Positions 1 to 64,000 of a stretch of 64,000 nucleotides of DNA are shown here, in pieces (within the stretch, counting starts at the first letter, position 1; each line of letters begins with the position of its first letter). The stretch covers positions 1 through 64,000 of the IMG/VR virus record IMGVR_UViG_3300009702_000021. One strand, written 5' to 3'. The DNA is from a virus. The notes beneath the pieces were generated by a model. It searched no databases and had not been told where the DNA came from. It saw only the letters and a list, made by a program, of their open reading frames with translations. A program made the translations under genes and the position numbers.

Positions 1-582
1 CAGGGGGCCAGAACCGCCGTAGCCGAAGGTTCAGTCAACAAGGAGACGTCCTGGCTCGTTATTGACGAGGATCCGCTCACGATCGGGACAGCCGGAGGGT
101 CAGCGATCAACTGGCGCCAGTTGTCAACTGGCGCTGGTGGGGTATTGAGGGTTGAGGAGCAAGACGGCAGTCCATCGATCTTCCCGACCACTAAGATCGT
201 TGTCCCGAACGATACCCTCATGACCGGTGGTCTAGGCGAGGCAGCTCTTGACTTCAATGCCTTCGCTCTAAGAGAGGTCGTCCTAACGTTCTCTGCGCTC
301 GTAGCCGCAGGGACGGCTATAAACGTCCAGACGGGCGCCTACGCGGGGGCTGGATCACCTGCCACGATCAAGGGAGACGTTGACGTGACCCTCCCGGCTG
401 TAGGGGCAGCCTTCGCAGGTGACGCCAGGATTGAGATCAAGCTCAACGGACAAGAGCTTGATAAGGGAGACGGTACGGGCAACGGTATCGCTGAATGGGT
501 ATCATCGACCCAGTTGAAGATCAACCTCAAGATTAAGCCTAGTGGGATGGTGCTAGTCCGCGCACCGTTCCCGACTGCATAG
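1..582 (+). CDS. virion structural protein, 5'-truncated by the window edge
   Basis: The frame is open from base 1 and G/A/T/V-rich. Its C-terminal domain is similar to that of 593..1705. Confidence 0.6.
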   Translation, partial: QGARTAVAEGSVNKETSWLVIDEDPLTIGTAGGSAINWRQLSTGAGGVLRVEEQDGSPSIFPTTKIVVPNDTLMTGGLGEAALDFNAFALREVVLTFSALVAAGTAINVQTGAYAGAGSPATIKGDVDVTLPAVGAAFAGDARIEIKLNGQELDKGDGTGNGIAEWVSSTQLKINLKIKPSGMVLVRAPFPTA

Positions 583-592
583 GAGAGAGCGA

Positions 593-1705
593 ATGGGATT
601 CCTCGATCAGGAAACTCAGGTCAGGAACAGTGACGTATATAACGACACCGTTTCTGCGGGATCAGGTCTCGAGACTCCGGGGGCAGGGAACCAGAATATC
701 CGGTTCGACCTCAATGCGTTGCGCTCACAGGTTCGGAGGATTATCGACCCACAGGGGCTCACCGGTACGGCTGACTGGTTCGTGGATATCGCCACGGTCC
801 TCAACAACTTCGGCCTGCGTCAGATCCACGACAAGAAGTTCGCATTCCGCTCCCCCATTACCCCCGGCACGAATGACTTCACTCTTGGTGCGCTTGCAGG
901 GGTGGTGGAGATCGCTTCATCCCAGCTCGTTGGCGGGGTGGGGACCATCGCCGTCGGTCCCTCGTCCAATGCTGAGGGTGCGTACATCGCCGCCGATGAG
1001 TCCAACTTCACAGTTGCCGGCACTCCAGTCGCTGGACTGAGTGCTGCATTCGACGGCGACGGTGTACTACTCAACAAGGTAGACGTCATCGACTCCGTGA
1101 CTAACGAGGCCCCGACTGACGGAGGAGTGACCGTCTTCGGCCTCCTGCAGACTGTCACCGGTACGTCGGACGGGGCAGCCATCGCGGCAAGCGGGTCGGA
1201 AAACCTTCAGATCAGCTTCGTCAAGATCGACCCAGGAACGGACGCGATCACCGCTGTCAGTCTCGTGTCTGGGACCTACCATTTCGGGCTCCCTCGGCAG
1301 CGGAGCTTCTACGCCCTGTCTCGTGGATCGATCGTCTCTGGCGTGGACGCTCTCCCCGACGCGATCGGTCCGTCAGCGACTCAGGTCCGCCTCCCATTCC
1401 GCCACTTCGACGTGACTGCTAACGCGGCTGCCGGTGAGTCCATGAACATCCAGACGGGTGTGTTCTCTGGCTCAGGTACCTCGAGCGTCTTCGGCAGCTT
1501 CGGGACCCCGATCCTCCCAGCGACTGCTGCCGAGTTCAGGGACGATGCTCGCGTCAAGATATGGAGGAACGGCAACCTCCAGAGCAAGGGCGCCGGGAAG
1601 GAGGTCCAGTACCTCTCGACGACCCAGATCACCTGGAGGGAGAAGCTCAAGGGCTCTGGCGCGAACGCTGATGAGATCGTCATCGAGTCCCCGGCGAGCT
1701 TCTAG
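593..1705 (+). CDS. putative virion structural/decoration protein
   Basis: SD GGAG before ATG; beta-rich composition; lies in the head-neck region. Confidence 0.6.
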   Translation: MGFLDQETQVRNSDVYNDTVSAGSGLETPGAGNQNIRFDLNALRSQVRRIIDPQGLTGTADWFVDIATVLNNFGLRQIHDKKFAFRSPITPGTNDFTLGALAGVVEIASSQLVGGVGTIAVGPSSNAEGAYIAADESNFTVAGTPVAGLSAAFDGDGVLLNKVDVIDSVTNEAPTDGGVTVFGLLQTVTGTSDGAAIAASGSENLQISFVKIDPGTDAITAVSLVSGTYHFGLPRQRSFYALSRGSIVSGVDALPDAIGPSATQVRLPFRHFDVTANAAAGESMNIQTGVFSGSGTSSVFGSFGTPILPATAAEFRDDARVKIWRNGNLQSKGAGKEVQYLSTTQITWREKLKGSGANADEIVIESPASF

Positions 1706-1716
1706 CAGGAGGTCTC

Positions 1717-1998
1717 GTGGGTCGCCTAAGAACCGAACAGGTTGAACAACTTGCTGTTCAGGACCCTGGTGACCCCACGGCATCAGACGACTCAACGCTA
1801 GGTTACGTCAACGGAATGCGGTGGCTGAACACGACTACCAAGCGCGCATGGACCCTAGTCGATGACTCACCGGGCCTAGCCGTATGGCGTGAGAGCACTC
1901 CTTCGCCGGGAGGGACTGCTGACTTCGACAAGATCCTGACGACGGTTTCTACCTCTGTCGTGGTTGACAACGCTGGAAACGTGGTGACACGTCTATGA
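1717..1998 (+). CDS. small structural protein (DPTxxDDSTxGY..G.RW.N motif)
   Basis: SD AGGAGG, GTG start; motif resembles short repeat domains of phage fibre proteins. Confidence 0.55.
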   Translation: MGRLRTEQVEQLAVQDPGDPTASDDSTLGYVNGMRWLNTTTKRAWTLVDDSPGLAVWRESTPSPGGTADFDKILTTVSTSVVVDNAGNVVTRL

Positions 1999-2561
1999 GC
2001 TTCCACAAGGATTTGGTCGGAACAGACCTCCATGGATCTAAGAGCAACTCGGGGACTGGCTCTCCAGTAGGGGTAGTTACGCCCGGGGTCGTGGGTGAGC
2101 ACTACTTCGATACCACGAGCAAGAATGAGTGGGTCGCGTTCGGGTTAGTAAACACCAACTGGCAGCTTATCGGAGGTGGGATGGGGGGCCTGGCCCCGGT
2201 GACCGCAGTCGGGACCGTCACCACCACCAGCCTTGCAGACGTGCTCACGACTGGCATGACTATCACGCCACCGGCCGGAATGTATCGGGCGAGCTTTACA
2301 GGCTCTGCCGGTAACTTTCTCTCTGCACAGTCGGTGTTCCTATCGCTCTACGCGGGCGGTGTGAAGGCGTCCGAATCAGAGCGTGTGCTCACTTATGGGG
2401 TCACCTTCATCAACATCGGTGGTGGGTTCAGATACCCGTTCACCTGCACTGCGGAAGTTATAGTCAACGGATCTCAAGCTATCGAAGGTCGGTGGCGGGT
2501 AAGCGGTGGGACAGGATCCATGGTGCTGGGCCGTGTCCTCAGTCTGGAAAGGGTGGCCTAG
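1995..2561 (+). CDS. putative fibre/whisker-like structural protein
   Basis: ATGA overlap with the previous gene; G/T-rich, with a BclA/C1q-like C-terminal character. Confidence 0.5.
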   Translation: MSFHKDLVGTDLHGSKSNSGTGSPVGVVTPGVVGEHYFDTTSKNEWVAFGLVNTNWQLIGGGMGGLAPVTAVGTVTTTSLADVLTTGMTITPPAGMYRASFTGSAGNFLSAQSVFLSLYAGGVKASESERVLTYGVTFINIGGGFRYPFTCTAEVIVNGSQAIEGRWRVSGGTGSMVLGRVLSLERVA

Positions 2562-3493
2562 TGGCTACGCAGTTCGTTTACGATATTGCCGCTGATTTCC
2601 CTGTGGGAAAAGTCAACTTGGTCAGGCTCAAGCAGGAGATCGAGGCCTCGTCTATCACCATTGCGCTAGGTGACATCGGCTCAGTAGGCGGGGTTCTGGC
2701 TGGCGACGTGCTCACAGGTGGGTCGCTGACTGTCACATTCAAGGCCGATCTCTCACCAACAGACAAGGCCACTCTTGACGGAGATACGGCTGCACCTGCT
2801 GGCGGGCTTATCGCCGCGCACGACAACACCCCGACCCCTAGCACCATGCCGAAGCTCGATGAAGAGGGGGTAACACTCTCGAAGCCTCAGCCGCAAGATG
2901 TTGGCTATGAGATGTGTGATCGTGACTTCAAGATCGTGACCTGCAAGGTGTCACAAGCAGCAGCAGTTGAGGACCTCAAGCAGGACCCAGTCACGCTGCG
3001 AGAGGTCGCCTGGACTGGTCCCGAGCTAAAGATCGTGGGCGTCTACAAGGACGCCGGACCCGGGGCGCTGGTCTCCTGTGTAGATCAGGCAGACGCAGAC
3101 TTGAACGGGATCCTCTCGGTGTTCGACTATAAGGCGTATGACCAGGCAGACGGCGTCACCATGATCCCGTACAACATCCGGTCAGGGTCTCTCGTATCAG
3201 ATCCTGCTATCGATGTCGCGGCTGTCCCGGCGGCGCGGTTCCAGCACCGCGCCTACCTCATAGCGGCTCCAGACCTGGGACAGCCCTACTTCGTGCGGAC
3301 GTTCGACGGCTATGTAGCTGGGCGCCCGAATGCGGGTGAGTTGAGTACAGAAAGTCCCACTGCGAAGAAGCTCGACCCGGCCCTGGTGCCTGGGGTATCG
3401 AACGTGTTGCGGCTCTACGTACACCACCCAGCAGGGCAGAGCAACTCACACATTTTGTGGCTGCTGACCTATCGTCCGTCGGGGACGTTCTGA
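2561..3493 (+). CDS. hypothetical virion protein
   Basis: GTG start overlapping the upstream stop; long ORF with GC3-biased codons. Confidence 0.6.
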   Translation: MATQFVYDIAADFPVGKVNLVRLKQEIEASSITIALGDIGSVGGVLAGDVLTGGSLTVTFKADLSPTDKATLDGDTAAPAGGLIAAHDNTPTPSTMPKLDEEGVTLSKPQPQDVGYEMCDRDFKIVTCKVSQAAAVEDLKQDPVTLREVAWTGPELKIVGVYKDAGPGALVSCVDQADADLNGILSVFDYKAYDQADGVTMIPYNIRSGSLVSDPAIDVAAVPAARFQHRAYLIAAPDLGQPYFVRTFDGYVAGRPNAGELSTESPTAKKLDPALVPGVSNVLRLYVHHPAGQSNSHILWLLTYRPSGTF

Positions 3494-3921
3494 TGCTCGA
3501 CCCGAATCGTCGCGCACGCTACTATGAAGCCAGACCTGAACTGCTCGAACGCATGAGGGCGCTTGGGTGGATCAACGGGTGCGGGTCAGGGTGGGCTGAC
3601 GTGCCTGACTTCATGTGGGAAGAAGACTGCGATGAGCATGACTTCGACTACACCGTAGGTGGAACTGAGTCAGACAGACTCGACACCGAGTGGCGCTTCT
3701 CAATACGTATGATCCAGCGGGTCAACGAGACCTACAGCTATTGGAATCCGATGCGGTTCTTCGCACGCATGATGGCCTGGGCCTACTATCGTGGCGTGAA
3801 GGCACTCGGTGAGTTGATCGGTGCTTGGTCTGACCGTGAACGCGGGCTGACCATGTCTGAGTTGAAACAGCTAGTGTCGGAAGCCGAGGCATCACGGGGC
3901 GAGGATTCACCGAACACCTAG
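3493..3921 (+). CDS. phospholipase A2-like protein (NGCG...CxxHDxxY)
   Basis: NGCGSG and CDEHDFDY motifs typical of prokaryotic/phage PLA2-like proteins; TGATG coupling. Confidence 0.5.
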   Translation: MLDPNRRARYYEARPELLERMRALGWINGCGSGWADVPDFMWEEDCDEHDFDYTVGGTESDRLDTEWRFSIRMIQRVNETYSYWNPMRFFARMMAWAYYRGVKALGELIGAWSDRERGLTMSELKQLVSEAEASRGEDSPNT

Positions 3922-3968
3922 CTCGATCACTAGAACCTCGTCAGCTACACTCCTACACAGGAGTCATC

Positions 3969-5150
3969 ATGCCTAGCCTTGGACGCGGACAGACGAGCGA
4001 CTGTAGCAATCCGGTCCTCGACCTCTTCACGGCGGTCGGCAATCCTCCTGTACCGACGAACGTCGACATCCTCGAGTTCAGGATCTTCGACATCAGCACC
4101 CCAGCGAAGCGCAGTACCCCAGTCCAGGTCTTCCCGCTAGCAGCCGGGACATATCAGGCAGTCGATGCCCTGAATGACTGCCCTACTGGTCAGCGTCTAT
4201 CAGTCGGCCGCTACGTTGCAGAGTACACCGTCGATGCAGCGGAGCCTCTCGGAGATCACCTGATCGAGTGGCGCTTCCAGCAGACGATCGTTCACCCGCA
4301 GGAGACCTACTGCGAAGAATTCACCGTCACACCGTCGATCGTGATCAACCCCGACGACAACCTCTACTGCTCTGTCGCTGAGATCCGCGCTGAGGGCTAC
4401 AGTGAAGCGCTGCTCCCGGGCTACACGGCGCAGCAGTTCGACGACCGGATCCAGTCCCTGATCCGCATGGCGAGTCGCTACGTGGACAAGGTGACCGGGC
4501 GTTGGTTCTACGCTCAGACGTTCGACGAGAACAACCGCTTCATCGTCGACGGCAAGGGCGGCTGGATCACGGCTCCCTTCGACGTCCGAAGCGGCTCCCG
4601 CACGCTGATGCTCAAGATTCCCATCATCCGCCTCGACAAGCTGTTCATCCGCAGCGACGGGACTTTCAACCCGAGCCTGACCGAGATCGACCTCAGCGGC
4701 GAACTGATTCAGGTCTACAATCGTCACATCAACGGGCTGACTCATCCAGACGACCGCGAGAATCCCCGGATCGCCTTCATCCATACTCGCGCCGTACAGA
4801 CTATTGCAAGCGGTCTATTTCCGGCCCCACAAATCTTCCCAGAGGGTAAACAGAACGTCCACATTGAGGGGGTCTTCGGCTACACGGACCCGGACGGTAG
4901 CCCGTTCGGCAAGACCCCTGATCTGATCCGTCAGGCGACGTGCCGGCTGGTCGCCCGGGACATCCTGCTCGACGCCGATGAGTGCGAGAAGTTCGCTGCA
5001 AACAACAAGTTCAGGATCCTCTCGGACAAGGAAGGCTCGACTACGATCAGGCTCCAGAGCCTCTGGCTTGGAGGCGCATTCACCGGAGACCCTAGGATCG
5101 ACACCGTCCTGATGATGTACCGTCGTCCACCAAGGATCGGTGTCGTATGA
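3969..5150 (+). CDS. head-tail adaptor/neck protein with an N-terminal Ig-like extension
   Basis: YCSVAEIR...LIRMASRYVDKVTGRWF and GVFGY...P.LIRQAT pattern of gp6-like connectors; position. Confidence 0.65.
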   Translation: MPSLGRGQTSDCSNPVLDLFTAVGNPPVPTNVDILEFRIFDISTPAKRSTPVQVFPLAAGTYQAVDALNDCPTGQRLSVGRYVAEYTVDAAEPLGDHLIEWRFQQTIVHPQETYCEEFTVTPSIVINPDDNLYCSVAEIRAEGYSEALLPGYTAQQFDDRIQSLIRMASRYVDKVTGRWFYAQTFDENNRFIVDGKGGWITAPFDVRSGSRTLMLKIPIIRLDKLFIRSDGTFNPSLTEIDLSGELIQVYNRHINGLTHPDDRENPRIAFIHTRAVQTIASGLFPAPQIFPEGKQNVHIEGVFGYTDPDGSPFGKTPDLIRQATCRLVARDILLDADECEKFAANNKFRILSDKEGSTTIRLQSLWLGGAFTGDPRIDTVLMMYRRPPRIGVV

Positions 5151-5620
5151 GCACACCGGAGGAAGCGCGAGACGCGGGCTGCACCTTCTATTCCCTCCCT
5201 GGAGAGCTTGGCGACGAGGGAGTTGACCCGAAGATCCTCCCGATCTGCGAGGCGATCAACGCGAGTGGCTACTGCTGGACCGCTGAGTCTTGTGCCGGCC
5301 ATCCTGACTCGCCGGAGCCTCGCTGGGTCGACAACGTAGAGCCCATGCTGAGGCTCGTCTACGAGGCGTGCGACGAGGGCCGAGTGCTCTCTGCACTACT
5401 CAGTGCGTGTCGCTCCATGGAGGTCATGCCCGATGACGGAGACGGCATGACCCTCTGGAGCCGGCCTCAGGCGGCGGGACTCAAGGTGTTCCCGAGTATG
5501 AAGGGACAGCCAGGGTGGTGCGAGACCCTGATCTATGTCTACGCTACCACCGCTTGGTCTCGCGACAGGGGATTCGAGGCGCTGCGTCGATTTGCTGAGC
5601 GGCTGAAGGAGACGACGTGA
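5147..5620 (+). CDS. hypothetical protein (D.KI..I..AIN...T.ESC.GH motif)
   Basis: ATGA overlap; the motif is common in phage hypotheticals and reminiscent of the TYW3 N-terminus. Confidence 0.55.
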   Translation: MSTPEEARDAGCTFYSLPGELGDEGVDPKILPICEAINASGYCWTAESCAGHPDSPEPRWVDNVEPMLRLVYEACDEGRVLSALLSACRSMEVMPDDGDGMTLWSRPQAAGLKVFPSMKGQPGWCETLIYVYATTAWSRDRGFEALRRFAERLKETT

Positions 5621-6351
5621 ACAAGGTCAGGCTTTACACCAATGACGGCAGGTTTGTGACTGAGGTAACCGTCCCTCCCTGGAAAGTCCCGGTCGAGGTC
5701 TACGTCTGGGGCCAACGCATGTTCATCCTCCGCGAGGACGGGCGCTATACAGAGGCGTCTGGCATGTTCTGGGTCCCCCGGGAGATGAAGGACACCCCGA
5801 GCGCCCCGGTCGGCAAGGGGTGGCCGGAGAACGCTCACCCTGACGACCACCCGATGAACCGGGCCAAGGACACAGCCAGCGGAGAGCCCCCGGTCGACGG
5901 CCACTGGGACGGACCCACGCCGACGCCGGAGAAGCTCGCTGACGGACAGCACCGCGATCACTGGGTGCTTCCTGAGTCTGAGCGCGCCAAGGGCTTCGTT
6001 CGGCCGGTCCGCACGTCCTACGTTCACGTCGGACCCCCGAAGCCAGGTACGTTCCGAGAGTTGACCGTCAGCGAGCAGGAGCGCCATGCCGGCATGGGCT
6101 ACGTGCGCTTTGAAGAGTACGGCGAAGGCAAGAGCCCGGTCACCGGGAGGTTCTGGACCCAGGATGACCTCGACCGTCTCGGGTCGTCCTGCGGCGCCCA
6201 CACGACCATGCCTAAGGCAATCGCTGAGACCTATGCCCGTGACCCGGGTTACTACGGCAAGACCTTCTGTGCTGGTTGCAAGCTATACCTCCCGGTCGGC
6301 GCGAAGGGTGAGTTCACCTGGGATGGGAGCGACGAAAGGGTCGGGACCTAA
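5617..6351 (+). CDS. hypothetical protein with a C-terminal Cys cluster
   Basis: SD GGAG, GTG overlap; CG...FCAGC motif. Confidence 0.55.
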   Translation: MNKVRLYTNDGRFVTEVTVPPWKVPVEVYVWGQRMFILREDGRYTEASGMFWVPREMKDTPSAPVGKGWPENAHPDDHPMNRAKDTASGEPPVDGHWDGPTPTPEKLADGQHRDHWVLPESERAKGFVRPVRTSYVHVGPPKPGTFRELTVSEQERHAGMGYVRFEEYGEGKSPVTGRFWTQDDLDRLGSSCGAHTTMPKAIAETYARDPGYYGKTFCAGCKLYLPVGAKGEFTWDGSDERVGT

Positions 6352-6860
6352 TGGGGATCCTCAAGCCGTGCCTGAGCACCTCAGGCGACTCCGTTGTGGT
6401 GGGCAAGTTCTGCCTCTATGACGAGGTCGAGGCTATCAACGTCTCGGTGACCAATCCGGGATTCGATGACCTGATGGGTGAGCCCTTCCTCGAGGACACC
6501 AACGGGGACCGGATCGGTGAGCGCGTGCGTCCTGAGATCGCAGTTGACGTGCTGGGCAAGATCGAGTTCGGGACGTTCGAGGAACAGGTCCAGGACCCGG
6601 CAGGGAATGCACCGCGGAGTCGGGCGCGATTCCGGGTGGCCCGTTCTGAGCTGTTTGATCGAGGCCTCCTGGTAAACGGAGTGATCCTGCTCCGTCCTAA
6701 CGACAGGTTGAAGCGCCTCGAGGACCGTCGTGGTCGGATCCGGTGGGATTTTGAAGACGATGACCGCGATGGACTCTACGTGTTCGAGGTCCGACCCAGT
6801 GAGACTGGGAGCAACATGGTGGACGTCTTCCTCGAGAACCGTCGTCCGGTCGAACAGTAG
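6351..6860 (+). CDS. putative head-closure protein
   Basis: Size and position between the adaptor and the neck gene; TAATG coupling. Confidence 0.5.
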   Translation: MGILKPCLSTSGDSVVVGKFCLYDEVEAINVSVTNPGFDDLMGEPFLEDTNGDRIGERVRPEIAVDVLGKIEFGTFEEQVQDPAGNAPRSRARFRVARSELFDRGLLVNGVILLRPNDRLKRLEDRRGRIRWDFEDDDRDGLYVFEVRPSETGSNMVDVFLENRRPVEQ

Positions 6861-6876
6861 GCTTGCGGTACCGCAA

Positions 6877-7461
6877 GTGGCCGGCTTCAGACTTAACACC
6901 AGACTCAAGGGAAGCAAGGTCGCCAGGAAGCGGTTCGCACAGGCCGTCCAGAACACGAGGAAGCGTCAGTGGCTAGTCGTCCGCCGGGCCGCCCTATTCA
7001 CCGAGAAGGAGCTGAAGAAGGGGATCAGGAGCGGAGCCCCGGGGGGAAAGAAGTTCAAGCCCCTGGCGCCGTCCACGCGGATTCTCAGGAAGGGACGCAA
7101 GCCCCTGATCGACACCGGCTCCCTGCTCCGGTCGATCAAGACCACGCTGATCAAAGCACGCCTCTCCGCGTTCGTCGGCGTTCACCGGACGACGGCCGGC
7201 GGCGCCTTCAACGTGGCCCTCGTCCACGAGTTTGGGTCAGCCCCATTCGTCATTCCGGTCACGCCCGCAGTGAGGCGCCTGTTCTGGTACTTGCACTTTG
7301 TCAGCAACGGGAAGATCTTGCCCCTGAGTCCGAGCAAGACCCAGATCATGCATCCGGGCGTTCCGGCGCGACCGTTCGTCCGCCCGACGATCCAAAAGAT
7401 TCAACCTCAACTTCATGGAGTCATGCTCAAGACGTTCGCTGAACGCGGTGGTCCTATCTGA
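6877..7461 (+). CDS. virion morphogenesis/neck protein (HK97 gp10- or Mu gpG-like)
   Basis: KPLIDTGSLLRSI, VHEFGS and HPGVPARPF.RP motifs; GTG start right after a palindrome. Confidence 0.75.
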   Translation: MAGFRLNTRLKGSKVARKRFAQAVQNTRKRQWLVVRRAALFTEKELKKGIRSGAPGGKKFKPLAPSTRILRKGRKPLIDTGSLLRSIKTTLIKARLSAFVGVHRTTAGGAFNVALVHEFGSAPFVIPVTPAVRRLFWYLHFVSNGKILPLSPSKTQIMHPGVPARPFVRPTIQKIQPQLHGVMLKTFAERGGPI

Positions 7462-7495
7462 TAACATCACAGTAAGCCCGGAGGCGAGCTAGATC

Positions 7496-8404
7496 ATGGT
7501 CGCTCCCACGGTAAACACGCTCACCCCAAACACCGGGTTTAGCCGGGGAGGAACGTGTGTCACCATCGACGGGGCCGACTTCCTGCTACCCTCTGCCGGC
7601 GGTACCGTGAAGGTGTACTTCAACGACGTCGAGGCAGTCGAGGGTGGTCCGGTTGATGACACGACGGTGCTAGTCCTCACCCCTCCGGGCATTCTCGGCG
7701 TCGTGGACGTCCGGGTTGAGAACGTGCCCGATACGGGGACAACAGAGCCGACGACCGTCGTAGGTGGATTCACCTATCAACTGCCACAGCTTGAGACCAA
7801 CCGTGACCTCGGGGTATCCGAGGACAGCGTGCTGCTCCTGGTCACACGGACGCTGATCAAGGAGTTCAGGCGAGCAGTTATCGCTAACACGCACCACGAC
7901 ATACACCCCGAGTACGTCGACGCTCTCAGCGCGAGCCAAGGCCAGGAGGTCCAGGCTGTTGCCCCGAACCTGAAGGTGATCGGACCCAACGTGTCCGAAG
8001 ATAGGTTCTACAGCCTCAACGGTCGCTTCAACATCGAGACCGTCCCTGGTTTCGACGTCTACGACCAGCCGGTCACCGTCAGGCTCGACTACGACTACGT
8101 TGGTGTCGGGAGGAGCAAAGGCGAGGCGTTCAACCTCTGGAGTGCGATCACCGCCTACCTCAACCGCAGCATCTTCCTCGAGGTGCCGAAGGACGGGCTC
8201 GACCCGGTCAACGGGGTCATTGCCTTCGAGCTGAACCCCACCTTCGACGAGCGTGCCAAGTTTAGGACGACCACGCGACAAGGGTTCCACCAGTTCACTG
8301 GCGCCCTGCACCTGCGCGGCGTCCATGCAGTTGCTAACCTTGTTTGTCCAGGCCGCCGCGTCGTAGACTGTGTCATCGTGACGGAGAAGTTGACCATCCC
8401 CTGA
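7496..8404 (+). CDS. IPT/TIG-domain tail terminator-like protein
   Basis: N-terminal PTV..LTP..G...GGT.VTI.G IPT motif; located just before the sheath gene. Confidence 0.6.
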   Translation: MVAPTVNTLTPNTGFSRGGTCVTIDGADFLLPSAGGTVKVYFNDVEAVEGGPVDDTTVLVLTPPGILGVVDVRVENVPDTGTTEPTTVVGGFTYQLPQLETNRDLGVSEDSVLLLVTRTLIKEFRRAVIANTHHDIHPEYVDALSASQGQEVQAVAPNLKVIGPNVSEDRFYSLNGRFNIETVPGFDVYDQPVTVRLDYDYVGVGRSKGEAFNLWSAITAYLNRSIFLEVPKDGLDPVNGVIAFELNPTFDERAKFRTTTRQGFHQFTGALHLRGVHAVANLVCPGRRVVDCVIVTEKLTIP

Positions 8405-8488
8405 CTGAGTTAGCGGTACCGCAAGCTCACAGCTTGATACCTCAAGCCGGCGTCTGCTAACATCCCGGCGTAGCACGGAGATCCCGAC

Positions 8489-8710
8489 ATGGCGAAACTC
8501 AAGAACCTCACCCGGCGCATCCGCTCCTTCAACCTCGAGCACCCAGCGTTCGTCAACGCCCAGGGTGACAACGGTGTCGGGAAGCCGGAGTCACTGACCA
8601 TGATGCCCCTCGAGGCCAAGGACGTCCCGGACGAGGCCCTGGAGTGCCGTGAGATCCGGGCGTGCCTGAAGCCGTCGAAGGGTCACCCTACGCTCCGCGT
8701 ACTGGCGTAG
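8489..8710 (+). CDS. small hypothetical protein upstream of the sheath gene
   Basis: SD GGAG; good codon bias. Confidence 0.6.
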   Translation: MAKLKNLTRRIRSFNLEHPAFVNAQGDNGVGKPESLTMMPLEAKDVPDEALECREIRACLKPSKGHPTLRVLA

Positions 8711-8751
8711 TGTAAGCCCGAGCGTAGGACCCCAATACAGGAGGGAAACAC

Positions 8752-11037
8752 ATGCCCCCGAGCAACCTGCTTCTCGCGTCCAAGATCGTCGTGGTCGAGG
8801 AGCCGCCCAGTATCCGCAACATCTCCGGGGTGCCGACCGCCATCGCTGCCTTCTCTGGGGTCACCGAGCGGGGTCCAGTCCGGGTCCCACAGTTCATCAC
8901 GAGCTTCGAGGAGTTCGTGTCGATCTTCGGCGGGTTCATCACGGGCTCGGACCTCCCGCTTGCGATCCAGGGAGCGTTCCAGAACGGGGCTACCGCGATC
9001 TGGGTGAGTCGTGTCACGCACTACACGGACATCAACGACGGGAATTCGACGACCGCCGTGAAGGGCACCCAGTCGATCCCTGACCGTGGAGGGGCTGCGG
9101 CAGCGGCGATCCTTAACTCGAGCGCTGGGCCTTTCCAGCTCGAGCCTGGTCAGCAGCTTGACGTGAACATCGACGGAGCGGGAACGGACTCGCTCACCTT
9201 CGCGGCGACGCCGGCTGAGGCCCTCTCGGGAAATACGGAACCGTTCTCGCTCGTCAACGGTGACACGCTGGTCTACCGGACCAACGAGTCACCTGAGTCG
9301 GCCGTGCTCGGGACCCTCCGCACGATCACCTTCCTGACGGCCGACTTCGTCTCGATCGGTGCCGCGACTGCCGAGGAGGTCTCGGCAGTCATCAACCGGG
9401 ACGGGATCGGCATCAGCGCCGAGGCGACCGGAGGGACGACGGTCACCATCCGGTCGGATGCTCGTGGGTCATCTGGGACCCTCGTCATCGATGCGTCCTC
9501 GACCTCGATTGCTGCCGGGAAGCTGAACATCACCTCCGGCACGATCAGCAGTGCAGGTCCGAACAACGTTGCCCTGATCGATGCCGTTACGGCTACCGAG
9601 ATCGCGGCCCTGCTCACTGCTCTCCCACTGAGCGCTGGAACGGCAACGGAGCCGACCGCCGGCACCTTGACCCTGACTGGCGTCACCACGGGCGTCACAG
9701 GCACGGTGGTGATCGAGGCGACTACGACGGCGCTCGGAATCTTCACAGGCGCACTGCCGATCACTCAGAACGGGACCAACGCCGCGGTCACGAACACGCT
9801 GACCGTGACCGGGCGGGATCCCGGGACATGGATCACCAGCTACTCGGTGGTGATCGAGCCTCCCACTTCGGGTGACGCGGACAGGTTCAACCTCCGCATC
9901 ACGCGGAATGGGGCGACGCAGGAGTCCTGGCCGAACCTGTCGATGGATCCCGTCGACGCCCGCTACGCTGAGGCGTTCCTGAATGCCAACTCAGGACTGG
10001 TCGACGCGACGGACCTGTTCAGTGGGGCTACGTCTCCGGCCAACCTGCCCGCCCTGGGAACCTACACCGCCTGGGCCAGCCAGGACGATGGCCTCACGGG
10101 GCTGGTGGACGCTGACTTCACCGGGAGCCAGGCCGGTGGGACGGGACTGTTCGCCTTCGACCTGGTCAACAACATCACACTCCTGGTGGTGCCGGGTCGG
10201 GCAACGTCGGCAGTCCAGAACGCGATGATCCAGTACTGCGAGGTCGAGCGCGTTGGATCGTGTTTCGCGATCCTGGACCCGCCGGAGAACCTCGACGAGC
10301 AGGCCATCAAGACCTACTTCGAGAGCACGGCAGCCCTCGCTGGGCTCTCAGAGTTCGGTGCCGCCTACTGGCCCAGGGTCGAGATCCTGAACCCCAGTAC
10401 GCTGATCTTCGGTGCCGCCGCGCGCCTGGTCATTCCTCCTGCGGGACACCTGATGGGCATGTACGCCCGGACGGATGCGAGCCAGCCCGGAGGCGTCTAC
10501 CAGGCTCCGGCTGGTGTCGAGGTCGGTCGCCTGTTCGGGGTTCTCGGATTCGAGACTGATGACGTCCTTGACGAGAGCAAGCGCGACGTGGTCTTCCCGA
10601 TCCCAGTTAACCCCATCACGACGATTGCCGGGAGTCCCAGGCACGTTGACGGCGCTCGGACGCTCAAGCGCGACGGCAACTTCCCGTCCGTGGCAGAGCG
10701 CCGCGGAGTGATCTTTATCGAGCAGAGCCTCAAGGCAGGTCTCCTGTTCGCAAAGCACCGGAACAACGACCGGCGCCTGCGGATGGAGGTCAAGCGGACC
10801 ATCGAGGCGTTCCTGCTGATCCAGTTCAACGACGGAGCATTCCGTGGTGACACGCCGGCCGAGTCGTTCTTCGTGGACGTCTCTGACGCCCTAAACCCCA
10901 TCGAAGAGGTCTTCGCTGGTCGTCTCAACGTCCGCATCGGCCTCGCTACTCAGAAGCCCGCCGAGTTCATCATCCTCACGTTCACGCAGGACACGCGTGC
11001 ACTCGAGGAGCGTCTCGCCGATCAGCTGGGTAGCTAG
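8752..11037 (+). CDS. contractile tail sheath protein
   Basis: AF.GVTERGPV..P.FITSF.EF...FG, YWPRV, VYQAPAG, GARTL and FFV...IGLA..KPAEFI sheath motifs. Confidence 0.95.
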   Translation: MPPSNLLLASKIVVVEEPPSIRNISGVPTAIAAFSGVTERGPVRVPQFITSFEEFVSIFGGFITGSDLPLAIQGAFQNGATAIWVSRVTHYTDINDGNSTTAVKGTQSIPDRGGAAAAAILNSSAGPFQLEPGQQLDVNIDGAGTDSLTFAATPAEALSGNTEPFSLVNGDTLVYRTNESPESAVLGTLRTITFLTADFVSIGAATAEEVSAVINRDGIGISAEATGGTTVTIRSDARGSSGTLVIDASSTSIAAGKLNITSGTISSAGPNNVALIDAVTATEIAALLTALPLSAGTATEPTAGTLTLTGVTTGVTGTVVIEATTTALGIFTGALPITQNGTNAAVTNTLTVTGRDPGTWITSYSVVIEPPTSGDADRFNLRITRNGATQESWPNLSMDPVDARYAEAFLNANSGLVDATDLFSGATSPANLPALGTYTAWASQDDGLTGLVDADFTGSQAGGTGLFAFDLVNNITLLVVPGRATSAVQNAMIQYCEVERVGSCFAILDPPENLDEQAIKTYFESTAALAGLSEFGAAYWPRVEILNPSTLIFGAAARLVIPPAGHLMGMYARTDASQPGGVYQAPAGVEVGRLFGVLGFETDDVLDESKRDVVFPIPVNPITTIAGSPRHVDGARTLKRDGNFPSVAERRGVIFIEQSLKAGLLFAKHRNNDRRLRMEVKRTIEAFLLIQFNDGAFRGDTPAESFFVDVSDALNPIEEVFAGRLNVRIGLATQKPAEFIILTFTQDTRALEERLADQLGS

Positions 11038-11057
11038 TCCATCAAAGGAGTACAGAC

Positions 11058-11528
11058 ATGGCCGCAATCGAAGGACTCGTTCGCAGCTTCTACAAGAAGT
11101 TCAAGTTCAGGGTCGAGATCCAGGGCGTGATCTGGGCCGGATTCCAGACCTGTGGAGACATCGCCATCGAGGTCGCCACGATCGAGCACCACGAAGGTGG
11201 AAGCCTGGTCCCGAACAAGAGCCCAGGTCGCGTTACCGTGCCGGACGTCGAGCTGACGCGCGGAGGGACCGACGACCTGGACCTCTACGCCTGGATGCAG
11301 CAGGTCGTGGCGGCTGGTGGGATCCTGGTGGATCCGAGTCAGAAGCGCAGCGTCGACATCGTCCAGCAGGACCGTGCCGGCGGCGAGCTGCGCCGTTGGA
11401 CACTCATCAACGCCTACCCCGTCCGCTGGAAGGCTGGCGACTGGGACAACGGTGCTGACGAGAACGTCATCGAGTCGATCACACTCGCCTATGACTACCC
11501 GACCATCGGGGGTGACTCGACGCCGTAG
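11058..11528 (+). CDS. tail tube protein, T4 gp19-like
   Basis: FKFRVEI, K.PGR..., L.RG, RW.L.NAYP..W and IESITLAY motifs. Confidence 0.92.
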   Translation: MAAIEGLVRSFYKKFKFRVEIQGVIWAGFQTCGDIAIEVATIEHHEGGSLVPNKSPGRVTVPDVELTRGGTDDLDLYAWMQQVVAAGGILVDPSQKRSVDIVQQDRAGGELRRWTLINAYPVRWKAGDWDNGADENVIESITLAYDYPTIGGDSTP

Positions 11529-11594
11529 CCGCAGCCCGTAGGCTTGCGGTACCGCAACTGACCCGCTAGGACTGAACACAGTACAGGAGACTAC

Positions 11595-12050
11595 ATGACC
11601 CAGACTCTGAATCAGGTGAGCAAGGACACCCTCAAGGGCGGACTGCTCCACGCCATCGTTGCGGACCTTCGCAACAAGGAAGACAACATCGCGTTCACCG
11701 CAGCGACACCCGCGGCTCCGGCCGGAGCGACCGAGCTGACGCTGACGCTTGAGGTGCGCGATGTCGACAACGACAAGGTCCGTGTCAGCGACGAGGACAC
11801 GCCGGACAAGGCCGCCATCCGTGATGTCCAGGTGGACATCACTGGCGGCACCGCGACCGGCAAGCAGTTGTTCCCCGACGGTAACGGTGCTGCGGCTGCG
11901 GTCGATGCCTCGGCCATCGTTCGCTTCAAGAACGGCAAGGCCCGCGTCAAGGTTCTCGTAGGCAGCACCGGCACCGTGATCCTGGGTCTGACCGACTCAG
12001 CCGCGACCGGCCTGACCGTCACCAGTACCTCAACGGTGACATTCAGCTAG
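11595..12050 (+). CDS. Ig-like tail-associated protein
   Basis: SD AGGAG; beta-rich T/A/V sequence. Confidence 0.5.
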   Translation: MTQTLNQVSKDTLKGGLLHAIVADLRNKEDNIAFTAATPAAPAGATELTLTLEVRDVDNDKVRVSDEDTPDKAAIRDVQVDITGGTATGKQLFPDGNGAAAAVDASAIVRFKNGKARVKVLVGSTGTVILGLTDSAATGLTVTSTSTVTFS

Positions 12051-12061
12051 CCCTCTTCCGG

Positions 12062-12093
12062 GGCCGGACTGGGTCGCCTCGCCCAGTCCGGCC
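12062..12093. terminator. 12-bp stem hairpin abutting a palindrome copy
   Basis: GGCCGGACTGGG/CCCAGTCCGGCC after the stop of 11595..12050. Confidence 0.55.
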
Positions 12094-12175
12094 TTGCGGT
12101 ACCGCAAGGGTTGAGAGAACGGGGCCTGCCAAGTTAGAGCTGATTAGAGAAACCGAAACCGAAAGAGGGACGCAG

Positions 12176-12928
12176 ATGAGCGTTCGCGTTGAGTGCCCGA
12201 GCGGGTTGACCGTTGTCCTGAGGCGCTTCAGGGTCCGCGATAAGAACCTCCTAGCCAACAAGAAGGTCCACCGCCAGGGAGCCACCACGGCGCTCCTGAA
12301 GGCGATCACTGAGTCCGTTGAGGACCCGGGACCTTACGCTCAGAATGAGTCTGGCCTGGTTGACTGGGACAGCGTCATCCAGGGAGACCGCACCGTGGCT
12401 CTGGTCAAGAACCGGATCGCTACCTGGGGCGACACCATGACTGCCCAGCGTCAGTGCAAGAACAACCGCTGTGGTGAATCGGTCAAGATGGAGTACGCCC
12501 TCAGCGACCTGGCCGTCCGCCCACTCCCGGAGACCTCCAGGCCACACGTCCAGGACCCGTCCAGGCCGCTCCAGTGCAAGCTACCGAGCGGAGTCGTCGT
12601 CTCATTCAAGCTCACCCGGGGTAAGGACGAGAAGGCGATGCGGAAGCTGAAGAAGCAGCGTTCGGACGACCTCGCGACGGCCTTCCTACAGTACAGGATC
12701 GTCGAGGTCGCGGGAGTCAACCCGTCTGACCTCAGGAGCTTCCTCTCGGACCTCGATGGTAGGGACGACACCGCACTCCAGGAAGCCTTCGATGAGGCTG
12801 ACTGCGGGATCGACACGAAGGTGGTCTTCGAGTGTGAGGAGTGTGGATACGAGTGGAACGAGGACGTGGAGCTGACTGAGGATTTTTTGTTCCCCAGTTC
12901 GACCGGGAAGACTTCGACAACGAGGTAA
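12176..12928 (+). CDS. tail assembly chaperone (G form), T4 gp26-like with CxxC motifs
   Basis: Lies between tube and tape measure; C-terminal CEECG; ends just past a slippery site. Confidence 0.75.
   Translation: MSVRVECPSGLTVVLRRFRVRDKNLLANKKVHRQGATTALLKAITESVEDPGPYAQNESGLVDWDSVIQGDRTVALVKNRIATWGDTMTAQRQCKNNRCGESVKMEYALSDLAVRPLPETSRPHVQDPSRPLQCKLPSGVVVSFKLTRGKDEKAMRKLKKQRSDDLATAFLQYRIVEVAGVNPSDLRSFLSDLDGRDDTALQEAFDEADCGIDTKVVFECEECGYEWNEDVELTEDFLFPSSTGKTSTTR
12883..12889 (+). other. programmed -1 frameshift slippery site T TTT TTG
   Basis: X XXY YYZ heptamer in frame (GAT TTT TTG); the -1 frame stays open to TAG at 13090-13092. Confidence 0.75.
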
Positions 12929-13092
12929 TGGCTCTCCTGTCGGCCCTGCCGGATCGCGCTCACTTCCGACTAGCTGGCTACGAGGACCTGCTCTCGATTC
13001 CCGTGTCGCTGTGTGACAAGATGCTGGAGCAGCTGGTCGAATGGCGCGGACAAGAGGACGCGGCATTCGCGAAGATGAAGAAGGGCAAGTAG
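12889..13092 (+). CDS. tail assembly chaperone GT extension (-1 frame)
   Basis: Reads VPQFDREDFDNEVMALL...KMKKGK*; standard G/GT arrangement before the tape measure gene. Confidence 0.7.
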   Translation, partial: VPQFDREDFDNEVMALLSALPDRAHFRLAGYEDLLSIPVSLCDKMLEQLVEWRGQEDAAFAKMKKGK

Positions 13093-13168
13093 TCGCCTCA
13101 GTGGACCCTAACAACCCAGGTTGCGAAGCAGTCATCACGGCAAGCACCGTGGGTAGGGAGGAGGTGTC

Positions 13169-15779
13169 ATGGCCCTGAATAATCTGGGCCTCATACCTCG
13201 GAATCGTCTTCACTGCATCTGACCTAGCGTCGAGCGTCATCCAGGGCCTCGGGAGGAACTTTCTCGGGCTCGACGACCAGGCGACCAGGTTGGCCGACAA
13301 GATGTCGAAGAAGCTGGGCATCAGCACGGATGCCCTCACGGCATCGATGAAGGGGCTCGCCTCCGGCCTTGCAATCGCCGCCTCAGGCATGGTCGGGCTC
13401 AGTGCGGCATTCGCTGCCGCGGACCCGGCAGGCGAGTTCGAGTTTAAGCTCGCTGGTATCCAGGCGATCCTCGGCGCTACGTCTAAAGAGATGCGGAACC
13501 TCGAGAGCGCCGCCCTCAAGGCCGGTATCGCTACCCAGTTCAGCCCACTCGAGGCCGCGAAGGGCCTCCAGATCCTGGCCCAGGCAGGCTTTGACGCCAA
13601 GGGATCGATCGAGAAGCTGAACCCTGTCCTCGACCTCGCCGCCGCTTCCCTGGGCCAGCTAGGGCTCCAGGAGTCTGGCGGGCTCGCAGTAGCGTCCATC
13701 AAGGCATTCGGGGACAAGCTGAGCGGCACTACAGAAGCGATGGACCTCTTGGTCAGGGCGACTACACGAAGCTCACTCCAGTTCCGCGAGCTTCCACTCG
13801 CGCTCGGTATCGCTACCCGCGGAGCCAAGCCGTTCAACGCATCGATGCAGGACACGCTAATCGCCCTCGGTGAGGTCCGAAACGTCATCCCCACCATCGA
13901 ACGCGGTGCAACTGCGGTGGCAGTCACGATGGAGCGCCTCGCTACCCCGACCACCAAGGCGTCTAAGGAGATGGAGCGACTGAAGCTCAAGGTCGCCGAT
14001 GCACAGGGCAAGTTCCGCCCCTTCCTGGACATCATTTCCGAACTTGCATTCAAACTCAAGGACATGAGCCAGCAGCAGCGCGCCGCGTCGCTCCAGATCC
14101 TGTTCGGTCGTCGTGCTGGGGCCGGAGCGATCGTTTTGCTGGACCAGATCACCAAGCGTGCTGAGATGGCCGGCGAAGGCATGGCTGGGTTCAGTAAGGC
14201 CATCGCCCTAATGCGCGGTGAGATGGCGAAGGCGTCCATCACCGCCAAGAGTTTCCGAGATAAACTGCTCGATACCTTCAAGGGCCAGAAGATCCTCCTG
14301 CGCGGCACCGTGGAGACTATCGCTATTGCTATCGGGAAGCCGTTCACGAAGGTCCTCAAGCCGGTCGTGCTTGGGATCACGCAGTCACTGAACTTCTTGC
14401 TGCGGCTATTCCTCGGGATCAATCCCGCAGTGAAGAAGTTCTTCGCTACCTTCTTCCTCGCTGCATCGGCTACTGCCGTAGTGGTCGGGCTGTTTCTGGC
14501 GATCTCAGCGCTCGCTGGTCTTATCGCCGGAACGCTTGCTACCACTATCGGAGGACTCCTGATCGCCTTCGGTCAGTTCCTGCTGATGGTCGGGTTGGTA
14601 GTAGGCGCCCTGTTTGCTCTCGAGGCTGCTTGGGACAACAACGTAGCCGGGATCAAGAGCGCATTCCTGCCTATCATCGAGAAGGTCATTCTCGCGTTCA
14701 AGGGCCTCGTGGCCCTAGTTACGAAGGGAGAGATTACTGGGATCCTGGCAGACCAGCTCTCAAAGCCAGAGAACAGTGGTCTGCTCGACTTCCTAGAAGG
14801 ATTCACCAGGATCTTCGCCGTCGTCAAGGCAATCGCGATGGGGATCTTTGGAGCCTTCCGAGACGCCTTTGACCGGATCGCAGTACGGTCAGCTCCGGTC
14901 TTTTTTCAACTCCGCAAGAGTTTGTCTCTGATCGGCAGCATTTTCCTCAAGCTCGGCAAGATCATCGGGAAGGTATTCGGGATCCAGATGACTGAGGACG
15001 GGATCGACTCCATCACCACGCTCGCCAACGTGATCACCAAGGTCTTGATCGAGCCATTCGTGTTCGGGCTAGAGATACTCATTGACCTGTTCTCGGCGCT
15101 GATAGCCATCATCAACGTCGTCCTAACGGTGGTCGACACGATCGCAGCTCCGTTTGTGTCGATTGCTGAGGTGATCGGTGGGGTATTCGAGACCGTCTTC
15201 GGGATCCTCACGCTCAACTTCAACACCCTATTCCAGGGGATCACGCGGATCATCAACGCCGTCGTAGGTATGGTCAACGCGACGGTCAGTGCACTCCAGA
15301 AGGTGGCCTTCGCCGCAGCCCCTACTCAGGCTGTGGCTAACTCAGCAGTGCAGTCGCTCGAGAAGCTGAAACTACAGCAGTTTCGTCCTGAACAGGTAGC
15401 CTTTGCATTCGGGGCAGACAAGACAGCTGCAAGCCTACGCCAGGAACGACTGAAGGCTGAGGCCGGTCCGCCGAAGCGTGCCACACTCAAGGCTTCACCG
15501 ACTGCGCCCCCAGATTCGACGGGAACGAACGCGAGTGCGGTACCGCAAAGTGTCCCGGCATCGACCCGCGGTGGAGGGTCAGCACTCAATAGAGTGGACA
15601 CCGCTAGGCTAATCGAGGCTGCTATCGCTGCCGGAGTGGTTTCTGAGCGCGGACGTCCCATCATCGTTGAGGGTGCAGTCACGCTAGATGGACGGCGCAT
15701 GGGCACCATGCGGGCTCAGCAGGAGCGCAACGCGCGGGCCAGACGTGGAGCGTTCAACCCCAGCTTGAGGGATGAGTAG
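13169..15779 (+). CDS. tape measure protein (TP901-like core); 5' end interrupted by a 7-nt insert at 13193-13199
   Basis: Strong SD GGAGGAGG before ATG 13169; TQFSP.EAA.GL..LAQAG core and hydrophobic amphipathic repeats; the long frame is +1 relative to the ATG. Confidence 0.9.
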
Positions 15780-16459
15780 TGGACCCAACCGCAGCTGCAT
15801 TCAACATCGGGCGAAAGTCAGCCGGATCTCCCGACTTCACAGACTCCCTCTCGGTCCGTCCACAACGTGGGTTCATCAGGAACCTAGACAACGGGCGTAG
15901 GCAACAGTTCCTGTTCAATCCCCAGCAGTTCGACGAGACCTATGAGGCTGTCTATGCACGTAAGGGTGCGCCAGGACTCAGCCATGAACGGTTGCAGTAC
16001 CTGGGTAACAAGAACGCCAAGATCCCACTCGACCTGATCTACGACGAGTACTTCCTCCGGCAGGGATTCCTCGACCACTCGTCTGTTGGTGGACTGTCTC
16101 GCAGGCTAGTCCAGGACACCAACACATCGACGCGCGTCTCAGCGAATACTGGAGTCGATGCAGTCAAACGGTTCTTCCTCGAGGCGATCTATCCCCGGCG
16201 GAGCCAGCGCCTGATCACGGCGAGTCCCCCAGCGCTGCTGTTCATCTGGCCTGGTGAAATCTCGATGCGGGTCCGCATCACCAAGCTGCGTTTCCGCCAC
16301 AAGATGTTCGAGGTGGGGACTAGTTTTACCCGCGTCATGGTCGTCTCGGTCACACTTGAGGAGGACGTCCAGGAACGCATCTTCAGCGACGCAGTCTTCG
16401 TTTACGGGACGCAGCGTCCATGGGCCACTAGTGACCGACCGCGCCGAAAGGGTTCGTAG
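15779..16459 (+). CDS. tail tube initiator / CIS tube-like protein
   Basis: FLFNP..., PG.S...LQY and PP.LLFIW motifs; follows the tape measure gene. Confidence 0.75.
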   Translation: MDPTAAAFNIGRKSAGSPDFTDSLSVRPQRGFIRNLDNGRRQQFLFNPQQFDETYEAVYARKGAPGLSHERLQYLGNKNAKIPLDLIYDEYFLRQGFLDHSSVGGLSRRLVQDTNTSTRVSANTGVDAVKRFFLEAIYPRRSQRLITASPPALLFIWPGEISMRVRITKLRFRHKMFEVGTSFTRVMVVSVTLEEDVQERIFSDAVFVYGTQRPWATSDRPRRKGS

Positions 16460-16854
16460 TGCCTGCTGTCCGGCTTAGTCGCTACGAGTTCGCCCCTGTA
16501 GAAGTCGACGCCTGTGGGCGCATGTTCCTTGACGTCCCGGACCCGATCGCGCGCGTAGTTCGCTCTACCGACATCCGCGGCATAGCTGGTGAGACTGATT
16601 CCCCGTTCACGCTTTCCTGGAAGGCCTACCGGGAGCTGTTGGATCGAGAGCAGGACATCCGACCGACAGGATTCTGGGACGTGATCGCCCAGGTGAACAA
16701 CCTGATCGACGCCGTTCCGGTCCTTGAGTCCGGCACGGTCAACATCGAGCCAGGCACGGTCGTGCGGATCCCGAACATCGAGGCCCTCATGGGCGAGATC
16801 CGCGTACCTCCCCTGTTCTTCGTCCTGGCTGACTCCGGGACGGTTATCCCATGA
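16459..16854 (+). CDS. baseplate wedge protein, gpX/LysM-like (T4 gp53-like)
   Basis: SRY start and WDVIA.VN...PG..VRIP motif. Confidence 0.7.
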   Translation: MPAVRLSRYEFAPVEVDACGRMFLDVPDPIARVVRSTDIRGIAGETDSPFTLSWKAYRELLDREQDIRPTGFWDVIAQVNNLIDAVPVLESGTVNIEPGTVVRIPNIEALMGEIRVPPLFFVLADSGTVIP

Positions 16855-18116
16855 CGGCACGCGACACGTCATCGCCTGGTTTCGTCATCACGGTCATCGC
16901 CGCGAATCCCGAACTGCGGATCGATGGCAAGACGGATCCGACTACGGTGGGCAAGATCCTCGAGAACATGGATGACGTCAATAAGAGGATTCTGTCGTTT
17001 ACCTACGAAGATGATGAGAAGGCCCACGATGTCCTGAAACTCAAGGTCGACAACCAAGACATGTACTTCATGGAGCATCCAGCCTGGATAAAGGGGAACC
17101 TCGTCCGTTTCTTCTTCGGGTACCCAGGAAGGATCTTCGGTCCGAAATACGTGGTCATCGACTCAGTTCAGGGGTTCCTTGAGCTTGACATCACCTGCGT
17201 AGAAGACGCTGCCCTCGCGAACATTTCCTACGTCCGTAAGTTTGAGAACTTCTCCATCGAAGACGTGATCCGTCGACTGATCGTCGATCGCTCATTCGGA
17301 CCTAACATCACGGCGTATTCGATTCCGAAGGACGACGCGCGCCTCCAGGAAAAGAAGACGTTCAGCCAGTCAAGGCAGTCCGACTGGCAGTTCCTCCAGC
17401 GTCTAGCCGAGCCACTGGGCTATGAGGTCTACATCGAGCACGAGATCCTTTTCTTTAAGCCCCGTGACTTCTCTGCAAGGCCAGACCGGAGCTACGAGTA
17501 CTGGTACGGGATCGGTGATCTGCTCAGCTTCGACATCAAGGAGTGGCGCGCTGCCGATCGTCCGGCTGAGACAGTCGTCGTTGGACGAAACCCGATCGAG
17601 CGCAAGACGATCTCCGCAACTGGTTCAAACACCAAGACCACCCGAGACACCCTCGGTAACCAGAACAGCGTCTCCATCAGAGCAGATCGTGCTGGTGCGC
17701 TCCAACGCCGACCCGCGGGTAAGACGGTCCACACCACGCCAGCTAAGACTCAGGGCGAGGCTAAGACTGAGGCCGATTCGCGGTACCGCAAACAGGAGCA
17801 GAAGGAGGTCGAGGCATCAGCTCGGATCATCGGAGACCCAGAGCTGAGGGCCAAGTCGATCATCAAGATCGTCGGGATCAGCCGGCAGCTATCTGGTCTC
17901 TACTACGTCAAGAAGCACGTCCACACGATCGACCGCTCAAACGGCTACACCGGGGACCTCTCACTGCTCCGTAATGCCGTCACGGCCATACCCACTACGA
18001 CGCCTCCGACTACGGACCCGACTAAGGCCACTGAGAACAAGAAGGATCCAGCAAAGACTAAGGAATTAGTCATCAGGGCCATCAAGTCTGGAAAGATAGT
18101 CCAGCAGCGTCAGTAG
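16851..18116 (+). CDS. baseplate hub / late control D protein
   Basis: QSDWQFL.RLA...GY, GDP.LRA and SG.YYV...H motifs. Confidence 0.85.
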   Translation: MTARDTSSPGFVITVIAANPELRIDGKTDPTTVGKILENMDDVNKRILSFTYEDDEKAHDVLKLKVDNQDMYFMEHPAWIKGNLVRFFFGYPGRIFGPKYVVIDSVQGFLELDITCVEDAALANISYVRKFENFSIEDVIRRLIVDRSFGPNITAYSIPKDDARLQEKKTFSQSRQSDWQFLQRLAEPLGYEVYIEHEILFFKPRDFSARPDRSYEYWYGIGDLLSFDIKEWRAADRPAETVVVGRNPIERKTISATGSNTKTTRDTLGNQNSVSIRADRAGALQRRPAGKTVHTTPAKTQGEAKTEADSRYRKQEQKEVEASARIIGDPELRAKSIIKIVGISRQLSGLYYVKKHVHTIDRSNGYTGDLSLLRNAVTAIPTTTPPTTDPTKATENKKDPAKTKELVIRAIKSGKIVQQRQ

Positions 18117-18249
18117 CAGCCCAGGAGGCCGTGAGAGAGCCCCGTGGTTCGTCTCAAATCCAAATCAGGTGTCCTAGGACCTATATCGGATCCATGACGA
18201 CTACAGGGCCTCAGAAGGCGTCAGGGTTGCGGTACCGCAAGGTCGAGAC

Positions 18250-19431
18250 ATGAGCAACACAGCAACGGACAAACACACCCAGGAACGCGACACCCGGGGG
18301 GCACGCTACGACCATATGTGGCTAGGCGAGGTAGTAGCGAACGACGACCCACTCAAGCTCGGTCGGGTCCAGGTCTTCGTAGACGGGATCCATGAGCCTT
18401 CGAGTAACTGGGCCTTCCCGATCGGGTTCATGCACGGGGTGAAGGAGGGCATCTGGGCTGTTCCACGGGTAGGTGCCCAGGTAGTCGTCTTCCTGAACCA
18501 GGGTGACGTCGACCACCCCTACTACATGCCTGGCCCGTTCGGGGCCCCGGGCGGAGCCACTGACGTACCGGACCAGGTTCCGACCGGAGACGTTGATCAC
18601 TGGGTGGTCCGGTTCGCCCAATGGCACGTCGTCATCAACGGCCGGGACTCGGACGCCAAGATGACCGTCAAGGACGAGGTCTCTGGCACTACGCTCGAGA
18701 TCGACCGGATCAACGGTCCAGGCGACTTCCTCCAGGATGTCAGGGGCAGTGAGACGGTCAAGGTAAATCTCGACCGTGACGTCACGGTCGAGCAGGGCAA
18801 CGAGACTCACACGGTGGCCCTAGGAAACCGGACCAAGCAGGTCACGGTCGGGAACGAAGTCGAGACCATCGGCGGAAACAAGACCAAGACCGTCACGGGC
18901 GGCGAAGTCGACACGATCAACGGCGCAGCAGGAAAGGTTGAGACCGTCACGGGCGTAGCCGGATCCACGGAGACCATCCCAGCCGGACCCAAGACGGTTA
19001 CAGCCGGGCTAGCAGTAAACGTGACTGCTGGTGCGGCGATGACACTCACGGCTGGTGGGCTCTTGTCGATGATCGGCTCCGGGGTCTCGATGAACAGCGG
19101 AGGCGGACCGACTACGGTCGTCAGCGGAGGACTGGTGACCAAGCAGTTCCTAGGCGCGGTACAGGAGACGATCACCGGGATACTGACACAGACCCTGAAC
19201 GGTGCTGCAACCATCAACGCCGCCGGACTCTACGCAGTGATCGGGGCCTCTATCCAGCTCGGGATCACGGCAGCGCTCAAGAGCCTAGTTACCCAAGACG
19301 TTTTCGCCCAGTGGGGAAACCTCCATACTCACGGAGGAGGATCCGTTCCTGACCAGAAGGTCGTTCCCTCTGCAACGGGCCCAGACGTCGACATCAACCT
19401 CGTGACTACACAGAACGTGACTGCGAGCTAG
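18250..19431 (+). CDS. baseplate spike (gpV / gp5 / VgrG-like)
   Basis: DP..LGRV.V and VP.VG..V.V.F..GD..P.Y OB fold; VxGxxTxT beta-helix repeats; HTH tip motif. Confidence 0.9.
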   Translation: MSNTATDKHTQERDTRGARYDHMWLGEVVANDDPLKLGRVQVFVDGIHEPSSNWAFPIGFMHGVKEGIWAVPRVGAQVVVFLNQGDVDHPYYMPGPFGAPGGATDVPDQVPTGDVDHWVVRFAQWHVVINGRDSDAKMTVKDEVSGTTLEIDRINGPGDFLQDVRGSETVKVNLDRDVTVEQGNETHTVALGNRTKQVTVGNEVETIGGNKTKTVTGGEVDTINGAAGKVETVTGVAGSTETIPAGPKTVTAGLAVNVTAGAAMTLTAGGLLSMIGSGVSMNSGGGPTTVVSGGLVTKQFLGAVQETITGILTQTLNGAATINAAGLYAVIGASIQLGITAALKSLVTQDVFAQWGNLHTHGGGSVPDQKVVPSATGPDVDINLVTTQNVTAS

Positions 19432-19468
19432 GTGAGGATCAGATACTATGCCCACCAAGGAGGCCTAA

Positions 19469-19669
19469 GTGGCCTACAAGATCACCTTCACGGACGGCGT
19501 CATCAGGCAGTTCCCGCTCGGGACCCAGCCGTGCTGCATCGCGCTCGACGAGTCTAAGAACAAGTGGGCCATGAAGAAGGTCCAGGACCTCCAGGCCGGT
19601 GACCACTTGGCCTTCTACTATGAAGCCAAGGGGCCGACGCAGGAGGTCCAGGTGGTCGAGGCAGTCTAG
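19469..19669 (+). CDS. small hypothetical protein
   Basis: SD AAGGAGG, GTG start. Confidence 0.55.
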   Translation: MAYKITFTDGVIRQFPLGTQPCCIALDESKNKWAMKKVQDLQAGDHLAFYYEAKGPTQEVQVVEAV

Positions 19670-19693
19670 CCATACACGCAGGAGTAACTCACC

Positions 19694-21226
19694 ATGGCTC
19701 GCAATACTCTCGCCGTTGAATACATGACGCCTGCTACGCAGGTCCAGGTCTACCGACTCAACAACGGTTCATTCATCGCCCTCGGAAACCCGTTCACTCC
19801 GTCGAACGGAATGGTCACGAACGCCAGCCCTCCCGCCCACACGAATCTGGCGGTCGAGTTCGGTGGAGACTTCTATGTCAACGTCGCCGGAGACGTGAGG
19901 AAGCTGGACCCTTCCACGGACAACTGGGTCGCTGAGACCCTCCCGGCCGTGACGCTCGATGCGAATGTGGACTTCACTGGGTTCTTTATCGGGTGGAGCA
20001 GCGCGGGGATCCCTCGCCTCTGTTGGGCACTCAGGACGAACACGAATCTCGCCAGGACGATGTACCTCGAACTAGGCGGGGCTTGGACCCTCGGTGCTCC
20101 GGGTCCCATTGTGACCCAAACTGCAGGTCAGGGCCCTTCTGGGCGTGGCATGTTCCGCAACACATTCCACACGAGCCTAGGGGGCAATGAGAGTCACAAC
20201 TACGACGTAGCGACTGACTCCTGGGGAGTCCAATTCTTGGGTCAGAATTCGAGGTCCCAGTTCGTTCGTGCGCGTGGCCGGTTCTTCATGTTGCGCACTA
20301 CCAGTGAGAATCCGCTCGGTGGGTTCTTGGATATCCACGAGTTCATTGGTGGCGTCTGGGTCTTGATCATCGACGGGTCGATCGTCGGTCAGCCCATGCT
20401 TCAGGATAACGGGATCGGCTATCCACTGAGCAGTGGAGGCAACTCCGCGGACGGCTTTGCTGCATTCTACGATCAGGCTGCTGACAAGATCATCATCGTC
20501 GCCTACGAGGACCTGGGCACAGTACAGACCCGTGGCATGAAGGTCCTCTCGGTCGACCCTGACACGCGCACCGTCGTGGATCTCACGACGCCAGTGGCGC
20601 CTGCGGCACTCCGCTACAACACGACAGCCCCGAGCGCTGTGATTGACGCTCGCATTCGGATCCAGGTTGACAATGAGACGAACCCGCTCGCTCAGACCGT
20701 CTCGGTCTGGATCGAGATCGCTGACGGCCAGTACGAAGGCTTTGCCTACGCCAACACGACCACGACCATGACATCCCTCGGAACTGGTGGAGGACGCGAG
20801 ATCGCCCTCGCGCACGACGTGATTGGTGGCGGCGAGTTCTTCTATGAGGGCTCCACGACGGCAGATCCATATCGGTCGGTGTTCGAGGTCCAGGCACGCG
20901 TCCCGATCCCTGGCGGGACGCGCATGTTCTTTACCGCGTGGGTATTCGACGAGACCGGTGGAGCACCTGCGACGACTGACCTGACGCTCGCCATTTACTA
21001 CAACAAGTCAGCCCAGGGCCTGTTTGGCAAGCCTGGCGCGCTCGCGTCAATCAGCGCTGTCGCAAAGGTTAGTGGGCCGGGATCGGCCCCGGTCCTGAGC
21101 GCCGGGAAGGTGAACAACGTCACGCCAGACGGGACAACGGTGTACTCCGTGGACTGGAATGCGGTCGGTGCGGCTCAGGTCGCAGACGGCGAGTTCCACC
21201 AGCTCATGCCGCGCGTCGAGGTCTAG
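19694..21226 (+). CDS. putative baseplate/receptor-binding structural protein
   Basis: SD AGGAG; beta-propeller-like composition; lies in the baseplate module. Confidence 0.55.
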   Translation: MARNTLAVEYMTPATQVQVYRLNNGSFIALGNPFTPSNGMVTNASPPAHTNLAVEFGGDFYVNVAGDVRKLDPSTDNWVAETLPAVTLDANVDFTGFFIGWSSAGIPRLCWALRTNTNLARTMYLELGGAWTLGAPGPIVTQTAGQGPSGRGMFRNTFHTSLGGNESHNYDVATDSWGVQFLGQNSRSQFVRARGRFFMLRTTSENPLGGFLDIHEFIGGVWVLIIDGSIVGQPMLQDNGIGYPLSSGGNSADGFAAFYDQAADKIIIVAYEDLGTVQTRGMKVLSVDPDTRTVVDLTTPVAPAALRYNTTAPSAVIDARIRIQVDNETNPLAQTVSVWIEIADGQYEGFAYANTTTTMTSLGTGGGREIALAHDVIGGGEFFYEGSTTADPYRSVFEVQARVPIPGGTRMFFTAWVFDETGGAPATTDLTLAIYYNKSAQGLFGKPGALASISAVAKVSGPGSAPVLSAGKVNNVTPDGTTVYSVDWNAVGAAQVADGEFHQLMPRVEV

Positions 21227-21262
21227 GACTTGCGGTACCGCAAATCTCCTGAGGAGTAACCC

Positions 21263-23143
21263 ATGCCCCTGCCATCTGGCGGCGCATCACATGAACCAGC
21301 ACTCGATGCAGTTTCGGTTCCGCCAGCGGCTGGGCCGGCACAGGAGGTTGCACTCGATGCAGTTTCGGTTCCGCCAGCGGCTGGGCCCTCGCGTTCACTG
21401 TCCCTATCTACAAGTGCAGGTGAGTCATCCGGTGCATCACAGGAGATGTCCGGTGACTTCCTTCCCCGCTCGTGGATAGGACCGGTCCAGGAGAAGCAGG
21501 GTAGCTTCCTCCCGGTACTGGCACCTACCAAGTTTTCGGGTCCAGCGCGTTCAGCCAAGATGGTCGCATCGCTGTTTCTCCCGCCAGGCGCAGGGCCGGC
21601 CCAGGAGTCACAGCTTGAAGCTGTAACTGGCCTCGCGCCCTTCGTAAACGATGTCGTAGTAGAGCAGCGTGATAGGGCCAATACTTTCCTGACCGACGTC
21701 TCCTTCCTTGCGGGTCAGGTGACGGGAGACAAGCTCTCGTTGGCAGTGGAGTGGCAGATCGGCGGTACGTCTGGGACATGGAATCCTGCGACTCCACAGA
21801 CATTTGATCGCAAGCATGATCCAGAGGACCCGGGTGGGATCATCCGTCGCGTGGATCGCCGTGGACTCGAGGGATACTGGCGCTTTGAGCAGGACTTCCT
21901 AGACACAGCGGAGTTCGCTCGCCCACTGACCGAGATCGGCACTGTTCCGTTCACTACAGGAGGCGTACAGGGAGACGCAGTCCAGTTCGCCAACAACTCA
22001 GCAAACTACCTACAGCGCAACGTCGATGACCCCACCATGGCGTTCGCAGCTGATGATGACTTCACGCTGCGTGTCTGGGTCCGCTGGACCAGCATCGCGG
22101 GTTCCCAGACCATCATTGAGAAGTTCACTCCACCCTCTGGGCCGGGCTGGAGCCTGACCAAGCTCGTCGACTCTCGGATCCAGTTCCACTACGGTGGCCC
22201 ACCGGGGCTTCTGATTGAGACCTCTGGCTCGCTCGCAGTCGCAGATGCAACTTGGCACCAGATCGTCGTGCGCCGCCGCACCAAGGTCCTCGAGGTGTTC
22301 TACGACGGGGCCAAGGCTGCGCTGGTCGTAGACCCTCCCGAGCCGATCACCCCGCTCGCTCCATCCACGAACTTCCTCACCCTGGGTCGTCGGTCGAACG
22401 GTACCCAGCCCCTGGATGCTGACGTGGATGAGGTTGCGATCTGGACGCGATCCCTCAGCAATGCAGAGGTAGTTCAGGACTATGCGGAGGGAGCCGGGCG
22501 AGTCCTCCCGGGCACCGAGACAGTTCCTCTCGGTCTTCCATTCAACTTCGTCTGGGACACGATCCGTGACCTACCGGAAGGAGAATTTGAGGACGTCTTC
22601 GTCAGGGTCAGCGTCTCCAACAACCCAACTACGTCGGTGATCGTTGGTCCGCTATCCATAGCTACGGTTGCTCTGACTTCCGAGGACGCCCTAGCACGGA
22701 ACCTCCAGCGGCGCGCACTCGCTGATCGGGTCGATCAAGACTTCCTCGGATGTGGGCTCCTGATCCCGTTCTGCCGTGGCTCAAGGGATTTTGAGAATGC
22801 TTGTGGGGTTGAATTGGTCCGCTCATCTGTACGACAGATCCTCGGGACTCGTGCCGCGGTTGGTCAGTTCCCAGGTGACCTCCCGTGGCGCCCAGATTTC
22901 GGCAATAAGATATGGATCCTGAGGCACCGGAACAATGACAGGATCCTGCGTGAGGAGGCGGTAGCGTTCGTCCAGGAGGCCCTCCGGTTCGAGCCGCGGG
23001 TAGAGGTCACGGAGGTCGTCGCCTCCGTTAACCCTGAGGACCCGAACCGGCTTGACGTCACGGTCCGATACCGGATCATCAAGACGAACACCCTGGACAA
23101 CAGGGTATTCCTACCCGAGTTCGAGGAAGTGGTAACGATCTGA
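21263..23143 (+). CDS. LamG/ConA-like domain fused to a C-terminal gp25/GPW baseplate wedge domain
   Basis: LamG motifs (YWRF, DFT...WV, WHQIV, DEVAIW.R.LS..EV) and gp25 motifs (IL.TR..G..PWRPDFG, EPRV). Confidence 0.8.
   Translation: MPLPSGGASHEPALDAVSVPPAAGPAQEVALDAVSVPPAAGPSRSLSLSTSAGESSGASQEMSGDFLPRSWIGPVQEKQGSFLPVLAPTKFSGPARSAKMVASLFLPPGAGPAQESQLEAVTGLAPFVNDVVVEQRDRANTFLTDVSFLAGQVTGDKLSLAVEWQIGGTSGTWNPATPQTFDRKHDPEDPGGIIRRVDRRGLEGYWRFEQDFLDTAEFARPLTEIGTVPFTTGGVQGDAVQFANNSANYLQRNVDDPTMAFAADDDFTLRVWVRWTSIAGSQTIIEKFTPPSGPGWSLTKLVDSRIQFHYGGPPGLLIETSGSLAVADATWHQIVVRRRTKVLEVFYDGAKAALVVDPPEPITPLAPSTNFLTLGRRSNGTQPLDADVDEVAIWTRSLSNAEVVQDYAEGAGRVLPGTETVPLGLPFNFVWDTIRDLPEGEFEDVFVRVSVSNNPTTSVIVGPLSIATVALTSEDALARNLQRRALADRVDQDFLGCGLLIPFCRGSRDFENACGVELVRSSVRQILGTRAAVGQFPGDLPWRPDFGNKIWILRHRNNDRILREEAVAFVQEALRFEPRVEVTEVVASVNPEDPNRLDVTVRYRIIKTNTLDNRVFLPEFEEVVTI
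21299..21387 (+). repeat. 38-bp direct repeat x2 (51-bp period) inside the CDS
   Basis: GCACTCGATGCAGTTTCGGTTCCGCCAGCGGCTGGGCC at 21299 and 21350 (ALDAVSVPPAAGP x2). Confidence 0.9.
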
Positions 23144-23343
23144 TGTCCAGCCAAGCAACGCCGCGAACTTCTAACTTCCTCGCCTGGCTCACGACTGAGC
23201 CGGATCACCACGAGGTCCGGTCGGCGCCGGGGACCTACTGCCGAGACCATTCTCTGGGTGAAGTGCTCTACTGTGGAAAGTGCAAGAAGGCGTGGAGCCC
23301 GTGCTGTAGCGAGTCGCGCCCGTGTCCGCAGGAGGAACGCTAG
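23143..23343 (+). CDS. small Cys-rich hypothetical protein
   Basis: Fills the gap exactly with TGATG/TAGATG coupling; CxxC motifs. Confidence 0.5.
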   Translation: MSSQATPRTSNFLAWLTTEPDHHEVRSAPGTYCRDHSLGEVLYCGKCKKAWSPCCSESRPCPQEER

Positions 23344-24885
23344 ATGGTCTCAACGATCACCAGCCAGGCGAGTGACTTCACGAGCCGGGACTTCGACTCA
23401 TGGGTGATCCAGCTACGCTCTAACGTCAACGCGGCATTTCCTGGCTGGACCGACTTCAATACATCTAACTTCGGCAACATCCTCCTCGAGATGTTCGCCC
23501 ACACGCTTGATGTCCTGAGCTTCTACCAGGACCAGCAATACCTCGAGACCCGGATCATGTTTGCCCAACTGCGCCGGTCCATGATCGCCCTGGGTAAGAA
23601 CGTGGGATTCGAGCTGCCCGGAGCCGTCGCGGCCACCGCGGACCTCGAGTTCACCTTCGCTGACGGACTAACTCGGGCGACCGACCTGATCATTCCCCAG
23701 GGGACGGTCGTCAGGACCAACGACCTGACGGATAACGTCGAGTTCGACCTCCTGGCCCCAGCCACGATCACGGCTGGTCTGATCCAGGTCAGCAGCCAGA
23801 GCGCCGAACAAGCCCGGGCCCAGGTCCAGGCGATCACTGCAGACGGTACGGCGGACCAGCGTGCTCAGTTGAACGCTACTCCCTACCTTGACCGGTCTGC
23901 CTCTGTCTTGTTCGGAATCACCGCCTGGACCGAGGTCGACGACTTCCTCTCGAGCGGTCCCGCCGATACCGTGTTCCGCGTGGCCGTGGACGAGAACGAC
24001 CGTGCGGCCCTGATATTCGGTGACGGCATCAACGGGGCAATCCCGTCTGGCGGAGGCACGGTTGACTACAAGACCGGGGGAGGGAGCCAGGGAAACGTGG
24101 ATGCCAACACGATCGATACCTTCCGCGACGGTAGCGTCTTCACGACGATCGGTGGAGAGTCGGTCCAGCTGCTCGTGCGGAACCCTAGCGCGGCATCTGG
24201 CGGTGTAGACCGCATGTCCGTCGAGGAGGCCAGGGTGGCGATCCCTGCGAGCCTCAGGACTGTCGGGAACCGGTCCGTGACCCGCGACGACTTCGAGGAC
24301 AACGCGAAGAAGGTCCGCGGCGTGGCCCGCGCGATGATGCTGACCTCGGACGACGACGCGACGATCCCGGAGAACACGGGGCGTCTCTACATCGTCCCGG
24401 TCGGCGGTGGTCTCCCGAGCGCAGCACTCAAGACTGAGGTCGCCGACTTCATCAACACCAGCTTCCCTCCAACGATCACGTTCACGTTCAGCGTCGAGGA
24501 TCCTGTCCTTCTGATCATCTCGTTCGACGCCGTGACCCACCTCAACCCGGGCGTGACTGAGGTTGAGGCCCGGACGGCAGTAGAGGCATCCCTCGATGCC
24601 TTCTTCTCACTGCTGAACGCTGACGGGTCAGAGAACAGCCAGATTGACTTCGGATTCAAGATCCGCACCGAGCGGATGCCGGCTGGGTCCCTCACTGGTG
24701 AGATCCCGTTCTCGGACCTGTTCAACGCTGTCCGTGATGCTGCGTTGCCTGACGGCCGGCTCGCCTTCCGCAAGGTGGAAGAGGACACGTTCGTGCCAGC
24801 CAACGACGTCGTCTTGCTTGATACCGAATTCCCCGTAGTTGGGAGCATATCACTCACCAATGGACAGACGAGCGCGCCTTACTAA
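23344..24885 (+). CDS. baseplate J/gp47 protein
   Basis: DFTSRDFDS, WTDFN...G.ILLE.FA, FGDG..G.IP and R.VT..DFE motifs. Confidence 0.92.
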   Translation: MVSTITSQASDFTSRDFDSWVIQLRSNVNAAFPGWTDFNTSNFGNILLEMFAHTLDVLSFYQDQQYLETRIMFAQLRRSMIALGKNVGFELPGAVAATADLEFTFADGLTRATDLIIPQGTVVRTNDLTDNVEFDLLAPATITAGLIQVSSQSAEQARAQVQAITADGTADQRAQLNATPYLDRSASVLFGITAWTEVDDFLSSGPADTVFRVAVDENDRAALIFGDGINGAIPSGGGTVDYKTGGGSQGNVDANTIDTFRDGSVFTTIGGESVQLLVRNPSAASGGVDRMSVEEARVAIPASLRTVGNRSVTRDDFEDNAKKVRGVARAMMLTSDDDATIPENTGRLYIVPVGGGLPSAALKTEVADFINTSFPPTITFTFSVEDPVLLIISFDAVTHLNPGVTEVEARTAVEASLDAFFSLLNADGSENSQIDFGFKIRTERMPAGSLTGEIPFSDLFNAVRDAALPDGRLAFRKVEEDTFVPANDVVLLDTEFPVVGSISLTNGQTSAPY

Positions 24886-25076
24886 TGAGTGAAGCTGAGA
24901 AGATCGCCAGAGCATTCCATGAGGCCTACGAGCGGCTTGCTCCTGCATACAGCTACAAGACCCGAAAGGCCAGTGCCGTAGACTGGCTTGATGTACCGGA
25001 GAACAACAGGGCCCTCATGGTGGCTACCGTTCAGGACCTCATCGACCGTGGTGATGTTGCGGTACCGCAAACATGA
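24885..25076 (+). CDS. small hypothetical protein
   Basis: TAATG coupling; IAR.FHEAYE.LAP motif; the palindrome forms its last codons. Confidence 0.55.
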   Translation: MSEAEKIARAFHEAYERLAPAYSYKTRKASAVDWLDVPENNRALMVATVQDLIDRGDVAVPQT

Positions 25077-25185
25077 CCAGGATGGCGGACAAGATGATTC
25101 GGTTTTCGACGCAGAGACGGGGTCTGGCCCGATCTGTAGGAAGCAGTCCTCACCTTGAGTTTCTCTCGGTATTTGAGGGTCGGTC

Positions 25186-25914
25186 GTGAGCTTTCTCCTC
25201 GAGGGTCTCATCCCGGACTTCAACCTCAGGATCGACGATCCCGTCATCGTCGTCCCCGGAGAGACCGTCACTCGAGGCTGGCTCGACGTCTTCCTGAACG
25301 AGATTCTCCAGCCGTCGCTCGATGATGCCTGTTCCGAGGCGCGGCGCTGGATTGACCAACAGGACATCGACACCGCAGACTCACAGACCATCGACGCTAT
25401 CCTCCGGGACCTCGGAAACCCGTTCGAGATCGCATTCAGCCTGCCACTGAACCGTCGACGCCTACTCGCCCGCGTCCTGTTTGACGTCTACAAGAGCAAG
25501 GGCACCACGACGGGCATGGAACAAGTGATCTTCGCCCTTACCCAGATCGCGGCAACGGTGGTGGCCCCGGGGACAGTATCTGCGTTCATCCTCAATGAGG
25601 ACGAGCTGGCAGATACGCCTACCGTGCCCCCTCCGGTGCCAGACGAGAGCCTGACCAGCTTCGGGTTCTTGGGCGTCTCACCGGGGTTCAACTTCTACAG
25701 CTTCCAGGTCGACGTTCCTCAGGTGCTTACCTCAGAGGAACGCGCTATCATCACGGAGATCGTGCTGCTGATGAAGCCGGCACATACACACTTCGTAGGA
25801 TTCATCGAGCCGGCGGCCGGGACGTCGATTGATCACTGGGAGTTAGGGCTGAGTCACCTGACGGATCCGAGCGAGCCACTCCTCGGGGACGAAGCCGACA
25901 TCCACGGGCCGTAG
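25186..25914 (+). CDS. baseplate/tail protein (P2 gpI-like)
   Basis: YKSKGT..G and MKPAHT motifs; follows gpJ. Confidence 0.85.
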   Translation: MSFLLEGLIPDFNLRIDDPVIVVPGETVTRGWLDVFLNEILQPSLDDACSEARRWIDQQDIDTADSQTIDAILRDLGNPFEIAFSLPLNRRRLLARVLFDVYKSKGTTTGMEQVIFALTQIAATVVAPGTVSAFILNEDELADTPTVPPPVPDESLTSFGFLGVSPGFNFYSFQVDVPQVLTSEERAIITEIVLLMKPAHTHFVGFIEPAAGTSIDHWELGLSHLTDPSEPLLGDEADIHGP

Positions 25915-25935
25915 GTCAGCAGCAGAGGTTAGACA

Positions 25936-27648
25936 ATGGATCGTAAGGACTTCTACTTCAGGCAGCGCCTCGCGCAGAGCGAGATGGACGATGCCTTCCA
26001 GGCAGCCGAGCTAGCAGATCAGCGGATCATGTCTGACGTGCTCGGTGCTGGATTCTTCATCGACGTGAGCAACACGGCGGTGGTGGTCGAGTCTAGCCCC
26101 CCGGCGCTCACCGTCAGCGCCAGTCAGCTCCTCGGTTACGACCAGCTGGGGCAGCGGCTCTCGAACCTGAGTAGCGCATTCCAGGGAGGCATTGAGATCG
26201 GGACTGCACCGCCCTACACGGTGGACCTCTCGGTCGATGAGAACGGCGCGGCAACAACCGTAGCAGCTCCGGGTAATGAACGCATCCTGACGATCTTCGT
26301 CAAGTTCGCGCGGAGACTGCTCGACCCGAGAGTGGACGGTAACGCCACCACGGTGTTCTTCGTTCGGGATGAGTCGATCCAGTTCAACGTAGCTCAGAGC
26401 GCGGAGGCGGCAGCCGGTACGGCGGTCCCGACGCCGGCTAGGACCGACGAGCTGATCCTCGCAGACGTTACTCGGATCTTCGGTCAGACGACCTTCCTCA
26501 ACGCCGACATCGACCAGTCACGACGCCAGGACTTTGCATTCTCCATCCTGCACGGTCCAAGCCATGCGGAGAATGGTGCAGACCCTGTCCCGAACGCCGT
26601 GGCGGTCGCGGGCCAGGGTGGGCTCCTGTCGGGTGCGGACAAGATCAAGCTCGACGACATCACCTTTACCCCCGCTGGAATCGGGACACGCCTGGGAAAC
26701 ACCCACTATCGCGACTTCCAGCCTACGAACATCAGCGCTCCGGCCGGGACCTCACTCGATGTCACTGGTTCCCTGGTCGGCAAGAACGCAACGGGCTCCC
26801 CGACCGTTGAGGGGGTTCTGGTCACGCCCCCGGACAACACGGTGATCATCAAGGACAGCGACCGGGACGACTTCCTCGATGCGAACGGTAACAAGGTCTA
26901 TGCCCGGCTGACCGAAACAGCTGGCGTCTGGACGCTGTCGTTCGTCAGCTTCGTCGAGGGCGCTCCTGGAACCGAGACCGCGTTCGACATGACCCCGTTC
27001 GCCGGCCAGGCCGTCCTGTGGTACATCCAGGAGGCCTTCTTCATCCACAACACCCCGCCGGCAAACGCACAACGGTCGATCCCCTCCGACCAGGTCGCCG
27101 CCGAGGTCCCGACCGCGTCGACGACTGTCCAGGGCAAGGGCCTCAAAGCCAACAACCCAGGCACTCAGCCGGCCGTACCGCAGATCGGCACCATCGCTGA
27201 GATCCAGAACAACACGGTTGAGCTGGCTGGAGGTCCGTGGCACACGATCAACCTCCCGTCCGGTGGAGCGTCCAGCTCGAGCCCCGGCGTGGTTGACATC
27301 CCGGCCAGCGCTGGCCCTTCAGGTCCAACCGGGCCCACTGGGCCTACGGGACCAACTGGCCCCGCTGGTCCTGGGTTCTCTAGCGCGAGTAGCTACTCCC
27401 TGAGCCCGAACATTCCTAGCTTCCCATCCGGTGGCTCGACCATCGCGTTCCCTGCTGGGTTCCCGGTCCGGGGATTCACGGTCACCAACGCAAAGTTAAA
27501 CCTCCCGATTGGCGGTCAGGCTGATACATTCGTGATCACCAATGCAGTGATTTCCGGCTCTCAGGTCAACGTTACAGAGTCCCATACGGACTCTGGTGGC
27601 GGGAGCGCAGATATCATCGCCCAGATCGGCGTGGTCAGCTTCGGGTAG
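25936..27648 (+). CDS. tail fibre protein with a short collagen-like (GPT)n segment
   Basis: Follows gpI; GLLS..DK.KLD fibre motif; GPSGPTGPTGPTGPTGPAGP. Confidence 0.75.
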   Translation: MDRKDFYFRQRLAQSEMDDAFQAAELADQRIMSDVLGAGFFIDVSNTAVVVESSPPALTVSASQLLGYDQLGQRLSNLSSAFQGGIEIGTAPPYTVDLSVDENGAATTVAAPGNERILTIFVKFARRLLDPRVDGNATTVFFVRDESIQFNVAQSAEAAAGTAVPTPARTDELILADVTRIFGQTTFLNADIDQSRRQDFAFSILHGPSHAENGADPVPNAVAVAGQGGLLSGADKIKLDDITFTPAGIGTRLGNTHYRDFQPTNISAPAGTSLDVTGSLVGKNATGSPTVEGVLVTPPDNTVIIKDSDRDDFLDANGNKVYARLTETAGVWTLSFVSFVEGAPGTETAFDMTPFAGQAVLWYIQEAFFIHNTPPANAQRSIPSDQVAAEVPTASTTVQGKGLKANNPGTQPAVPQIGTIAEIQNNTVELAGGPWHTINLPSGGASSSSPGVVDIPASAGPSGPTGPTGPTGPTGPAGPGFSSASSYSLSPNIPSFPSGGSTIAFPAGFPVRGFTVTNAKLNLPIGGQADTFVITNAVISGSQVNVTESHTDSGGGSADIIAQIGVVSFG

Positions 27649-27713
27649 GATCGCAGAGTGGGGCCTGAGTTTGCGGTACCGCAAACCGTTAGAGCACAGC
27701 AAAGGAGCACCTG

Positions 27714-28307
27714 ATGAGGCATTACCTTGGCTATACGGTGACTGGCGTGATCCGCTACATCGCATTCGGCCCACTACCGGTGGCGTGTGATCCGAACACT
27801 CCTGGGTCCGACGATACCGCTGACCACTTGATCGCCGAGGCTGCCCGGGACTGGCCGGACGTGATCGGCTGGCTCGAGTACAACTGCGCCTGTGCCGATG
27901 ACCAGTTCGGGACCTGCCAGTGCCCCCAGGCCCGGACTCAGGACTCGAACGTCGACATCAGCGGCGCCCCGGTCATGGCGACGCTTCCCACGGCGTCCTG
28001 GAAGCTCGACGGGGTCGCTAAGGCGGTCAACACCCGGGAGGCACCGGAGGTCCTCACGCCGGGCGCCACGGTCGCCGGCAAGCTCGTGGTAGCCCTCCCA
28101 GACACAACCGAGCTGAGCCTCGAGGCAATCCCGGGTATGGGCGCCATCCTCGCGGACGGCCTCCCGGCGACCCTGACGATCACATCAGGGGAATCCGACG
28201 CCGTCAACCTCACGGTCCCGCCGGCAGGCATCACTGGTGGCGTCCGGGTTCACACGGAGGGAGTCCACACGATCGCCGGCATGTTCATTCGCGGGAGCCT
28301 CTCGTGA
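27714..28307 (+). CDS. hypothetical tail-fibre-associated protein
   Basis: SD AAGGAG; position after the fibre gene. Confidence 0.55.
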   Translation: MRHYLGYTVTGVIRYIAFGPLPVACDPNTPGSDDTADHLIAEAARDWPDVIGWLEYNCACADDQFGTCQCPQARTQDSNVDISGAPVMATLPTASWKLDGVAKAVNTREAPEVLTPGATVAGKLVVALPDTTELSLEAIPGMGAILADGLPATLTITSGESDAVNLTVPPAGITGGVRVHTEGVHTIAGMFIRGSLS

Positions 28308-29092
28308 GCCTGGACCTGATCGAGCGCCACAAGAAGGACCGCGCGAAGATCCTCACAGTCCTCGAGAGCGCGCCAAGCTTCCCCACCCCACAGGACATCC
28401 ACTCGGTCAGCGTACCGGTTCCTCACGTCCAGTGGTGTGGACAGCAGAAGGGTGAGTATGAGGGGGAGGCCCTCAGCGAGTACGGCGATCGGACGCCGGT
28501 AAAGATGCCCTTCGAGTGGCTGACCAAGGACATCATGGTGATGAGGAACACCCTCGATCACTATCCCGGCGGACCCGGGGAGGCAATCAGGGTCGCAGAG
28601 TCGGTTAACAACTGGCGCCGGACTGACGTGATGACGGCGGACGATAAGCCGCGGATCATCTATGACGATGAGTCTCGGAACAACGATGCTCTGTCAATCT
28701 GGCGGGGTAATGATGAGGCCCTAGTACTCCTCGAGCGTGCCTTGATGCTCGTATCGAGCGCCGCCGTGTTTTGCTACCAGACCAACAACACGTTCCTCGA
28801 TGTCCGGCATGACATGGGCTACCTACTCAACCGCTATCGTGAAGGTCAGTACTTCCGGGCCCACATCGACACGGTTCGGAACGACGCCTACCTCGCCCTG
28901 CGGCGACTGAGCCTGGTGATCTTCCTCAACTCAGTCGAGGAAGGCGGAGAGCTGCTGTTCATCCGCGACAACATCAAGATCAAGCCAGAGCCAGGCCTCG
29001 CCGTCGCCTTCCCAGCCGGGATCACGCACCCACACGAGGCGTGCGAGGTCACGAAGGGCGTCAAGTACGCGATCGTGACGTGGTACGTCTGA
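28304..29092 (+). CDS. 2OG-Fe(II) oxygenase (prolyl-4-hydroxylase-like)
   Basis: RY..GQYF..HxD, R.LSLV.FLN...EGGEL.F and HPH...V..G.KY.IVTW motifs. Confidence 0.9.
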   Translation: MSLDLIERHKKDRAKILTVLESAPSFPTPQDIHSVSVPVPHVQWCGQQKGEYEGEALSEYGDRTPVKMPFEWLTKDIMVMRNTLDHYPGGPGEAIRVAESVNNWRRTDVMTADDKPRIIYDDESRNNDALSIWRGNDEALVLLERALMLVSSAAVFCYQTNNTFLDVRHDMGYLLNRYREGQYFRAHIDTVRNDAYLALRRLSLVIFLNSVEEGGELLFIRDNIKIKPEPGLAVAFPAGITHPHEACEVTKGVKYAIVTWYV

Positions 29093-29901
29093 TGCGAGTC
29101 GTCACCATCGCTCTGATCCTGGGCGTCCTGGTCCAGGGCTGCTGCAACCCCGATGTCAAGATGAACCTCAGCTACGGACCTATGTCGGAGAACACGTTCG
29201 ATGTCTACTCACCAGGCGAGTTCTGTCCTGGTCACGGCAAGTCGAACCGGCCGGCGATTATCGCAATCCATGGCGGGGCCTGGCGTAGCGGAGACAAGAG
29301 CTGGGGTGAGCGGGTCGCGGACCGGTTCACTCCGAACGGCTACGTGGTGTTCAGCATCAACTACCGGCTCGCGCCGGGATCACGCTGGCCCGCCCAGATC
29401 AACGACTGCGTGGCAGCCCTGCGCTACTTTCGCGGTACCGCAAACCTCTGGGGCATCGACCCGGACCGAATCGCCGCATTCGGGGTATCCGCCGGAGGCC
29501 ACCTAGCCGCCATGCTGGCGCTCCGTGGGCCAGACCGGGTGAATGTAGCAGTGACTGCTGATGGGGAGGGAGACCTGGCGGTATTCGGGAGAGCCCCAAT
29601 CATGGCCGACGAGACGTCGATCCTGGAGGACGTACTGGGGCCCCAGCCATTCACCCAGGCGGACCTCGTGTCACTGAGCCCAGTCCGCTACGTGCGGCCC
29701 GACGTGGCCCTCATGGTCATCCACTCAACAGGTGACCAGAACGTCTACTACGACCAGGGAGTACGCCTCCACGACGCCCTCCTGGAAGCCGGAGCAACGA
29801 CGGCGTTCGAGACCGTTAACGACGACTGCCACGGAAGGTGTTGGCGAGAGCCGAAGCCACTCCGGGCGATCAAGCGATTCCTAGCTGACAACCTGAATTA
29901 G
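29092..29901 (+). CDS. alpha/beta hydrolase (HSL-type esterase), probable lipoprotein
   Basis: HGGAW oxyanion motif, NYRLAP, GVSAGG nucleophile elbow; signal peptide ending VQGC. Confidence 0.9.
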   Translation: MRVVTIALILGVLVQGCCNPDVKMNLSYGPMSENTFDVYSPGEFCPGHGKSNRPAIIAIHGGAWRSGDKSWGERVADRFTPNGYVVFSINYRLAPGSRWPAQINDCVAALRYFRGTANLWGIDPDRIAAFGVSAGGHLAAMLALRGPDRVNVAVTADGEGDLAVFGRAPIMADETSILEDVLGPQPFTQADLVSLSPVRYVRPDVALMVIHSTGDQNVYYDQGVRLHDALLEAGATTAFETVNDDCHGRCWREPKPLRAIKRFLADNLN

Positions 29902-29915
29902 AGACTGGAGACCAC

Positions 29916-30197
29916 ATGCCGTATTTCCCGAAGGCCCGTAAGGCCGGATTCACCCTCGCCATCCTCACGGCACTGATCCTGCCTGGGTGCTGTACCTGTC
30001 AGGAGCGCTACGACCCGTTCCTGGGGCAGCTCGAGGAGAACCTCCGGGACGACATCAGGCCCAAGTATGAGGCTGCCCTGAAGGCCTCGAACCGGCCGGC
30101 TGACCTGATGAAGAACGACCTCGGGCTCGTCGACAACATGATCTCGGCGATCAAGCGCATCCGCACGAGCAGCCCCCAGACTGGAGGTGATGAGTGA
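29916..30197 (+). CDS. small lipoprotein (possible lysis/spanin component)
   Basis: Signal peptide with an LPGC lipobox. Confidence 0.55.
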   Translation: MPYFPKARKAGFTLAILTALILPGCCTCQERYDPFLGQLEENLRDDIRPKYEAALKASNRPADLMKNDLGLVDNMISAIKRIRTSSPQTGGDE

Positions 30198-30658
30198 CTG
30201 GGAAGCTGGTCAGGGATATCGGGTCCGTTGCGGTACCCGAGATCGAGAGGCTCAGCAAGCAGATCGCAGATGACTTCCTCGGTGGACTCAGTGACGTCCT
30301 CAAGGATGCTGCTGAGTCCCAGCAGGAAGAGGTCAAGGCGATCCTCCAGGAGGGCGCGAAGTTCAAGTGGAAGGCCCTCACGGCAGACGACGCTGCTCAG
30401 GCACGCCAGTACGCCGAGGCCGTTGAGACGTCCGTTCGGCGCGTCAAGACGATCTTGTTGGCTGAGGAGATCGTGGCCGAGGAGAAGCTGGCGGCGGTGA
30501 TCAGTCGCCTCTGGGGCAAGGCCCTCGATGGTCTGGCTGTCATCGCTCAGGGGCTCCTGACCACGGTAGTCAAGGGCATCGTGCAGGGAGCCGTGTCGGG
30601 ATTCACCGGAGGGGAGGGAGGAGACTCAAACATCAACGGCATCTTTCACTTCTCCTGA
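30194..30658 (+). CDS. helical hypothetical protein
   Basis: SD GGAGG, GTGA overlap. Confidence 0.6.
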   Translation: MTGKLVRDIGSVAVPEIERLSKQIADDFLGGLSDVLKDAAESQQEEVKAILQEGAKFKWKALTADDAAQARQYAEAVETSVRRVKTILLAEEIVAEEKLAAVISRLWGKALDGLAVIAQGLLTTVVKGIVQGAVSGFTGGEGGDSNINGIFHFS

Positions 30659-30692
30659 GCTACCCAAGCCACCTGGAATCAAGGAGCAGATC

Positions 30693-31055
30693 ATGGCTGA
30701 ATTCACCGAGAAGCAGGTCCTCGACGCCATCAAGCGGATCAGGGACGCGTTCACCGACGGCAAGATCGAGCTAAAGGACATCTATCTGCTCATCAAGGAG
30801 GCGACCGAGTTCGCAGAACTGGCGAACCTCCCGGGTGAGGAGAAGCGCGCTTTGGCGATGCGCGTCGTCAAGAAGGTCCTCGAGCAGACCGACATCCCGT
30901 GGCTGCCCGACAAGCTGACCCTCCCGATCGTCGGTGACGTCGGCGCAGATGCACTGATCATGCGCTTCCTGCCGAGCATCCTGGACCTCGTGGTCGATGC
31001 AAGTCGCGGTAAGTTGGCCCTGAACAAAGCTGACGCTGACTCGACCGAGGCCTAG
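30693..31055 (+). CDS. hypothetical protein (G.EKR..A holin-like motif)
   Basis: SD AAGGAG; LPGEEKRALA resembles LL-H-type holin-associated motifs. Confidence 0.5.
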   Translation: MAEFTEKQVLDAIKRIRDAFTDGKIELKDIYLLIKEATEFAELANLPGEEKRALAMRVVKKVLEQTDIPWLPDKLTLPIVGDVGADALIMRFLPSILDLVVDASRGKLALNKADADSTEA

Positions 31056-31079
31056 CGCCCAAGGACAACCTTTGCTGAT

Positions 31080-31124
31080 GGCAGCGCGCGGTCCATCCAA
31101 CCGGGGGGCCGCGCGCTGCCTTTT
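31080..31124 (+). terminator. Rho-independent terminator ending the virion operon
   Basis: GGCAGCGCGCGG/CCGCGCGCTGCC 12-bp stem followed by TTTT. Confidence 0.75.
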
Positions 31125-31206
31125 GGGGGTCGTAGTCATCTCAAGCGTACTATGTAGTGCTGTTCAGCTGAGAACTGATAACTAATACAGCTAGGGGGTA
31201 CAGTAC

Positions 31207-31815
31207 ATGGCACTGACGTTGGAGCACGCTGACTTCGACTCGCCAGTTGAGGGCGGACGGGCTGGCCTACTGGCATGGTGGGTCAAGGACGAGGAGCGCA
31301 AGCAGCCATTCCTCTGCATCCGCTGGGCCGACCTCCTGGTGATACGCCCTAGGGTCTCCTGGCCCCGTGACCTAGACAGGAAGGCTATCGATGGCTGGGG
31401 ACGGGACAGCCAACACCTCGCCTACGTGCCATCGATGGGGATGTGGACGATACAGACCATTGTTCCGGTTCCGGCGCTCGGAGACCTCATGAGTTTGCGG
31501 CGCCGCAAGTACCAGCGAGCCAAGCTAGGGCGCCGGGTCTTCAGGTGGTCGAAGCGACTCAGGTTCCGTGAGCTGGACCTCTGCAACCCTGGGCTGGGCT
31601 GTAGCCTCTGGATCCCCAAGAGGTCCCTGAGGCGTCTCGAGGCAGCCCTGGAGGGCGCGGTAGGGCCCCTGAAGGGAGACCTCGACGCCAGGATAGTCCA
31701 GCCGCCCTGGGACGAAGGCACGGACCTCCTGGTTGTCTGGAAGGGAGGAGATGTCAGGGCCTCGGCGTCAATTGTCCCGACCGGAGTCCTCGAGCGCAGC
31801 ATGGCGGACAGGTGA
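31207..31815 (+). CDS. hypothetical protein
   Basis: ATG after GGGGG; overlaps the next start. Confidence 0.55.
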   Translation: MALTLEHADFDSPVEGGRAGLLAWWVKDEERKQPFLCIRWADLLVIRPRVSWPRDLDRKAIDGWGRDSQHLAYVPSMGMWTIQTIVPVPALGDLMSLRRRKYQRAKLGRRVFRWSKRLRFRELDLCNPGLGCSLWIPKRSLRRLEAALEGAVGPLKGDLDARIVQPPWDEGTDLLVVWKGGDVRASASIVPTGVLERSMADR

Positions 31816-34550
31816 TCAAGGTCACGGTCTCGCCTGCCGGCACGGTCATCTTGGAGCCTACTTCCCAGGCCGACAAGAAGACCGTAAAGGACCTGCTATA
31901 CGTCGTTCGCCGGAAAGGTAAATGGGTCACGTTCTGGACCTACCTCGTAGACCTCCGTCGTGACGTACCGGCGGGACTGCTCCAGTGGCACCCAGCGGCA
32001 ACAGCCAGGATCCGAGCCTTGCTCCGTCAGGTCCGGGATCTAATCCGGGGAGACGATGAGAGGATTGCCGGGCAATTCAAGCCAGACCGGAGGCCCTACG
32101 ACTTCCAGATGCAGGCGATCCACGCTGGCCTGAAGGCCAAGCAGATACTTATCGCTGACGATACGGGCCTCGGGAAATTATCCCCAGTCGACACCCCCGT
32201 CCTGACTCCTCTGGGCTGGCGGGAGATCGGGTCAATCCGCAAGGGAGACAGGGTCATTGGATCGGACGGGAAGCCTACAGAGGTGACGGGAGTGTTCCCA
32301 CAGGGGGTCAAGCCAAGTTACCGGGTAACGTTCTCTGACGGGTCCAGCGCAGAGGCCGGACCAGAGCACCTCTGGGCGGTTGATTACTGGAGGGGAGGTC
32401 GTACCAAGTCTCGCATCGTTATAACTACTGATGATCTACGACTGCGTCCAATCAAGGATGGACTCGACCTCTCCAAGACCAGGCTCATGGTCCCCATGCT
32501 CTCTGGTCCGGTCGAGTTCGATAAGGGCCATCCCTTGCCTATCCCTCCATATGCAATGGGTGCGTTGATCGCTAATGGGGGGCTGACTTGTGGATCGGCT
32601 GTGCTTACCTACGGGACCAAAGACTGGGACGAGATTAGGAACCTGATCTATGAGGGATACGGCTACGAACCTATGGGGAAGATTCAGAGGTCAGCCAACA
32701 CAACACGAGCCAGCCTCCTCGGGGCGATAGTCGCCGTTCGCGATCTCAAACTGGATGTGAGAAGTCAGGAAAAGTACATTCCGACCTGCTACGCCACTGC
32801 ATCTCCGGTTGACAGACTGAAACTCCTGCGCGGGCTCATGGATGCAGACGGGTCGATCACCAAGAAAAGGAATCGAGTCACCTACCATACGATCTCTTAC
32901 GACCTAGCCCACGACGTGGCTGGGCTCGTGCAAGGACTTGGTGGGATTGGCAGTGTTCGACGCTATGACCGGACCCATGAGGGTAAGCCGGTCGAGTATC
33001 AGGTCAGGGTCAAGATGCCACATGGCATCAACCCGTTCTCACTTAGGCGAAAAGCAGACCGATATAACCCAGGACCCAAGGCTGGCCCCTGCCGAACGAT
33101 CAGGACGGTCGAGTACGTTCGTGAGGCTGAGTCGGTCTGCATTTCTGTAGCTGCCAGTGACTCGCTCTACGTGGTCAAGGACCATATCTTGACTCACAAC
33201 ACCATCGAGTGCCTAGGAATCATGCTGACGGCCTTTCGGGAACGGTCGATCAAGCGCGCAGTCCTGGTCGTCCCAGCCGGGCTCAAGCACCAGTGGGCCG
33301 AGGAGATCGAAGAGTTCGCGCTCGAGGCACCGGACCCGGTGATGATCGCCGTCTCGGGAAAGAACCCACGGCGCCGGAAGCAGCTATACAAGAAGCCATG
33401 GCGGGTCCTGATCATCAACCCAGAGCTAGTAAGGATCGATGAGGACAGCCTCAGGGAAGTGGCGAATGGTGTAGGCTTCGTAGCCCTCGACGAGGCATCC
33501 TGTATCCGCAACGAGGACTCGCAGATCGCTAGGGTCATGAAGCGCCTCTGGGCCTCGGCGATCTACAAGGTGGCCCTGACGGCTACTCCTGTCGAGAACC
33601 GGCTCGCGGACCTCTGGTCGATCATCCGCTGGGTAAGCCCGAAGGCGTTCCTGAGCCGGACCTACTTCGACCGCCACTACATCGTCTGGAGGAAGCTGAG
33701 GTTCAAGGTCAAGAAGCGTACGGGACGCACGGTCACGATTACCAAGGAGGAGCCCTTGCGGTACCGCAACCTCCGGGAGGTAGAGTCAAAGATCAGGCAC
33801 TGCTACATCAGGCGCCGCGTCAGCGAAGTCGGGAAGGAGCTACCCGAGCTTGTTGTCCAGTGGGACCAGCTGCTACTCCCGAAGCGTCAGCGCGCGATCT
33901 ACGACGCCGTCAAGGACAAGCTCGAGAAGAAGATCAAGGGCCTACGCGGTGTCGCCCTCCACGCGCCACTCCAGGCCCTAAGGCAGGCGTGTAACAGCAC
34001 CGCCCTAGTCGAGAAGGATCGCGGGCAGAAACACGCCTCAGTCAAGATCGATCGGCTCAGGGAGCTGTTGGAGACCGAGTTCACTGGCGAACAGGTGATC
34101 GTGTTCACCGACTACGAGCGGTTCGGCCGGATCCTCAAGCACGAGCTGAGGGCCTACCGACCCGTGACCTACACCGGGAAGATGAACCGTCGGGACCGCC
34201 AGCAGGCGATCGATGCATTCAGGCTCGGTGATCGTAGGATCCTGATCGGGACCAAGGCACTCGAGCGGGGTCATAACCTCCAGAATGCCGCGATCGTGGT
34301 GAACATCGACCTCCCGTTCAACCCGGCCTCGGTCAAGCAGCGCCTCGGCCGAGTACGCCGCCTCGGCTCCAAGCACCAGACGGTCCGGCTCTGGAACATG
34401 GTAGTCAACGACACCGTCGAGGAGCGACTGATCATGCGCTCGCTCTACGCGAAGCGGAAGCTGTTCGAAGGGATCTTCGAGTCGGACGAGCTGACCGACG
34501 CCGACCCCCTGGAGAGGATGGTCGGAGGTAAGCTGTGGGACCTCTTGTAG
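31812..34550 (+). CDS. SNF2-family helicase containing an intein
   Basis: LIADDTGLGK|T, LDEAS, ALTATPVEN and QRLGRVRRLG motifs. Confidence 0.93.
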   Translation: MIKVTVSPAGTVILEPTSQADKKTVKDLLYVVRRKGKWVTFWTYLVDLRRDVPAGLLQWHPAATARIRALLRQVRDLIRGDDERIAGQFKPDRRPYDFQMQAIHAGLKAKQILIADDTGLGKLSPVDTPVLTPLGWREIGSIRKGDRVIGSDGKPTEVTGVFPQGVKPSYRVTFSDGSSAEAGPEHLWAVDYWRGGRTKSRIVITTDDLRLRPIKDGLDLSKTRLMVPMLSGPVEFDKGHPLPIPPYAMGALIANGGLTCGSAVLTYGTKDWDEIRNLIYEGYGYEPMGKIQRSANTTRASLLGAIVAVRDLKLDVRSQEKYIPTCYATASPVDRLKLLRGLMDADGSITKKRNRVTYHTISYDLAHDVAGLVQGLGGIGSVRRYDRTHEGKPVEYQVRVKMPHGINPFSLRRKADRYNPGPKAGPCRTIRTVEYVREAESVCISVAASDSLYVVKDHILTHNTIECLGIMLTAFRERSIKRAVLVVPAGLKHQWAEEIEEFALEAPDPVMIAVSGKNPRRRKQLYKKPWRVLIINPELVRIDEDSLREVANGVGFVALDEASCIRNEDSQIARVMKRLWASAIYKVALTATPVENRLADLWSIIRWVSPKAFLSRTYFDRHYIVWRKLRFKVKKRTGRTVTITKEEPLRYRNLREVESKIRHCYIRRRVSEVGKELPELVVQWDQLLLPKRQRAIYDAVKDKLEKKIKGLRGVALHAPLQALRQACNSTALVEKDRGQKHASVKIDRLRELLETEFTGEQVIVFTDYERFGRILKHELRAYRPVTYTGKMNRRDRQQAIDAFRLGDRRILIGTKALERGHNLQNAAIVVNIDLPFNPASVKQRLGRVRRLGSKHQTVRLWNMVVNDTVEERLIMRSLYAKRKLFEGIFESDELTDADPLERMVGGKLWDLL
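32178..33200 (+). mobile_element. class 3 intein (341 aa) with a LAGLIDADG endonuclease, in the SNF2 P-loop
   Basis: Starts LSPVDTPVLTP.GW; EHLW; LRGLMDADG; VCISV; ends ILTHN|T. Confidence 0.92.
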
Positions 34551-34593
34551 GGTCGCTCTCGGCCCGTGCGTTGAATGAGATAGGAGGTCCCGC

Positions 34594-34884
34594 ATGGCCG
34601 AAGAACGAGTATTAGCACATGCACCGAAGCTGCTACAGGACATCGTGGACGGGCTCAAGGACCTCGAGCAGGAGGAGCAGCGGAAACAAGCCGCCTGCGT
34701 CCCGTTCCACCCGATCCAGTTCGCCCACATCGGCGTCACGTTCTATGAGGGCGGCGGTGACACCGGAGACGTCGTCTGGGACGGTAGCCTGGCGACGGCG
34801 CTGGACTTCATCTCCAACGACACCTACTGGGACGAGGAGCGCAACTGGGCCGGCGCCGACACGGCGAGCGTGAGCTATGGATAG
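34594..34884 (+). CDS. hypothetical protein
   Basis: SD AGGAGG. Confidence 0.6.
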   Translation: MAEERVLAHAPKLLQDIVDGLKDLEQEEQRKQAACVPFHPIQFAHIGVTFYEGGGDTGDVVWDGSLATALDFISNDTYWDEERNWAGADTASVSYG

Positions 34885-35003
34885 GCACCTCTGCTCCGAC
34901 TGCGGTCGCAGCTATGAGACCGACGAGGACATCCCGGATAAATCTACCTAGTTAACTCGCCACCAACTCCCGAAGCACCAGACGCCAAGACGGAGGTCTG
35001 TTC

Positions 35004-38000
35004 ATGGGAAAGAAACGCACTTGGTTCCCACACTTCCACGTCCATGACGAGCACTCGATCAAGGACGGCTGCTCGACCGTCGAGACCTACGCCGACCTGG
35101 TAGTTGAGTCAGGCGGAGACTGCCTAGCGATCACGAATCACGGGCAGGCAGCCGGGTTCGCGCGCCAGTACTTCGCCTGCCGTGACCGAAAGATCAAGCC
35201 CGTCTTCGGCATGGAGGCCTACGTCAACGAGTGGAGGACTCGCCCGATCAAGAGGCTCCAGGAGGAGCTGAAGAAGGCCGAGAAGGCTGCCAAGAAGTCG
35301 CCAGCCAGGCTCTCACAGATCAAGGCCAAGCAGGAGTCCCTCAAGCGGTTCATTGCTGAGCGGTTCCGGCCAAGCCCACATGCGATCATCCTCGCTAAGA
35401 ACCGGGTCGGCTACCAGAACCTCGTTCGCATGAGCACGGACAGCTACCAGCACGGCTTCTACTATGTGCCGCGGACCGACACCAAGTTCCTCTCCGAGCA
35501 CCGCGAGGGGCTGATCTACAGCACAGCCTGCATCGGTGGCTACATCCCCAGGATGGCCCGGGTAGACTTCGCCGCTGCGTGCGAGGAGGCTCGTCGGCTC
35601 AAGGCGATCTTCGAGGACGGCGGAGGTGGCTTCTACGTCGAGCTGATGATCACCGAGTACGAAGCACAGCGTGAGACCAACGAGGTCATGATCCGGCTCG
35701 CCACCGAGATCGGCGCCAAGTGCATCCTGACCTGCGACGTCCACTACGCGAAGCCCGACGACGGGCAGGCGCAGAACGTCCTCCTGCTGATGCGGGACAA
35801 GAAGACGATAGCCGACCGGGAGGCCGGCGAGGGAGTCTGGCAGTTCGAGGCTAAGGACCTCTGGTGGAGGACGGTCCAGGACGTGGTCCAGTGCTGGAGG
35901 GAGAACCACTCGGACTACATGGACCGGAGCTGTTTCCAGGCTGCCCTCAAGAACACCCTTGCCCTGGCAGACGAGATCGAGGACGTCGAGTTCGATACGA
36001 GCCTCAAGCTACCTGGGGTCTTCAAGGAGCCAGATCACGACCTCAAGGAGCTGGTCAAGTCGGGCTTGCGGTACCGCAAGGAGCACGGGCAGCTAGCGCC
36101 GGGAGTCAAGCTCTCGGAGTACACCGATCGGATCAAGCGTGAACTATCGGTCATCAGCCCCAAGGGGTTCAGCGAGTACTTCCTGATCCTGCACGACGTC
36201 TGCCGGGCAGCCCGGGAGATGGGAGCCCGCATGGGCCCGGGCCGCGGTAGTGCCGGCGGATCCCTGACGGCCTACCTCTGTCGGATAACCGAGATTGATC
36301 CGCTCAGGTTCGGACTCCTGTTCGAGCGGTTCCTCGATGCCGGCCGCGATGACCCACCGGACATTGACCTCGATTTCTCCCCGGAACACCGAGACGGCAT
36401 CAAGGCCTATGTCGAGAAGGCCTACCCGGCAACTGCAACGATCGGGTCCAACGCTACATTCAAGCCGCGCGCCACGCTCCAGGACGTCGGCCGGGTCTTC
36501 GGGATCGACTACCGGGAGATGCAGCAGATAACCAAGCCCCTGGGTACCGAAGCTGATGACATGACGTGGGATGAAATCTTCGAGGCCTGGCCGGCCGTTG
36601 AGAGGTTTGCTGACGACCACCCGGAGGCGTGGAGCGTCGTCCGGGTCCTCCGGGGGCTCATCAGCCACCGCGGCAAGAATGCTGCCGGGATGCTCATCGC
36701 TCCGGCCTCAGCCCTCAACGACGTCCCGATGATCATGGAGACGGACAGCAAGGGCAACAAGATGACCGTGACAGCATTTGCGGACAGCCAGGGAGACGGA
36801 GTCGAGCACAAGGGGCGGGAGCTGACTCGACTCGGCTACCTAAAGGCCGACCTGCTCGGTGTCCGAAACCTGAACATCGCGCCGCAAGCAGTCGAGATCG
36901 TAGCGCGGGATACTGGGCAGGAGATCGACCTAGAGTCACTCTCCCTCGACGACGAGGAGACGCTCCAGACTGCGGCAACGGGAGACGTCCCAGGGGCCTT
37001 CCAGCTCGACACCAACACGACGCGACCGATCCTCCGTCACGTCGGGGTAGATAGCTTCGCTGACCTAGTCATGATTACTGCCCTCTGCCGACCAGGTCCC
37101 CTCAAGAATCAGATTCATCGTGAGTTCGCCAAACTCAAGCGCAGCGATGCATGGGAGGACGATGTACTGCCAGAACTAAGGGAGCTGCTCCGGGACAGCC
37201 GCGGACTCATGGTCCTCCAGGAGGACGTCATGTGGGTCGTGCAGGTAGTCAGCGGCATGTCGATGCAGGAGGCCAACATGCTCCGAAAGATCATGTCGAA
37301 GAAGCAACCTGAGGCGATGAAGCAGTGGAAGGAGAGGTTCGTTGAGGGAGGCAAGGAGGTAGGGCTCGCCACGGAAGAGGAGCTGGTCGAGCTGTGGGAC
37401 AAGATCAAGACCTTTGCCGGCTACGGGTTCAATAAATGTGTATGTTATAATCAGCCCATCACCGTGAGGCGGACTTGCGGTACCGCAAAGGAGACTGATC
37501 GTGGGCAAGAGTACACCAACGAAGTGCGCGTGTGGGGCGGTGTTCCCGAAGAAGAAGTTGTGGGTGGACCACAAGAGGACGTGCAGTCCACACAAGGAGA
37601 TAGTCAAACAGGCCCGGCTGTCCAACCTCGCCAAGGCCAATGCACCGGATGCGAGGGAGAGGGCGCGAAAGACTTTCCTGATGAGGGATTACGAGGTAAC
37701 CGAGGCCCAGAGAGATGCTCGAAGGAAGAATGCCCGCAAGCACCTCACGCCGTGGGCGCAGAGCGAGGATGGCAGGAGGGTGTCTTCCGAGACAGCCAAG
37801 AAAACGTCAGCGAGGAAGGATGTCAAGCAGGCGAGGGCGAAGCGCATGAAAGAGTGGGTGCGAAACAATCCAGGAGTGATCGCTCGGACAGGTCAGCGTG
37901 CAGCGGCACTGGCCATCGACGGAGCAGGGGAGCTGGAGTTAGCAGAACTTCTTCACAATCTGAATGTAGTCAGACAGGAAGTGGTAGAGGTCGTACCGGG

Positions 38001-39644
38001 AAAGTTCGGCCTGTTCGATCTATCTCTTCCGAGCCGAAGCGTATTGATCGAGGTGGACGGCTCAGAGCACTTCAATCAGGGTGGACGGGAGATGATCGCC
38101 GACTACGCCAAGGAGGACTGGGTCAGGAGCAAGGAAAACGAGCAGGGGTGGGGATTGATCAGGGTACAACTCACCAACGACCGCAGGCTAGTCAGGGAAG
38201 TGAAGATCGGACTCTTGCGAGCTATCAAGAAAATCAAACCGAGGGAGGTTCTATTCGTCGGGGATTGCTACGACAAGAGGAGGAGGCCCAAGAAGAGGAA
38301 ACGATCCCGATCGGCGAAGTAGCCGTCGGTGACCTCGTCCTCGCACAGGATGGAGACTGGGTCCGAGTCCTCGACGTCCATGACCACGGTCTCCAAGAGT
38401 GCGTGGAGGTAGTGCTTCCGACCGGCTCCGTGGTCTGCACCTGGGATCACCGTTTTCCTACCCCACAGGGAACCCTGACGCTGCACAAAATCATCAATAC
38501 CAAAACTCGGATCCTCACAAAGCAGCGCCTCGACACCATCTCAATTGACACCTGGCAGCTTCCGACCTCTGTCACTCCAGTTGGAGTTCGTCACACCGTT
38601 GATCTCGAGGTTGACCACCCGACTCACTGCTACTTCCTCGCCAACGGAGTCTGCACCCACAACAGCCACGCTACCGCCTACATGATCACTGCCTACCGTC
38701 AGCTCTACATGCTGACCCACCACACGGTCGAGTACTTCGCTGCCCTGCTGACTCACACGCCGCGGGGTAAGAAGACTGCCGGCGGCGGGGAGCTGGTGGT
38801 CGACTACATGCGAGCCGCGATGTCCCGGCGGATCACCCTGCTGGGTCCATGTGTTGTAGACGGAGCTATCGGTTTCGACGTCGATAAGTACGGTCGGATT
38901 CGCTACGGCCTCGGGCACGTCAAGGGAGTCGGAGGCGCAGCCCAACTGGTAATGGCTGCGAGTCCGTTCGAGTCCCTCGAGGATATGTTCGACCGGATCG
39001 AACGACGCCGGGTCAACTCGCGCGTGTTCAAGCAGCTGATCTTCAGCGGCGCCCTGGACAAGCTCGACTTCAACCGACACGCCGGCAAGGGTGACCCGAT
39101 CCCGGAGTGGATCGGAGTCGAGCGCAGAAATGGGATCCTAGCCCGCTATGAGCAGCTGAGGAAGGCGAAGGAGACACCAGATGTATTCTCGACATCGGTC
39201 CTCCGGGAGAAGGAACGTGAGGTGCTAGGACTCCCGCTGTCCTGGTGGTCCTCCGACACGGTCCAGGAACTGCGCGACCAGGAGGGGCTGGAGACGATCG
39301 ACTATCACCTCCGCAGTGACCTCAGCAAGCTAGAGATCATCGCCGAGGTCAGCAGAGCTAGGACGCACCGGACCAAGAAGGGGACGACGATGGCGTTCCT
39401 GACGCTGGCGGACGAGACCGGGACCCTGCCGAACGTCACGATCTGGCCCGAGCAGTGGTCAACATACAGGCGGATGCTCTCCCAGGGTCGGATGGCGATC
39501 ATCCGCCTCCGGCGCAAGGAGAATCACAACCGCGAGTTCGGTGAGTGGTCCTACTACCTCGAGGACAAGTGGAGCGAGCCCGTCGAGAGCGTGGCCCGCG
39601 CACTACGGCGTGATACCGAAGGCGTGGAATCGGATGACGAATAG
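35004..39644 (+). CDS. dnaE: DNA polymerase III alpha subunit containing an intein
   Basis: PHP motif HFHVHDEHSIKDG; GPGRGSAGGSL; LLFERFL; PPDIDLDF; YGFNK|SHA; C-terminal OB fold. Confidence 0.96.
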   Translation: MGKKRTWFPHFHVHDEHSIKDGCSTVETYADLVVESGGDCLAITNHGQAAGFARQYFACRDRKIKPVFGMEAYVNEWRTRPIKRLQEELKKAEKAAKKSPARLSQIKAKQESLKRFIAERFRPSPHAIILAKNRVGYQNLVRMSTDSYQHGFYYVPRTDTKFLSEHREGLIYSTACIGGYIPRMARVDFAAACEEARRLKAIFEDGGGGFYVELMITEYEAQRETNEVMIRLATEIGAKCILTCDVHYAKPDDGQAQNVLLLMRDKKTIADREAGEGVWQFEAKDLWWRTVQDVVQCWRENHSDYMDRSCFQAALKNTLALADEIEDVEFDTSLKLPGVFKEPDHDLKELVKSGLRYRKEHGQLAPGVKLSEYTDRIKRELSVISPKGFSEYFLILHDVCRAAREMGARMGPGRGSAGGSLTAYLCRITEIDPLRFGLLFERFLDAGRDDPPDIDLDFSPEHRDGIKAYVEKAYPATATIGSNATFKPRATLQDVGRVFGIDYREMQQITKPLGTEADDMTWDEIFEAWPAVERFADDHPEAWSVVRVLRGLISHRGKNAAGMLIAPASALNDVPMIMETDSKGNKMTVTAFADSQGDGVEHKGRELTRLGYLKADLLGVRNLNIAPQAVEIVARDTGQEIDLESLSLDDEETLQTAATGDVPGAFQLDTNTTRPILRHVGVDSFADLVMITALCRPGPLKNQIHREFAKLKRSDAWEDDVLPELRELLRDSRGLMVLQEDVMWVVQVVSGMSMQEANMLRKIMSKKQPEAMKQWKERFVEGGKEVGLATEEELVELWDKIKTFAGYGFNKCVCYNQPITVRRTCGTAKETDRGQEYTNEVRVWGGVPEEEVVGGPQEDVQSTQGDSQTGPAVQPRQGQCTGCEGEGAKDFPDEGLRGNRGPERCSKEECPQAPHAVGAERGWQEGVFRDSQENVSEEGCQAGEGEAHERVGAKQSRSDRSDRSACSGTGHRRSRGAGVSRTSSQSECSQTGSGRGRTGKVRPVRSISSEPKRIDRGGRLRALQSGWTGDDRRLRQGGLGQEQGKRAGVGIDQGTTHQRPQASQGSEDRTLASYQENQTEGGSIRRGLLRQEEEAQEEETIPIGEVAVGDLVLAQDGDWVRVLDVHDHGLQECVEVVLPTGSVVCTWDHRFPTPQGTLTLHKIINTKTRILTKQRLDTISIDTWQLPTSVTPVGVRHTVDLEVDHPTHCYFLANGVCTHNSHATAYMITAYRQLYMLTHHTVEYFAALLTHTPRGKKTAGGGELVVDYMRAAMSRRITLLGPCVVDGAIGFDVDKYGRIRYGLGHVKGVGGAAQLVMAASPFESLEDMFDRIERRRVNSRVFKQLIFSGALDKLDFNRHAGKGDPIPEWIGVERRNGILARYEQLRKAKETPDVFSTSVLREKEREVLGLPLSWWSSDTVQELRDQEGLETIDYHLRSDLSKLEIIAEVSRARTHRTKKGTTMAFLTLADETGTLPNVTIWPEQWSTYRRMLSQGRMAIIRLRRKENHNREFGEWSYYLEDKWSEPVESVARALRRDTEGVESDDE
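37437..38663 (+). mobile_element. DnaE intein (409 aa) carrying an out-of-frame nested endonuclease gene
   Basis: FNK|CVCY...CTWDHRF...TVDLEVDHPTHCYFLANGVCTHN|SH. Confidence 0.92.
37501..38322 (+). CDS. nested DUF559/Vsr-like PD-(D/E)xK homing endonuclease (+1 frame within the intein)
   Basis: SD AAGGAG 37488-37493 then GTG; N-terminal CxC..H...C; FDL....SVLIEVDGSEHF...D..K.....GW.LIRV. Confidence 0.85.
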   Translation: MGKSTPTKCACGAVFPKKKLWVDHKRTCSPHKEIVKQARLSNLAKANAPDARERARKTFLMRDYEVTEAQRDARRKNARKHLTPWAQSEDGRRVSSETAKKTSARKDVKQARAKRMKEWVRNNPGVIARTGQRAAALAIDGAGELELAELLHNLNVVRQEVVEVVPGKFGLFDLSLPSRSVLIEVDGSEHFNQGGREMIADYAKEDWVRSKENEQGWGLIRVQLTNDRRLVREVKIGLLRAIKKIKPREVLFVGDCYDKRRRPKKRKRSRSAK

Positions 39645-39933
39645 TCGACGGGACCTGGTAGCGACAGCCATAAGCGGGCTCTTGCCCATGATAGCCATCG
39701 AGGTCGGTGACTTCCCTACGGACGAGGAGAGGAGGAGGTGCGTCGACACCATCGTCATGGCCGATTCTCTGGTTACCGGAGGTCCGCCACGGAAGGGATC
39801 GTTAGTCGAGGCAGCTAAGGCTATTTACTGGCTCAGCAGGGTGCCACCGGGCCCAGTCGTATTCGGGCAGCACTGGGTAGACGGAGGGGGTCACACAGCT
39901 GGACCGGATTGCCCATTCGGGTGCAGCAGATGA
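39634..39933 (+). CDS. hypothetical protein
   Basis: Fills the gap between dnaE and the loader gene with overlaps. Confidence 0.45.
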   Translation: MTNSRRDLVATAISGLLPMIAIEVGDFPTDEERRRCVDTIVMADSLVTGGPPRKGSLVEAAKAIYWLSRVPPGPVVFGQHWVDGGGHTAGPDCPFGCSR

Positions 39934-40550
39934 CGTGCAGGCTCTGTGGTGGGTCACGGCACGTCTTCTCTGAGGAGCGCGGAGGCTACGTCGCCTGTGA
40001 GTGCCTCCAGCGGAAGCAGCGCACTGACTCATATCGGCGAGCCGGGGTCCCTGGGCGCTACGACAACGAGACGTGGAGGACCTTTGTCGAGGCATACACC
40101 GTAGAGCGTGTGCGGAGCCTCCTGGCGGTCGCAAAGTCGCTGAAGGCCGGAGACACCGACCCCCAGTGGATACTCGCACACGGGCGCCCTACGAGAGCCA
40201 GGATGCTCGTTGCGTCCCTGGTCCTGAGGTCCGCGTGTGACGGAGGCCTTGAGGGCCGGTTGCTAGACCTCCCGAAGCTGATCGACGCTGAGTTTCAGCC
40301 CGGCCGCGGTGAGGACCTCTACCGGATGCCAGTACTGGTCATAGAAGTGGGAAGCGAACCCGGCAACAAGTGGAACACGGTGGTGATGGAGAAGCTGGTG
40401 CATAAGCGGTGGGAGGCGAGTCTGTTCACCATGCTCGTCGTCGAGGGAGAGCCGACGCGGGTCCTGAACAGCTACAAGAGCAGCCGGGTTACCCTCGCTG
40501 CTTCCGAGAGGTTCCTACGGGTCCGGGTCGGGCCGAAGGAGGAGGATTGA
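39930..40550 (+). CDS. DnaC/IstB-like helicase loader with a degenerate Walker A
   Basis: CxxCxG...CxC...AG.P.RY N-terminus; VLVIEVG.E; lies upstream of dnaB. Confidence 0.65.
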   Translation: MTCRLCGGSRHVFSEERGGYVACECLQRKQRTDSYRRAGVPGRYDNETWRTFVEAYTVERVRSLLAVAKSLKAGDTDPQWILAHGRPTRARMLVASLVLRSACDGGLEGRLLDLPKLIDAEFQPGRGEDLYRMPVLVIEVGSEPGNKWNTVVMEKLVHKRWEASLFTMLVVEGEPTRVLNSYKSSRVTLAASERFLRVRVGPKEED

Positions 40551-40876
40551 GCAAGCCGATGTTTCAGAAAAGGGATCTCGACCTCATCCGAGCCGCGACC
40601 TGGGGCTGCTGGGACGCGGTGAAGACCAAAGACCACCTCGGGGACGCGGCTAGGAAGCGAGGTCTCGTAGCCAGGACCGCGACCGGTGATGCCCACGAGA
40701 CAGCCTTCAAGTGGGCCCGGCAGGAGCAGAGGGCCCACGATCTGCTTGCGGTACCGCAACCCATCAACGGGACCCTGCGGGATTACATCGCCTGCACCTG
40801 CTCCTACGACGAGAGTGAGGAGATGACGCGCCATGCTCCGCTATGCTCGATCACCAAGGCGGGGATCAACTGGTGA
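40547..40876 (+). CDS. hypothetical protein
   Basis: SD GGAGG, TTG start overlapping the upstream stop. Confidence 0.5.
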   Translation: MSKPMFQKRDLDLIRAATWGCWDAVKTKDHLGDAARKRGLVARTATGDAHETAFKWARQEQRAHDLLAVPQPINGTLRDYIACTCSYDESEEMTRHAPLCSITKAGINW

Positions 40877-43302
40877 GCGACTACGAACACATCATCACCG
40901 CCGGGATCCTCCAGCGCCCGTCCCGCATTTCAGACGTCTCGTCGATCAAGCACGAGTACTTCTCAGACAAGGAGGCCCGAGCCCTCTTTGCGATGGTCCA
41001 GACCTACCACGAGAAGTGCGGCCGGCGGAACGCGATGGACATCGCCCTCGCCCGGTCGCGTCTCGAGGACAGCAAGAGTAAGCTCGCGCCACACCTGCTC
41101 TACCTCGTCGACGAGTACACGGAGCTGGACCCGGTCACCGACTCCGAATTCAGGGACGCGATCGAGAAGCTGGTCACCTCGCGCCGGGAGGGGCTGCTGC
41201 GTGAGCATGGCGCCGCTGCCCTGGAAGCCATGGTCGAGGGAGAGTACTCCGAGGCGACCGCCCGGATGCGCGAGGCCCTTCTGGCGGCCGACGACACGGA
41301 CCTCGAGGACGACCGACCCGTCGACATCCGCAGCTCCGTCGAGATCGACCGGGAGCGCCGGAGGACCGAGCGGCCACCCGAGGACGGGACGCTGGGGTTC
41401 GACATCGGGTTCCCTCGGCTGATGCGCGCCACCCGGTTCCGCCGCAAGGAGCTGACGATCCTGGGAGGCTACGCCTCAGATGGCAAAGCACTGAGCCATG
41501 GGACCCCGGTCTTGACCCCGAGCGGTTGGAGGGATGTCGAGGACGTCCGGGTCGGGGAGCTGGTAACCGGCCGGGACGGGAGTCCCACCCGGGTCGTCGG
41601 CGTGTTCCCCCAAGGACGACGAGACCTGCTCAGGGTCACCTTTGCTGACGGGTGCTGGGTGGACGTGGACCAGGACCACCTCTGGGCGGTCCAGGATGTC
41701 AATGACGCCAGGAGACCTGGGTTGGTGACGAGGACCAAGACGACAAGAGAGTTGGTCCCGGACCTGCGCCTCAAGAATGGCTCCGCCAAGTGGCGGGTTC
41801 CGCTCTGCGGCTCGGTGGAATTCGAGCCCGGTCCGCCGCTCCTGATCGACCCCTACCTGCTCGGGGTCCTCTTGGGTGACGGGTGCCTGAGTCAGACTTC
41901 CGTCACCTTCTGCACCGGTGACGAGGACGTCCCGTGCGAGGTAGAGAAGGTGCTGCCTCGGGGCGTGGTCATGCGCAAAAACGGGACCGACGAAGCCTCA
42001 GGCAGGGCCGTGCGCTACAGCCTCGTGACAGAGGGGAGGAGACAGAACCCCGCCAGAGATGCCCTCGAGGCCCTCGAGGTGATGGGCAAGAGGGCCTGGG
42101 AGAAGACGGTTCCCGAGGTCTATCTCTTCGCCAGCCCCGAGGATCGACTCTCTCTCCTGCAGGGGCTCGTCGATACCGACTCAGACGTGGCCTCGAGAGG
42201 GAAGCCCAGTTTCGTGTTCACCTCTTCGTCCGAGAACCTGACCCGCTCAGTGGCCTTCCTGGTGCGCTCACTTGGTGGTGTCGCCCGGGAGCGAAGCCGA
42301 ATTCCCACCTACTGCCACCTCGGCGAGAAGAAGCAAGGTAGGAGGTCCTACGAAGTGTGCGCGAACCTCCCGGTTCACCTGATCCCGACTAGGGCCCACC
42401 GCACCAAGTGGCCGACGAGGCTGAGCAGGAACCTCGTCAGGAAGATCACGGCCATTGAGCCCGTCGGGGAGGCGGAGGCGACCTGTCTAGCGGTTGAGGC
42501 CGAGGACCACCTATTCATCGTCAAGGACTTCGTAGTCACACACAACACTCAGTTCAGCAAGTCACTGGCCTACAACGTCAACCGAGCGGGTGCGACCGTG
42601 ATCTTCGTTGCGCTTGAGATGACCCGTGAAGAGATACGCACGATGTTCGTAGCCCAACATGCGGCATCCCTAGATCCCCGCGGGGTGCCGTGGGTCGACG
42701 CCCTGGACGGGATCCTGAACGCCGGCCAACGGAAGCTGTGGCACCGGGCCCTCGACGACTGGCAGATCGACTCGCACGAGGACACGGACGAGATGACCAG
42801 CGAGTCCGGCTCTCTGATCATCTGGGCGCCGACCCGGCGGATCACACAGGCAGACTGGAAGGCCAGGTTGCGGGCGTCGAAGCAGGAACACGGGATCGAC
42901 GTCGCCTTCAAGGACTACACCGAGCTGGTCAAGCCCTAGGAGATCAAGCGATTCAAAAACTACCGGCTCGACCTCAAGGAGATGATCGAGGAAGACAAGG
43001 CACTCGCGCGGGAGCTAGACATCTGGCTCGTTGACAATCACCAGATCAGCCGGAAGGGACGCGACGAGGCTGAGAAGAGGAACCCACCGCACTACCTGAT
43101 GCGCGACCTCGGTGAGTCCTCCGGCCTCGAGCGCGCGGCTGACTCTGTGCTCTGGATCTACAGCGACATGGACCTCCGGGATGACCGCGGGGCCATTGCC
43201 GGGGTAGCCAAGGCCCGGAAGGGCAAGCCGATCATCCACGGCGTCCGGCTCTACGCCGACTTCGAGAAGGCCGTGGTCGCGCCGCGGGCCGACTACGACT
43301 AG
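40873..43302 (+). CDS. dnaB: DnaB-like replicative helicase with an intein and an in-frame TAG at 42937-42939
   Basis: ELTILGGYASDGK|T, FVALEM and KDY, then the same frame continues KALAREL...HQISR...DLGESSGLERAAD...KAR.G. Confidence 0.85.
41488..42546 (+). mobile_element. class 3 intein (353 aa) with a LAGLIDADG endonuclease, in the DnaB P-loop
   Basis: Starts ALSHGTPVLTP.GW; DHLW; LGVLLGDG; LQGLVDTD; TCLAV; ends VVTHN|T. Confidence 0.92.
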
Positions 43303-43955
43303 TGGGCGAGCTGGGACGGAGGATCGCGCGGATCAAGCTGGATCCATACCTCGACACGATCATCCGTGTCTTCCCGGAGATCGAGCACCCGGACCGGCTA
43401 CCCGCCAAGCTGCGCTGCCTGTTGCCGGACCACGATGACAGCACTCCCTCGTTCTGGCTCTATGAGGATCACTGGCACTGCTACGGCTGCTCACGAGGTG
43501 GAGACGCAATCGACTTCGTCCAGTCCTACCACGACCTCGGAGTCCGTAAGGCGGTGGAGCTGGTCGAAACCGCGCTCGGGATCGGACTCGGTCAGTGCCA
43601 GGACCTCCAGGCCCTTGTCCTGCTCGCCCGCCGCAAGAAGGACGAGAAGGGGCGCCGGGAGTGGGAAGCGACCGTGAGGGAGATCGAGGACGCCTACACG
43701 GAGGTCATCCGTCCCTACCTGCTCTGTCGGGATACCCTGATCCAGGACCTCGCTTTCCATGACTCCGACTACGTGTTCGATGAGCTGAGATTGGCCTCCT
43801 GGGAGCCCCCTGCGAGGACAAAACGACGAGCACGGGAGAAGGCACGGCGTCTCATGGCATGGGCGCTCGAGTGGGCACAGGGGACGGTCAGGTTAGTAGA
43901 GAGCGCGACCGGCAAGGACCGCGTGACCGTCCTCCGGCAGCACCGTAGGTCGTAG
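43302..43955 (+). CDS. primase-type CHC2 zinc-finger protein (no TOPRIM domain)
   Basis: CLLPDHDDSTPSF...WHCYGC..GGDAIDF motif. Confidence 0.8.
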   Translation: MGELGRRIARIKLDPYLDTIIRVFPEIEHPDRLPAKLRCLLPDHDDSTPSFWLYEDHWHCYGCSRGGDAIDFVQSYHDLGVRKAVELVETALGIGLGQCQDLQALVLLARRKKDEKGRREWEATVREIEDAYTEVIRPYLLCRDTLIQDLAFHDSDYVFDELRLASWEPPARTKRRAREKARRLMAWALEWAQGTVRLVESATGKDRVTVLRQHRRS

Positions 43956-44040
43956 CCGACTAGCGGTACCGCAAAAAGTTTTGCGACGGAACGACGGACT
44001 ACCACGTTCGTTAGGTCGGGCTCGAGCTAGCGACATCGAA

Positions 44041-44086
44041 TAAAACTAGAATTCGACTAGACAGCGGCTAGGTGACAGGATAGTCT
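44041..44086 (+). promoter_or_regulatory. sigma70-type early promoter (copy 1)
   Basis: TAGACA-17bp-TAGTCT with an AT-rich UP-like element; near-identical to 47169-47214. Confidence 0.75.
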
Positions 44087-44140
44087 TGTGGGTGTAGAGG
44101 CAAGGACGCCACTACCCAGAACAAACACGAGGCAGGAAAC

Positions 44141-45457
44141 ATGACCAAGTCGACTAAGAACAAGCCAACTGAGACCTCACGCGCTTGGATGCACCGCGCG
44201 CACCAGTCCGGCCAGTTCAACCTCAACTCGTTGATCGAGTTCACCTCCAGTGTCGTGGCCTACTGGGAGGCCACCAACCGCTCGGGCAAGACGATGCCGC
44301 TCCTCCAGCGCCTCCGCGGCTATGAGACCCCCAAGGGCGGCCTTCTCCCGCGGACCATGAAGCACCCGGTCACCAAATCCAAGTTCATCTTCCCCCTGTT
44401 CAGCTTCGAGGTTGGCGACGACGGCCTCTACCAGGCGACTCCCCTCCTCCCCAAGTGCCCGGAGTGCGCCGGAGAGATGAAGCGGGTGGCCGCGACCGAG
44501 AAGCGCCCCGAGGCCTTCGCCTGTTACGCCTGCAAGAACATCACGGAGGCGTTCGCGGACGTGACCGGTGACGGCACGCAGAAGAACGAGGCCCCAAAGG
44601 CCAAGGTCGAGGATGAGAAGCCCCGCAAGCTCCGAGACTACCAGCAGCTGATCACACGCGTGATCGCCATCGTTACCCTGGCCCGAAAGGTCGTTGAGCA
44701 GGCCAACATGACGCTGCCCATCGGCGTCCGCACTAGTGAGCACCTGGCGAAGCTCGCCGTTGTCCTCGGTGATGCCGACGAGGCATGGCGCCTGTGGGTT
44801 GACGGCAGGATCCCCTCGCAGTGGCGCGAGAAGTTCGACGCTGCTGGCCTGCCCCGCGGCAAGTTCCGCCCCCTGCCGACCAAGGACGAGAACGACCCCA
44901 GTTGGTACGGCACGGTCGCGGCCGTCCTCGACGCCGGCCTCCCGGTGATGATCGTCGGCCCCGCCGGCTCGGGTAAGACCTACTTCGCCAAGCACTACGC
45001 GAAGCGCGTCCAGAAGGACATCGAGATCGTCGTCGGATCCGGCGACCTGGCCGGTAGCCAGCTCTGGGTCGACCAGATCAGCGCCGATAACGGCTCGACC
45101 ACGGTCCACCGCGGTCCGGCCAGCCGCGCCTGCACGGACGGCTCGGTCCTCCTCCTTGACGAGGTCGACGGGTTCGACCCCAACAGCCTCCTCCCGATGA
45201 ACGCCGTCCTGAATGGCGACCGCCAGCTGAGCGTGCCGGTCCTCGGCGCCCTCGACATCAACCCTGAGGTGCGGATCATCGCCTGCGCCAACACCACGGG
45301 GTTGACCCGGGACCGGACCTACACCGCCCGCAACAAGCTGGACGGCGCGTTCCTGAACCGCTTCGCCGTGGTGGTCGAGGCTACCTACGAGGAGAAGGTC
45401 GACCGGAAGGTGGCCGAGAATGCAGTCCTGGCCGCCCTCGAGGCCCTTGAGGACTAG
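44141..45457 (+). CDS. MoxR/CbbQ/CobS-like AAA+ ATPase with an N-terminal Zn ribbon
   Basis: GPAGSGKT, LLLDEVD, IIACANT and LD.AF.NRF motifs. Confidence 0.88.
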   Translation: MTKSTKNKPTETSRAWMHRAHQSGQFNLNSLIEFTSSVVAYWEATNRSGKTMPLLQRLRGYETPKGGLLPRTMKHPVTKSKFIFPLFSFEVGDDGLYQATPLLPKCPECAGEMKRVAATEKRPEAFACYACKNITEAFADVTGDGTQKNEAPKAKVEDEKPRKLRDYQQLITRVIAIVTLARKVVEQANMTLPIGVRTSEHLAKLAVVLGDADEAWRLWVDGRIPSQWREKFDAAGLPRGKFRPLPTKDENDPSWYGTVAAVLDAGLPVMIVGPAGSGKTYFAKHYAKRVQKDIEIVVGSGDLAGSQLWVDQISADNGSTTVHRGPASRACTDGSVLLLDEVDGFDPNSLLPMNAVLNGDRQLSVPVLGALDINPEVRIIACANTTGLTRDRTYTARNKLDGAFLNRFAVVVEATYEEKVDRKVAENAVLAALEALED

Positions 45458-45517
45458 GGGCGCATGGTCCCGGGTGGGGAGGCAGAGAACCTCACCCGGG
45501 GCTGACCCGACTACCTA

Positions 45518-45580
45518 GCCCGCACGGGGACACGCTACCTGCCTCAGCGTGACCTGGGTTCGACTCCCGGGGCGGGCGTC
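45518..45580 (+). ncRNA. D-armless tRNA-like structure
   Basis: GCCCGC/GCGGGC acceptor-like stem, CACGCT/AGCGTG hairpin and a CCTGGG-TTCGACT-CCCGGG T arm. Confidence 0.45.
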
Positions 45581-45613
45581 CCGAGCAGATGCGAACAAAG
45601 GAACACGGAGCAC

Positions 45614-46126
45614 GTGATGAGCAAGCAGAAGACCCGCTACAAGATCCTGACCACCATCCACAAGGCAGGGACGATCGGTGGCATGACCGCAGCGCGGATC
45701 GCCCACCTCGCCAAGGTCCACCCGGCTACGGCCCGACGGCACCTCGCGGAGATGCGCCGGGACCCGACGTCGCTCTACGCCGAGTACCTCATCTCGGCCG
45801 GGAGCGAGCGCGGCTACCGTTACCTGGTCGACGGCTGGCCGCCCAAGCCGGCCCGCAAGCAGAAGGCCCCGCGTCGCCGTCGTAGCTCGCCCGTGCGGGT
45901 CGCCAAGCCCATCGATGTCCTCCAGGTCCAGGTGACCGCTCCCGAGCCCGTGACGGTCCGCGTACGTGTCCTGACGGCCCTCCGGGGTAGGGACCTGGGC
46001 CTCCACGAGCTGGGCCAGGCCCTCCGGGTCAAGCGCAACGTCCTCCAGCGCGAGCTGGACGCCCTGGCGGGCCAGGTGACCCGGACGCGTGAGAACAACC
46101 GCTGGATCTACACCCGGGCTAGCTAG
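45614..46126 (+). CDS. basic DNA-binding protein with tandem winged-HTH-like segments
   Basis: MTAARIAHLAKVHPATARRHL and LHELGQALRV...LQRELD HTH-like segments. Confidence 0.6.
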   Translation: MMSKQKTRYKILTTIHKAGTIGGMTAARIAHLAKVHPATARRHLAEMRRDPTSLYAEYLISAGSERGYRYLVDGWPPKPARKQKAPRRRRSSPVRVAKPIDVLQVQVTAPEPVTVRVRVLTALRGRDLGLHELGQALRVKRNVLQRELDALAGQVTRTRENNRWIYTRAS

Positions 46127-46166
46127 GCCTTGCGGTACCGCAAACCCCCCAACCCCTGAGGAGACG

Positions 46167-46745
46167 ATGATGAGCATGACCGTGAAACAGATCAATGCAC
46201 GAGTGGACCAGTTCTGCGACAGCATCGAGACCCGGCTCCGAGAGCTTCGCCGGGACCACCCGCGGGCGCAGTTCCGCTATCGGATCAGTCCCCGTTGGGG
46301 ATGCGGGTCTCCGGCCGAGTTTGGTTCGCTCCTCCTGAGCGCGGTCCTCGACGAGGTCCGCAACTACTGCTACGCCCTCGAGGGAGCCTACGGCCCGGAG
46401 CAGCAGCGGGAGGCGGAGTCCGACCGGGCTCGATCCGGGATCGCCGTGGTGTTCTGGGATGCCCGCTGCCACTGGGAGTGCCACGACCTCCTGACCGGGG
46501 AGTCGTTCCGCCAGCCCTACTCGGGCAGGAAGCGGTGCAAGCACACGCGCCACCCAGATGGCTGGATCAACAAGGCTGTCCACGACATCGGGAGCAGCTA
46601 CGACCTCGAGCTGCCGCGCGAGGAGCGGGCCAAGCTGATGCAGGTCCTCGAGCGGCTCCGGGACGAGCTGACCGGCAAGGGGCCGGTCGAGCTGACTCGG
46701 ATCGGCCAGCCGGCCTTCACCTACGATGACCAGGTTATCTGGTAA
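46167..46745 (+). CDS. hypothetical protein
   Basis: SD GAGGAG. Confidence 0.6.
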   Translation: MMSMTVKQINARVDQFCDSIETRLRELRRDHPRAQFRYRISPRWGCGSPAEFGSLLLSAVLDEVRNYCYALEGAYGPEQQREAESDRARSGIAVVFWDARCHWECHDLLTGESFRQPYSGRKRCKHTRHPDGWINKAVHDIGSSYDLELPREERAKLMQVLERLRDELTGKGPVELTRIGQPAFTYDDQVIW

Positions 46746-46755
46746 GGAGCGAGCG

Positions 46756-47142
46756 ATGACACAGACCATGACTCTCGTGATGGACACGCAGAACGTCGAG
46801 GTCGTCGGCGTGTTCCAGACGCCCCTGGCGGCCCTGTCTTACCTGCGCCGCCGAGACCAGGTCGACTACGAGGTCGTCGCGCGTGAGGATGGAGCCCCGC
46901 ACGCGATCCGCGGCAAGGGGGTCTTCTACGACCTCATTGCGGTGGAGGTCCACCCGGAGACCGACGAGACCCTCCGGTTGTACGCCATCCACCTCCTGAA
47001 GCAGTTGCACAACATCAGGGCGATGAACGCCGTGAACCTCAGGGGCCTCCCGCGGGACGAGCTGCGCTCCCTGACATTCGTCCTACAGGGGATCGTCTCC
47101 AACTTCGCGGACGCCCAGCGACGGGCCAACCGCCCCTGGTAG
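46756..47142 (+). CDS. hypothetical protein
   Basis: SD AAGGAG. Confidence 0.6.
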   Translation: MTQTMTLVMDTQNVEVVGVFQTPLAALSYLRRRDQVDYEVVAREDGAPHAIRGKGVFYDLIAVEVHPETDETLRLYAIHLLKQLHNIRAMNAVNLRGLPRDELRSLTFVLQGIVSNFADAQRRANRPW

Positions 47143-47168
47143 GGCCCGGCCACACCTCGGATTAAGGA

Positions 47169-47214
47169 TAAAACTAGAATGGGACTAGACAGCGGCTAGG
47201 GGTGCCGGTAGTTT
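47169..47214 (+). promoter_or_regulatory. sigma70-type early promoter (copy 2)
   Basis: TAAAACTAGAATnnGACTAGACAGCGGCTAGG shared with copy 1; TAGACA-17bp-TAGTTT. Confidence 0.75.
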
Positions 47215-47235
47215 GTAGGAAGAACGGAGACGCAG

Positions 47236-48186
47236 ATGAGCACGACACTCCCCAATACCGTCCGCATCCAGTCGACCAAGGGCGACGTCGATGCTCCGGT
47301 GACATCGCTCGGTAGCACGGACGTCCACCAGCACAAGGGCGGCAACTACGCCCATGACATCAGCGAGGCCAACAAGGACTGCTGGCATGGCTGGTATCGC
47401 GAGGCTGTCAAGCCTCACCTCCTGAGCTGGTCGTTCCCCCGGGAGGTCCAGGCCATCAAGGATCGGGCTGAGCAGGTCCTCGAGGAGGGGATCCCGAGTC
47501 AGAAGCGGACGATGCTCCGCAACCAGGTCTATGGACAGCTCGACCAGCGGTGGATCAGCCAGATCGCCATCGGCCAGGACATCGAGCGTCCCTTCCAGCG
47601 CTGGTCGAAGGCCAAGCGCGACACGATCAGCGTCGCCATCTGCCTCGACACCACGGTCGCCTCTGGGCTCAGTAACGAGATGCTCAAGGCCAGGATGTGC
47701 CTCGCGGCCGGCCTCGGCGGCGCGCTCGAATTCCTGGACTATGACGTGGCGATCATCGGCGCCCACCTTCAGGTCAGCATGGAGCGCGCTGGATTCATGA
47801 CCCGACCGCGTCAGGCCCCGGATAAGGCGGAGGTCCAGGCGATCACCTGTAAGGACTGGAACGAGCCGTTCACTGACTCCGGCCTGGCCCACATGGCCGA
47901 TACTGGCCTCCACCGCCTGTCCTGCGCATGGGGGCTCAAGTCGGACGGCTATACCACGCAGCTGACCGACCGTGAGTGGCGGGAGTTGACTGACGCAGAC
48001 CTCCTGGTGGTCGTCGGTCCACACAAGGGTAGCCGGAACGTCCTCAACTATGAGGGGTTGCCTAAGGGCGCGACCCTGCTCCCGACCGGTGACGACACCA
48101 TTTACCTGCCCTGCGACAAGATCACAGACCTCGACCCGGCGGTCGACGTCCTCGAGCAGTTCTTCAACGCCCATTTCGGGAAGTAG
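47236..48186 (+). CDS. VWA-like (CobT-like) partner of the AAA+ ATPase
   Basis: ISVAICLD-TT-S strand followed by a helix and LE..DY.V.I pattern; same promoter as the AAA+ gene. Confidence 0.55.
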   Translation: MSTTLPNTVRIQSTKGDVDAPVTSLGSTDVHQHKGGNYAHDISEANKDCWHGWYREAVKPHLLSWSFPREVQAIKDRAEQVLEEGIPSQKRTMLRNQVYGQLDQRWISQIAIGQDIERPFQRWSKAKRDTISVAICLDTTVASGLSNEMLKARMCLAAGLGGALEFLDYDVAIIGAHLQVSMERAGFMTRPRQAPDKAEVQAITCKDWNEPFTDSGLAHMADTGLHRLSCAWGLKSDGYTTQLTDREWRELTDADLLVVVGPHKGSRNVLNYEGLPKGATLLPTGDDTIYLPCDKITDLDPAVDVLEQFFNAHFGK

Positions 48187-48190
48187 GACG

Positions 48191-48385
48191 ATGGCAAATA
48201 CGAACAGTAAGAACGATGAGCTGAACGATGAGCTGACCCGGGGACGCCCACAGCAGATCGGCTTCCAGACCGCTGGCAAGATCGAGCAGCGGCTCATGGT
48301 CCCCATGATAGACGAGATGGGGTCGTGGGTCTCGTGGGCCCTCCCGACTGAGCGCGAGCGCGCTGCGCATGAGGGCCGGCGATGA
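48191..48385 (+). CDS. small hypothetical protein
   Basis: SD AGGA, ATG. Confidence 0.45.
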   Translation: MANTNSKNDELNDELTRGRPQQIGFQTAGKIEQRLMVPMIDEMGSWVSWALPTERERAAHEGRR

Positions 48386-48517
48386 TCGTCCTCGCCTGCG
48401 GCGACGGAGGCCTGTTCTGTGGGCCTCTCCTGATCCTCGGGGGCGGAGCCCTCGCGGTCTGGTGCGCGACCAGCCATGAGCCCAGGACGAAGCCTGAGGG
48501 CGATCCCCGGGAGGAGC

Positions 48518-49159
48518 ATGGTGAAGCCCACTGAGCCCCGCCTGACCCTCGACGTCGTCCCGGCCACCTGCCACTACAGCAACCTCCGCACGGAGCTGCC
48601 CCGGCAGTCCTGGAACCGGCTCAGGGCGAAGGCTTACTTCCGTGCCCGTTACCGCTGCGAGGTCTGTGGAGGCCGTGGTCCGGAACACCCCGTTGAGGCC
48701 CACGAACAGTGGGCCTACGAGATACCGGACGACCACAGCCAGATGCCTACACAGCGGCTCACTGGCATCATCGCGCTCTGCCCGGACTGCCACGAGGTCA
48801 AGCACTACGGGCTCGCCCAGGTCCGCGGCCGGGAGGCCGAGGCCCTCGCTTACCTCTGCCGGGTCAACGGCTACACGGACATCCAGGCCGAGGAGGCGAT
48901 CTATCTCGAGGCGATGGTCTACCGCGCCAGGTCGACCCTGCTCTGGCGGTTGGACGTCTCACTGATCCTTGAGATGGGGGAGAGCGAGCTGTATGTCCAG
49001 GAGGTCATGGACCGGCGGGACGCCAAGAACGCAGTCGTCGCCGCTGAGCATGTCCAGGACCTCGACGCGTTCATCCAGATCGCCCGTGAGATCCTTGCGG
49101 TACCGCCAACCCCGGAACCTGAACCTGAGGATTCGACGGACGGATTTAAGTGGGTCTGA
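48518..49159 (+). CDS. HNH-type endonuclease
   Basis: CEVCG...EAHE.W...LCPDCH.VKH motif. Confidence 0.75.
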   Translation: MVKPTEPRLTLDVVPATCHYSNLRTELPRQSWNRLRAKAYFRARYRCEVCGGRGPEHPVEAHEQWAYEIPDDHSQMPTQRLTGIIALCPDCHEVKHYGLAQVRGREAEALAYLCRVNGYTDIQAEEAIYLEAMVYRARSTLLWRLDVSLILEMGESELYVQEVMDRRDAKNAVVAAEHVQDLDAFIQIAREILAVPPTPEPEPEDSTDGFKWV

Positions 49160-49320
49160 CGCTCCCGACTCGTGCGTATCTAGAGGCGGCAGGGGAGCCC
49201 CAGCACGAGGCCGGAACCCAAGCTTGGAGACCAAGACCTAGGAGACAGATTCAGGTCCGTGGTGGGCCGGAGAATGAATGACAGAGGGATGTGCTGGCCG
49301 ACCCCAGCGTGGAGACACCC

Positions 49321-52300
49321 ATGAGCAAGAGCAGGTTGACCCCGGTCCTGAAGGGCCTCAACCCCATAGAGAAGTCGAGAGTTGAGACCTGGGTGCCCAC
49401 GGACCGGGAGGGCCTGGTCGTTCGGGTCAGGGATCCCGGACCCGGTGAGGGGATCCCGGTCACCCTGATCGAGGACCTGACTGAGGTAGAGGTCCACGAC
49501 GAGACATCCGGTGCGTGGATCCGGGGCCGCGCCGCAGCACAGACTACCCCTGGCTGGCCCGTCACGCTGATCAAGGCCGTCGAGAGGATCCGCGCCGAGG
49601 CCGAGCGAGCCATGGTCTGCCCGGAGTGCGACAGCTACCTGATCCTCCGGGACCGGGACCTAGAGTGCGCGGAGTGCGGACTGTGCATGAACCCCGACTG
49701 CCCGAACTGCGGAGGCCGGACGGCCTTGCGGTACCGCAAGCTCAAGGGCCAGCCAGCCGACATCCCTCCGGCATTCTGGGCGTGCCGGGATGATGCCTGC
49801 GCCTCTGCGCTCCTGTGGGGCCAGCGAGACCCTCAACCACAGCAGGTCCCGGATAAGCCGTGGACGGAGCACGGGGAGAGGGAGGAGCAGATCGCGGAGG
49901 CGCGTGAGGTCCTAGATCACCCGCTGGTCTCGGAAGCCAATGCGGTCAAGAAGCTGCGAGTGATCCTCGACGAGAACCCCGACCGGGTCCTGCCACTGGT
50001 CCTCGGGGAGACCACGCCCTCAGGCAAGAAGACGGTCCAAGCCAGGCTCGAGGAAAAGCTGGCTGAGGAGCGCCGGCAGGGCAAGCCACGACGCCGGGTC
50101 AAGAGGCGTGCCCAGAAGGCACGCCGGGTCCAGCCCGGGGAGAAGCGTGAGGGTATCAAGTACTACGGCCCCGAGGACTCATTGCCTGGTCCGTCCGGGA
50201 CGTCCCTGGTCGAGGTCCCTGAGGACGATGAGACCTCCGTGGCGTCGTCTGTCTACCCACACCACCGGCTAGCTCATGCAGCGCTGAACCCGATCCAGTC
50301 GCGCGTCCTCGATGTCTATGACCGGAACTGCAACGTGGTGATCGCCGCCAGCACCAGTGCTGGTAAGACCCTCAGCGCTGAGATGGTCATGGGTGACGCC
50401 CTCGACCGCGGCGCCAAAGCGATCTTCCTCGCGCCGCTCCGGGCCGTCAGCCAGGAGAAGTACGACGACTGGTGCGATGAGGACCACCCGTGGTCAGAAC
50501 TAGGGGTCGAAATCTGCACGGGTGACTACACGATGAGCCAGGCGAAGCGGAAGGCCCTGCGCCGCGCCGACGTGATCGTGATGACATCTGAGATGCTCGA
50601 CTCCAAGACGCGTCGGATGGGGAGCGACGAGAACGGCTGGCTGATGGAGACACTCTGCGTGGTCGGCTCCTCCGGGATTGCACTTGCGGACGGGACTACG
50701 AAGACAATCAAGGAGATCGTGGAGGAGCGTCTCGAGATTGAGGTCTTAGCTTTCAATCACTCGATTGGGAAAGTCGTCAAGCGCAGGGTGACGGGATGGC
50801 ACAAGAACCGGTTAGGAGACAGGAATCTCGTTGAGATCACTTGCGGTACCGCAAGTCTGACCTGCACCGAAGATCATGAGATATACCAGCGAGGCGTGGG
50901 GTATACTGCTGCCAGGAAGCTCACATCTTCGAGCACGCTGGAGGTGCTGGATGCCGGTCAAGAAGGGACACAGATTCGGCGCGAAGCGCACGGTCGAGCT
51001 GACGGACATAGAGCGATCGGTTGTCATAGGGACACTGCTCGGAGACAGCTCACTATCGTGGGGAACAGGGAACCGGGTAAGTGCCAGAATGCGTGTGAGG
51101 AACAGCCTCGCACAGCGGGAGTTCGTGTTGTGGAAGTACGAGATGCTTCGGCGTCTTGTGCGGACTCCTCCGAAGGAGGCGCCGAATCGTGGATACAAGC
51201 GCGACGGAATGGCATTCGGATTTTCCACGAGGTCCTTCGGAGAGGACCTACTCAAGATCAAACAATTGATCGAACCCGGGAAGACGGTGACGCGCGATCT
51301 GCTGGACTTGTTGACGGAGCCAGAGGGACTGGCCGCGTGGTACATGGACGACGGATCGAGGTCGAGGGGGGCGAGTCTCGTACTACATACACAGTCAATG
51401 ACTGCCGACGAGGTGCGGTTGACGTCGCGTTGGCTCAGGGAGGAGTGGAATATCGAGACCAGGCCGATGTCGGTCAAGAACAGAGCCTACGAGGTGCTAC
51501 GTATTCCGGCGGAATCAGGCGAGCGGTTTATGGATATCGTGAGACCATTCGTGACCGGGATAACATGCATGGAGCACAAGGTATTGCACAGGAGAGAGTC
51601 GCTGTTCTGCACGATGTGCGGCACAGGGTTCGAGGCAACGAGGCGTCAGATCCAGCGCGAGACGAGACTTGTCACCTGCCGGTCCGAGGACTGCATGAGG
51701 GCCCTAGCCCGTATGATTCAGAGACTGAACGACGCGAGGATCGGTTCGTCTACGACCTAACCGTCGAGGGTGAGCACAACTACTTCGCCGAGGGAGTCCT
51801 GGTCCACAACTGCGTGGTCGTTGACGAGGCTCACCTGCTAACGATGAAGGACCGCGGCGACGCCTTGGAGTGCGGACTCGAGCGATTCACTCGGTTCAAC
51901 CCCCACGCTAGGATCGTCCTCCTCAGCGCGACCATGCCGAACGTCCATGAGCTAGGGTCCTGGCTGACCCGCCTGAACGGGAAGCCGACCCGCCTTGTCC
52001 AGAGCGCGTGGCGTCCCACCAAGCTGACCGTTCACCCCGTGCCGTACGACCACCAGACGTCGGGTTACAGCTACCACAAGAACGAGGACTCCAAGCGGGC
52101 TAAGGCGATCGAGCTGCTCCAGAAGTACAGCGAGGACAAGTGGATCGTCTTCGTCCACACGAAGAAGATGGGCCACGCCCTGCTGGCCCAGCTACGGGAC
52201 CGGCACGAGCCAGCCGAATTCCATAGCGCTGACCTCACCCGAGACAACAGGCTCCGGCTCGAGGACCGGTTCAGGCACGGAGACCTCAGGGTCGTCGTAG

Positions 52301-53391
52301 CCACTTCGACCCTGGCCTACGGCATCAACATGCCGGCGCGACGGGTCATGGTCGTCGGAATCCACCGCGGCCTGGAGAAGGTCGCACCGCTAGACGTACT
52401 CCAGATGTTCGGGCGGGCCGGGCGAGTGGGCCTCGACCCTGAAGGCGATGCCTACCTACTGGTCCCGGAGACCCGTGATCCACGCGAGTTCGACCGGACC
52501 GTCGAGGCCTACTCGAAGCCAGGTCTGATCGAGAGCCAGCTGAACGAACTGCACACGCTGGCCTTCCACTTGACGGCGGAGGTAGCCGAGGGGTCAGTGA
52601 GGACGACCGCGGATGCAGTTGCCTGGCACGCCCGTTCGCTCGCGGCACAGCAGGGCCGGGGTCTTGACCAGGAAGGGAAGGTGCTCAGCGCCTCCCGGGT
52701 AATGCATGACCTCTGCCAGTGCGGCGTCCTCAAGGAGGAGGACGGGAGCTATGAGGCGACACAGCTCGGTCACGTCGCGAGCCGACTCTACTACAGTCCG
52801 TTCGACGTAGCTGACTGGGCGTCCAACTTCCGCTGGGCCGCGGAGCGGGATAAGCACCACAACGATGACGTGGTCGCGTGGGCGCTCGGGAACGTCCGGT
52901 CGGCCTATTCCAAGAGCTACTTGCCGAAGGAACACGCTGGTGACATGGGAGACCTCGAGTGGCGCCTAGGACAGGTCGGAGTGGACCGGGCCTCCAACCT
53001 CCCGCCCGCTTGCCTGGCTTTCCGTGGGATGATCGAGGGGACCAAGTACAGGGCGATGTCGTCCTATCAGCGCCAGCTAGAGTACGACGCCGACAGGATC
53101 ATGCAGGCGATCACCATGATCGACGCTCGGGTGCTCAAGTCGCTCGGGAAGACCTACTGTGACGGCCTGGGTATGCGACTTCGCTACGGGTGCTCCTGGG
53201 AGGAGGCCGACCTGTGTCACATCCCCGGGGTAGGCTCCCGCCGCGCACGGCAACTGGCTGCCGCGGGAGTCAGTGGGGTAATGGACGTCCTGGAGAATCG
53301 CAAGAAGGTGGTCGACGCACTCGGGAGCAAGATCGCGCAGAGCGTGATCCGCGGGGCTAAGGAGGTTGCCAGGAAGCGTGGAGCGCGTTGA
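49321..53391 (+). CDS. Ski2/Hel308-like SF2 helicase with N-terminal Zn ribbons and an intein
   Basis: LNPIQ, ASTSAGKT, VVVDEAH, LSAT, ATSTLAYGINMPAR, QMFGRAGR and a C-terminal HhH; exact start uncertain. Confidence 0.92.
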   Translation: MSKSRLTPVLKGLNPIEKSRVETWVPTDREGLVVRVRDPGPGEGIPVTLIEDLTEVEVHDETSGAWIRGRAAAQTTPGWPVTLIKAVERIRAEAERAMVCPECDSYLILRDRDLECAECGLCMNPDCPNCGGRTALRYRKLKGQPADIPPAFWACRDDACASALLWGQRDPQPQQVPDKPWTEHGEREEQIAEAREVLDHPLVSEANAVKKLRVILDENPDRVLPLVLGETTPSGKKTVQARLEEKLAEERRQGKPRRRVKRRAQKARRVQPGEKREGIKYYGPEDSLPGPSGTSLVEVPEDDETSVASSVYPHHRLAHAALNPIQSRVLDVYDRNCNVVIAASTSAGKTLSAEMVMGDALDRGAKAIFLAPLRAVSQEKYDDWCDEDHPWSELGVEICTGDYTMSQAKRKALRRADVIVMTSEMLDSKTRRMGSDENGWLMETLCVVGSSGIALADGTTKTIKEIVEERLEIEVLAFNHSIGKVVKRRVTGWHKNRLGDRNLVEITCGTASLTCTEDHEIYQRGVGYTAARKLTSSSTLEVLDAGQEGTQIRREAHGRADGHRAIGCHRDTARRQLTIVGNREPGKCQNACEEQPRTAGVRVVEVRDASASCADSSEGGAESWIQARRNGIRIFHEVLRRGPTQDQTIDRTREDGDARSAGLVDGARGTGRVVHGRRIEVEGGESRTTYTVNDCRRGAVDVALAQGGVEYRDQADVGQEQSLRGATYSGGIRRAVYGYRETIRDRDNMHGAQGIAQERVAVLHDVRHRVRGNEASDPARDETCHLPVRGLHEGPSPYDSETERREDRFVYDLTVEGEHNYFAEGVLVHNCVVVDEAHLLTMKDRGDALECGLERFTRFNPHARIVLLSATMPNVHELGSWLTRLNGKPTRLVQSAWRPTKLTVHPVPYDHQTSGYSYHKNEDSKRAKAIELLQKYSEDKWIVFVHTKKMGHALLAQLRDRHEPAEFHSADLTRDNRLRLEDRFRHGDLRVVVATSTLAYGINMPARRVMVVGIHRGLEKVAPLDVLQMFGRAGRVGLDPEGDAYLLVPETRDPREFDRTVEAYSKPGLIESQLNELHTLAFHLTAEVAEGSVRTTADAVAWHARSLAAQQGRGLDQEGKVLSASRVMHDLCQCGVLKEEDGSYEATQLGHVASRLYYSPFDVADWASNFRWAAERDKHHNDDVVAWALGNVRSAYSKSYLPKEHAGDMGDLEWRLGQVGVDRASNLPPACLAFRGMIEGTKYRAMSSYQRQLEYDADRIMQAITMIDARVLKSLGKTYCDGLGMRLRYGCSWEEADLCHIPGVGSRRARQLAAAGVSGVMDVLENRKKVVDALGSKIAQSVIRGAKEVARKRGAR
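50656..51810 (+). mobile_element. intein (385 aa) before Walker B, carrying an out-of-frame nested endonuclease gene
   Basis: L|CVVGSS...CTEDHEI...VYDLTVEGEHNYFAEGVLVHN|C. Confidence 0.92.
50951..51760 (+). CDS. nested LAGLIDADG homing endonuclease (+1 frame within the intein)
   Basis: SD GGAGGT 50940-50945 then ATG; IGTLLGDSS and LAAWYMDDGS motifs; C-terminal CxxC...CxxxxC. Confidence 0.88.
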   Translation: MPVKKGHRFGAKRTVELTDIERSVVIGTLLGDSSLSWGTGNRVSARMRVRNSLAQREFVLWKYEMLRRLVRTPPKEAPNRGYKRDGMAFGFSTRSFGEDLLKIKQLIEPGKTVTRDLLDLLTEPEGLAAWYMDDGSRSRGASLVLHTQSMTADEVRLTSRWLREEWNIETRPMSVKNRAYEVLRIPAESGERFMDIVRPFVTGITCMEHKVLHRRESLFCTMCGTGFEATRRQIQRETRLVTCRSEDCMRALARMIQRLNDARIGSSTT

Positions 53392-53402
53392 GGATTTTAG
53401 GG

Positions 53403-53431
53403 TAGACAGCCGGCTATATACCGGCTATACT
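53403..53431 (+). promoter_or_regulatory. sigma70-type promoter (copy 3)
   Basis: TAGACA-17bp-TATACT in an intergenic gap. Confidence 0.75.
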
Positions 53432-53459
53432 CTGACTAGATTAGAGTTAGAGGTGAGCT

Positions 53460-53717
53460 ATGGCAAAGAAGCGAATCAAGCGACCGAACAACCCCGCTGG
53501 GGATGCGGTACCGCAAACTCCGACCATCATAGTCAATGACCCTACGTCCTCGGTTGACTTTAGCCGTGACGCTAAGGGGCAGCCCCGTTGGACCATCAAG
53601 GTCTATGGGGATGCTGACCAGATGGACGAGGTCCTCGATGAGGTCCTCCGGCTCGACCGGGAGCTACTCCGCCGCACCACCATCGGGGAACAGAGAGAGG
53701 ACCCCGACGATGAGTAA
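53460..53717 (+). CDS. hypothetical protein
   Basis: SD GAGGT; first gene after promoter copy 3. Confidence 0.6.
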   Translation: MAKKRIKRPNNPAGDAVPQTPTIIVNDPTSSVDFSRDAKGQPRWTIKVYGDADQMDEVLDEVLRLDRELLRRTTIGEQREDPDDE

Positions 53718-54162
53718 GAACAGGATCAGACGGCGCAAGAAGGCTCGGAGAAAGCGCCCACAGGATCGCTCGAGTGGTAGTCCCGAGGGGTTGACCATGG
53801 ATGAGATGCTGAACCGGATCAACGAGGCCAAGGACCCGACGTGGATGACGACTGATGAGGTCAGGCACGTCTTCAACGACTGCCACGTCGTCACGGTCTA
53901 CAAGATGAACGCCCGGAAGGAGTTGACTCCCTACAGGAGGAGGTCAACGGGACCGTCCAATTACTACAGGCGCGATCAGGTCGAGAGCGCCGTTAGGCGC
54001 CGGTTCCAGCTGGTCCAGGCAAGCAGCGACAGCACAGGGAGTGATGATGGGGCAGTCTACGAGACGGGCGTCCTTCGGGGAGCCAGGGGTCGTCCTCGCA
54101 AGAGCCAGAACGACGACACGAAGCCGCGCCGGAAGGCCAAGCGACGGAACAAGCCCAGGTGA
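53710..54162 (+). CDS. excisionase/MerR-like helix-turn-helix protein
   Basis: WMTTDEV......VTVYK....EL......YYRRDQVE motif. Confidence 0.7.
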   Translation: MSKNRIRRRKKARRKRPQDRSSGSPEGLTMDEMLNRINEAKDPTWMTTDEVRHVFNDCHVVTVYKMNARKELTPYRRRSTGPSNYYRRDQVESAVRRRFQLVQASSDSTGSDDGAVYETGVLRGARGRPRKSQNDDTKPRRKAKRRNKPR

Positions 54163-54742
54163 CCTGCTCACGGTCGAGACTACGGTTAGGAATCTGGCCT
54201 ATCAGATGCGCCGAAACATCCCACTGCTCCGTGACCTCGACAACGAGGACCTGGTCCAGGAGTGCTACGTGAAGGCCCTCACGAGCCTAGACCACTATGA
54301 CCCTAGGCTCTCATCGCTCAAGACGTGGACCGTAGGGATCGCTAGGAATCACCTGGTGAGCGTGGCCCGCAGGATTGGATCACGGCCCCAGGTAAACCGG
54401 GAGGACATTGAGATAGTCTCCGGCGTGCCTGGCTCAGCGGATCCGTCCTATGAGCCAGATATTGGTCGCAGGGTCGTGCTACGTTCCCAGACCAAGGAGA
54501 TGCTCGGGTGGCTCTCGCAGTGTCCCGACGGGATCGACCAGGGGTGGGCGGTCCTGAACCTCCTACTCAAGACGAACGCTAACTGGAGCTACACCGCCAA
54601 CGCCCTCTGCATCCACACCGGGCAGGCATGGACCACTGAACGCGTGCGCAATGTGGTGCGCGCGATCAAGAAGACTCCTCGCGGACAAGCGCTGTGCGAC
54701 TCCCTGGGAATCCGTATCGACAACGACAACGAAGGAGACTGA
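54041..54742 (+). CDS. ECF-like RNA polymerase sigma factor (start uncertain)
   Basis: EDLVQECYVKAL.....YDP...L.TW...IARN region-2 motif. Confidence 0.75.
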   Translation: MMMGQSTRRASFGEPGVVLARARTTTRSRAGRPSDGTSPGDLLTVETTVRNLAYQMRRNIPLLRDLDNEDLVQECYVKALTSLDHYDPRLSSLKTWTVGIARNHLVSVARRIGSRPQVNREDIEIVSGVPGSADPSYEPDIGRRVVLRSQTKEMLGWLSQCPDGIDQGWAVLNLLLKTNANWSYTANALCIHTGQAWTTERVRNVVRAIKKTPRGQALCDSLGIRIDNDNEGD

Positions 54743-54743
54743 A

Positions 54744-56117
54744 ATGGCTCGGGTTGCTACCAAGAAGACCAACAAGAAGGCTGACCCTCTCGATGACCTC
54801 GAGCGCGAGATCGCGGAAGACCTCGAGAGCGAGTTCGACCCGGAGGACCTCGATGGGGACGAAGCGCCGGCCAACGAGGCCAGTAAGCCGGCGAAGGCCC
54901 TGTTGGGGCAGATCGTCAGCTTCACCAACGATGAGGGGGCGACGATCACCGGTAAGGTGATCGAGGCCGGCCTCACCGACGAGGACACCAACGAGTTTGA
55001 CCCGGACGGCGTGACCGTCGAGGACGAGGAGGCGTTCTGGGACACGACGCACGACCAGTGTACTGTTCACGGCGGCAAGAAGGACTCCGGTAAGAAGGCA
55101 CCGGCAAAGACTTCCGGCCGTAAGCCTAAGGCCGCCAAGTCGTCGGCCAAGACGGAGGACAAGGACGGGACTGGGGCGCGTGAGCGCCGCATGATCGAGG
55201 TCGGCAAGGTCAAGGTGTCGCGCGACAAGCCACGCGACGTCGACAAGGAGTCGCCGCGCTACAAGCGGATCCTGGCGGACATCAAGAAGCGCGGTCAGCG
55301 CCATCCGATCGACGTCGAGTCGTTCAGCAAGCCCACGCTGATCGACGGGCTCCGTCGGCTCTCCATCGCTGAGGACCTGGGCTGGACCCACATCGAGTGC
55401 CAGGAGGACGAGAAGGTCGAGGACGCGGACGACCGGCTGTTCCACGGCCTGATGGACAACGAGGCCAGGGAGGAGATGAGCTGGGTCGACATCGGCCGCA
55501 CGACGGCCAAGCTCGTCAACGGGGGTAAGTACTCCCAGCGGAAGATCGCCCGGAGCCTCGGGCTCAGCGAGTCGCAACTGTCCAAGATGGTCAGCGCCGT
55601 CTCCAAGAAGGGGCTGCCGAAGAAGCTGCTTTCCATCGCGGAGAACGGGTCGGTTGACCCCGGTGACGAGAAGCACTCCAACTACTCGATGTCGGTCTTC
55701 CTGGAGTTGCCGACGGCGTCGAAGAAGGTCCAGGACCAGGTCTACGAGCTGATGTCTGATGGCAAGCCCTGTTCGCTCCAGGACCTCCGCAACCTCAAGA
55801 AGGCCGACAAGAAGGAGCGCCAGGCGGCTGGCGAGGACGTCGGTGAGGATCGCCCGAGCAGCAGCAGCGGTGCGTCCTCCTCGACCTACCAGGCGGTCAA
55901 GGTGGGCGACTGGATCGAGTTCAAGGTCGTCCAGGACGAGGTCGTGGTCAAGGTCACCCTCGACTGGCCGAAGAAGACGTTCCGGGGCTTCGACCCGGTC
56001 CAGGAGATCAAGGAGGCCCTCGAGGTCGCCTACGGGGACGAGAACAAGGCCGACAGCATCGACTCCGACAAGGCGCTCGGGACGGCCCTCTCGCGGGCCA
56101 AGAAGGAGCTGGCCTAG
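54744..56117 (+). CDS. ParB/Spo0J-family protein with an acidic N-terminal extension
   Basis: I...GQ.HPI.V...LIDGLRRL, DN.ARE and HTH SQRKIARSLGLSESQLSK. Confidence 0.88.
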   Translation: MARVATKKTNKKADPLDDLEREIAEDLESEFDPEDLDGDEAPANEASKPAKALLGQIVSFTNDEGATITGKVIEAGLTDEDTNEFDPDGVTVEDEEAFWDTTHDQCTVHGGKKDSGKKAPAKTSGRKPKAAKSSAKTEDKDGTGARERRMIEVGKVKVSRDKPRDVDKESPRYKRILADIKKRGQRHPIDVESFSKPTLIDGLRRLSIAEDLGWTHIECQEDEKVEDADDRLFHGLMDNEAREEMSWVDIGRTTAKLVNGGKYSQRKIARSLGLSESQLSKMVSAVSKKGLPKKLLSIAENGSVDPGDEKHSNYSMSVFLELPTASKKVQDQVYELMSDGKPCSLQDLRNLKKADKKERQAAGEDVGEDRPSSSSGASSSTYQAVKVGDWIEFKVVQDEVVVKVTLDWPKKTFRGFDPVQEIKEALEVAYGDENKADSIDSDKALGTALSRAKKELA

Positions 56118-56137
56118 CAGGGTCCAGGGGCCGAGAC

Positions 56138-56668
56138 GTGGCGGCGAAGCGCGCACGTAGGGTGGAGAGGAAGCCGGACGACGTCCGGCGGTCCACTCCG
56201 GTCGACCCGGACAGGGTCGCTGGCCTGCACCGCAGGCTCGCGGTCCTCCGGGTCCGGCACGAGGATCCAGATGAGATGGACGCCTCGTCCCTCCGCACGC
56301 AGTTCGTAGCGATCCGCCGGTCGCGAAACGTGATCCAGCGGATAGTCTCACGCCTCAGCCCACGGCTCGGACAGCTACGTGCCGACGCCTCTCGGATCGA
56401 GGCCGTCATAGCGGCGGAAGCAGCAGAGTTGTCCCTGCCCACCAACGCTGCGCTCGACGGGTGCCGGAACGAGTCCCAGAGGAAGGCCCTGCTGCGGTCT
56501 TACCTCCAGGAGTGGTACGAGGCGAGGGAGGACGTGCGTGCGGACCTCCTGCTCATCGAGGAAGTGATGACGCACGCGAAATGGGTCCGCGAGGAGATGA
56601 AGTACGCGTTCGAGGAAACGAGTCGGAGCCTCGCGGCTATCGAGATGGACTACAAATACGAGCGGTGA
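56138..56668 (+). CDS. coiled-coil protein (UvsY-like, tentative)
   Basis: All-helical; next to the SSB gene. Confidence 0.45.
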   Translation: MAAKRARRVERKPDDVRRSTPVDPDRVAGLHRRLAVLRVRHEDPDEMDASSLRTQFVAIRRSRNVIQRIVSRLSPRLGQLRADASRIEAVIAAEAAELSLPTNAALDGCRNESQRKALLRSYLQEWYEAREDVRADLLLIEEVMTHAKWVREEMKYAFEETSRSLAAIEMDYKYER

Positions 56669-56702
56669 CCTTGCGGTACCGCTAACAGCAAAGGAGCCAG
56701 AG

Positions 56703-57512
56703 ATGCCACGCACAGTCGGATGGGAAGACAAGTCGATCACTGGAGGCCGGGGAGGGCCAGACAAGGAGCGCAGGTTCCGGGGCGTAAAGGGGACGACGTT
56801 CGTCGTCAGGGTCGTCACGGACTGTGAGGAGTACCGGAAGCACTTCGTCGATGACGTGTTGGAGCCGAGCAAGAGTGGCGAGGCCAGGGGGTTCAACATG
56901 AACTGCTCGAAGACCTGGAACGACGAGCTGGAGGACTACGACGGAGAGTGCATCGGCTGCGAACGGGAGTACGAGACCTCGACCAGCTACATCGCCGGCA
57001 TCCTGGTGCTCGGGTTCTACAAGGGCCGGTCGACGCGCGTGCAGCGGCAGGACCCCGAGAACGCGGTCCACTACTGGGACTTCGGTCCGGACAAGTACCG
57101 CCAGATCAGCGACATCGTTCTGGACCTCCAGCGGAGCAAGAAGCCGAAGAAGTTGGCCCAGGTGGAGCTGACGGTGAAGTGCGAGGACGAGCACTACCAG
57201 AAGTTGAACATCGCGATCGGAACTGGAGACCCGATCATGGACAAGGAGAACGCCCGCGACTACCTCGACTGCTGGAAGGAGGAGGGCCCCGCGCTGATCA
57301 AGGCCGCCTCGGAGGCTCCCAGCATCGCGGAGCAGAAGCGTCGGCTCAAGCCCAAGCGGAAGCGCGATGATGACCGTGGTGATGGCAGTGAGGACGAGAA
57401 GCGGACGAACAAGAGGACTCCCAAGCGCCGGAGCAAGAAGCCAGACCCGGAGCCGGACGATGACCAGGACGGAGGTGACGAGGACCTCGACTCCCTGCTG
57501 GATGACATCTAG
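56703..57512 (+). CDS. ssDNA-binding protein (gp32-like)
   Basis: H/C Zn ligands (C...CIGC), OB-like core and an acidic tail DLDSLLDDI. Confidence 0.7.
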   Translation: MPRTVGWEDKSITGGRGGPDKERRFRGVKGTTFVVRVVTDCEEYRKHFVDDVLEPSKSGEARGFNMNCSKTWNDELEDYDGECIGCEREYETSTSYIAGILVLGFYKGRSTRVQRQDPENAVHYWDFGPDKYRQISDIVLDLQRSKKPKKLAQVELTVKCEDEHYQKLNIAIGTGDPIMDKENARDYLDCWKEEGPALIKAASEAPSIAEQKRRLKPKRKRDDDRGDGSEDEKRTNKRTPKRRSKKPDPEPDDDQDGGDEDLDSLLDDI

Positions 57513-57515
57513 GGA

Positions 57516-57551
57516 TCTTGGTGGGGCCTGCTCAGTCAGGCCCCACCAAGA
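57516..57551. terminator. 15-bp stem hairpin (terminator or processing site)
   Basis: TCTTGGTGGGGCCTG-ctcagt-CAGGCCCCACCAAGA; no U tract. Confidence 0.6.
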
Positions 57552-57588
57552 CCTGACCTTGCGGTACCGCAAAGTGAAGGAGGTTGAA

Positions 57589-58029
57589 GTGTTCAAGACG
57601 ACGCTAAAGCTGGCCGGGGTCACGTTCCCTAACCCGGACGGGACTGCGCGTCAGGACATCCTAGGGGTGCTCTATGACGAGTACTGGACTGAGGACCTGG
57701 AGCAGGAGATCAAGCTGGAGCTACGGCCGGAGCCGGACAACAAGTACGACAGCAACGCCGTCGCTGTGTTCTGCACTGCCCCTGAGGATGCCGTGGGCCA
57801 GATCGGCTACGTCCCGGCGGAGCAGGCCGCGATGGTCGGTACTGCTATCACGGAGGGACGCCTGAGGTCAGCCGAGTTCGATGAGATGGGCTGTGCCCGT
57901 GGTAACCGAATCTGGGCACGTCTCCACATTGAGATGAGGTCAGAGCATGACTCCCCAGAGGACCCGTTCGGGGACGACGCCGAGTTCCTGACGGACGAGG
58001 ACGGGACGACCTACAGGGTTATCGGATAA
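57589..58029 (+). CDS. HIRAN domain protein
   Basis: AGVTF, L.PEPDN.YD.NAVAV and IGYVP motifs. Confidence 0.88.
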   Translation: MFKTTLKLAGVTFPNPDGTARQDILGVLYDEYWTEDLEQEIKLELRPEPDNKYDSNAVAVFCTAPEDAVGQIGYVPAEQAAMVGTAITEGRLRSAEFDEMGCARGNRIWARLHIEMRSEHDSPEDPFGDDAEFLTDEDGTTYRVIG

Positions 58030-58167
58030 GGACTCATGTAGATCGACTGGGACACGGTGAAGCAACTCCACATGAGGCTCGACAACGCGCGGGACGATTA
58101 TAGGCTCAAGGAGGAGCGCGGATAGAGGCCCATGATGAGGAGACGAAGGCTAGGAACAACAAGACAA

Positions 58168-58239
58168 AGCGGTGTAGCTCAGTGGTAGAGCGGCGGTCTT
58201 ATGAGCCGTTAGCCGGGGGTTCGATCCCCTCCATCGCCA
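58168..58239 (+). tRNA. tRNA-Ile(UAU)
   Basis: Cloverleaf with D arm GCTC/GAGC, anticodon loop CT-TAT-GA (58200-58202) and T loop TTCGATC; A1-C72 mismatch; no encoded CCA. Confidence 0.85.
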
Positions 58240-58241
58240 AT

Positions 58242-58325
58242 GGTCCTGGTAGCTCAGTTGGTAGAGCGTATCCAGTGAAATATCTGGGTAAGGTGTCACG
58301 GGTTCGATCCCCGTCCAGGGCCACC
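58242..58325 (+). tRNA. non-canonical tRNA-like RNA (8-bp acceptor, 7-bp anticodon stem, 8-nt loop)
   Basis: GGTCCTGG/CCAGGGCC; canonical D and T arms; TATCCAG-TGAAATAT-CTGGGTA. Confidence 0.7.
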
Positions 58326-58379
58326 TCATACAAACGTCCTGTGGGTCCCGTAGCGGGTTCCGTGGCGGGTCGCAGGATA

Positions 58380-58415
58380 GATTCGGGACCCGGTCTCCCC
58401 GCCGGGTCCCGAATC
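58380..58415. other. 14-bp stem hairpin downstream of the tRNAs
   Basis: GATTCGGGACCCGG/CCGGGTCCCGAATC. Confidence 0.6.
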
Positions 58416-58449
58416 GCTTACACAGTCAGAGACGCATCCTGGAGGCTAC

Positions 58450-59106
58450 GTGGCAGGACGAGTCAGGAAGCGTAAGCAGCAGAAACTATATGTCGGAGTC
58501 GACCCGGGAAAAGAGGGGTTTATCTGCGCCGTTGACCACCGCTGTCACATCAGAGTCATGTGGTCGATTCCCTACGCCGGGAAGCAGATCGATGAGGTCC
58601 TGTTGGCGAAGATGATCATCGCGCTGGTCAAGTCCGGGGCCCAGGTGTTCTTCTTGGAGCACCAGCAGCCGCACGCGAAGGAAGGCGCGGTCGGGGCCCA
58701 CAGCGGTGGGACTGCCTACGGCGCCCTGAGGATGGCCTGTGCCATGGCCGGGATCCTGGGCAAGGTGCCCTACGAGATCCTCCGGCCGGAGGACTGGAAG
58801 CGCAGGGCGAAGATCCCGGTGCCATCCGTCCCGAAGGCTAAGCTGCCGCCGGAGCCGGAGAAGACTAAGAAGGCCGACCACCGACGCTGGAAGAAGGAGG
58901 TTGAGAAGATCAAGGCCAAGCGGAGCCGGGAGGTTAAGAAAAGGCGGAAGGCCCACAGTATCGCGATGGCCGAGCGCCTCCAGCCGCACTATGACTTCTA
59001 CAAGACCGCGAGGTCGAAGGGACCACACGACGGCAAGTGCGAATCGTTCTTGCTGGCGAGAGAGGCCTGGAAGCAGGCCCGAGGGATTAGAGACGATGCC
59101 ACCTAA
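58450..59106 (+). CDS. RuvC-like Holliday junction resolvase
   Basis: VGVDPG..G, FLE, P..WK and DG..ES.LLA motifs. Confidence 0.8.
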   Translation: MAGRVRKRKQQKLYVGVDPGKEGFICAVDHRCHIRVMWSIPYAGKQIDEVLLAKMIIALVKSGAQVFFLEHQQPHAKEGAVGAHSGGTAYGALRMACAMAGILGKVPYEILRPEDWKRRAKIPVPSVPKAKLPPEPEKTKKADHRRWKKEVEKIKAKRSREVKKRRKAHSIAMAERLQPHYDFYKTARSKGPHDGKCESFLLAREAWKQARGIRDDAT

Positions 59107-61339
59107 GACAAAGAAGAAGGCCAAGCGGAAGGCCAAGCCGACCGCGAAGAAGCAGCAGCGCGCCGCGGTCAAGAAGGCCGCCAAGCAGGACTCCGGCGGG
59201 ACCCTCGCAGAGCGCCGCGCGAAGATCCGGGAGCGCTATGACCGACAAGTAGTGGTCTACGCCGATGACCCGCCAGCAGAGTTTGCACCGATTGACTTCG
59301 TCATGCTTGCCCGGCTGCTCGGTGGAGGGATCAAGCAGGGTGCAGTGGTCGAGATCGCGGGCTGGGAGGACTCAGGGAAGATGCAGCACGTTGACGAGCC
59401 TGTCTTGACTCCGACTGGCTGGAAGAGGATCGGCGACCTCGTGATCGGCGACCTCGTGATCGGAGCGGACGGGAAGCCCACCCCCGTTGATGGCGTGTTC
59501 CCACAGGGGGTCCTCGAGTCCTACGAAGTGACGTTCTCAGACGGAGCGAAGACTGAGTGTGGAGACGAGCACCTGTGGCTCACCAGGACCATGCTGGACC
59601 GTGAGAGGGGCACTCCTGGCTCGGTGAAGACCCTCTCGGACATTCGTAGGACCATCAGGCGCGGCCGGAATCCCAACCACTCGATCCCCCTGGTGTCCCC
59701 GGTCGAGTTTGCGGTACCTCAAGACCTCCCGATTGACCCGTATACCCTGGGCCTCCTGATCGGGGACGGGAGCATCATCGGGTCCAGTGTCGTCCTCCAT
59801 AACCCAGAGAGGGATGTCGTCGATCGGTTTGAGTCAGGTCTCCCCTACGGTGACCTGACCAGCCCCTACGAGTCTCCAGGTAAGTGCCTGGCTACGAGAG
59901 TCAGGAGCCCAGTGATGTCTGCCTCGTCAGCTACGGCAGAGGCCCTGCGGGACCTGGGGCTAGCTGGGTGTCGCTCCTACGAGAAGTTCATTCCCGAACC
60001 CTATCGGTTCGCCTCGATTGAGGACCGTCGCAACCTGCTCCTTGGGCTCATGGACACGGACGGGACGGTCGACAAGCCGGGTCAGCCGTCGGTGTCCTAC
60101 TCGACATCATCGGAGCGTCTCGCGGACGACGTCGCCTTCCTGGTGCGTTCACTGGGTGGTATCGCCCGGACGACGAGCAGGATTCCGCGCTACAAGTACA
60201 GGGGCCTGCTCAAGAATGGCCGGAGGACCTATCGGATTTCGATTCAATTCCCCTGTGGGTGGTGCCCGGTGTCGAGCGAGAAGCACGTCTCTCGCTGGAG
60301 CCCACCGAGGCTGATCAAGCACCGGAGCATCGTCGGGGTCCGTGCTGTCGGGGCTAAGGAGAGTGTCTGCATCAGCGTTGCTGCACCTGACGGGCTCTAC
60401 GTGACTCGCGACTTTATCGTCACCCACAACACGTCTCTAGTGGTTGCTATCGCGGGGATGATCCAGCGCGCTGCACCGGAGGGTAAGAAGCACGTTGTCA
60501 TGGTCAACTTCGAGATCGTCGAGGACCGCGTCTGGTGGGCCACGCTCGGGCTCCAGACCGATGACGACCACTTCACCATGATCGCCAACGTCCCTCTCGA
60601 GGAGGGGATCGGGGCCCTCGCTGACCTGATCCGGTCCGGGGAGGTCTGCTGTGCCATCGTGGACTCGGTCTACGCCGCGTCATCACGGGCGAATGACGAG
60701 CTTCTCAACAACTGGGCGGACCCGAAGGGCAAGCAGGGTGGCGGAGGAGGGATCGGTGTCGAGGCCCGCCAGTGGGGCGTAGCCTGGACTGCCATGAAGG
60801 GCCTGTTCACCGAGTTCGGCGTGATCTGCCTGGCGGTCAATCAGGTCAGGATCAAGATCGAGATGGGAGGTGGGGGTAAGAAGTCGTATGGGCCTCCGCC
60901 GACCACGACGCCGCGGGGCAGCGCGCTCAAGTTCTACGCCTGGATTCGGCTCGAGCTGACCGGACGGCTCCTGGTCGACGACAAGAACAAGAAGCGCACC
61001 GACGTCGACGGCCGGCAGATCAGGATCCGGGTCATCAAGAACAAGACCTCGGGCGACCAGCGCGGGCTCTGCCACTACGACCTCATCCGCGGTCAGGGAT
61101 TCGACCTCACGAACGAGCTGATTGAGCTTGCCAAGGAGGCAGGTGCGATCCGTCAGAAGGGCGGCTGGTACTACATCGGGAAGGCCACCAAGGTCCAGGG
61201 CGCGGCGAAGCTGCGCGCGTGGGTCGAGGCCGAGCCCCGGCGCCGGGATGTCCTCCGGCAGGTCGTCAAGAGGTATCTGAGTAAGGTCGATGACGACGAG
61301 CTGTTTGAGGAGGTCAACCTCGATGCCGATGACGAGTAG
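59096..61339 (+). CDS. recA: RecA recombinase containing an intein
   Basis: LGGGI..G.VVEI.G.EDSGK|T, IVDSV, NQVR.KI, TP.G.ALKFYA and KNK motifs. Confidence 0.93.
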   Translation: MPPKTKKKAKRKAKPTAKKQQRAAVKKAAKQDSGGTLAERRAKIRERYDRQVVVYADDPPAEFAPIDFVMLARLLGGGIKQGAVVEIAGWEDSGKMQHVDEPVLTPTGWKRIGDLVIGDLVIGADGKPTPVDGVFPQGVLESYEVTFSDGAKTECGDEHLWLTRTMLDRERGTPGSVKTLSDIRRTIRRGRNPNHSIPLVSPVEFAVPQDLPIDPYTLGLLIGDGSIIGSSVVLHNPERDVVDRFESGLPYGDLTSPYESPGKCLATRVRSPVMSASSATAEALRDLGLAGCRSYEKFIPEPYRFASIEDRRNLLLGLMDTDGTVDKPGQPSVSYSTSSERLADDVAFLVRSLGGIARTTSRIPRYKYRGLLKNGRRTYRISIQFPCGWCPVSSEKHVSRWSPPRLIKHRSIVGVRAVGAKESVCISVAAPDGLYVTRDFIVTHNTSLVVAIAGMIQRAAPEGKKHVVMVNFEIVEDRVWWATLGLQTDDDHFTMIANVPLEEGIGALADLIRSGEVCCAIVDSVYAASSRANDELLNNWADPKGKQGGGGGIGVEARQWGVAWTAMKGLFTEFGVICLAVNQVRIKIEMGGGGKKSYGPPPTTTPRGSALKFYAWIRLELTGRLLVDDKNKKRTDVDGRQIRIRVIKNKTSGDQRGLCHYDLIRGQGFDLTNELIELAKEAGAIRQKGGWYYIGKATKVQGAAKLRAWVEAEPRRRDVLRQVVKRYLSKVDDDELFEEVNLDADDE
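59381..60430 (+). mobile_element. class 3 intein (350 aa) with a LAGLIDADG endonuclease, in the RecA P-loop
   Basis: Starts MQHVDEPVLTP.GW; EHLW; LGLLIGDG; LLGLMDTDG; VCISV; ends IVTHN|T. Confidence 0.92.
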
Positions 61340-61388
61340 GGCGCCGTCCTAGGCATTGAGGTTATAGGAACGGCAGTGGTAACCTCTA

Positions 61389-61679
61389 GTGGTGATTAGT
61401 CCGCACATCAGATTCGACGTCAGGATCAGCGCTCGCCTGTGGCGAAAGTGGCTGAAGGCCAACCCGCAATTTATCCAGGTCGGGAGGGCCCATGACCCGG
61501 ACCAGACTGAGGCGGCTGCGATCCTCGAATCGTTGTTGGCAACGATCCTGACGAGTGACCTACTGAAGGTACATCGCACTCCTCTAACCGATACGAGCAC
61601 GGCCCTCATGCTGGCGGTCGGTCACGTCGAGGTAACCGAGGAAGGCCTAGTCAAGGATCAGGATCCTGAGGAGAGCTAG
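61389..61679 (+). CDS. hypothetical protein
   Basis: Only plausible + strand ORF in this gap; weak SD. Confidence 0.45.
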   Translation: MVISPHIRFDVRISARLWRKWLKANPQFIQVGRAHDPDQTEAAAILESLLATILTSDLLKVHRTPLTDTSTALMLAVGHVEVTEEGLVKDQDPEES

Positions 61680-61716
61680 GTCGGGCTTGCGGTACCGCAA
61701 GCCCGACCTAGCTCTC
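61671..61716. repeat. 46-bp perfect palindrome centred on the 14-bp motif
   Basis: GAGAGCTAGGTCGGGCTTGCGGT|ACCGCAAGCCCGACCTAGCTCTC. Confidence 0.95.
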
Positions 61717-61878
61717 AGGCGTGAAGTCATCACGATGGTCAGGATTCAGCAGTGACCCTCCGCTCGGAGACCCACCGACATGGATGTTCTGGCTGGGAGT
61801 CACCATCGTCGTCGCCTACCTACTCATGGAGGCGCTGACCTAGCTGACCTGGCGGTATAGTCCCAGCAGGAGGAAGCA

Positions 61879-62348
61879 GTGACCGAACCGGCGTTTAGGT
61901 ACCCGCTGAAGGACAACACCTACCGGGTCATCGACGGAGACACAGTGTCCGTGCTGATAGACCGAGGGTGGGGAGACTGGCGGAAGGTCTCAGTCAGGAT
62001 CCTCGGTGTTGATGCCCCGGAGTCCAGGACCCGCAAGAACCTGCTCGAGCGCGAGGCCGGCGGGATGGTCACGACGTCGTCAAGGCCTGGCTCACAGAGA
62101 AGGTCGCGGCCTCCACGGCATCTCAGCTGTTCGCCTCGTCCGAGGAACGGCCCAAGTACTTCGGTCGGGTGATCGGTCGGCTCTGGGTCGATGACCTCAC
62201 GCTCGACGGCAGCGAGCTGTCTAGGTTCCTGATCGATGGCGCATTCGTCCGGCCATACAGCGGAGGAAGGCGGGGGGAGTGGTCGGCGGATACCCTGAGG
62301 TCGATCATCGAGAGTGCCAGGGATTATCTAGGTGAGTCAGATGGCTAA
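61879..62348 (+). pseudogene. thermonuclease (SNase-like) gene with a -1 frameshift near 62072
   Basis: RVIDGDT...RILGVDAPE in frame 0; KYFGRVIG...RPYSGG.R in the -1 frame, ending TAA 62346-62348. Confidence 0.75.
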
Positions 62349-62412
62349 AAACCCCCACCACCACTAGCTCTCGCTCCCATCTCCTGCGTTTAATAGAGAG
62401 CAGGAGACGAAG

Positions 62413-62745
62413 ATGAGAATGACTACCGTCATCCTCTGGGTTAACAACGCAGAGCAGCCGTACGATCACGGAGGCGTCGTCGAATACATCGATGGATACC
62501 TCGAGGCGACCTACGGTGAGGGGATGTTGACCCGCGTGGACCACCGCGGAGGAGGAGATGCTCGCGGCGAAGGCTACGTCTACCTGTTTACCGCCAGGGA
62601 CCTCGACGTTACGGAGTTCGTTGACGTGGTCCACAACGCGCCATGGAAGCACCAGGGCACGAGCACCCTGATGATCCACTGTCCCGGCTGGGACGCGCCT
62701 CACGTCTACGCCACCGGAGACCCGATCCCGCTGAGGCAGGCATGA
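62413..62745 (+). CDS. hypothetical protein
   Basis: SD AGGAG. Confidence 0.6.
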   Translation: MRMTTVILWVNNAEQPYDHGGVVEYIDGYLEATYGEGMLTRVDHRGGGDARGEGYVYLFTARDLDVTEFVDVVHNAPWKHQGTSTLMIHCPGWDAPHVYATGDPIPLRQA

Positions 62746-62806
62746 GCTACCTGAGGCTAGACGCCGCGGGCTACGACCTGAACATAGCCATGATCATGGT
62801 GTCCTG

Positions 62807-63853
62807 ATGTCTCACCTCCGAAAGGTCGGGATCAGGGCCTACCGGAGCATCACCAAGGCGAACCTCAGGCTCGGGGAGGTCACGGTGATCATCGGGCATT
62901 CAGATTGCGGAAAGTCGAATGTGGTCCGTGCGCTCCGGGACTGGGCGTTCAACGTCGCCGGGACCAGCTTCATCACCCTAGGACAGCAGCAGGCCAGGAT
63001 CGCCGTTGCAGTCGGAGAATCCTGCCGGGTCATGTTCGAGAAGTCGGTCAATAACAAGAAGGGCGCGAGCCGCTACGCAGTACAGGACGCCAGGACCGGC
63101 GAGAGCCACTCGTTTGAGAAGGTAGGACTCAACGTGCCCCCGGAGGTCCAGGACGTCACCGGGATCGGTGAGATGGACATCGACAAGGACACCCGGATCA
63201 GGATCCAGTTCGCGGAACAGGATGACCCTTGGTTCCTGCTGAGCAAGTCCTGGAGCCCCGGACGGGTAGCGAAGGTGGTAGGCAAGATCAGCGGTGTTGA
63301 CGCCCTGATCCTTGGACAGCGAGACGTCATGCTGGAGCGGAACAGCCAGCGCAAGGTCCTCAAGGACGCGACCGCCGTTGAGGAGTCGGCCCAGCAGGCG
63401 CTGGAGGGCCTCTCCTGGGCCCGAGAGGCCAGGGAGCGGTTAGACTCCGCCCTGGTAGTCGAACGACGCCTGACGGGCCGGAAACGAAGCCTGGCGACAT
63501 CCCAGCGCCACGTCGTCCACCTGAGGGGGCTCCGACTGCGCCAGGCAGCGGTCCAGGGGGTCTACGGGGCCCTGAAGCAGGTTTGCCTCGAGGTCGACGA
63601 GTCCGGTTACCTGGCCGACCTGGGCCGGCTCCGGGAGGCCACGGCGCGGCACCGGGAGGTCGAGCGGACCACGGAGCGCCTGGAGCGCGTCCGGGCCGAG
63701 CACGTTGCGGCGAAGGAGCAGCTTACCTACGCGGCGAAAGAGCTGAAGAAGGCAGCGCGGGCTGGAGGGACGGAGTGCCCGCTGTGCGGTCAGGGCTCCC
63801 ACCCGGGGTGCCTCGAGGGGCTCGCCCGCGAAGCCGAGGAGGCAGCACGGTGA
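62807..63853 (+). CDS. SbcC/Rad50-like ABC ATPase, N-terminal half (Walker A to Zn hook)
   Basis: GHSDCGKS Walker A, Q-loop (AEQ), coiled coil and a terminal CPLC. Confidence 0.8.
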   Translation: MSHLRKVGIRAYRSITKANLRLGEVTVIIGHSDCGKSNVVRALRDWAFNVAGTSFITLGQQQARIAVAVGESCRVMFEKSVNNKKGASRYAVQDARTGESHSFEKVGLNVPPEVQDVTGIGEMDIDKDTRIRIQFAEQDDPWFLLSKSWSPGRVAKVVGKISGVDALILGQRDVMLERNSQRKVLKDATAVEESAQQALEGLSWAREARERLDSALVVERRLTGRKRSLATSQRHVVHLRGLRLRQAAVQGVYGALKQVCLEVDESGYLADLGRLREATARHREVERTTERLERVRAEHVAAKEQLTYAAKELKKAARAGGTECPLCGQGSHPGCLEGLAREAEEAAR

Positions 63854-64000
63854 ACGACGCTCGACTGGCTGAGGTGATGAAGAATCTCACGGGGCGCGCA
63901 GAGCTACCAGGTGACCTGGTGCGGGTCGAGGACGGGGTGACACGGGACGAGCTTCGCCGGGCCCTAACGGACCTCGCGAATCTTCGCCGGGCCGACCGGA

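Follow-up and report, generated by a model that had tools for sequence, protein, structure and literature searches.

Noc arrays consist of 13–14-bp palindromes, and repressor sites are dispersed over the genome of phage P1. An array of palindromic sites of 13–14 bp has been described for KorB, a member of the ParB family. According to the discussion of the Cluster O mycobacteriophage paper, repressor sites are also dispersed in Cluster A mycobacteriophages, and the same source describes such stoperators as asymmetric and oriented. Arrays of the kind analyzed here are already known in other phages.

The window comprised bases 1–64,000 of an 83,007-bp IMG/VR viral contig of an uncultured tailed phage. 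A 14-bp palindrome was present in this window in 16 perfect and nine one-mismatch copies, i.e., 25 sites with at most one mismatch (Table 1), and both the count and the coordinates were identical to those in the preliminary description. By chance, 0.01 such matches were expected (100 dinucleotide shuffles). The whole contig contained 21 perfect and 11 one-mismatch copies (32 sites), as compared to means of 0.02 exact and 0.32 one-mismatch copies after codon-preserving shuffling (300 runs). Regarding the weaker variants proposed previously, that at 31495 was real, while 30228 was only a half-site with three mismatches, and nothing was present at 7587 with up to three mismatches.

Table 1. Palindromic sites in the window and genes of candidate reader proteins.
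Feature	Position	Strand	Context
Perfect site	6863..6876	.	2 nt past stop of ORF 6351-6860; orthologous position in sister contig G010 (11936) is TTGGGATATCCCAA
1-mismatch site (TAGCGG...)	8411..8424	.	6 nt past stop at 8404
Perfect site	11544..11557	.	Intergenic, 15 nt past stop 11528, 37 nt ahead of start 11595; site at same place in relative G005
Perfect site	12094..12107	.	Intergenic, 43 nt past stop 12050; site at same place in relative G005
1-mismatch site	15535..15548	.	Within tape-measure ORF 13290-15779
1-mismatch site	17778..17791	.	Within tail-protein ORF 16851-18116
Perfect site	18227..18240	.	9 nt ahead of start 18250
Perfect site	21230..21243	.	3 nt past stop 21226, 19 nt ahead of start 21263; site at same place in relative G003
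Perfect site	25057..25070	.	Between stop 24885 and start 25186; small ORF there doubtful
Perfect site	27671..27684	.	22 nt past stop 27648, 29 nt ahead of start 27714
1-mismatch site	29430..29443	.	Probably within ORF 29041-29901
Symmetric 2-change variant TTGCGGCGCCGCAA	31495..31508	.	Within ORF 31207-31815
Perfect site	33756..33769	.	Within ORF 31812-34550, codons L-R-Y-R-N
Perfect site	36066..36079	.	Within ORF 35004-39644 (1546 aa)
Perfect site	37475..37488	.	Within ORF 35004-39644; abuts SD of out-of-frame ORF 37501-38322
Perfect site	40746..40759	.	Within ORF 40547-40876
1-mismatch site	43961..43974	.	5 nt past primase stop 43955
Perfect site	46130..46143	.	3 nt past stop of double winged-helix gene, 23 nt ahead of start 46167
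1-mismatch site	49095..49108	.	Within HNH endonuclease ORF 48518-49159
Perfect site	49726..49739	.	Within DEAD-box helicase ORF 49291-53391
Perfect site	50841..50854	.	In intein of DEAD-box helicase ORF
1-mismatch site	53503..53516	.	In 246-bp gap 53392-53637
1-mismatch site	56671..56684	.	2 nt past stop 56668, 18 nt ahead of start 56703
Perfect site	57559..57572	.	46 nt past stop 57512; followed by SD-like AAGGAGG
1-mismatch site (position 11)	59709..59722	.	Within intein-bearing RecA ORF 58739-61339
Perfect site	61687..61700	.	7 nt past stop 61679
Candidate reader 1, orphan Noc/ParB-like protein, 457 aa	54744..56117	+	PHROG, PDB profile
Candidate reader 2, 170-aa protein with two winged-helix domains	45614..46126	+	Pfam HTH_20 (E 3e-5); HVO_A0261_N weak

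As noted before, the single mismatches were mostly located in the outer bases: eight of nine affected position 1, 2 or 13, and the ninth affected position 11. In the combined sites of contigs G000 and G001, positions 1, 2, 13 and 14 accounted for 21 of 31 mismatched positions; thus, the sequence is conserved and not merely its base pairing. The full element is an 18-bp dyad, G-Y-TTGCGGTACCGCAA-R-C, with symmetry reaching ±2 (G at −2 and C at +2 in 17/32 sites each; G/A at −3 and C/T at +3). A mild asymmetry of the flanks, with mostly C at −1 (21/32) and mostly A at +1 (18/32), was inseparable from strand composition. The centre variants GTAC, GCGC and, in a sister lineage, ATAT are all self-complementary. 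Since an RNA stem-loop does not need such a centre, a dyad acting at the DNA level is favored. It is highly improbable that the transcribed palindrome functions as a short RNA hairpin for processing, stability, termination or translational control, although many of the sites occupy the short stretch from a stop codon to the ribosome-binding site that follows, folding is possible (−4.3 kcal/mol, or −6.8 with the C-G extension), and longer perfect palindromes surround 4 of 68 sites. Besides the self-complementary loop in all variants, single changes without compensation, the lack of pairing at ±1 in 39 of 68 sites despite symmetry at ±2, the presence of sites in an oppositely transcribed block of G001 and the intragenic position of about half of the sites speak against this. 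No U-tract followed the sites, and no terminator-like match coincided with a site in the region from 40 to 60 kb. The site at 61687 lies in the middle of a perfect palindrome of 46 bp (61671–61716; 16 extra paired bases per side), and the gap harboring site 53503 also has a sigma-70-like match (53403–53431).

The spacing of the sites was under-dispersed, with a coefficient of variation of the gaps of 0.43 as compared to 1.04 ± 0.16 for a null model retaining the preference for intergenic placement; none of 20,000 simulations was as low. The largest internal gap was 3827 bp (null median 9693 bp). Between the window's sites with at most one mismatch, gaps ranged from 449 to 4326 bp, in line with the range given earlier, and the contig lacked sites up to base 6862. 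Based on our own crude, heuristic gene calls (GC3 and RBS), about 18 of the 34 contig sites with up to two mismatches were intergenic or at gene boundaries, i.e., in or at the non-coding 11% of the contig (binomial 2.6e-9). The others lay in ORFs and occupied all three codon phases, as had been claimed, and the described position just past stop codons was found, 2–7 nt downstream, at 6863, 8411, 21230, 43961, 46130, 56671 and 61687. According to the logic of stoperators, a repressor bound every few kb could halt transcription of a quiescent lysogenic or carrier-state genome. Nearly all genes are co-directional over about 118 kb, evenly placed blocks would limit read-through to about 4 kb or less, and one site is located in the divergent region upstream of TerL (G001 22072). 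Such silencing is nevertheless improbable, as the sites are symmetric, unlike the stoperators, and neither an integrase (general annotation only) nor a ParA (by search) was found among the genes annotated or searched. In addition, the phage possesses its own replication genes for DnaB, primase, helicase and RecA, which suggests a lytic life.

Multiple copies of the exact 14-mer were only found in contigs having proteins in common with this phage. In the relatives, six of eight mappable sites shared their place with a site described here, although their flanks were just 65–76% identical. The outgroup nearest in TerL (57% identity) carried GT-TTGGGATATCCCAA-AC instead, at 15 sites in 78 kb. With regard to the comparison of related phages proposed earlier, relatives shared the motif and the sister lineage had a different one. 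The two motifs differ at two positions per half-site, each lineage lacks the other's motif, and orthologous positions in the sister lineage hold its own type. In sister contig G010, the codons orthologous to site 33756 encode L-R-Y-R-K from TTGCGATATCGCAA, with the synonymous changes CGG>CGA and TAC>TAT, and a site of the lineage's type follows the likely orthologue of the 45614–46126 gene. The retention of the 14-mer between diverged flanks together with the synonymous switch argues that selection acts on a symmetric DNA site whose sequence differs between lineages. In the sister lineage, sites were few and irregularly placed, one gap reaching 18.6 kb, and whole-chromosome coverage is, therefore, not a conserved property.

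That the motif is a word of the host or of defence, i.e., an uptake, Chi-like or HIP1-like host sequence or a by-product of a GGTACC restriction site, is very unlikely. GGTACC is the motif core, and few of the contig's GGTACC (9 of 39) fall outside CGGTACCG. However, the word of the sister lineage lacks GGTACC, and the motif is symmetric, while Chi-type signals are asymmetric. Among the matches listed from a scan covering the genomes of 185,579 species (80 of at least 120 stretches, ≤8 kb), none pointed to a motif-rich host; these showed one site each in unrelated taxa, as by chance, which is weak evidence against a host word.

The 18-bp dyads probably form, although with considerable reservation, an array at which a single phage-encoded DNA-binding protein of symmetric (dimeric) build docks. 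The preliminary description had inferred the operator of a dimeric protein, and DNA-level selection, symmetry and the lineage switch now support this much better, but they do not single out one function among partition, compaction, silencing, marking and packaging. A dimeric phage protein would recognize the 18-bp double-stranded site, of which selection retains about 55–60 copies in the genome (about 126 kb). Here, they are kept evenly spaced at about one per 2–3 kb, in intergenic gaps where these are present and, where genes are long, within coding sequence or inteins. The sites may serve as loading or nucleation points giving the protein reach over the whole chromosome rather than as gene-by-gene operators.

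The reader of the motif may be the orphan Noc/ParB-like protein, a tentative assignment that ranks slightly ahead of the other candidates. Its previous annotation as ParB was borne out by similarity to the Noc/ParB family (PHROG phrog_3264, E 2e-14), and the best PDB profile matches, which spanned the N-domain and the HTH, were Noc 7nfu (E 2e-7) and 7ol9. An acidic/basic extension at the N-terminus precedes the ParB N-domain of this protein, which is followed by an HTH and a C-terminal domain; in Pfam, only DUF7343 (winged HTH) was matched, with ParB_N remaining under the threshold. GERR is the motif of CTP-binding ParBs, and at its position G-L-R/H-R was aligned. The nearest sites to the gene were 53503 and 56671, with none in or beside it, and the sister contigs G006 and G010 do not span this region. 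It is also improbable that the sites load a ParB-type clamp bringing thymine/cytosine modification enzymes to the phage DNA, or are themselves the modified targets. The relative covering the rest of the genome possesses two TET-associated glycosyltransferase genes, a SPASM-domain gene and two short ParB_N proteins beside TerL/portal. Such a neighborhood has been reported for the 5-methylpyrimidine dioxygenase pathways of phages, part of which depend on a ParB-like activator without a DNA-binding domain (PMC13229309). Even spacing would suit a sliding factor of limited range. However, the published enzymes prefer 3 bases and not 14-bp sites, no methyltransferase was present among the scanned genes, and the Noc-like protein has no link to modification genes. 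Tet_JBP had no match in any of the four contigs, with the control genomes being equally silent.

The strongest physical link to the motif is found for a sigma-r4/ArsR-like HTH protein with sites in its own gene, which is encoded in a genome part absent from this contig. Its gene carries up to four tandem in-frame sites in relatives, and 13 of 168 scanned family members contain the in-frame peptide AVPQ (21 occurrences). In the members that could be compared at the DNA level, the four C-terminal AVPQ of G001 and both of L306 were perfect sites, and the N-terminal one of G001 was the symmetric variant CTGCGGTACCGCAG. The recognition helix S-x-I-R-x-D-L-K was near-invariant among members at 37–70% identity, which fits poorly with a specificity switch, the sister copy being incomplete at the contig end and its helix outside this comparison. 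This protein could be the reader, an assignment made slightly more cautiously than the preceding one. Its N-terminus is basic and is followed by a sigma-r4/ArsR-type HTH, a helical middle part and a long disordered tail, with a short conserved peptide at the C-terminus. Small terminases have a similar build, and the pac sites of P22 and SPP1 lie within small-terminase genes. The HTH protein might, therefore, be a small-terminase-like subunit with the four tandem sites (spaced 60/60/69 bp) as pac, and dispersed copies marking phage DNA or allowing headful re-initiation. No other small-terminase candidate is located beside TerL in G001, only a 7.5-kb opposite-strand block separates the HTH gene from TerL, and 3 of 80 family members matched small-terminase PHROGs. 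A role in packaging is still unlikely. Eight of 80 members matched sigma-factor PHROGs and 13 an unnamed family, which weakens the small-terminase reading; about 55 additional pac sites would invite cutting within concatemers, even spacing would have no obvious role, and the HTH gene is non-adjacent to TerL in both lineages.

The double winged-helix protein (45614–46126) is a doubtful reader; it aligned end to end with a syntenic 133-aa sister protein (25% identity, E 8e-4), and further leads were just generic winged-HTH. Something else takes the remainder of the probability. ORF 53638–54162, previously described as an HTH protein at 53710, had no match in Pfam or PHROG.

As putative loading points of a dimeric protein, the sites would resemble the Noc-NBS and KorB-OB arrays. 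Among the precedents, the unexplained 17-bp palindrome of the Cluster O mycobacteriophages comes closest.

On recount, the window contained 16 exact and nine one-mismatch copies of the 14-bp palindrome TTGCGGTACCGCAA, identical in number and coordinates to those of the preliminary description, compared with 0.01 in dinucleotide shuffles. In the whole IMG/VR viral contig (G000; 83,007 bp, 45% complete according to CheckV), whose bases 1-64,000 form the window, 21 exact and 11 one-mismatch copies were found. A codon-preserving shuffle of G000 (300 runs), in which every protein, the codon usage and the composition of each intergenic stretch were held constant, yielded means of 0.02 exact and 0.32 one-mismatch copies. 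Thus, the comparison with such a shuffle that had been proposed earlier set 32 copies with at most one mismatch against 0.32. Eight of the nine single mismatches in the window fell on positions 1, 2 or 13. The symmetric variant TTGCGGCGCCGCAA was present twice in G000, at 31495 and 73520. The former was one of three weaker variants described earlier and is real; that at 30228 turned out to be a half-site with three mismatches, and nothing was found at 7587. The KpnI-type sequence GGTACC occurs at 39 sites in G000, nine of which lie outside the motif core CGGTACCG, and site 61687 is the centre of a perfect 46-bp palindrome (61671-61716) directly after the stop at 61679. On a short JGI contig of a relative (L306; Ga0206129_10030249, 3865 bp), three perfect sites and one with a single mismatch were found in 3.9 kb; since the G+C content there is 72%, the motif is retained over widely differing base compositions.

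The symmetry of the site was found to extend to position ±2 (G...C, at either flank in 17 of the 32 sites) and position ±3, while the commonest bases at ±1 were the non-pairing C and A. In every version, the central four bases are self-complementary (GTAC, GCGC, ATAT); a hairpin loop has no need of this, unlike a protein with two-fold symmetry that binds duplex DNA. As a rival, the palindrome might act as an RNA element, for example as an intrinsic terminator or a REP-like hairpin. The RNA fold was weak (-4.3 kcal/mol), 39 of 68 sites had no extra pairing, single mismatches were not compensated, and terminator-like or promoter-like matches at sites were absent from the 40-60 kb stretch; on these grounds an RNA hairpin is very unlikely. 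A promoter reading was also rejected, since inspection by eye revealed no consistent -10 element 17 bp past the TTGCGG hexamer, and sigma-70-like matches were not enriched (3 versus 2.2 expected). The best sigma-70-like match between 40 and 60 kb (53403-53431; TAGACA-17-TATACT, 10/12) shares a 246-bp gap with site 53503. On the basis of the symmetry, the self-complementary centre, the uncompensated mismatches, the weak fold and the lack of terminator-like or promoter-like matches at sites in that stretch, we read the site as the probable duplex DNA target of a dimer.

Gene calls combined GC3 with a ribosome-binding-site heuristic and are approximate; nearly all genes of G000 are on the plus strand. 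Non-coding DNA makes up only 11% of G000, yet of the 34 sites with up to two mismatches about 18 were intergenic or bordered a gene (binomial, 2.6e-9), and seven window sites start 2-7 nt past a stop codon. The other sites lie within ORFs in all three phases, as had been noted before and as was also seen with the heuristic gene calls, including ORF 35004-39644, the helicase gene and the recA gene; sites 37475, 50841 and 59709 are in or at intein sequences. Spacing was compared with random placement that kept the numbers of intergenic and coding sites. The coefficient of variation of the gaps over 34 sites was 0.43, versus 1.04 ± 0.16 for random placement, and none of 20,000 simulations gave a value as low; the largest internal gap was 3827 bp, with a null median of 9693 bp. 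Thus, the under-dispersion suggested for inspection in the preliminary description was borne out. Two exceptions to the even spacing were observed, namely the absence of sites from the first 6862 bases and two variant sites only 17 bp apart at 67563 and 67580. The latter are copies of the asymmetric variant TTGCGATACCGCAA, located after a GC-rich hairpin and right before the ribosome-binding site of the next gene; hairpin and pair follow an HU/IHF-family gene (Bac_DNA_binding, E 3e-28), and the stretch with gene and pair is L432:3245-3593, corresponding to G000 67245-67593, beyond the window. Internal sites in long genes would be needed if no stretch longer than about 4 kb may be without a site, and the even spacing argues for a process along the DNA rather than at particular genes.

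G000 is derived from a myovirus with genes for tail sheath, baseplate and tape measure, probably from a subsurface metagenome. It carries its own replication and recombination genes, several of which are intein-split. Intein or homing-endonuclease domains were detected in the DnaB-like gene (40843-43302), the DEAD-helicase gene (49291-53391), the recA gene (58739-61339) and the portal gene (L208:10964-14356). A related contig of 46 kb (G001), assembled from a different metagenome, has protein-level overlaps with G000 at both ends and supplies the missing part, encoding ThyX, TerL, portal, protease and capsid; one of its proteins is also found on a contig of 126,176 bp, a size in agreement with the sum of the G000 and G001 pieces. 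Further products of G001 are a SPASM protein, two short ParB_N proteins and two TET-associated glycosyltransferases. The genes for the glycosyltransferases and the SPASM-domain protein, together with one for a 305-aa ParB-like protein, make up a likely DNA hypermodification cluster on its minus strand (L208:16253-19944), beside TerL (L209:46-1974); a third ParB_N protein of 233 aa is encoded just before the portal gene. Since G001 adds 15 exact and six one-mismatch sites to those of G000, a whole genome would carry roughly 55-60 sites. Close cultured relatives were not apparent: GenBank phages had no megablast match to a 12-kb part of the window and no tblastn match to three candidate readers of the site, i.e., a ParB-like protein, a double winged-helix protein and the HTH family member P0001 of G001. 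The best matches of the tail sheath, with 27-29% identity, were Streptomyces BRock-like phages and Bacillus phage BCD7.

In IMG/VR, the exact 14-mer was found in 83 stretches. All multi-copy contigs (G001 to G005 and L058) share proteins with G000 or G001, and two stretches with one copy each (L071, L008) are also kin. Flank mapping with the site masked was applied to 16 sites of relatives; eight were placeable, and six of these coincided with a site of G000 or G001, the flanks being 65-76% identical. As a further rival, the motif might be a word derived from the host, such as an uptake sequence, HIP1 or Chi. In a scan of prokaryotes (one genome for each of 185,579 species), at least 120 stretches contained the 14-mer, and the 80 listed were all single-copy and from unrelated taxa, which speaks weakly against a host-wide word.

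Palindromes were also looked for at 80 loci that encode TerL relatives. The closest outgroup at 57% TerL identity, represented by contigs G006 and G010 from one metagenome, was found to carry another palindrome, GT-TTGGGATATCCCAA-AC, with 15 sites in 78 kb. The two words TTGCGGTACCGCAA and TTGGGATATCCCAA differ at two positions per half-site and exclude each other, the former being absent from the sister contigs and the latter from the contigs of this lineage. The question raised earlier as to whether related phages carry the same or a different palindrome could thus be answered both ways, with the same word in G001 to G005 and a different one in G006 and G010. Gene order in G010 follows that of G000 over bases 1-53,000, and the proteins are 40-69% identical. 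At three orthologous positions, each lineage has its own word (see the table below). In the one inside a gene, the synonymous changes shift the site towards the sister motif as far as the protein permits. Since own words stand at orthologous positions and the L-R-Y-R changes are synonymous, these positions provide the strongest evidence that selection acts on the DNA word and that the reader may differ between the lineages. In the sister lineage the sites are few and irregularly placed, up to 18.6 kb apart, which counts against a conserved need for coverage. Among the wider TerL kin, 74 of the 80 loci had no palindrome that passed the thresholds. Yet another palindrome, AACGGCCGTT, often extended to GGAAACGGCCGTTTCC, was observed in the distant TerL relatives L270/G007, L278/G008 and L290/G009 (35 copies in 40 kb, 17 in 44 kb and 7 in 11 kb). 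Its spacing is not even (CV 1.18 and 0.95), several copies adjoin reverse-strand ribosome-binding sites, and it was treated as a separate matter.

Candidate readers of the palindrome and orthologous sites carrying the word of each lineage
Feature	Location	Strand	Size	Remarks
Noc/ParB-like candidate reader	54744-56117		457 aa	PHROG, PDB profile
HTH candidate reader	L209:10269-11255 (G001)	minus	312-328 aa	outside G000
Double winged-helix candidate reader	45614-46126		170 aa	site 3 nt after stop
Orthologous sites	6863 vs G010 11936			own word each, after same stop codon
Orthologous sites	G001 751 vs G010 2961			own word each, before same start codon
Orthologous sites				own word each, inside same gene, L-R-Y-R; TTG CGG TAC CGC here, TTG CGA TAT CGC in G010

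We commit to the view that a dimer encoded by the phage would load or nucleate at the sites of the array and act along the whole chromosome, and that the sites would not be gene-specific operators, because the spacing is even, coding sequence and inteins are used to fill long genes, and no link to promoters was found. That a protein binds, which protein this might be and what would follow from binding we infer from the sequences. The protein-binding lattice of the preliminary description was supported in its core by spacing, symmetry and the lineage switch; its choice of ParB as the reader is plausible, if unproven, and a second candidate, the HTH family, is at least as well linked.

The 457-aa ParB-like protein matched a ParB-like PHROG (E 2e-14), and its best solved relative by profile was Noc (7nfu, E 2e-7; also 7ol9), with the N-terminal domain and the HTH covered. 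The Pfam ParB_N threshold was not reached, and the GERR box reads G-L-R/H-R. A search for ParA with AAA_31 (PF13614) was negative in all four contigs analyzed (G000, G001, G006, G010), while the controls were positive in 14 of 14 cases, and the AAA_5 protein at 44141-45457 does not resemble ParA. A ParABS partition system is a poor fit: a ParA ATPase was not found in these four contigs, and instead of a handful of parS sites close to parB or the origin there are 32 sites dispersed over 83 kb, none of them within the parB-like gene. Two IMG/VR scans revealed no relatives of the 457-aa protein, and a word-based protein search returned three among the best 8000 candidates by shared words; this is uninformative about its rarity, possibly because of a low-complexity N-terminal region.

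The HTH candidate is linked to the motif through its own gene. In G001, four perfect sites at spacings of 60, 60 and 69 bp lie in the part coding for a disordered tail, each reading L/F-A-V-P-Q, and symmetric site variants are also present at and upstream of the 5' end. The family comprises 435 cluster representatives (E up to 1e-3), and its recognition helix is almost invariant. Of the 168 members scanned, 13 contained AVPQ, with 21 occurrences in all, each of them N-terminal or in the tail; in the only other member for which DNA was available (on L306), both AVPQ peptides are encoded by perfect sites. The sister lineage's HTH gene has a site of its own type 116 bp past the stop. This copy is cut by the contig end, and a full-length search gave only relatives at 50-66%; the peptides that the sister palindrome would encode (GISQ, LGYP, WDIP) were absent from all 168 family proteins. 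Scans of IMG/VR and JGI with the family alignment returned only G001, G006 and two short contigs. Several members end in a short conserved peptide, A-M-G-F/Y-E. Profile searches against the PDB gave weak MarR/ArsR/LuxR HTH matches alone, and the Atlas leads were sigma-r4/ECF/HTH_23 at 0.92-0.93. A packaging signal, with the sites serving DNA packaging, is another rival to loading sites. A pac site would be expected as a cluster of recognition sites in or beside a small-terminase gene adjacent to TerL. The HTH gene of G001, with its four tandem sites, lies 8 kb from TerL with an opposite-strand block between, and PHROG scans of the family gave mixed weak matches with small-terminase PHROGs in 3 of 80 members. 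All leads being weak, neither a sigma factor nor a small terminase was accepted as the identity of the family. Regarding the 170-aa double winged-helix protein, a syntenic 133-aa protein of G010 could be aligned to it end to end (25% identity, E 8e-4); the gene of the latter has a sister-type site 117 nt after its stop, in a region that is otherwise non-homologous.

A farther-reaching proposal, which we consider improbable, is that the palindromes would load a Noc/ParB-like clamp, through which some activity would cover the whole phage genome and be confined to it, as a kind of self-address. Sliding 1-2 kb each way from evenly spaced sites, the clamp would reach every phage base and no host base. 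The best guess for the directed activity would be post-replicative thymine hypermodification by the machinery beside TerL, i.e., glycosyltransferases and short ParB activators without a DNA-binding domain, with protection or compaction as alternatives. The switch of the palindrome between the sister lineages would then amount to a new address, by which relatives infecting the same cell are kept separate. Guidance of DNA hypermodification is also a rival to the main reading in its own right. According to the available part of one report, some phage 5-methylpyrimidine dioxygenase pathways depend on ParB-like activators without a DNA-binding domain, and the G001 genes beside TerL resemble the neighbourhood of such a pathway (PMC13229309). 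The Tet_JBP profile had no match in the four contigs and none in the control genomes either, and is thus uninformative.

The array may be compared with several known systems. In sopC of plasmid F, a ParB-type protein binds the short inverted repeat that is present in each of the tandem direct repeats, and phage N15 scatters such centromere repeats around its genome; both systems have a ParA (SopA). The four sites at about 60-bp spacing in G001 are similar, whereas this cluster is part of the tail-coding section of an HTH gene, and the dispersed copies here number dozens instead of four. Noc of Bacillus, a paralogue of ParB that needs no ParA partner, recognizes a palindrome of 14 bp at numerous positions scattered over the chromosome, at a density about 20-fold below that of the sites here. 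The OB operators, at which KorB loads, are short palindromes spread over a 60-kb replicon at a dozen positions. With these dispersed ParB-family arrays the sites share a perfect 13-16-bp palindrome at many dispersed places. The candidate is a distant match to Noc (E 2e-7) with an altered GERR box, and the site sequence is unrelated. KorB of plasmid RK2 is described in the available part of its report as a CTP-dependent sliding clamp of the ParB family that acts at kilobase distance (PMC11790492). It has a ParA partner, IncC, and the clamp-locking KorA and TrbA, whereas neither ParA nor a KorA-like partner was identified here, and the present sites are five times as many as OB and evenly spaced. 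Roadblock silencing, with the sites as repressor targets, is a further rival. With the dispersed C1 operators of phage P1 and with stoperators, the array shares tens of copies of one site inside and between phage genes. Signs of a temperate life were not found among the annotated genes. Identity with stoperators was rejected, and the earlier statement that the motif is not asymmetric like them holds: the site is a perfect dyad, while the stoperators of Cluster A are asymmetric and oriented with transcription (PMC4351075, available part).

Of the known systems, the Cluster O mycobacteriophages (Corndog and relatives) come closest, with a palindrome of 17 bp. The sections of the Cluster O report available describe 34 copies in about 70 kb, i.e., about one per 2 kb, with invariant inverted repeats, located in short intergenic gaps and in coding sequence (PMC4351075). 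The positions are mostly common to relatives, with gain and loss by single changes, and the palindrome is absent from the host genomes its authors checked; they inferred a dimeric DNA-binding protein and thought a role in transcription initiation unlikely, and the phages encode gp90, an orphan protein with a ParB-like domain, as well as an AAA ATPase and glycosyltransferases (PMC4351075). Such genome-wide arrays of a single palindrome have thus been known since 2015, in these sections without an assigned function or binder. The present array resembles them in having more than 30 dyad-symmetric copies in intergenic and coding sequence that are common to relatives; absence from the host was weakly tested here. 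It differs in sequence and build, the Cluster O site having 7-bp arms around a 3-bp spacer (PMC4351075), and Cluster O phages are siphoviruses of Mycobacterium, whereas G000 is an uncultured myovirus. Even spacing, a lineage switch of the motif and tandem sites in a regulator gene are not reported in the same sections (PMC4351075). Common descent of phages or binders is not supported: neither the region (megablast) nor the three candidates (tblastn) matched GenBank phages. The natural switch of specificity between sister lineages, visible as synonymous changes, is usable for experiments with swapped sites and swapped proteins, and the short list of candidate readers, among them a Noc-like ParB without partner and an HTH family that is widespread, uncharacterised and has in-frame sites, together with the even spacing makes the question testable. 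If the reader is the ParB-like protein, phages would use ParB clamps without partition; if it is the HTH family, a large family of phage proteins would gain a DNA target. In comparison with Cluster O, the array is a further case of a known but unexplained feature of phage genomes.

Follow-up and report, generated by a model that had tools for sequence, protein, structure and literature searches.

How can a phage DNA polymerase gene remain open from end to end when its intein appears to hold a whole endonuclease gene read in another frame? This question is raised by the dnaE locus of a 64,000-nucleotide stretch of viral DNA, called here the window. The reading that we favor, with a probability of about 75%, is that a zinc finger plus DUF559/Vsr-like homing endonuclease gene of the free-standing type lies in the +1 frame inside the block-A loop of a cis-splicing dnaE mini-intein. 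The host gene and its intein comprise:

35004-39644, + strand: phage dnaE (DNA polymerase III alpha) open reading frame, 1546 aa, uninterrupted by stops across intein and nested gene
37437-38663, + strand: class-1 type intein, 409 aa, residues 812-1220, between K811 and S1221 at GYGFNK/SHA
37437-37466, + strand: opening ~10 residues of the intein (CVCYNQPITV), beta-strand 1 of block A, cut off from the remainder of the Hint domain by the insert
37467-38297, + strand: the nested gene as read in the dnaE frame (shadow reading), ~277 aa, stop-free and G/R/E/Q/S-rich
38298-38663, + strand: remaining Hint domain, 122 aa, with ETIPIGEVAVGD, TWDH and VDLEVDHPTHCYFLANGVCTHN, which we take to be the second strand of block A, block B and blocks F/G
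38664-38666, + strand: +1 extein Ser codon, the splicing nucleophile; Ala stands there in the empty-site relative P0003

The host protein carries the PHP, DNA_pol3_alpha, finger and HHH_6 domains of DnaE by Pfam. Its frame reads through from 35004 to 39644, and the intein, which opens with CVCYNQPITVRR, has the limits first proposed for it. The catalytic set of the intein is complete (C812 as Cys1, TWDH in block B, the C-terminal THN, and S1221 at position +1), and the alignment to 7cfv backs the register of these residues. The intein-less P0003 (1143 aa) is colinear with the window's DnaE over residues 4-811 (81%, 663/820) and 1219-1536 (73%, 231/318), with nothing between the two aligned blocks, as expected of an empty intein site; the seven nearest relatives of this DnaE are 1112-1145 aa long. 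The GYGFNK/SHA site holds inteins in many bacterial DnaE proteins as well. Pfam intein and Hint models gave no match to the window's intein at E≤10. Searching PDB with the Hint part (phmmer) retrieved the Spl DnaX mini-intein (7cfv, 3.5e-9) and DnaB inteins (5e-6; 6rix, 5.2e-6) and, more weakly, gp41-1 (3e-5; 6qaz, 3.1e-5) and the Ssp/Npu DnaE inteins (~1e-3), while same-site DnaE mini-inteins matched it at 1e-8 by BLAST. At the level of sequence, the empty-site homologue, the catalytic residues and the Hint similarity confirm that 37437-38663 is an intein inserted in-frame at a conserved site.

Hint sequence becomes recognisable again from intein residue 288 (ETIPIGEV, nt 38298), and the solved mini-inteins align with this part only from their residue ~17-20, through the terminal HN. 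This places the insert in the block-A hairpin loop and not between blocks B and F, the usual region of intein endonucleases; no endonuclease was found at that canonical place in the window's Hint domain. An insertion directly after block A, which had been claimed from a first inspection of the letters, is thus borne out. The register of the first strand was set by eye against same-site mini-inteins, such as P0016 (CVTGDTLIEM...), together with the PDB alignment; the automatic whole-intein alignment, which put the first residues of the window's intein inside the filler, was not used for this purpose. Nine other dual-coding loci, those with both junctions found, served for comparison. The aligned start of the nuclease lies 24 codons after intein residue 1 in the window versus 87-142 codons in these nine, and the distance from its stop to the intein end is 341 nt versus 8-56 nt, so that the nested frame of the window is outside the region between blocks B and F. 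By alignment, the block-A loop position is that of the engineered S1 split site. We could not find a precedent for this position in the literature consulted or among 38 loci of the nuclease family.

The nested gene and its start region comprise:

37475-37488, no strand assigned: perfect 14-bp palindrome TTGCGGTACCGCAA, adjoining the Shine-Dalgarno sequence of the nested gene
37488-37493, + strand: AAGGAG ribosome-binding site, 7 nt before the GTG, read directly from the sequence
37501-38322, + strand: nested +1 gene, 273 aa, GTG start, with a C2H2-like zinc finger, a conserved SETAKKTSAR...W motif and a DUF559/Vsr-like core
38298-38322, + strand: true overlap, the last 8 nuclease codons (..RSRSAK) and the stop over the resumed Hint strand ETIPIGEV

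The zinc finger of the encoded protein is N-terminal and its nuclease core contains D173, E184, D186, G187, H190, F191 and R221. Twenty-six homologues were obtained at E≤1e-3 (best 1.4e-17), the nearest being placed among viral DUF559/C2H2 clusters, and PHROG homing-endonuclease families matched the protein at 2.9e-5 and 1e-3. In an alignment of 47 sequences, all invariant (11/11) and all near-invariant (11/11) columns are kept in the nested nuclease; the invariant ones include D173, D186, G187, H190, F191, D206 and R221, and at least 90% of the sequences have E144 and E184. Pfam DUF559 was matched by 6 of 18 family members (best 4e-6) and Vsr by one of 18. The nested nuclease itself (P0002) had no match to either model, and only PvuRts1I-like_N was hit, at 0.0053, under the cut-off. 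In PDB profile searches (A1 and A3), AbaSI scored 0.0046 and 0.05 and 3hrl 0.13 and 0.093, and the EDxHD enzyme I-Bth0305I (3R3P) was not reached at E≤10. The first-pass annotation had described a zinc finger plus DUF559/Vsr-like nuclease with its own AAGGAG and GTG: the coherent 273-aa frame stands, while the DUF559 assignment holds through homologues and not through a Pfam match of its own. The HMM search of both frames that it had advised gave homologues and PHROG matches for the +1 frame and solved inteins for the Hint part. The nuclease was not returned by a word-indexed protein search of a 5.8-billion-cluster collection; nested +1 genes in inteins would likewise stay uncalled by gene callers.

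The palindrome is phage-wide, with 26 matches at ≤2 mismatches in the window versus 0.08 expected, several of them 9-30 nt upstream of gene starts. A local RNA fold or hairpin at the nuclease start was not better than shuffles (z -0.81).

The two frames overlap on the same strand and both are open. One could then suppose that a programmed +1 ribosomal frameshift out of the dnaE frame yields the nuclease fused to the N-extein and the initial residues of the intein. The nuclease frame is, however, closed upstream by a TGA at 37465-37467, 33 nt before the GTG, so that a shift would be possible only within 37468-37500. A canonical AAGGAG-N7-GTG is present, and SD-like sequences also precede the ATG in several dual-coding relatives (L003, L013 and L019). 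Given the upstream TGA, the canonical start and the signals in relatives, we rejected frameshifting as a very improbable origin of the nuclease.

We then compared what each frame encodes. The shadow reading is composed of G, R, E, Q and S at 16, 12, 12, 10 and 9%, with 13% bulky hydrophobics and a GRAVY of -1.28. GC by codon position is 0.70/0.57/0.44 in the shadow frame and 0.56/0.44/0.71 in the nuclease frame (GC3 0.44 versus 0.71), the phage's genes having 0.63/0.40/0.82. Homologues, conserved catalytic columns and this gene-like distribution of GC support the +1 frame as a real nuclease gene, as far as sequence can tell. Furthermore, when distant dual-coding loci are compared pairwise, conservation is higher in the nuclease frame than in the shadow frame for 73 of 78 pairs. 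These comparisons show amino-acid selection on the nuclease frame, the host-frame reading being a shadow of low hydrophobicity kept only stop-free. This segment presumably forms a disordered loop that is removed with the intein.

The dnaE frame was found open across the ~277-aa filler that follows the first ~10 residues, up to the return of the Hint domain at residue 288, as had been seen at the outset. A purely compositional explanation would make this stop-free frame a by-product of GC- and purine-rich sequence, with a polymerase that is perhaps non-functional or made otherwise. The region is indeed 56-59% GC. Moreover, the converse test is weak: when the filler's own codons were permuted, the +1 frame was open by chance in 6.8% of cases, so the length of the nested frame alone is unconvincing as evidence for a gene. 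The reverse permutation gave a different result. Synonymous codons of the nuclease gene were permuted, and the dnaE frame was stop-free in none of 20000 permutations (0/20000), with ~8.5 stops expected (range 1-17, mode 8). The nuclease gene has 29 NNT codons and 100 codons starting with AA, AG or GA, and an NNT codon is never followed by one of the latter. For 42 control ORFs from the window, the count of stops in the corresponding relative frame was 597 observed versus 558 expected (ratio 1.07), the longest open run being 202 codons. The earlier caveat that such a shadow frame is often open in GC-rich genes does not hold for these control ORFs, in which stops are not depleted. Thus, the dnaE frame over the nuclease is kept stop-free by selection on codon choice.

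The same pattern recurs elsewhere. The nuclease family was found at 38 viral loci, 13 of which are dual-coding dnaE inteins at the same site with the nuclease always in the +1 frame. These 13 have no host-frame stop over 145-357 codons, even at 34-44% GC, versus 21-61 stops at the other 25. All stop-bearing loci examined in detail (9/9) are split-intein "fractured genes", with an IntN of 98-141 aa and an IntC of 37-45 aa. Both splice-junction motifs occur in one frame, with the nuclease in +1, at 10/13 dual-coding loci; at the other 3/13 the N junction only was found, in the same frame. Permutation locus by locus left no stop-free host frame (0/2000) for the window or for 12 full-length loci. 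Because the permutations, the control ORFs and the zero-stop relatives of low GC content all speak against a chance open frame, we rejected the compositional explanation as scarcely probable.

In the nuclease tree, one branch with support 100/100 separates the dual from the split state. The nuclease of the window sits on a very long branch (3.04), which makes its exact place in the tree unsure. Close relatives of the element were sought by blastn and tblastn against phage records and by contig searches: the queries for viral contigs were the nuclease, the Hint part, the complete DnaE and the relative with the empty site, and metagenome contigs were queried with the first two of these. None was obtained; L002 is a 17-residue match only. 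The layout had at first been proposed as a possible intermediate towards fused or split inteins. It is no one-off but a long-lived state common to a clade of nucleases, seen in 13 other phage dnaE inteins: the distribution over loci shows what looks to be an old state kept by selection in one Vsr-like lineage, beside the split state at the same site.

Some split loci present a mild stop depletion: L037 has 17 stops versus 27.3 expected (P 0.001), and L014-L016 are at P ~0.04.

An assembly or sequencing error, in which two compensating indels mask an ordinary in-frame endonuclease domain, would also produce two shifted frames. A second assembly, a Logan contig with a depth of ~15, is identical to the window over 37300-38800, with 0 gaps; it comes from the sole run containing the stretch, probably the source sample, and probably from the same reads, and is not independent. 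Of the compensating indels named earlier as a possible refutation, this contig gives no sign. The nuclease frame is also shut on both sides, by the TGA 33 nt before its GTG and by its TAG stop inside the resumed Hint strand, and an in-frame domain does not explain why the other frame lacks stops. The same +1 relation is repeated in 13 independent viral contigs. With the identical contig, the closed nuclease frame and the 13 contigs alike, we rejected the error as hardly credible.

Removal of the insert at the RNA level, either as a group I intron with a nuclease ORF or by translational bypassing, would mean that the filler is never translated. Vsr-like nuclease genes are known in recA group I introns (Dassa 2009, PMC2677866). 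However, with the insert taken up by the ORF, a ribozyme core would have ~35 nt available upstream and none downstream. The RNA intron, already named as a possible refutation of the intein reading, was looked for with Rfam: no RNA family was found in the insert, and no match at E≤1 was obtained save a sub-threshold JUMPstart outside it, and no RNA run was listed as containing the stretch. Besides, no selection for a stop-free host frame is expected if the insert is removed from the RNA. On these three grounds, an intron or bypass was rejected as highly unlikely.

The dual-coding intein would then work as follows. Ribosomes on the dnaE message would translate the insert too, as a hydrophilic and probably disordered loop of ~277 residues. 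The N-terminal strand of 10 residues would dock onto the remaining Hint fold, and intein and loop would be taken out together by protein splicing to give an intact polymerase. The nuclease would be made separately by internal initiation at AAGGAG-N7-GTG, beside the phage-wide palindrome. It could cut intein-less or nuclease-less dnaE alleles of co-infecting phages, and the repair would copy intein and nuclease. For the element of the window, we infer splicing, internal initiation, cleavage and homing from sequence.

Dual coding could also be real and a dead end, the block-A insert blocking splicing, with another polymerase or low-level splicing meeting the need and the nuclease decaying or domesticated. 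Splicing with a loop insert at block A is a prediction, and among engineered S1-split inteins success was limited to 4 of 14 (PMC3620165), which counts against it for a 277-residue insert. In none of the collections searched does the element have a second copy, and the record represents ~45% of the genome, leaving room for a second polymerase. On the other hand, all intein catalytic residues and all invariant nuclease columns are intact, and only one dnaE was found in the 83-kb record. The host frame has no stop where ~8.5 are expected, which argues for continuing selection after the insertion. We consider the dead end unlikely, if less so than the explanations rejected above, and retain the functional dual-coding intein.

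Two broader proposals can be made tentatively, and we hold them to be possible rather than probable. The first is that a natural cis-splicing intein with a whole gene in its S1 loop is the missing contiguous precursor of split inteins with a short IntN. If so, residues 1-10/12 and 288-409 could act as a new split intein with an ultra-short IntN, and a gene at the block-A hairpin loop would provide a natural path by which atypically split inteins could arise. Should it be spliced, the element is a candidate scaffold for an IntN of 10-12 residues, under the 15 residues that PMC10189870 gives as the shortest characterised. Short IntN fragments are prized for peptide-based protein labelling. The second proposal is that a stop-free -1 frame evolved in the nuclease lineage as a portable adaptation, by which the cassette could enter a coding gene in frame, at any tolerant loop, and leave the gene unbroken. 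Such a frame would account for one clade being found at two positions in different dnaE inteins, always in +1.

Several known systems resemble this arrangement in part. Engineered atypically split (S1) inteins, Ssp DnaB S1 among others, have an IntN of 11-12 aa (PMC3620165), and natural ones an IntN of 15-25 aa (PMC10189870, PMC11923092). The Hint break after the first beta-strand, ~10-12 residues from the N-terminus, is common to these and to the window. However, S1 inteins are two polypeptides acting in trans, whereas the parts of the window's intein are joined by a ~277-residue shadow-frame linker; the parts of PMC10189870 and PMC11923092 drawn on here make no mention of a nuclease gene at the split site of the natural ones. 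In the ShiLan type, an HNH endonuclease encoded out of frame is hidden in the methylase gene of a phage (Arsenault et al. 2025, PMC11855218). There too an endonuclease gene with a GTG start lies out of frame in a stop-free host ORF whose reading is tolerated as a loop, but there is no intein, the loop stays in the mature protein and the nuclease is of the HNH type.

In the fractured genes, split inteins flank a free-standing Vsr-like endonuclease gene, and phage dnaE is represented by three loci (Dassa et al. 2009, PMC2677866). The window has in common with them a Vsr-like nuclease, a phage dnaE host, expression signals proper to the nuclease and a nuclease 3′ end that overlaps the downstream intein coding region. 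It differs in that the host gene is unbroken, a single 1546-aa ORF, and in that the nuclease lies elsewhere in the intein. Since the host gene is one ORF without a stop, its intein must act in cis.

A further parallel is given by the "non-canonical" inteins, whose endonuclease is encoded in a different frame or on the other strand (Gosselin, Arsenault & Gogarten, bioRxiv 10.1101/2025.01.02.630785); out-of-frame intein endonucleases are also reported by Phillips et al. (bioRxiv 10.64898/2026.09.14.751524). These preprints, of 2025-2026, already put forward the general idea. As in these inteins, the window has a contiguous, presumably splicing intein and a whole ORF of a free-standing endonuclease family in another frame, the host frame being stop-free, and the authors propose the same origin, a free-standing endonuclease gene invading an intein. 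The actinophage cases of 10.1101/2025.01.02.630785 are a frame-3 gene resembling endonuclease VII and, in anti-sense, genes of the LAGLIDADG or VSR-like type, all within the usual endonuclease region in the parts of the preprint drawn on here. In contrast, the window combines a Vsr-like/DUF559 gene on the sense strand, in +1, with a dnaE intein and the block-A loop, and so would extend the out-of-frame layout beyond the nuclease families and hosts described so far.

The source record, an IMG/VR viral record of 83 kb (completeness about 45% by CheckV), carries a phage dnaE gene with an intein, in which a nuclease gene is nested in the +1 frame:

35004-39644, phage DNA polymerase III alpha ORF, 1546 aa (Pfam PHP, DNA_pol3_alpha, finger and HHH_6; PHROG 405, 2.9e-238)
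37437-38663, intein insert of 409 residues, between K811 and S1221
37501-38322, nested +1 ORF, 273 aa, with a GTG start 7 nt after AAGGAG

The insert starts with CVCYNQPITVRR and ends with ...VDLEVDHPTHCYFLANGVCTHN, followed by SHATAY, and is absent from the nearest DnaE relatives (1112-1145 aa). The intein-less relative P0003 is colinear with the window DnaE, with identities of 663/820 (81%) on the N-terminal side of the insert and 231/318 (73%) on the C-terminal side, and its empty site reads ...GFNK/AHS... In many bacterial DnaE proteins the GYGFNK/ site is occupied by mini-inteins and LAGLIDADG inteins. For the final 122 intein residues there are matches among solved inteins, each beginning at residue ~17-20 of the solved chain and running to its terminal HN (Spl DnaX mini-intein, 3.5e-9; DnaB inteins, 5e-6; gp41-1, 3e-5; Ssp/Npu DnaE inteins, about 1e-3), though the Pfam intein models gave no match to this intein.

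Read in the dnaE frame, a filler of ~277 residues begins after about ten intein residues, and Hint sequence picks up again at ETIPIGEVAVGD; the first-pass annotation had described just such an open frame, with filler after 12 residues. The filler is rich in G (16%), R (12%), E (12%), Q (10%) and S (9%), contains only 13% I/L/V/F/M/W/Y and has a GRAVY of -1.28. Strand 1 (CVCYNQPITV) and strand 2 (ETIPIGEVAVGDLV) flank the insert in a by-eye register against same-site mini-inteins (e.g. CVTGDTLIEMGNGSRKPIVEIRDGDLV in the DnaE protein P0016), so that the insert takes the place of the block-A hairpin loop. This register was set partly by inspection, the automatic whole-intein alignment having misplaced strand 1, and is supported by the solved-intein matches; it agrees with the earlier placement directly after block A and not between blocks B and F. 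Only ~47 residues separate block B (TWDH) from block F, where an endonuclease would usually sit and none is present.

Upstream, a TGA at 37465-37467 closes the nuclease frame. The ORF ends with a TAG within the resumed Hint strand, so that its last 8 codons overlap ETIPIGEV. At E<=1e-3, an exhaustive HMMER search gave 26 homologues, the best at 1.4e-17 and the majority of free-standing size (210-310 aa). Alignments revealed a zinc finger of the form CxC...H...C at the N-terminus, with matches to C2H2 fingers in the PDB, and the conserved family motif SETAKKTSARPDIQ..RA..L..WR. No variation was seen across 47 sequences at D173, D186, G187, H190, F191, D206 or R221, and at least 90% of them have E144 and E184; the window nuclease keeps the finger, the motif and every one of these core residues, in keeping with the first-pass annotation as a Zn-finger nuclease with its own AAGGAG and GTG start. 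The proposed DUF559/Vsr affiliation held through the homologues (Pfam found DUF559 in 6/18 family members, best 4e-6, and Vsr in 1/18) but not for the protein itself, which Pfam placed in neither family. Its closest homologue is among viral DUF559/C2H2/NUMOD3 clusters (ESM Atlas). The nuclease profile reached the AbaSI Vsr-like domain (0.0046); I-Bth0305I was not reached in the PDB search. GC content by codon position is gene-like in the nuclease frame (0.56/0.44/0.71; dnaE exteins, 0.63/0.40/0.82) and not in the dnaE frame over the insert (0.70/0.57/0.44).

It had been cautioned that GC-richness by itself often leaves such a shadow frame, the dnaE-frame reading of the nuclease DNA, open. The nuclease ORF contains 29 NNT codons and 100 codons starting with AA, AG or GA, and not once is the former followed by the latter. 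None of 20000 synonymous permutations of the ORF was stop-free in the dnaE frame (mode 8 stops, minimum 1), and the same relative frame of 42 control ORFs from the window showed no stop depletion (597 observed, 558 expected; longest open run 202 codons). A frame open by chance was therefore rejected. The converse test is weak: from the filler's codons the +1 frame was open in 6.8% of permutations, so that homology, and not the length of the ORF, carries the case for the nested gene. Compensating indel errors were another explanation raised at the outset; the Logan contig from the sole run holding the sequence, a subsurface metagenome that is probably the source sample, shows no differences and no gaps, at a depth of ~15. 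As to removal of the insert as an RNA intron, Rfam found no intron-like RNA. We conclude that the dual coding is real and under selection.

A search with the family alignment yielded 38 viral loci. Thirteen are dual-coding, with zero stops across the entire nuclease ORF (145-357 codons) in the host frame, one base behind the nuclease, also in genomes of 34-44% GC. Stop-free permutations numbered 0/2000 for the window and for each of 12 full-length dual loci (P = 0.004 for the 145-codon remnant, L036). All 13 lie in phage dnaE, open through the element, at the site GYGFNK/...N/SH; both splice-junction motifs were found in 10/13 (L036 among them), in a common frame relative to which the nuclease is at +1, and the other three (L004 and L008 among them) yielded the N junction only, in the same frame. 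The remaining 25 loci have 21-61 host-frame stops. Nine of these, examined in detail, consist of an IntN (N-terminal intein part) of 98-141 aa ending in a stop, the nuclease gene, and an IntC of 37-45 aa with its own start, the "fractured gene" layout described by Dassa et al. 2009. Hint-like segments were detected with the window's Hint part in 34/38 loci. In a maximum-likelihood tree of 37 nucleases, without the fragmentary L036 and L040, one 100/100 branch divides dual (13, window included) from split (24) loci; the exact place of the window is unsure because its branch is very long (3.04) and the nearest row, L025, is only 28% identical. Of 78 dual-locus pairs, 73 show higher conservation in the nuclease frame than in the shadow frame (median identity 0.37 vs 0.26; alignment scores of one example pair, 866 vs 406). 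The initial interpretation, invasion of a mini-intein by a free-standing endonuclease gene, is supported.

The start of the window nuclease is 24 codons downstream of intein residue 1, and 341 nt remain between its stop and the end of the intein. Both junctions were found in nine other dual loci (including L013:4194-4204, L019:4344-4354 and L025:4086-4096); there the aligned start is 87-142 codons past residue 1 and the stop codon is followed by only 8-56 nt of intein, and the nuclease therefore overlaps blocks F/G. Its conserved C-terminal part is there overprinted on these blocks, two conserved proteins sharing the same bases.

Several individual loci deserve mention. At L036:3339-3776 the nuclease is cut to its remnant (profile positions 172-232 only) and the host frame is still open, which looks like a decaying stage towards a mini-intein. 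The L003 and L007 nucleases, from different IMG/VR samples, differ at 1 base in 777, non-synonymous in both frames. Host-frame stops over the nuclease are mildly deficient in the split loci L037 (17 vs 27.3 expected, P 0.001) and L014-L016 (22 vs 27.9, P about 0.04).

A second dual-coding intein was found in the same phage, in a DEAD-box helicase ORF at 49291-53391 (1366 aa; Pfam Intein_splicing at residues 463-840). Its nested +1 ORF at 50876-51760 encodes a 294-aa LAGLIDADG_2 endonuclease (E 3.2e-27) at the usual position, over which the host frame contains no stop where 8.1 would be expected (0/10000 permutations stop-free). Three further intein-like inserts with in-frame LAGLIDADG domains, at 31812-34550, 40843-42939 and 58739-61339, reside in a SNF2-type helicase, a 698-aa protein (weak Hint matches below Pfam cut-offs) and RecA, giving five intein-bearing genes in 64 kb. 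A 14-bp palindrome, TTGCGGTACCGCAA, occurs 26 times in the window at <=2 mismatches (0.08 expected), e.g. at 18227, 21230, 27671, 37475, 50841 and 56671. Start codons with SD-like sequences follow many of the copies at a distance of 9-30 nt; one copy adjoins the SD of the nested nuclease and another precedes the ATG of the second nested gene by 22 nt. The palindrome probably serves the phage as a regulatory element.

We propose that ribosomes translating dnaE would produce a hydrophilic loop from the shadow frame, that strand 1 would dock onto the Hint body, and that splicing would take out intein and loop together. The nuclease would be made by internal initiation and may target empty dnaE alleles such as that of P0003.

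The insert position is that of the engineered S1 split site, after the first block-A beta-strand, whose IntN is 11-12 aa (PMC3620165), and is more N-proximal than the splits of natural atypically split inteins, with an IntN of 15-25 aa (PMC10189870, PMC11923092). Gosselin, Arsenault & Gogarten (bioRxiv 2025) describe inteins of actinophages that carry an endonuclease VII-like gene in frame 3 or, in other cases, LAGLIDADG or VSR-like genes on the anti-sense strand, and propose an origin by invasion of free-standing endonucleases. An out-of-frame endonuclease is reported in a cyanobacterial dnaX intein by Phillips et al. (bioRxiv 2026), and an out-of-frame HNH hidden in a methylase by Arsenault et al. 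2025. Nothing in the literature searched describes a contiguous dnaE intein that carries a Vsr-like gene in +1 on the sense strand, and nothing there places an endonuclease gene in the loop of block A. The general kind of system is already known; the window case differs by nuclease family, by frame and, above all, by position.

Follow-up and report, generated by a model that had tools for sequence, protein, structure and literature searches.

A predicted I-SceI-like endonuclease gene overlapping, in the +1 frame, an intein of a phage Ski2-like helicase

The element considered here is an intein with an overlapping, out-of-frame endonuclease gene, i.e., a 'non-canonical' intein: a complete nuclease ORF lies between its two splicing lobes, and the intein frame is open across it. 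This kind of element is already described, the concept being in two preprints and a 1998 paper, and it constitutes no new kind of biology; the novelty that an earlier note on this DNA had implied does not hold, since inteins whose endonuclease occupies an overlapping frame of its own have been published. The 1998 paper, by Gorbalenya, is said to hold the concept and is cited by both preprints. In one of the latter, Gosselin, Arsenault, and Gogarten (bioRxiv 10.1101/2025.01.02.630785) describe 'non-canonical' inteins of actinobacteriophages with an endonuclease between the splicing blocks and out of the extein/splicing frame, the in-frame reading being without recognizable structure, and propose their origin from a free-standing endonuclease gene invading an intein. 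The layouts given in the accessible part of that preprint comprise an anti-sense LAGLIDADG nuclease, an anti-sense VSR-like nuclease, a same-strand endonuclease VII-like nuclease in frame 3, and an in-frame HNH nuclease, with DNA polymerase, minor capsid, terminase, and thymidylate synthase genes as hosts; a same-strand +1 LAGLIDADG_2 nuclease in a helicase is absent from these four, and its supplement may list further architectures. In the other preprint, Phillips, DeSimone, and Gogarten (bioRxiv 10.64898/2026.09.14.751524) report an intein in cyanobacterial dnaX whose LAGLIDADG homing endonuclease is encoded out of frame, and they propose a mini-intein that was invaded secondarily. In their account, the dnaX nuclease frame is under purifying selection while the intein frame is relaxed, and SD-like motifs precede the nuclease start, as they do here; the host gene, however, is cyanobacterial and the nested ORF is called '+2', whereas in the present case a phage Ski2-like helicase is the host and the offset is +1. 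Set beside the dnaX nuclease by description, the present one is of the LAGLIDADG_2 (I-SceI) type with a Cys-rich tail ending in block F.

A parallel might also be struck with the 'fractured genes' of Dassa et al. 2009 (PMC2677866), in which split inteins have a free-standing endonuclease gene between their halves. As described, these resemble our locus in having a separately translated endonuclease gene (predicted to be so here) at the usual position of intein endonucleases, but their host gene and intein are split into two ORFs and trans-splicing is needed, whereas here the intein frame is continuous and crosses the nuclease gene without a stop, so that a single precursor is predicted. The ShiLan insertion in a phage methylase, which conceals an HNH endonuclease out of frame (Arsenault et al. 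2025, PMC11855218), is likewise described as open in the host frame, the nuclease being read in another frame from a start codon of its own to a stop right where the insert ends, but as without splicing domains. Canonical LAGLIDADG inteins share the splicing fold and the placement of the nuclease between blocks B and F; the in-frame LAGLIDADG_2 inteins among the related loci discussed below (e.g., that of the RecD2-like helicase L047) also share the nuclease family but carry it as a domain of the intein polypeptide, whereas here it would be a separate polypeptide. The exact sub-type, a same-strand +1 LAGLIDADG_2 helicase intein, was not found in print in a limited literature search.

The helicase intein and the gene nested within it

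The window, i.e., the whole stretch of viral DNA analyzed, comprises 64,000 nucleotides, and the features relevant to the intein are as follows.

49291-53391, + strand: Ski2-like helicase ORF of 1366 aa, which matches Pfam Intein_splicing in addition to having DEAD and Helicase_C domains
49291..50655, + strand: N-extein (DEAD/DEAH, Helicase_C, HHH helicase) ending in ...NGWLMETL, from the ORF list, the Pfam DEAD match at 333-440, and intein-less relatives
50656..51810, + strand: predicted class 1 intein sharing the frame of the helicase, 385 aa from Cys1 to Asn385, with 0 stops, from Pfam, boundaries, and motifs
50656..50943, + strand: N-terminal splicing lobe, approximately residues 1-96, in which CVVGSS forms block A and TEDH (71-74) block B, from alignment and motif positions
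50841..50854, no strand assigned: copy of the genome-wide palindrome TTGCGGTACCGCAA, inside the N-terminal lobe
50940..50945, + strand: Shine-Dalgarno-like GGAGGT, 5 nt before the nuclease ATG, read from the sequence
50944..51720, + strand: intein-frame linker of ~259 aa, hydrophilic (rich in R, G, A, E, and D), on the same DNA as the nuclease gene, one base earlier
50951..51760, + strand: predicted +1-frame gene for a homing endonuclease of 269 aa, closed by TAA, from translation and Pfam
51014..51529, + strand: predicted catalytic core of the LAGLIDADG_2 (I-SceI-like) family, containing two motifs whose Asp32 and Asp133/Asp134 occupy invariant columns, from PF03161, alignment, and I-SceI matches
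51566..51694, + strand: Cys-rich nuclease tail, with Cys206, CxxC 220/223, Cys243, and Cys248, from residue positions
51721..51810, + strand: C-terminal splicing lobe, blocks F and G, ending in ...VYDLTVEGEHNYFAEGVLVHN, with PF14890 model positions 126-155 at 51721-51810
51811..53391, + strand: C-extein, starting at Cys+1 of CVVVDEAH (helicase motif II), followed by Helicase_C and HHH, from the ORF list, Pfam, and alignment

The insert is classified as a class 1 intein by its profile match, its nucleophiles and motifs, and its insertion at a conserved site, and the intact splicing residues, along with the intact helicase ORF, suggest that it splices. The excised intein matches Intein_splicing (PF14890) over residues 8-385 and the full model (1-155/155) with 43 bits against a cut-off of 35.8, and the C-lobe by itself scores 30.6 bits in a six-frame search. 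Alignment with the intein-less relatives L002, L003, and L004, which read ...S-(F)L(K/Y)DVGT(I/V)VFDESH without the 385 residues, places the boundaries exactly between ...METL and CVVVDEAH, four residues before DEAH. All the splicing motifs are present—Cys1, TEDH at 71-74, VYDLTVEG at 365-372, VLVHN at 381-385, and Cys+1—and in an alignment with four related inteins C1, T71, E72, D73, H74, H384, and N385 are invariant, with conservation in the N-lobe reaching to about residue 86. As a separate observation, the palindrome TTGCGGTACCGCAA has 25 matches with at most one mismatch in the window, as against 0.01 expected, and its copy in the N-terminal lobe coincides with four intein residues (TCGT) absent from the four aligned relatives.

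The earlier note had read a two-motif LAGLIDADG protein of 269 aa with a Cys cluster in the +1 frame, and the profile searches bear this out. The protein matches LAGLIDADG_2 (PF03161) across the whole model (1-168/168, E 2.5e-27, 96.3 bits against a cut-off of 25; 97.5 bits in a six-frame search), and its residues 16-201 match I-SceI chains with E-values of ~7e-7 to 1e-6, by which it may share the monomeric two-lobe alpha-beta-beta-alpha-beta-beta-alpha fold. Both nuclease motifs, IGTLLGDSS (Asp32) and LAAWYMDDGS (D133 and D134), each of which ends acidic, are found, and the eight columns invariant in an alignment of 25 sequences (L30, G31, D32, K111, A128, D133, D134, and G135) are all kept. 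By analogy with I-SceI, the Asp residues of both motifs are presumed to be catalytic. Thus, the nuclease is by its sequence an I-SceI-like LAGLIDADG_2 homing endonuclease, and it is predicted to cleave DNA; its closest relative is 35% identical. The Cys-rich tail is a probable zinc ribbon: similar CxxC...C tails are seen in P0004 and P0014 and, in repeated form, in five +1 relatives, in one of which (L062) the tail has a weak match to DUF2116 ('probable treble clef').

The proposed start and stop of this gene are both in the sequence as the earlier note had them, with GGAGGT and 5 nt before the ATG at 50951 and the stop inside block F. Long ORFs starting at 8752, 23344, and 35004 are likewise preceded by GGAGG and a spacer, though about half of the 41 sites in the window that combine GGAGG, a spacer, and a start codon are not gene starts. 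The nuclease relatives that have been called as separate proteins are ~200-300 aa long and start with Met, and the present N-terminus is similar to theirs in length, with the SD and ATG lying where they start. At the other end, the TAA (51758-51760) falls within the codons of block F, at intein residue 368, such that the first 40 nt of the C-terminal splicing lobe double as the last residues and stop of the nuclease.

Two reading frames on one stretch of DNA

The intein frame between blocks B and F, which the earlier note had taken for filler, has no Pfam family match over approximately residues 97-355, and its mean hydropathy over the linker is -0.99. Its GC content by codon position (0.73/0.53/0.48) is unlike that of a coding frame of this genome: GC3 is 0.48 in the intein frame and 0.73 in the +1 nuclease frame, the latter being near the 0.82-0.83 of the exteins. 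Across the intein span, frame 0 has no stops, frame +1 has 5 (four before 50876 and the nuclease ORF's own), and frame +2 has 21, with the intein and nuclease frames both open from 50861 to 51757. When the nuclease codons were shuffled synonymously 20000 times, the intein frame acquired a mean of 6.87 stops and reached the observed 0 in only 6/20000 shuffles, whereas the third frame over the nuclease has 17 stops, matching the shuffles. Consistent with this, T-ending codons before a codon starting with AA, AG, or GA number 0/71, as against 27/197 elsewhere (Fisher p 3e-4). Hence, selection holds the intein frame open in this copy, and the dual coding proposed earlier is genuine. A further selection for a more hydrophilic linker, over and beyond stop avoidance, was considered and is not claimed: the trend is the same at 5/5 loci, with z of only -0.4 to -3.2.

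These counts bear directly on the possibility that the layout is an artefact, an ordinary in-frame intein nuclease having been displaced by a compensating pair of indels that arose in sequencing or assembly. The record comes from a metagenome assembly, for which contigs rather than reads were compared, and the same nuclease family is indeed found in frame in 19/80 related viral loci. However, an error would not clear the ~7 stops expected in the very frame that it had created, and this stop avoidance excludes an indel error in the present copy; nor would an error account for the same +1 layout with stop avoidance in 5 other contigs. The contig of a second assembler covers 50500-52000 at a depth of 15 with 0 differences and 0 gaps, although its run cannot be counted as independent because it may be the source of this DNA. 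The earlier note had looked to close in-frame homologues, together with indels at both ends, as the mark of such an artefact; the in-frame relatives that were found are distant, and this explanation is close to refuted.

A second nested ORF in the same record also argues against an assembly error. The DnaE ORF encloses a +1 ORF at 37501-38322, across which the DnaE frame has 0 stops against 8.4 expected, with 0/10000 shuffles reaching 0. Thus, of the statement that both Cys-initiated inteins of this DNA share one layout, the part on the helicase stands and so does the nested +1 ORF of DnaE, but the DnaE nuclease itself is supported by only a weak Pfam match below the cut-off. Likewise, for the three class 3 inteins said to have in-frame nucleases, three in-frame LAGLIDADG_3 matches were recovered in long ORFs (at 32817, 42148, and 60026).

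Recurrence among phage inteins

The earlier note had envisaged a recurring class of intein hidden from annotation that an alternative-frame search would reveal, and such a search does recover one. With the LAGLIDADG_2 profile, the same +1 layout is seen in 5/80 related viral loci, of which L013 and L014 are UvrD-like helicases and L015, L062, and L078 are T4-type terminase large subunits. Their intein frames contain 0, 0, 1, 0, and 0 stops, respectively, against 23.3, 10.7, 16.0, 15.2, and 18.6 expected, the single one being a TGA in L015, and in none of the five was any of 5000 shuffles as low as the observed count. The same family is in frame in 19/80 loci (at most 16 of them distinct, because L027, L028, and L029 are identical, as are L032 and L033), and the remaining 56/80 are without a LAGLIDADG_2-like match; the 5:19 ratio of +1 to in-frame cases is not a frequency, because many of these loci cover only part of an intein. 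In the cultured Xanthomonas phage FoX3, the nuclease of a related intein lies in +2, the intein frame having 0 stops against 3.2 expected and 157/20000 shuffles reaching 0.

Comparisons among the relatives show higher amino acid identity in the nuclease frame (69, 62, 64, and 43%) than in the intein frame (45, 40, 38, and 20%), with nucleotide differences being highest at nuclease codon position 3. Purifying selection on the nuclease frame is thus computed for the relatives and presumed from them for the present copy, because no close relative was found with DNA. The nearest counterpart with an intein at the same site is a helicase available as protein only (P0032), which is 31% identical across all 385 residues, and its linker reads SRVVHGRWF where the present one reads GRVVHGRRI, i.e., WYMDDG read one base early. 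When this frame-shifted print of the nuclease motif was sought in the best representatives of protein clusters, 33/149 were found to bear it, against a mean of 1.4 and a maximum of 5 in shuffled sequences; among these 33, none has LAGLIDADG_2 in frame and 31 match Intein_splicing, and a +2 print was found in 0/149. This suggests that, in the helicase and terminase inteins of phages, such a layout is no rarity but a common one.

The prevalence of one offset raises the alternative of recoding, wherein ribosomes would shift by +1 from the helicase frame to make a fusion of the N-extein, N-lobe, and nuclease. In prfB, an upstream SD-like sequence stimulates a +1 shift, and here an SD-like GGAGGT lies within the segment that is open in both frames (50861-51757); moreover, FoX3 apart, the six same-strand cases with DNA are all +1. 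Yet, no prfB-like shift site was seen in the sequence: GGAGGT is followed by neither an in-frame stop nor a known shift site, with the intein frame reading L-E-V-L-D-A-G. Further, the ATG is properly spaced from GGAGGT, the nuclease relatives are separate Met-starting proteins of ~200-300 aa, and FoX3 has the other offset. Programmed frameshifting is on these grounds highly improbable.

Phylogenetic trees are less clear-cut. On a tree of the N-lobes, from which 3/149 proteins with an N-lobe match of <55 residues were left out, the +1 label changes 17 times as against a shuffled mean of 30.8, and the starred branches force at least 3 changes of that label. In a nuclease tree restricted to domain matches with E up to 1e-5, the +1 nucleases group with separately called genes, apart from 17/19 of the in-frame ones, with the deep split being without support (SH-aLRT 2). 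Neither the +1 nucleases nor the +1 inteins are supported as monophyletic; both trees are quick ones, and one was built from 96 columns only.

Homing, decay, and the origin of the layout

Taken together, we consider it likely that motif II of this phage Ski2-like helicase harbors a mobile class 1 intein, whose homing endonuclease is a separate +1 gene over the middle of the intein, with expression, splicing, and cleavage predicted from the sequence features above. Ribosomes in the helicase frame would produce a precursor whose two splicing lobes are connected through the hydrophilic linker of ~260 aa, which is probably unfolded, and the class 1 route (Cys1, Cys+1, and cyclization of Asn385) would then restore ...ETL-CVVVDEAH. 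The 269-aa nuclease would come from other ribosomes initiating at the ATG at 50951 behind GGAGGT, and it would cut intein-less helicase alleles of co-infecting relatives, with repair copying in the whole element. Selection would accordingly bear on protein sequence where the nuclease frame is concerned, whereas in the intein frame it would act almost only against stops.

Alternatively, the element could be decaying, with an intein that splices and a nested nuclease that is an unexpressed or inactive relic, the whole being now inherited only vertically. Such stages are predicted by the homing-cycle model, as outlined in the Gosselin et al. preprint (bioRxiv 10.1101/2025.01.02.630785). No close allele with or without the intein was found in the phage DNA and viral contig searches to show recent movement: a search of the phage collection with the DNA of 50400-52100 and a scan of viral contigs with the nuclease protein returned no match, and scans of viral and metagenome contigs with P0032 returned only more distant helicases and not its own locus. 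The promoter scan found no sigma-70-like promoter on the + strand before the nuclease, and no RNA run is listed as containing this stretch. Against decay, the frame of 269 codons is unbroken, matches its family over the full length, and keeps all eight invariant columns, its GC3 is coding-like, its SD and ATG stand at the start position of its relatives, and in those relatives the nuclease frame is under purifying selection. A relic is thus rather unlikely, and an active nuclease remains our preferred reading.

Beyond this locus, a more tentative reading, which we regard as doubtful though worth stating, is that the +1 LAGLIDADG_2/zinc-ribbon inteins are one old lineage whose members have spread as whole units between genes for P-loop ATPases (Ski2-like and UvrD-like helicases and the terminase large subunit), with a fixed and functional geometry: a nuclease start just past the N-lobe, the +1 offset, and a stop inside block F. 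The shared offset, the block F stops (read from the sequences here and in L013, L014, L062, and L078), the clustering of +1 forms on the N-lobe tree, and the placement of +1 nucleases beside separate genes may favor it, whereas the forced changes of the +1 label and the unsupported deep nuclease split may speak against it. If it were true, the geometry could, for example, couple synthesis of the nuclease to the flow of ribosomes along the host gene, in-frame LAGLIDADG_2 inteins would derive from or yield +1 forms via indels, and the layout would be a visible trace of a 'splicing first, nuclease later' origin of inteins.

The nuclease has gone unannotated because gene callers and domain searches see only the helicase and an oversized, apparently nuclease-less intein; surveys of inteins should hence inspect translations in the remaining frames before an intein is scored as a 'mini-intein with a linker'. 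The present copy offers a clean case, with statistical proof that the intein frame is kept open by selection, and as such it bears on models of how inteins acquire nucleases. Inteins of this layout are also a possible source of I-SceI-type enzymes with new specificities.

The helicase intein and its overlapping nuclease gene

The 83,007-base IMG/VR virus record of which the window is a part (completeness 45% by the CheckV estimate) carries a Ski2-like helicase gene with the following nested elements:

49291-53391: helicase ORF, 1366 aa, with DEAD/DEAH, Helicase_C, a helix-hairpin-helix tail and Intein_splicing (Pfam)
50656-51810: intein within the helicase ORF, 385 aa
50951-51760: nuclease ORF in the +1 frame of the intein, ATG at 50951, TAA at 51758-51760, 269 aa

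The excised intein matches the complete Intein_splicing model of Pfam (1-155 of 155; 43 bits, cut-off 35.8), yet the match is spread over residues 8-385, implying two splicing lobes parted by a long insert. Cys1, TEDH (71-74), VYDLTVEG (365-372), His384-Asn385 and Cys+1 are all found, and this residue set is the class 1 pattern. The insertion point, ...METL / CVVVDEAH, lies four residues ahead of the DEAH of helicase motif II; it is fixed by three related viral helicases (C-extein identity 38-44%) that are continuous at this site, without the 385 residues. The filler that the earlier note had seen between the lobes in the intein frame, i.e., the helicase reading frame, is indeed there, as a hydrophilic linker of ~260 aa (mean hydropathy -0.99), with R, G, A, E and D accounting for 146 of 269 residues.

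The +1 frame stays open between 50861 and 51757, and the two-motif LAGLIDADG protein that had been read there by eye is borne out by a match to the whole of Pfam LAGLIDADG_2 (1-168 of 168, E 2.5e-27, 96.3 bits, cut-off 25); the 269-aa product also matches I-SceI chains in the PDB (E ~1e-6). When the window copy is aligned with 24 of 28 database relatives, eight columns are invariant, among them L30-G31-D32 of motif 1 and D133-D134-G135 of motif 2. The proposed C-terminal cysteine cluster can be located at Cys206, Cys220, Cys223, Cys243 and Cys248, and comparable CxxC...C tails are found in two nuclease relatives, P0004 and P0014. The start and stop are likewise as previously described, with GGAGGT followed after 5 nt by the ATG, and the TAA falling within the block F codons. 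GGAGG-type sites lie upstream of the long ORFs at 8752, 23344 and 35004 and are frequent elsewhere in the window too. A promoter scan found no sigma-70-like promoter ahead of the nuclease; hence, the nuclease is most simply read as being translated off the helicase mRNA.

Two further features touch on this gene and its family. The palindrome TTGCGGTACCGCAA occurs 25 times in the window at no more than one mismatch, against 0.01 expected:

50841-50854: copy of TTGCGGTACCGCAA within the intein
24 other positions, e.g., 37475, 49726, 53503 and 59709: further copies

The intein copy corresponds to four residues (TCGT) absent from four related inteins, so that the palindrome seems either to have been gained after the arrival of the intein or to have been inserted together with it. 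Related helicases from metagenomes carry other inserts, namely, an intein at DE/C...SN/CHLL in L096, with an in-frame stretch bearing many C2H2-like motifs, and a mini-intein at LAWG/C...HN/C in L097 and L098. In L094 and L095 the helicase gene is broken off after ...WGINI, with a separate ORF next in L095. Going by the inserts in these five loci, the helicase family appears to be a hot spot for mobile elements.

Stop avoidance in the intein frame

The obvious rival to dual coding takes the nuclease for an ordinary intein domain of the helicase frame that two compensating indel errors have displaced. The results speak against this: across the nuclease gene the intein frame has no stops, though only the nuclease frame looks coding (GC3 0.73 versus 0.48), whereas 20000 shuffles preserving the nuclease protein sequence and codon usage give a mean of 6.87 stops and reach zero only six times. 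The third frame, with 17 stops, is at the shuffle level. The avoidance is also visible at the level of codon pairs, with T-ending codons preceding an AA-, AG- or GA-starting codon in 0 of 71 cases and elsewhere in 27 of 197 (Fisher p 3e-4). Error cannot produce such a pattern, while selection can if the intein frame is translated; the present analysis thereby adds direct statistical proof that this copy avoids stops. A second assembler's contig, from a subsurface-metagenome run that is possibly the source sample, covers 50500-52000 with 0 differences and 0 gaps at depth 15.

The earlier note had paired this element with a second Cys-initiated intein of the same +1 layout in DnaE. The DnaE ORF (35004-39644) does hold a nested +1 ORF (37501-38322, 273 aa, GC3 0.71 in the nested frame), across which the DnaE frame has 0 stops against 8.4 expected, with 0 of 10000 shuffles reaching zero. 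In Pfam this nested ORF gives only a weak PvuRts1I-like_N match under the cut-off, so its assignment to a nuclease family is tentative.

Recurrence among related inteins

A DNA search of the phage collection found nothing near-identical to the intein region. At the protein level, a search of the 385-aa intein against 1.84 billion cluster representatives yielded 755 proteins with E no higher than 1e-3. The best foreign match, P0032, is a helicase of 1044 aa that shares the domains of the window helicase and whose intein occupies the same position (K/CLVVDEAH), being 31% identical to the window intein across all 385 residues. Its linker SRVVHGRWF aligns with GRVVHGRRI of the window linker, which is WYMDDG read one base early. 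A pattern for this early reading, built from the comparison of the two, was applied to the best 149 foreign representatives: 33 carry the print (mean 1.4, maximum 5, in 200 shuffles), 25 have the nuclease motif in frame, and none of the 149 fits the corresponding +2 pattern. Of the 33 print carriers, 31 match Intein_splicing and none has an in-frame LAGLIDADG_2; UvrD-like helicases predominate as hosts (16), with 4-5 DEAD/Helicase_C helicases and one terminase. These motif counts indicate that the +1 layout is probably frequent among the nearest relatives of the window intein.

For the DNA level, viral contigs were scanned with a profile of five aligned inteins, the best 80 of 217 confirmed loci were kept, and a profile from the nuclease alignment was searched against all six frames of these. 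It matches in 24 of the 80, 19 times in the intein frame (at most 16 distinct, with L027/L028/L029 and L032/L033 being identical sets) and five times in +1.

Loci with a +1 nuclease among the best 80 of 217 (intein-frame stops, observed; expected)
L013: UvrD-like helicase, intein at DE/CQD (0; 23.3)
L014: UvrD-like helicase, intein at DE/CQD (0; 10.7)
L015: T4-type terminase large subunit (1; 16.0)
L062: T4-type terminase large subunit (0; 15.2)
L078: T4-type terminase large subunit (0; 18.6)

In each of the five, 0 of 5000 synonymous shuffles are as low as observed. The nuclease ORFs carry Cys-rich tails in repeated form; like that of the window copy, they end at block F. Relatives are 69, 62, 64 and 43% identical at the amino-acid level in the nuclease frame versus 45, 40, 38 and 20%, respectively, in the intein frame, and substitutions concentrate at nuclease codon position 3. 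Purifying selection thus acts on the nuclease frame, and the linker is free except for stops. Translating the alternative frames of related viral inteins, the check that had been proposed, recovers +1 nucleases over frames with low stop counts, and the predicted recurring class is seen in three host gene families. The lone TGA of L015 (2339-2341), after which the terminase intein frame continues to block G and the C-extein, may stem from an error, or the copy may be broken or of a split kind. Another locus, L047, encodes a RecD2-like helicase (202-4092) whose intein has an in-frame LAGLIDADG_2 domain; a LAGLIDADG_3 match further downstream, close to the end of the analysed stretch, probably points to a second intein.

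A cultured example related to the window intein is found in Xanthomonas phage FoX3 (L011, MT161383):

2729-3670: intein in gp40, 314 aa, site DE/CHH
2839-3597: nested LAGLIDADG ORF in the +2 frame, 252 aa

The overlapping layout is the same, but the offset is +2 rather than +1. The intein frame has 0 stops where 3.2 are expected (shuffles without a stop: 157 of 20000). In the record, gp40 is annotated only as "putative DNA helicase", with neither intein nor nuclease ORF annotated, and FoX3 is not named in the papers found by a literature search.

Origin and relation to described inteins

A quick nuclease-core tree places the six +1 nucleases in the half holding 25 of 28 separately called LAGLIDADG_2 proteins and puts FoX3 in the other half with 17 of 19 in-frame intein nucleases, the deep split being unsupported (SH-aLRT 2). 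In a poorly resolved N-lobe tree (96 columns), the +1 label is clustered (17 changes versus 30.8 when shuffled; 0 of 500 as low), but it is not one clade since branches with good support require 3 changes or more. These patterns fit, short of proof, a free-standing nuclease gene having invaded an intein, with the composite then spreading; between one and several origins the trees do not decide. In operation, the helicase frame would yield a precursor with splicing lobes joined by the ~260-aa hydrophilic linker, class 1 splicing would restore the helicase, and separate initiation at 50951 would give a nuclease that may cut intein-less alleles, leading to homing.

Comparable arrangements have been reported recently. 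Gosselin, Arsenault and Gogarten (bioRxiv 10.1101/2025.01.02.630785) describe actinophage inteins with the endonuclease in another frame or strand, among them an anti-sense LAGLIDADG, an anti-sense VSR-like and a same-strand endonuclease VII-like one in frame 3, and propose free-standing nuclease genes as invaders of inteins. Phillips, DeSimone and Gogarten (bioRxiv 10.64898/2026.09.14.751524) present a cyanobacterial dnaX intein with LAGLIDADG in an overlapping '+2' ORF, where selection on intein and nuclease depends on frame. Both preprints cite Gorbalenya 1998, and Arsenault et al. 2025 (PMC11855218) report a methylase insert with a hidden out-of-frame HNH. In the literature search, intein, out-of-frame, LAGLIDADG and helicase were combined in no paper other than two of these. 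The observation of the earlier note is confirmed and its interpretation supported, and the window element belongs to an already, if recently, described kind, inteins with an out-of-frame endonuclease, for which the present analysis adds hosts from three gene families sharing the +1 geometry and a cultured phage with the other offset.
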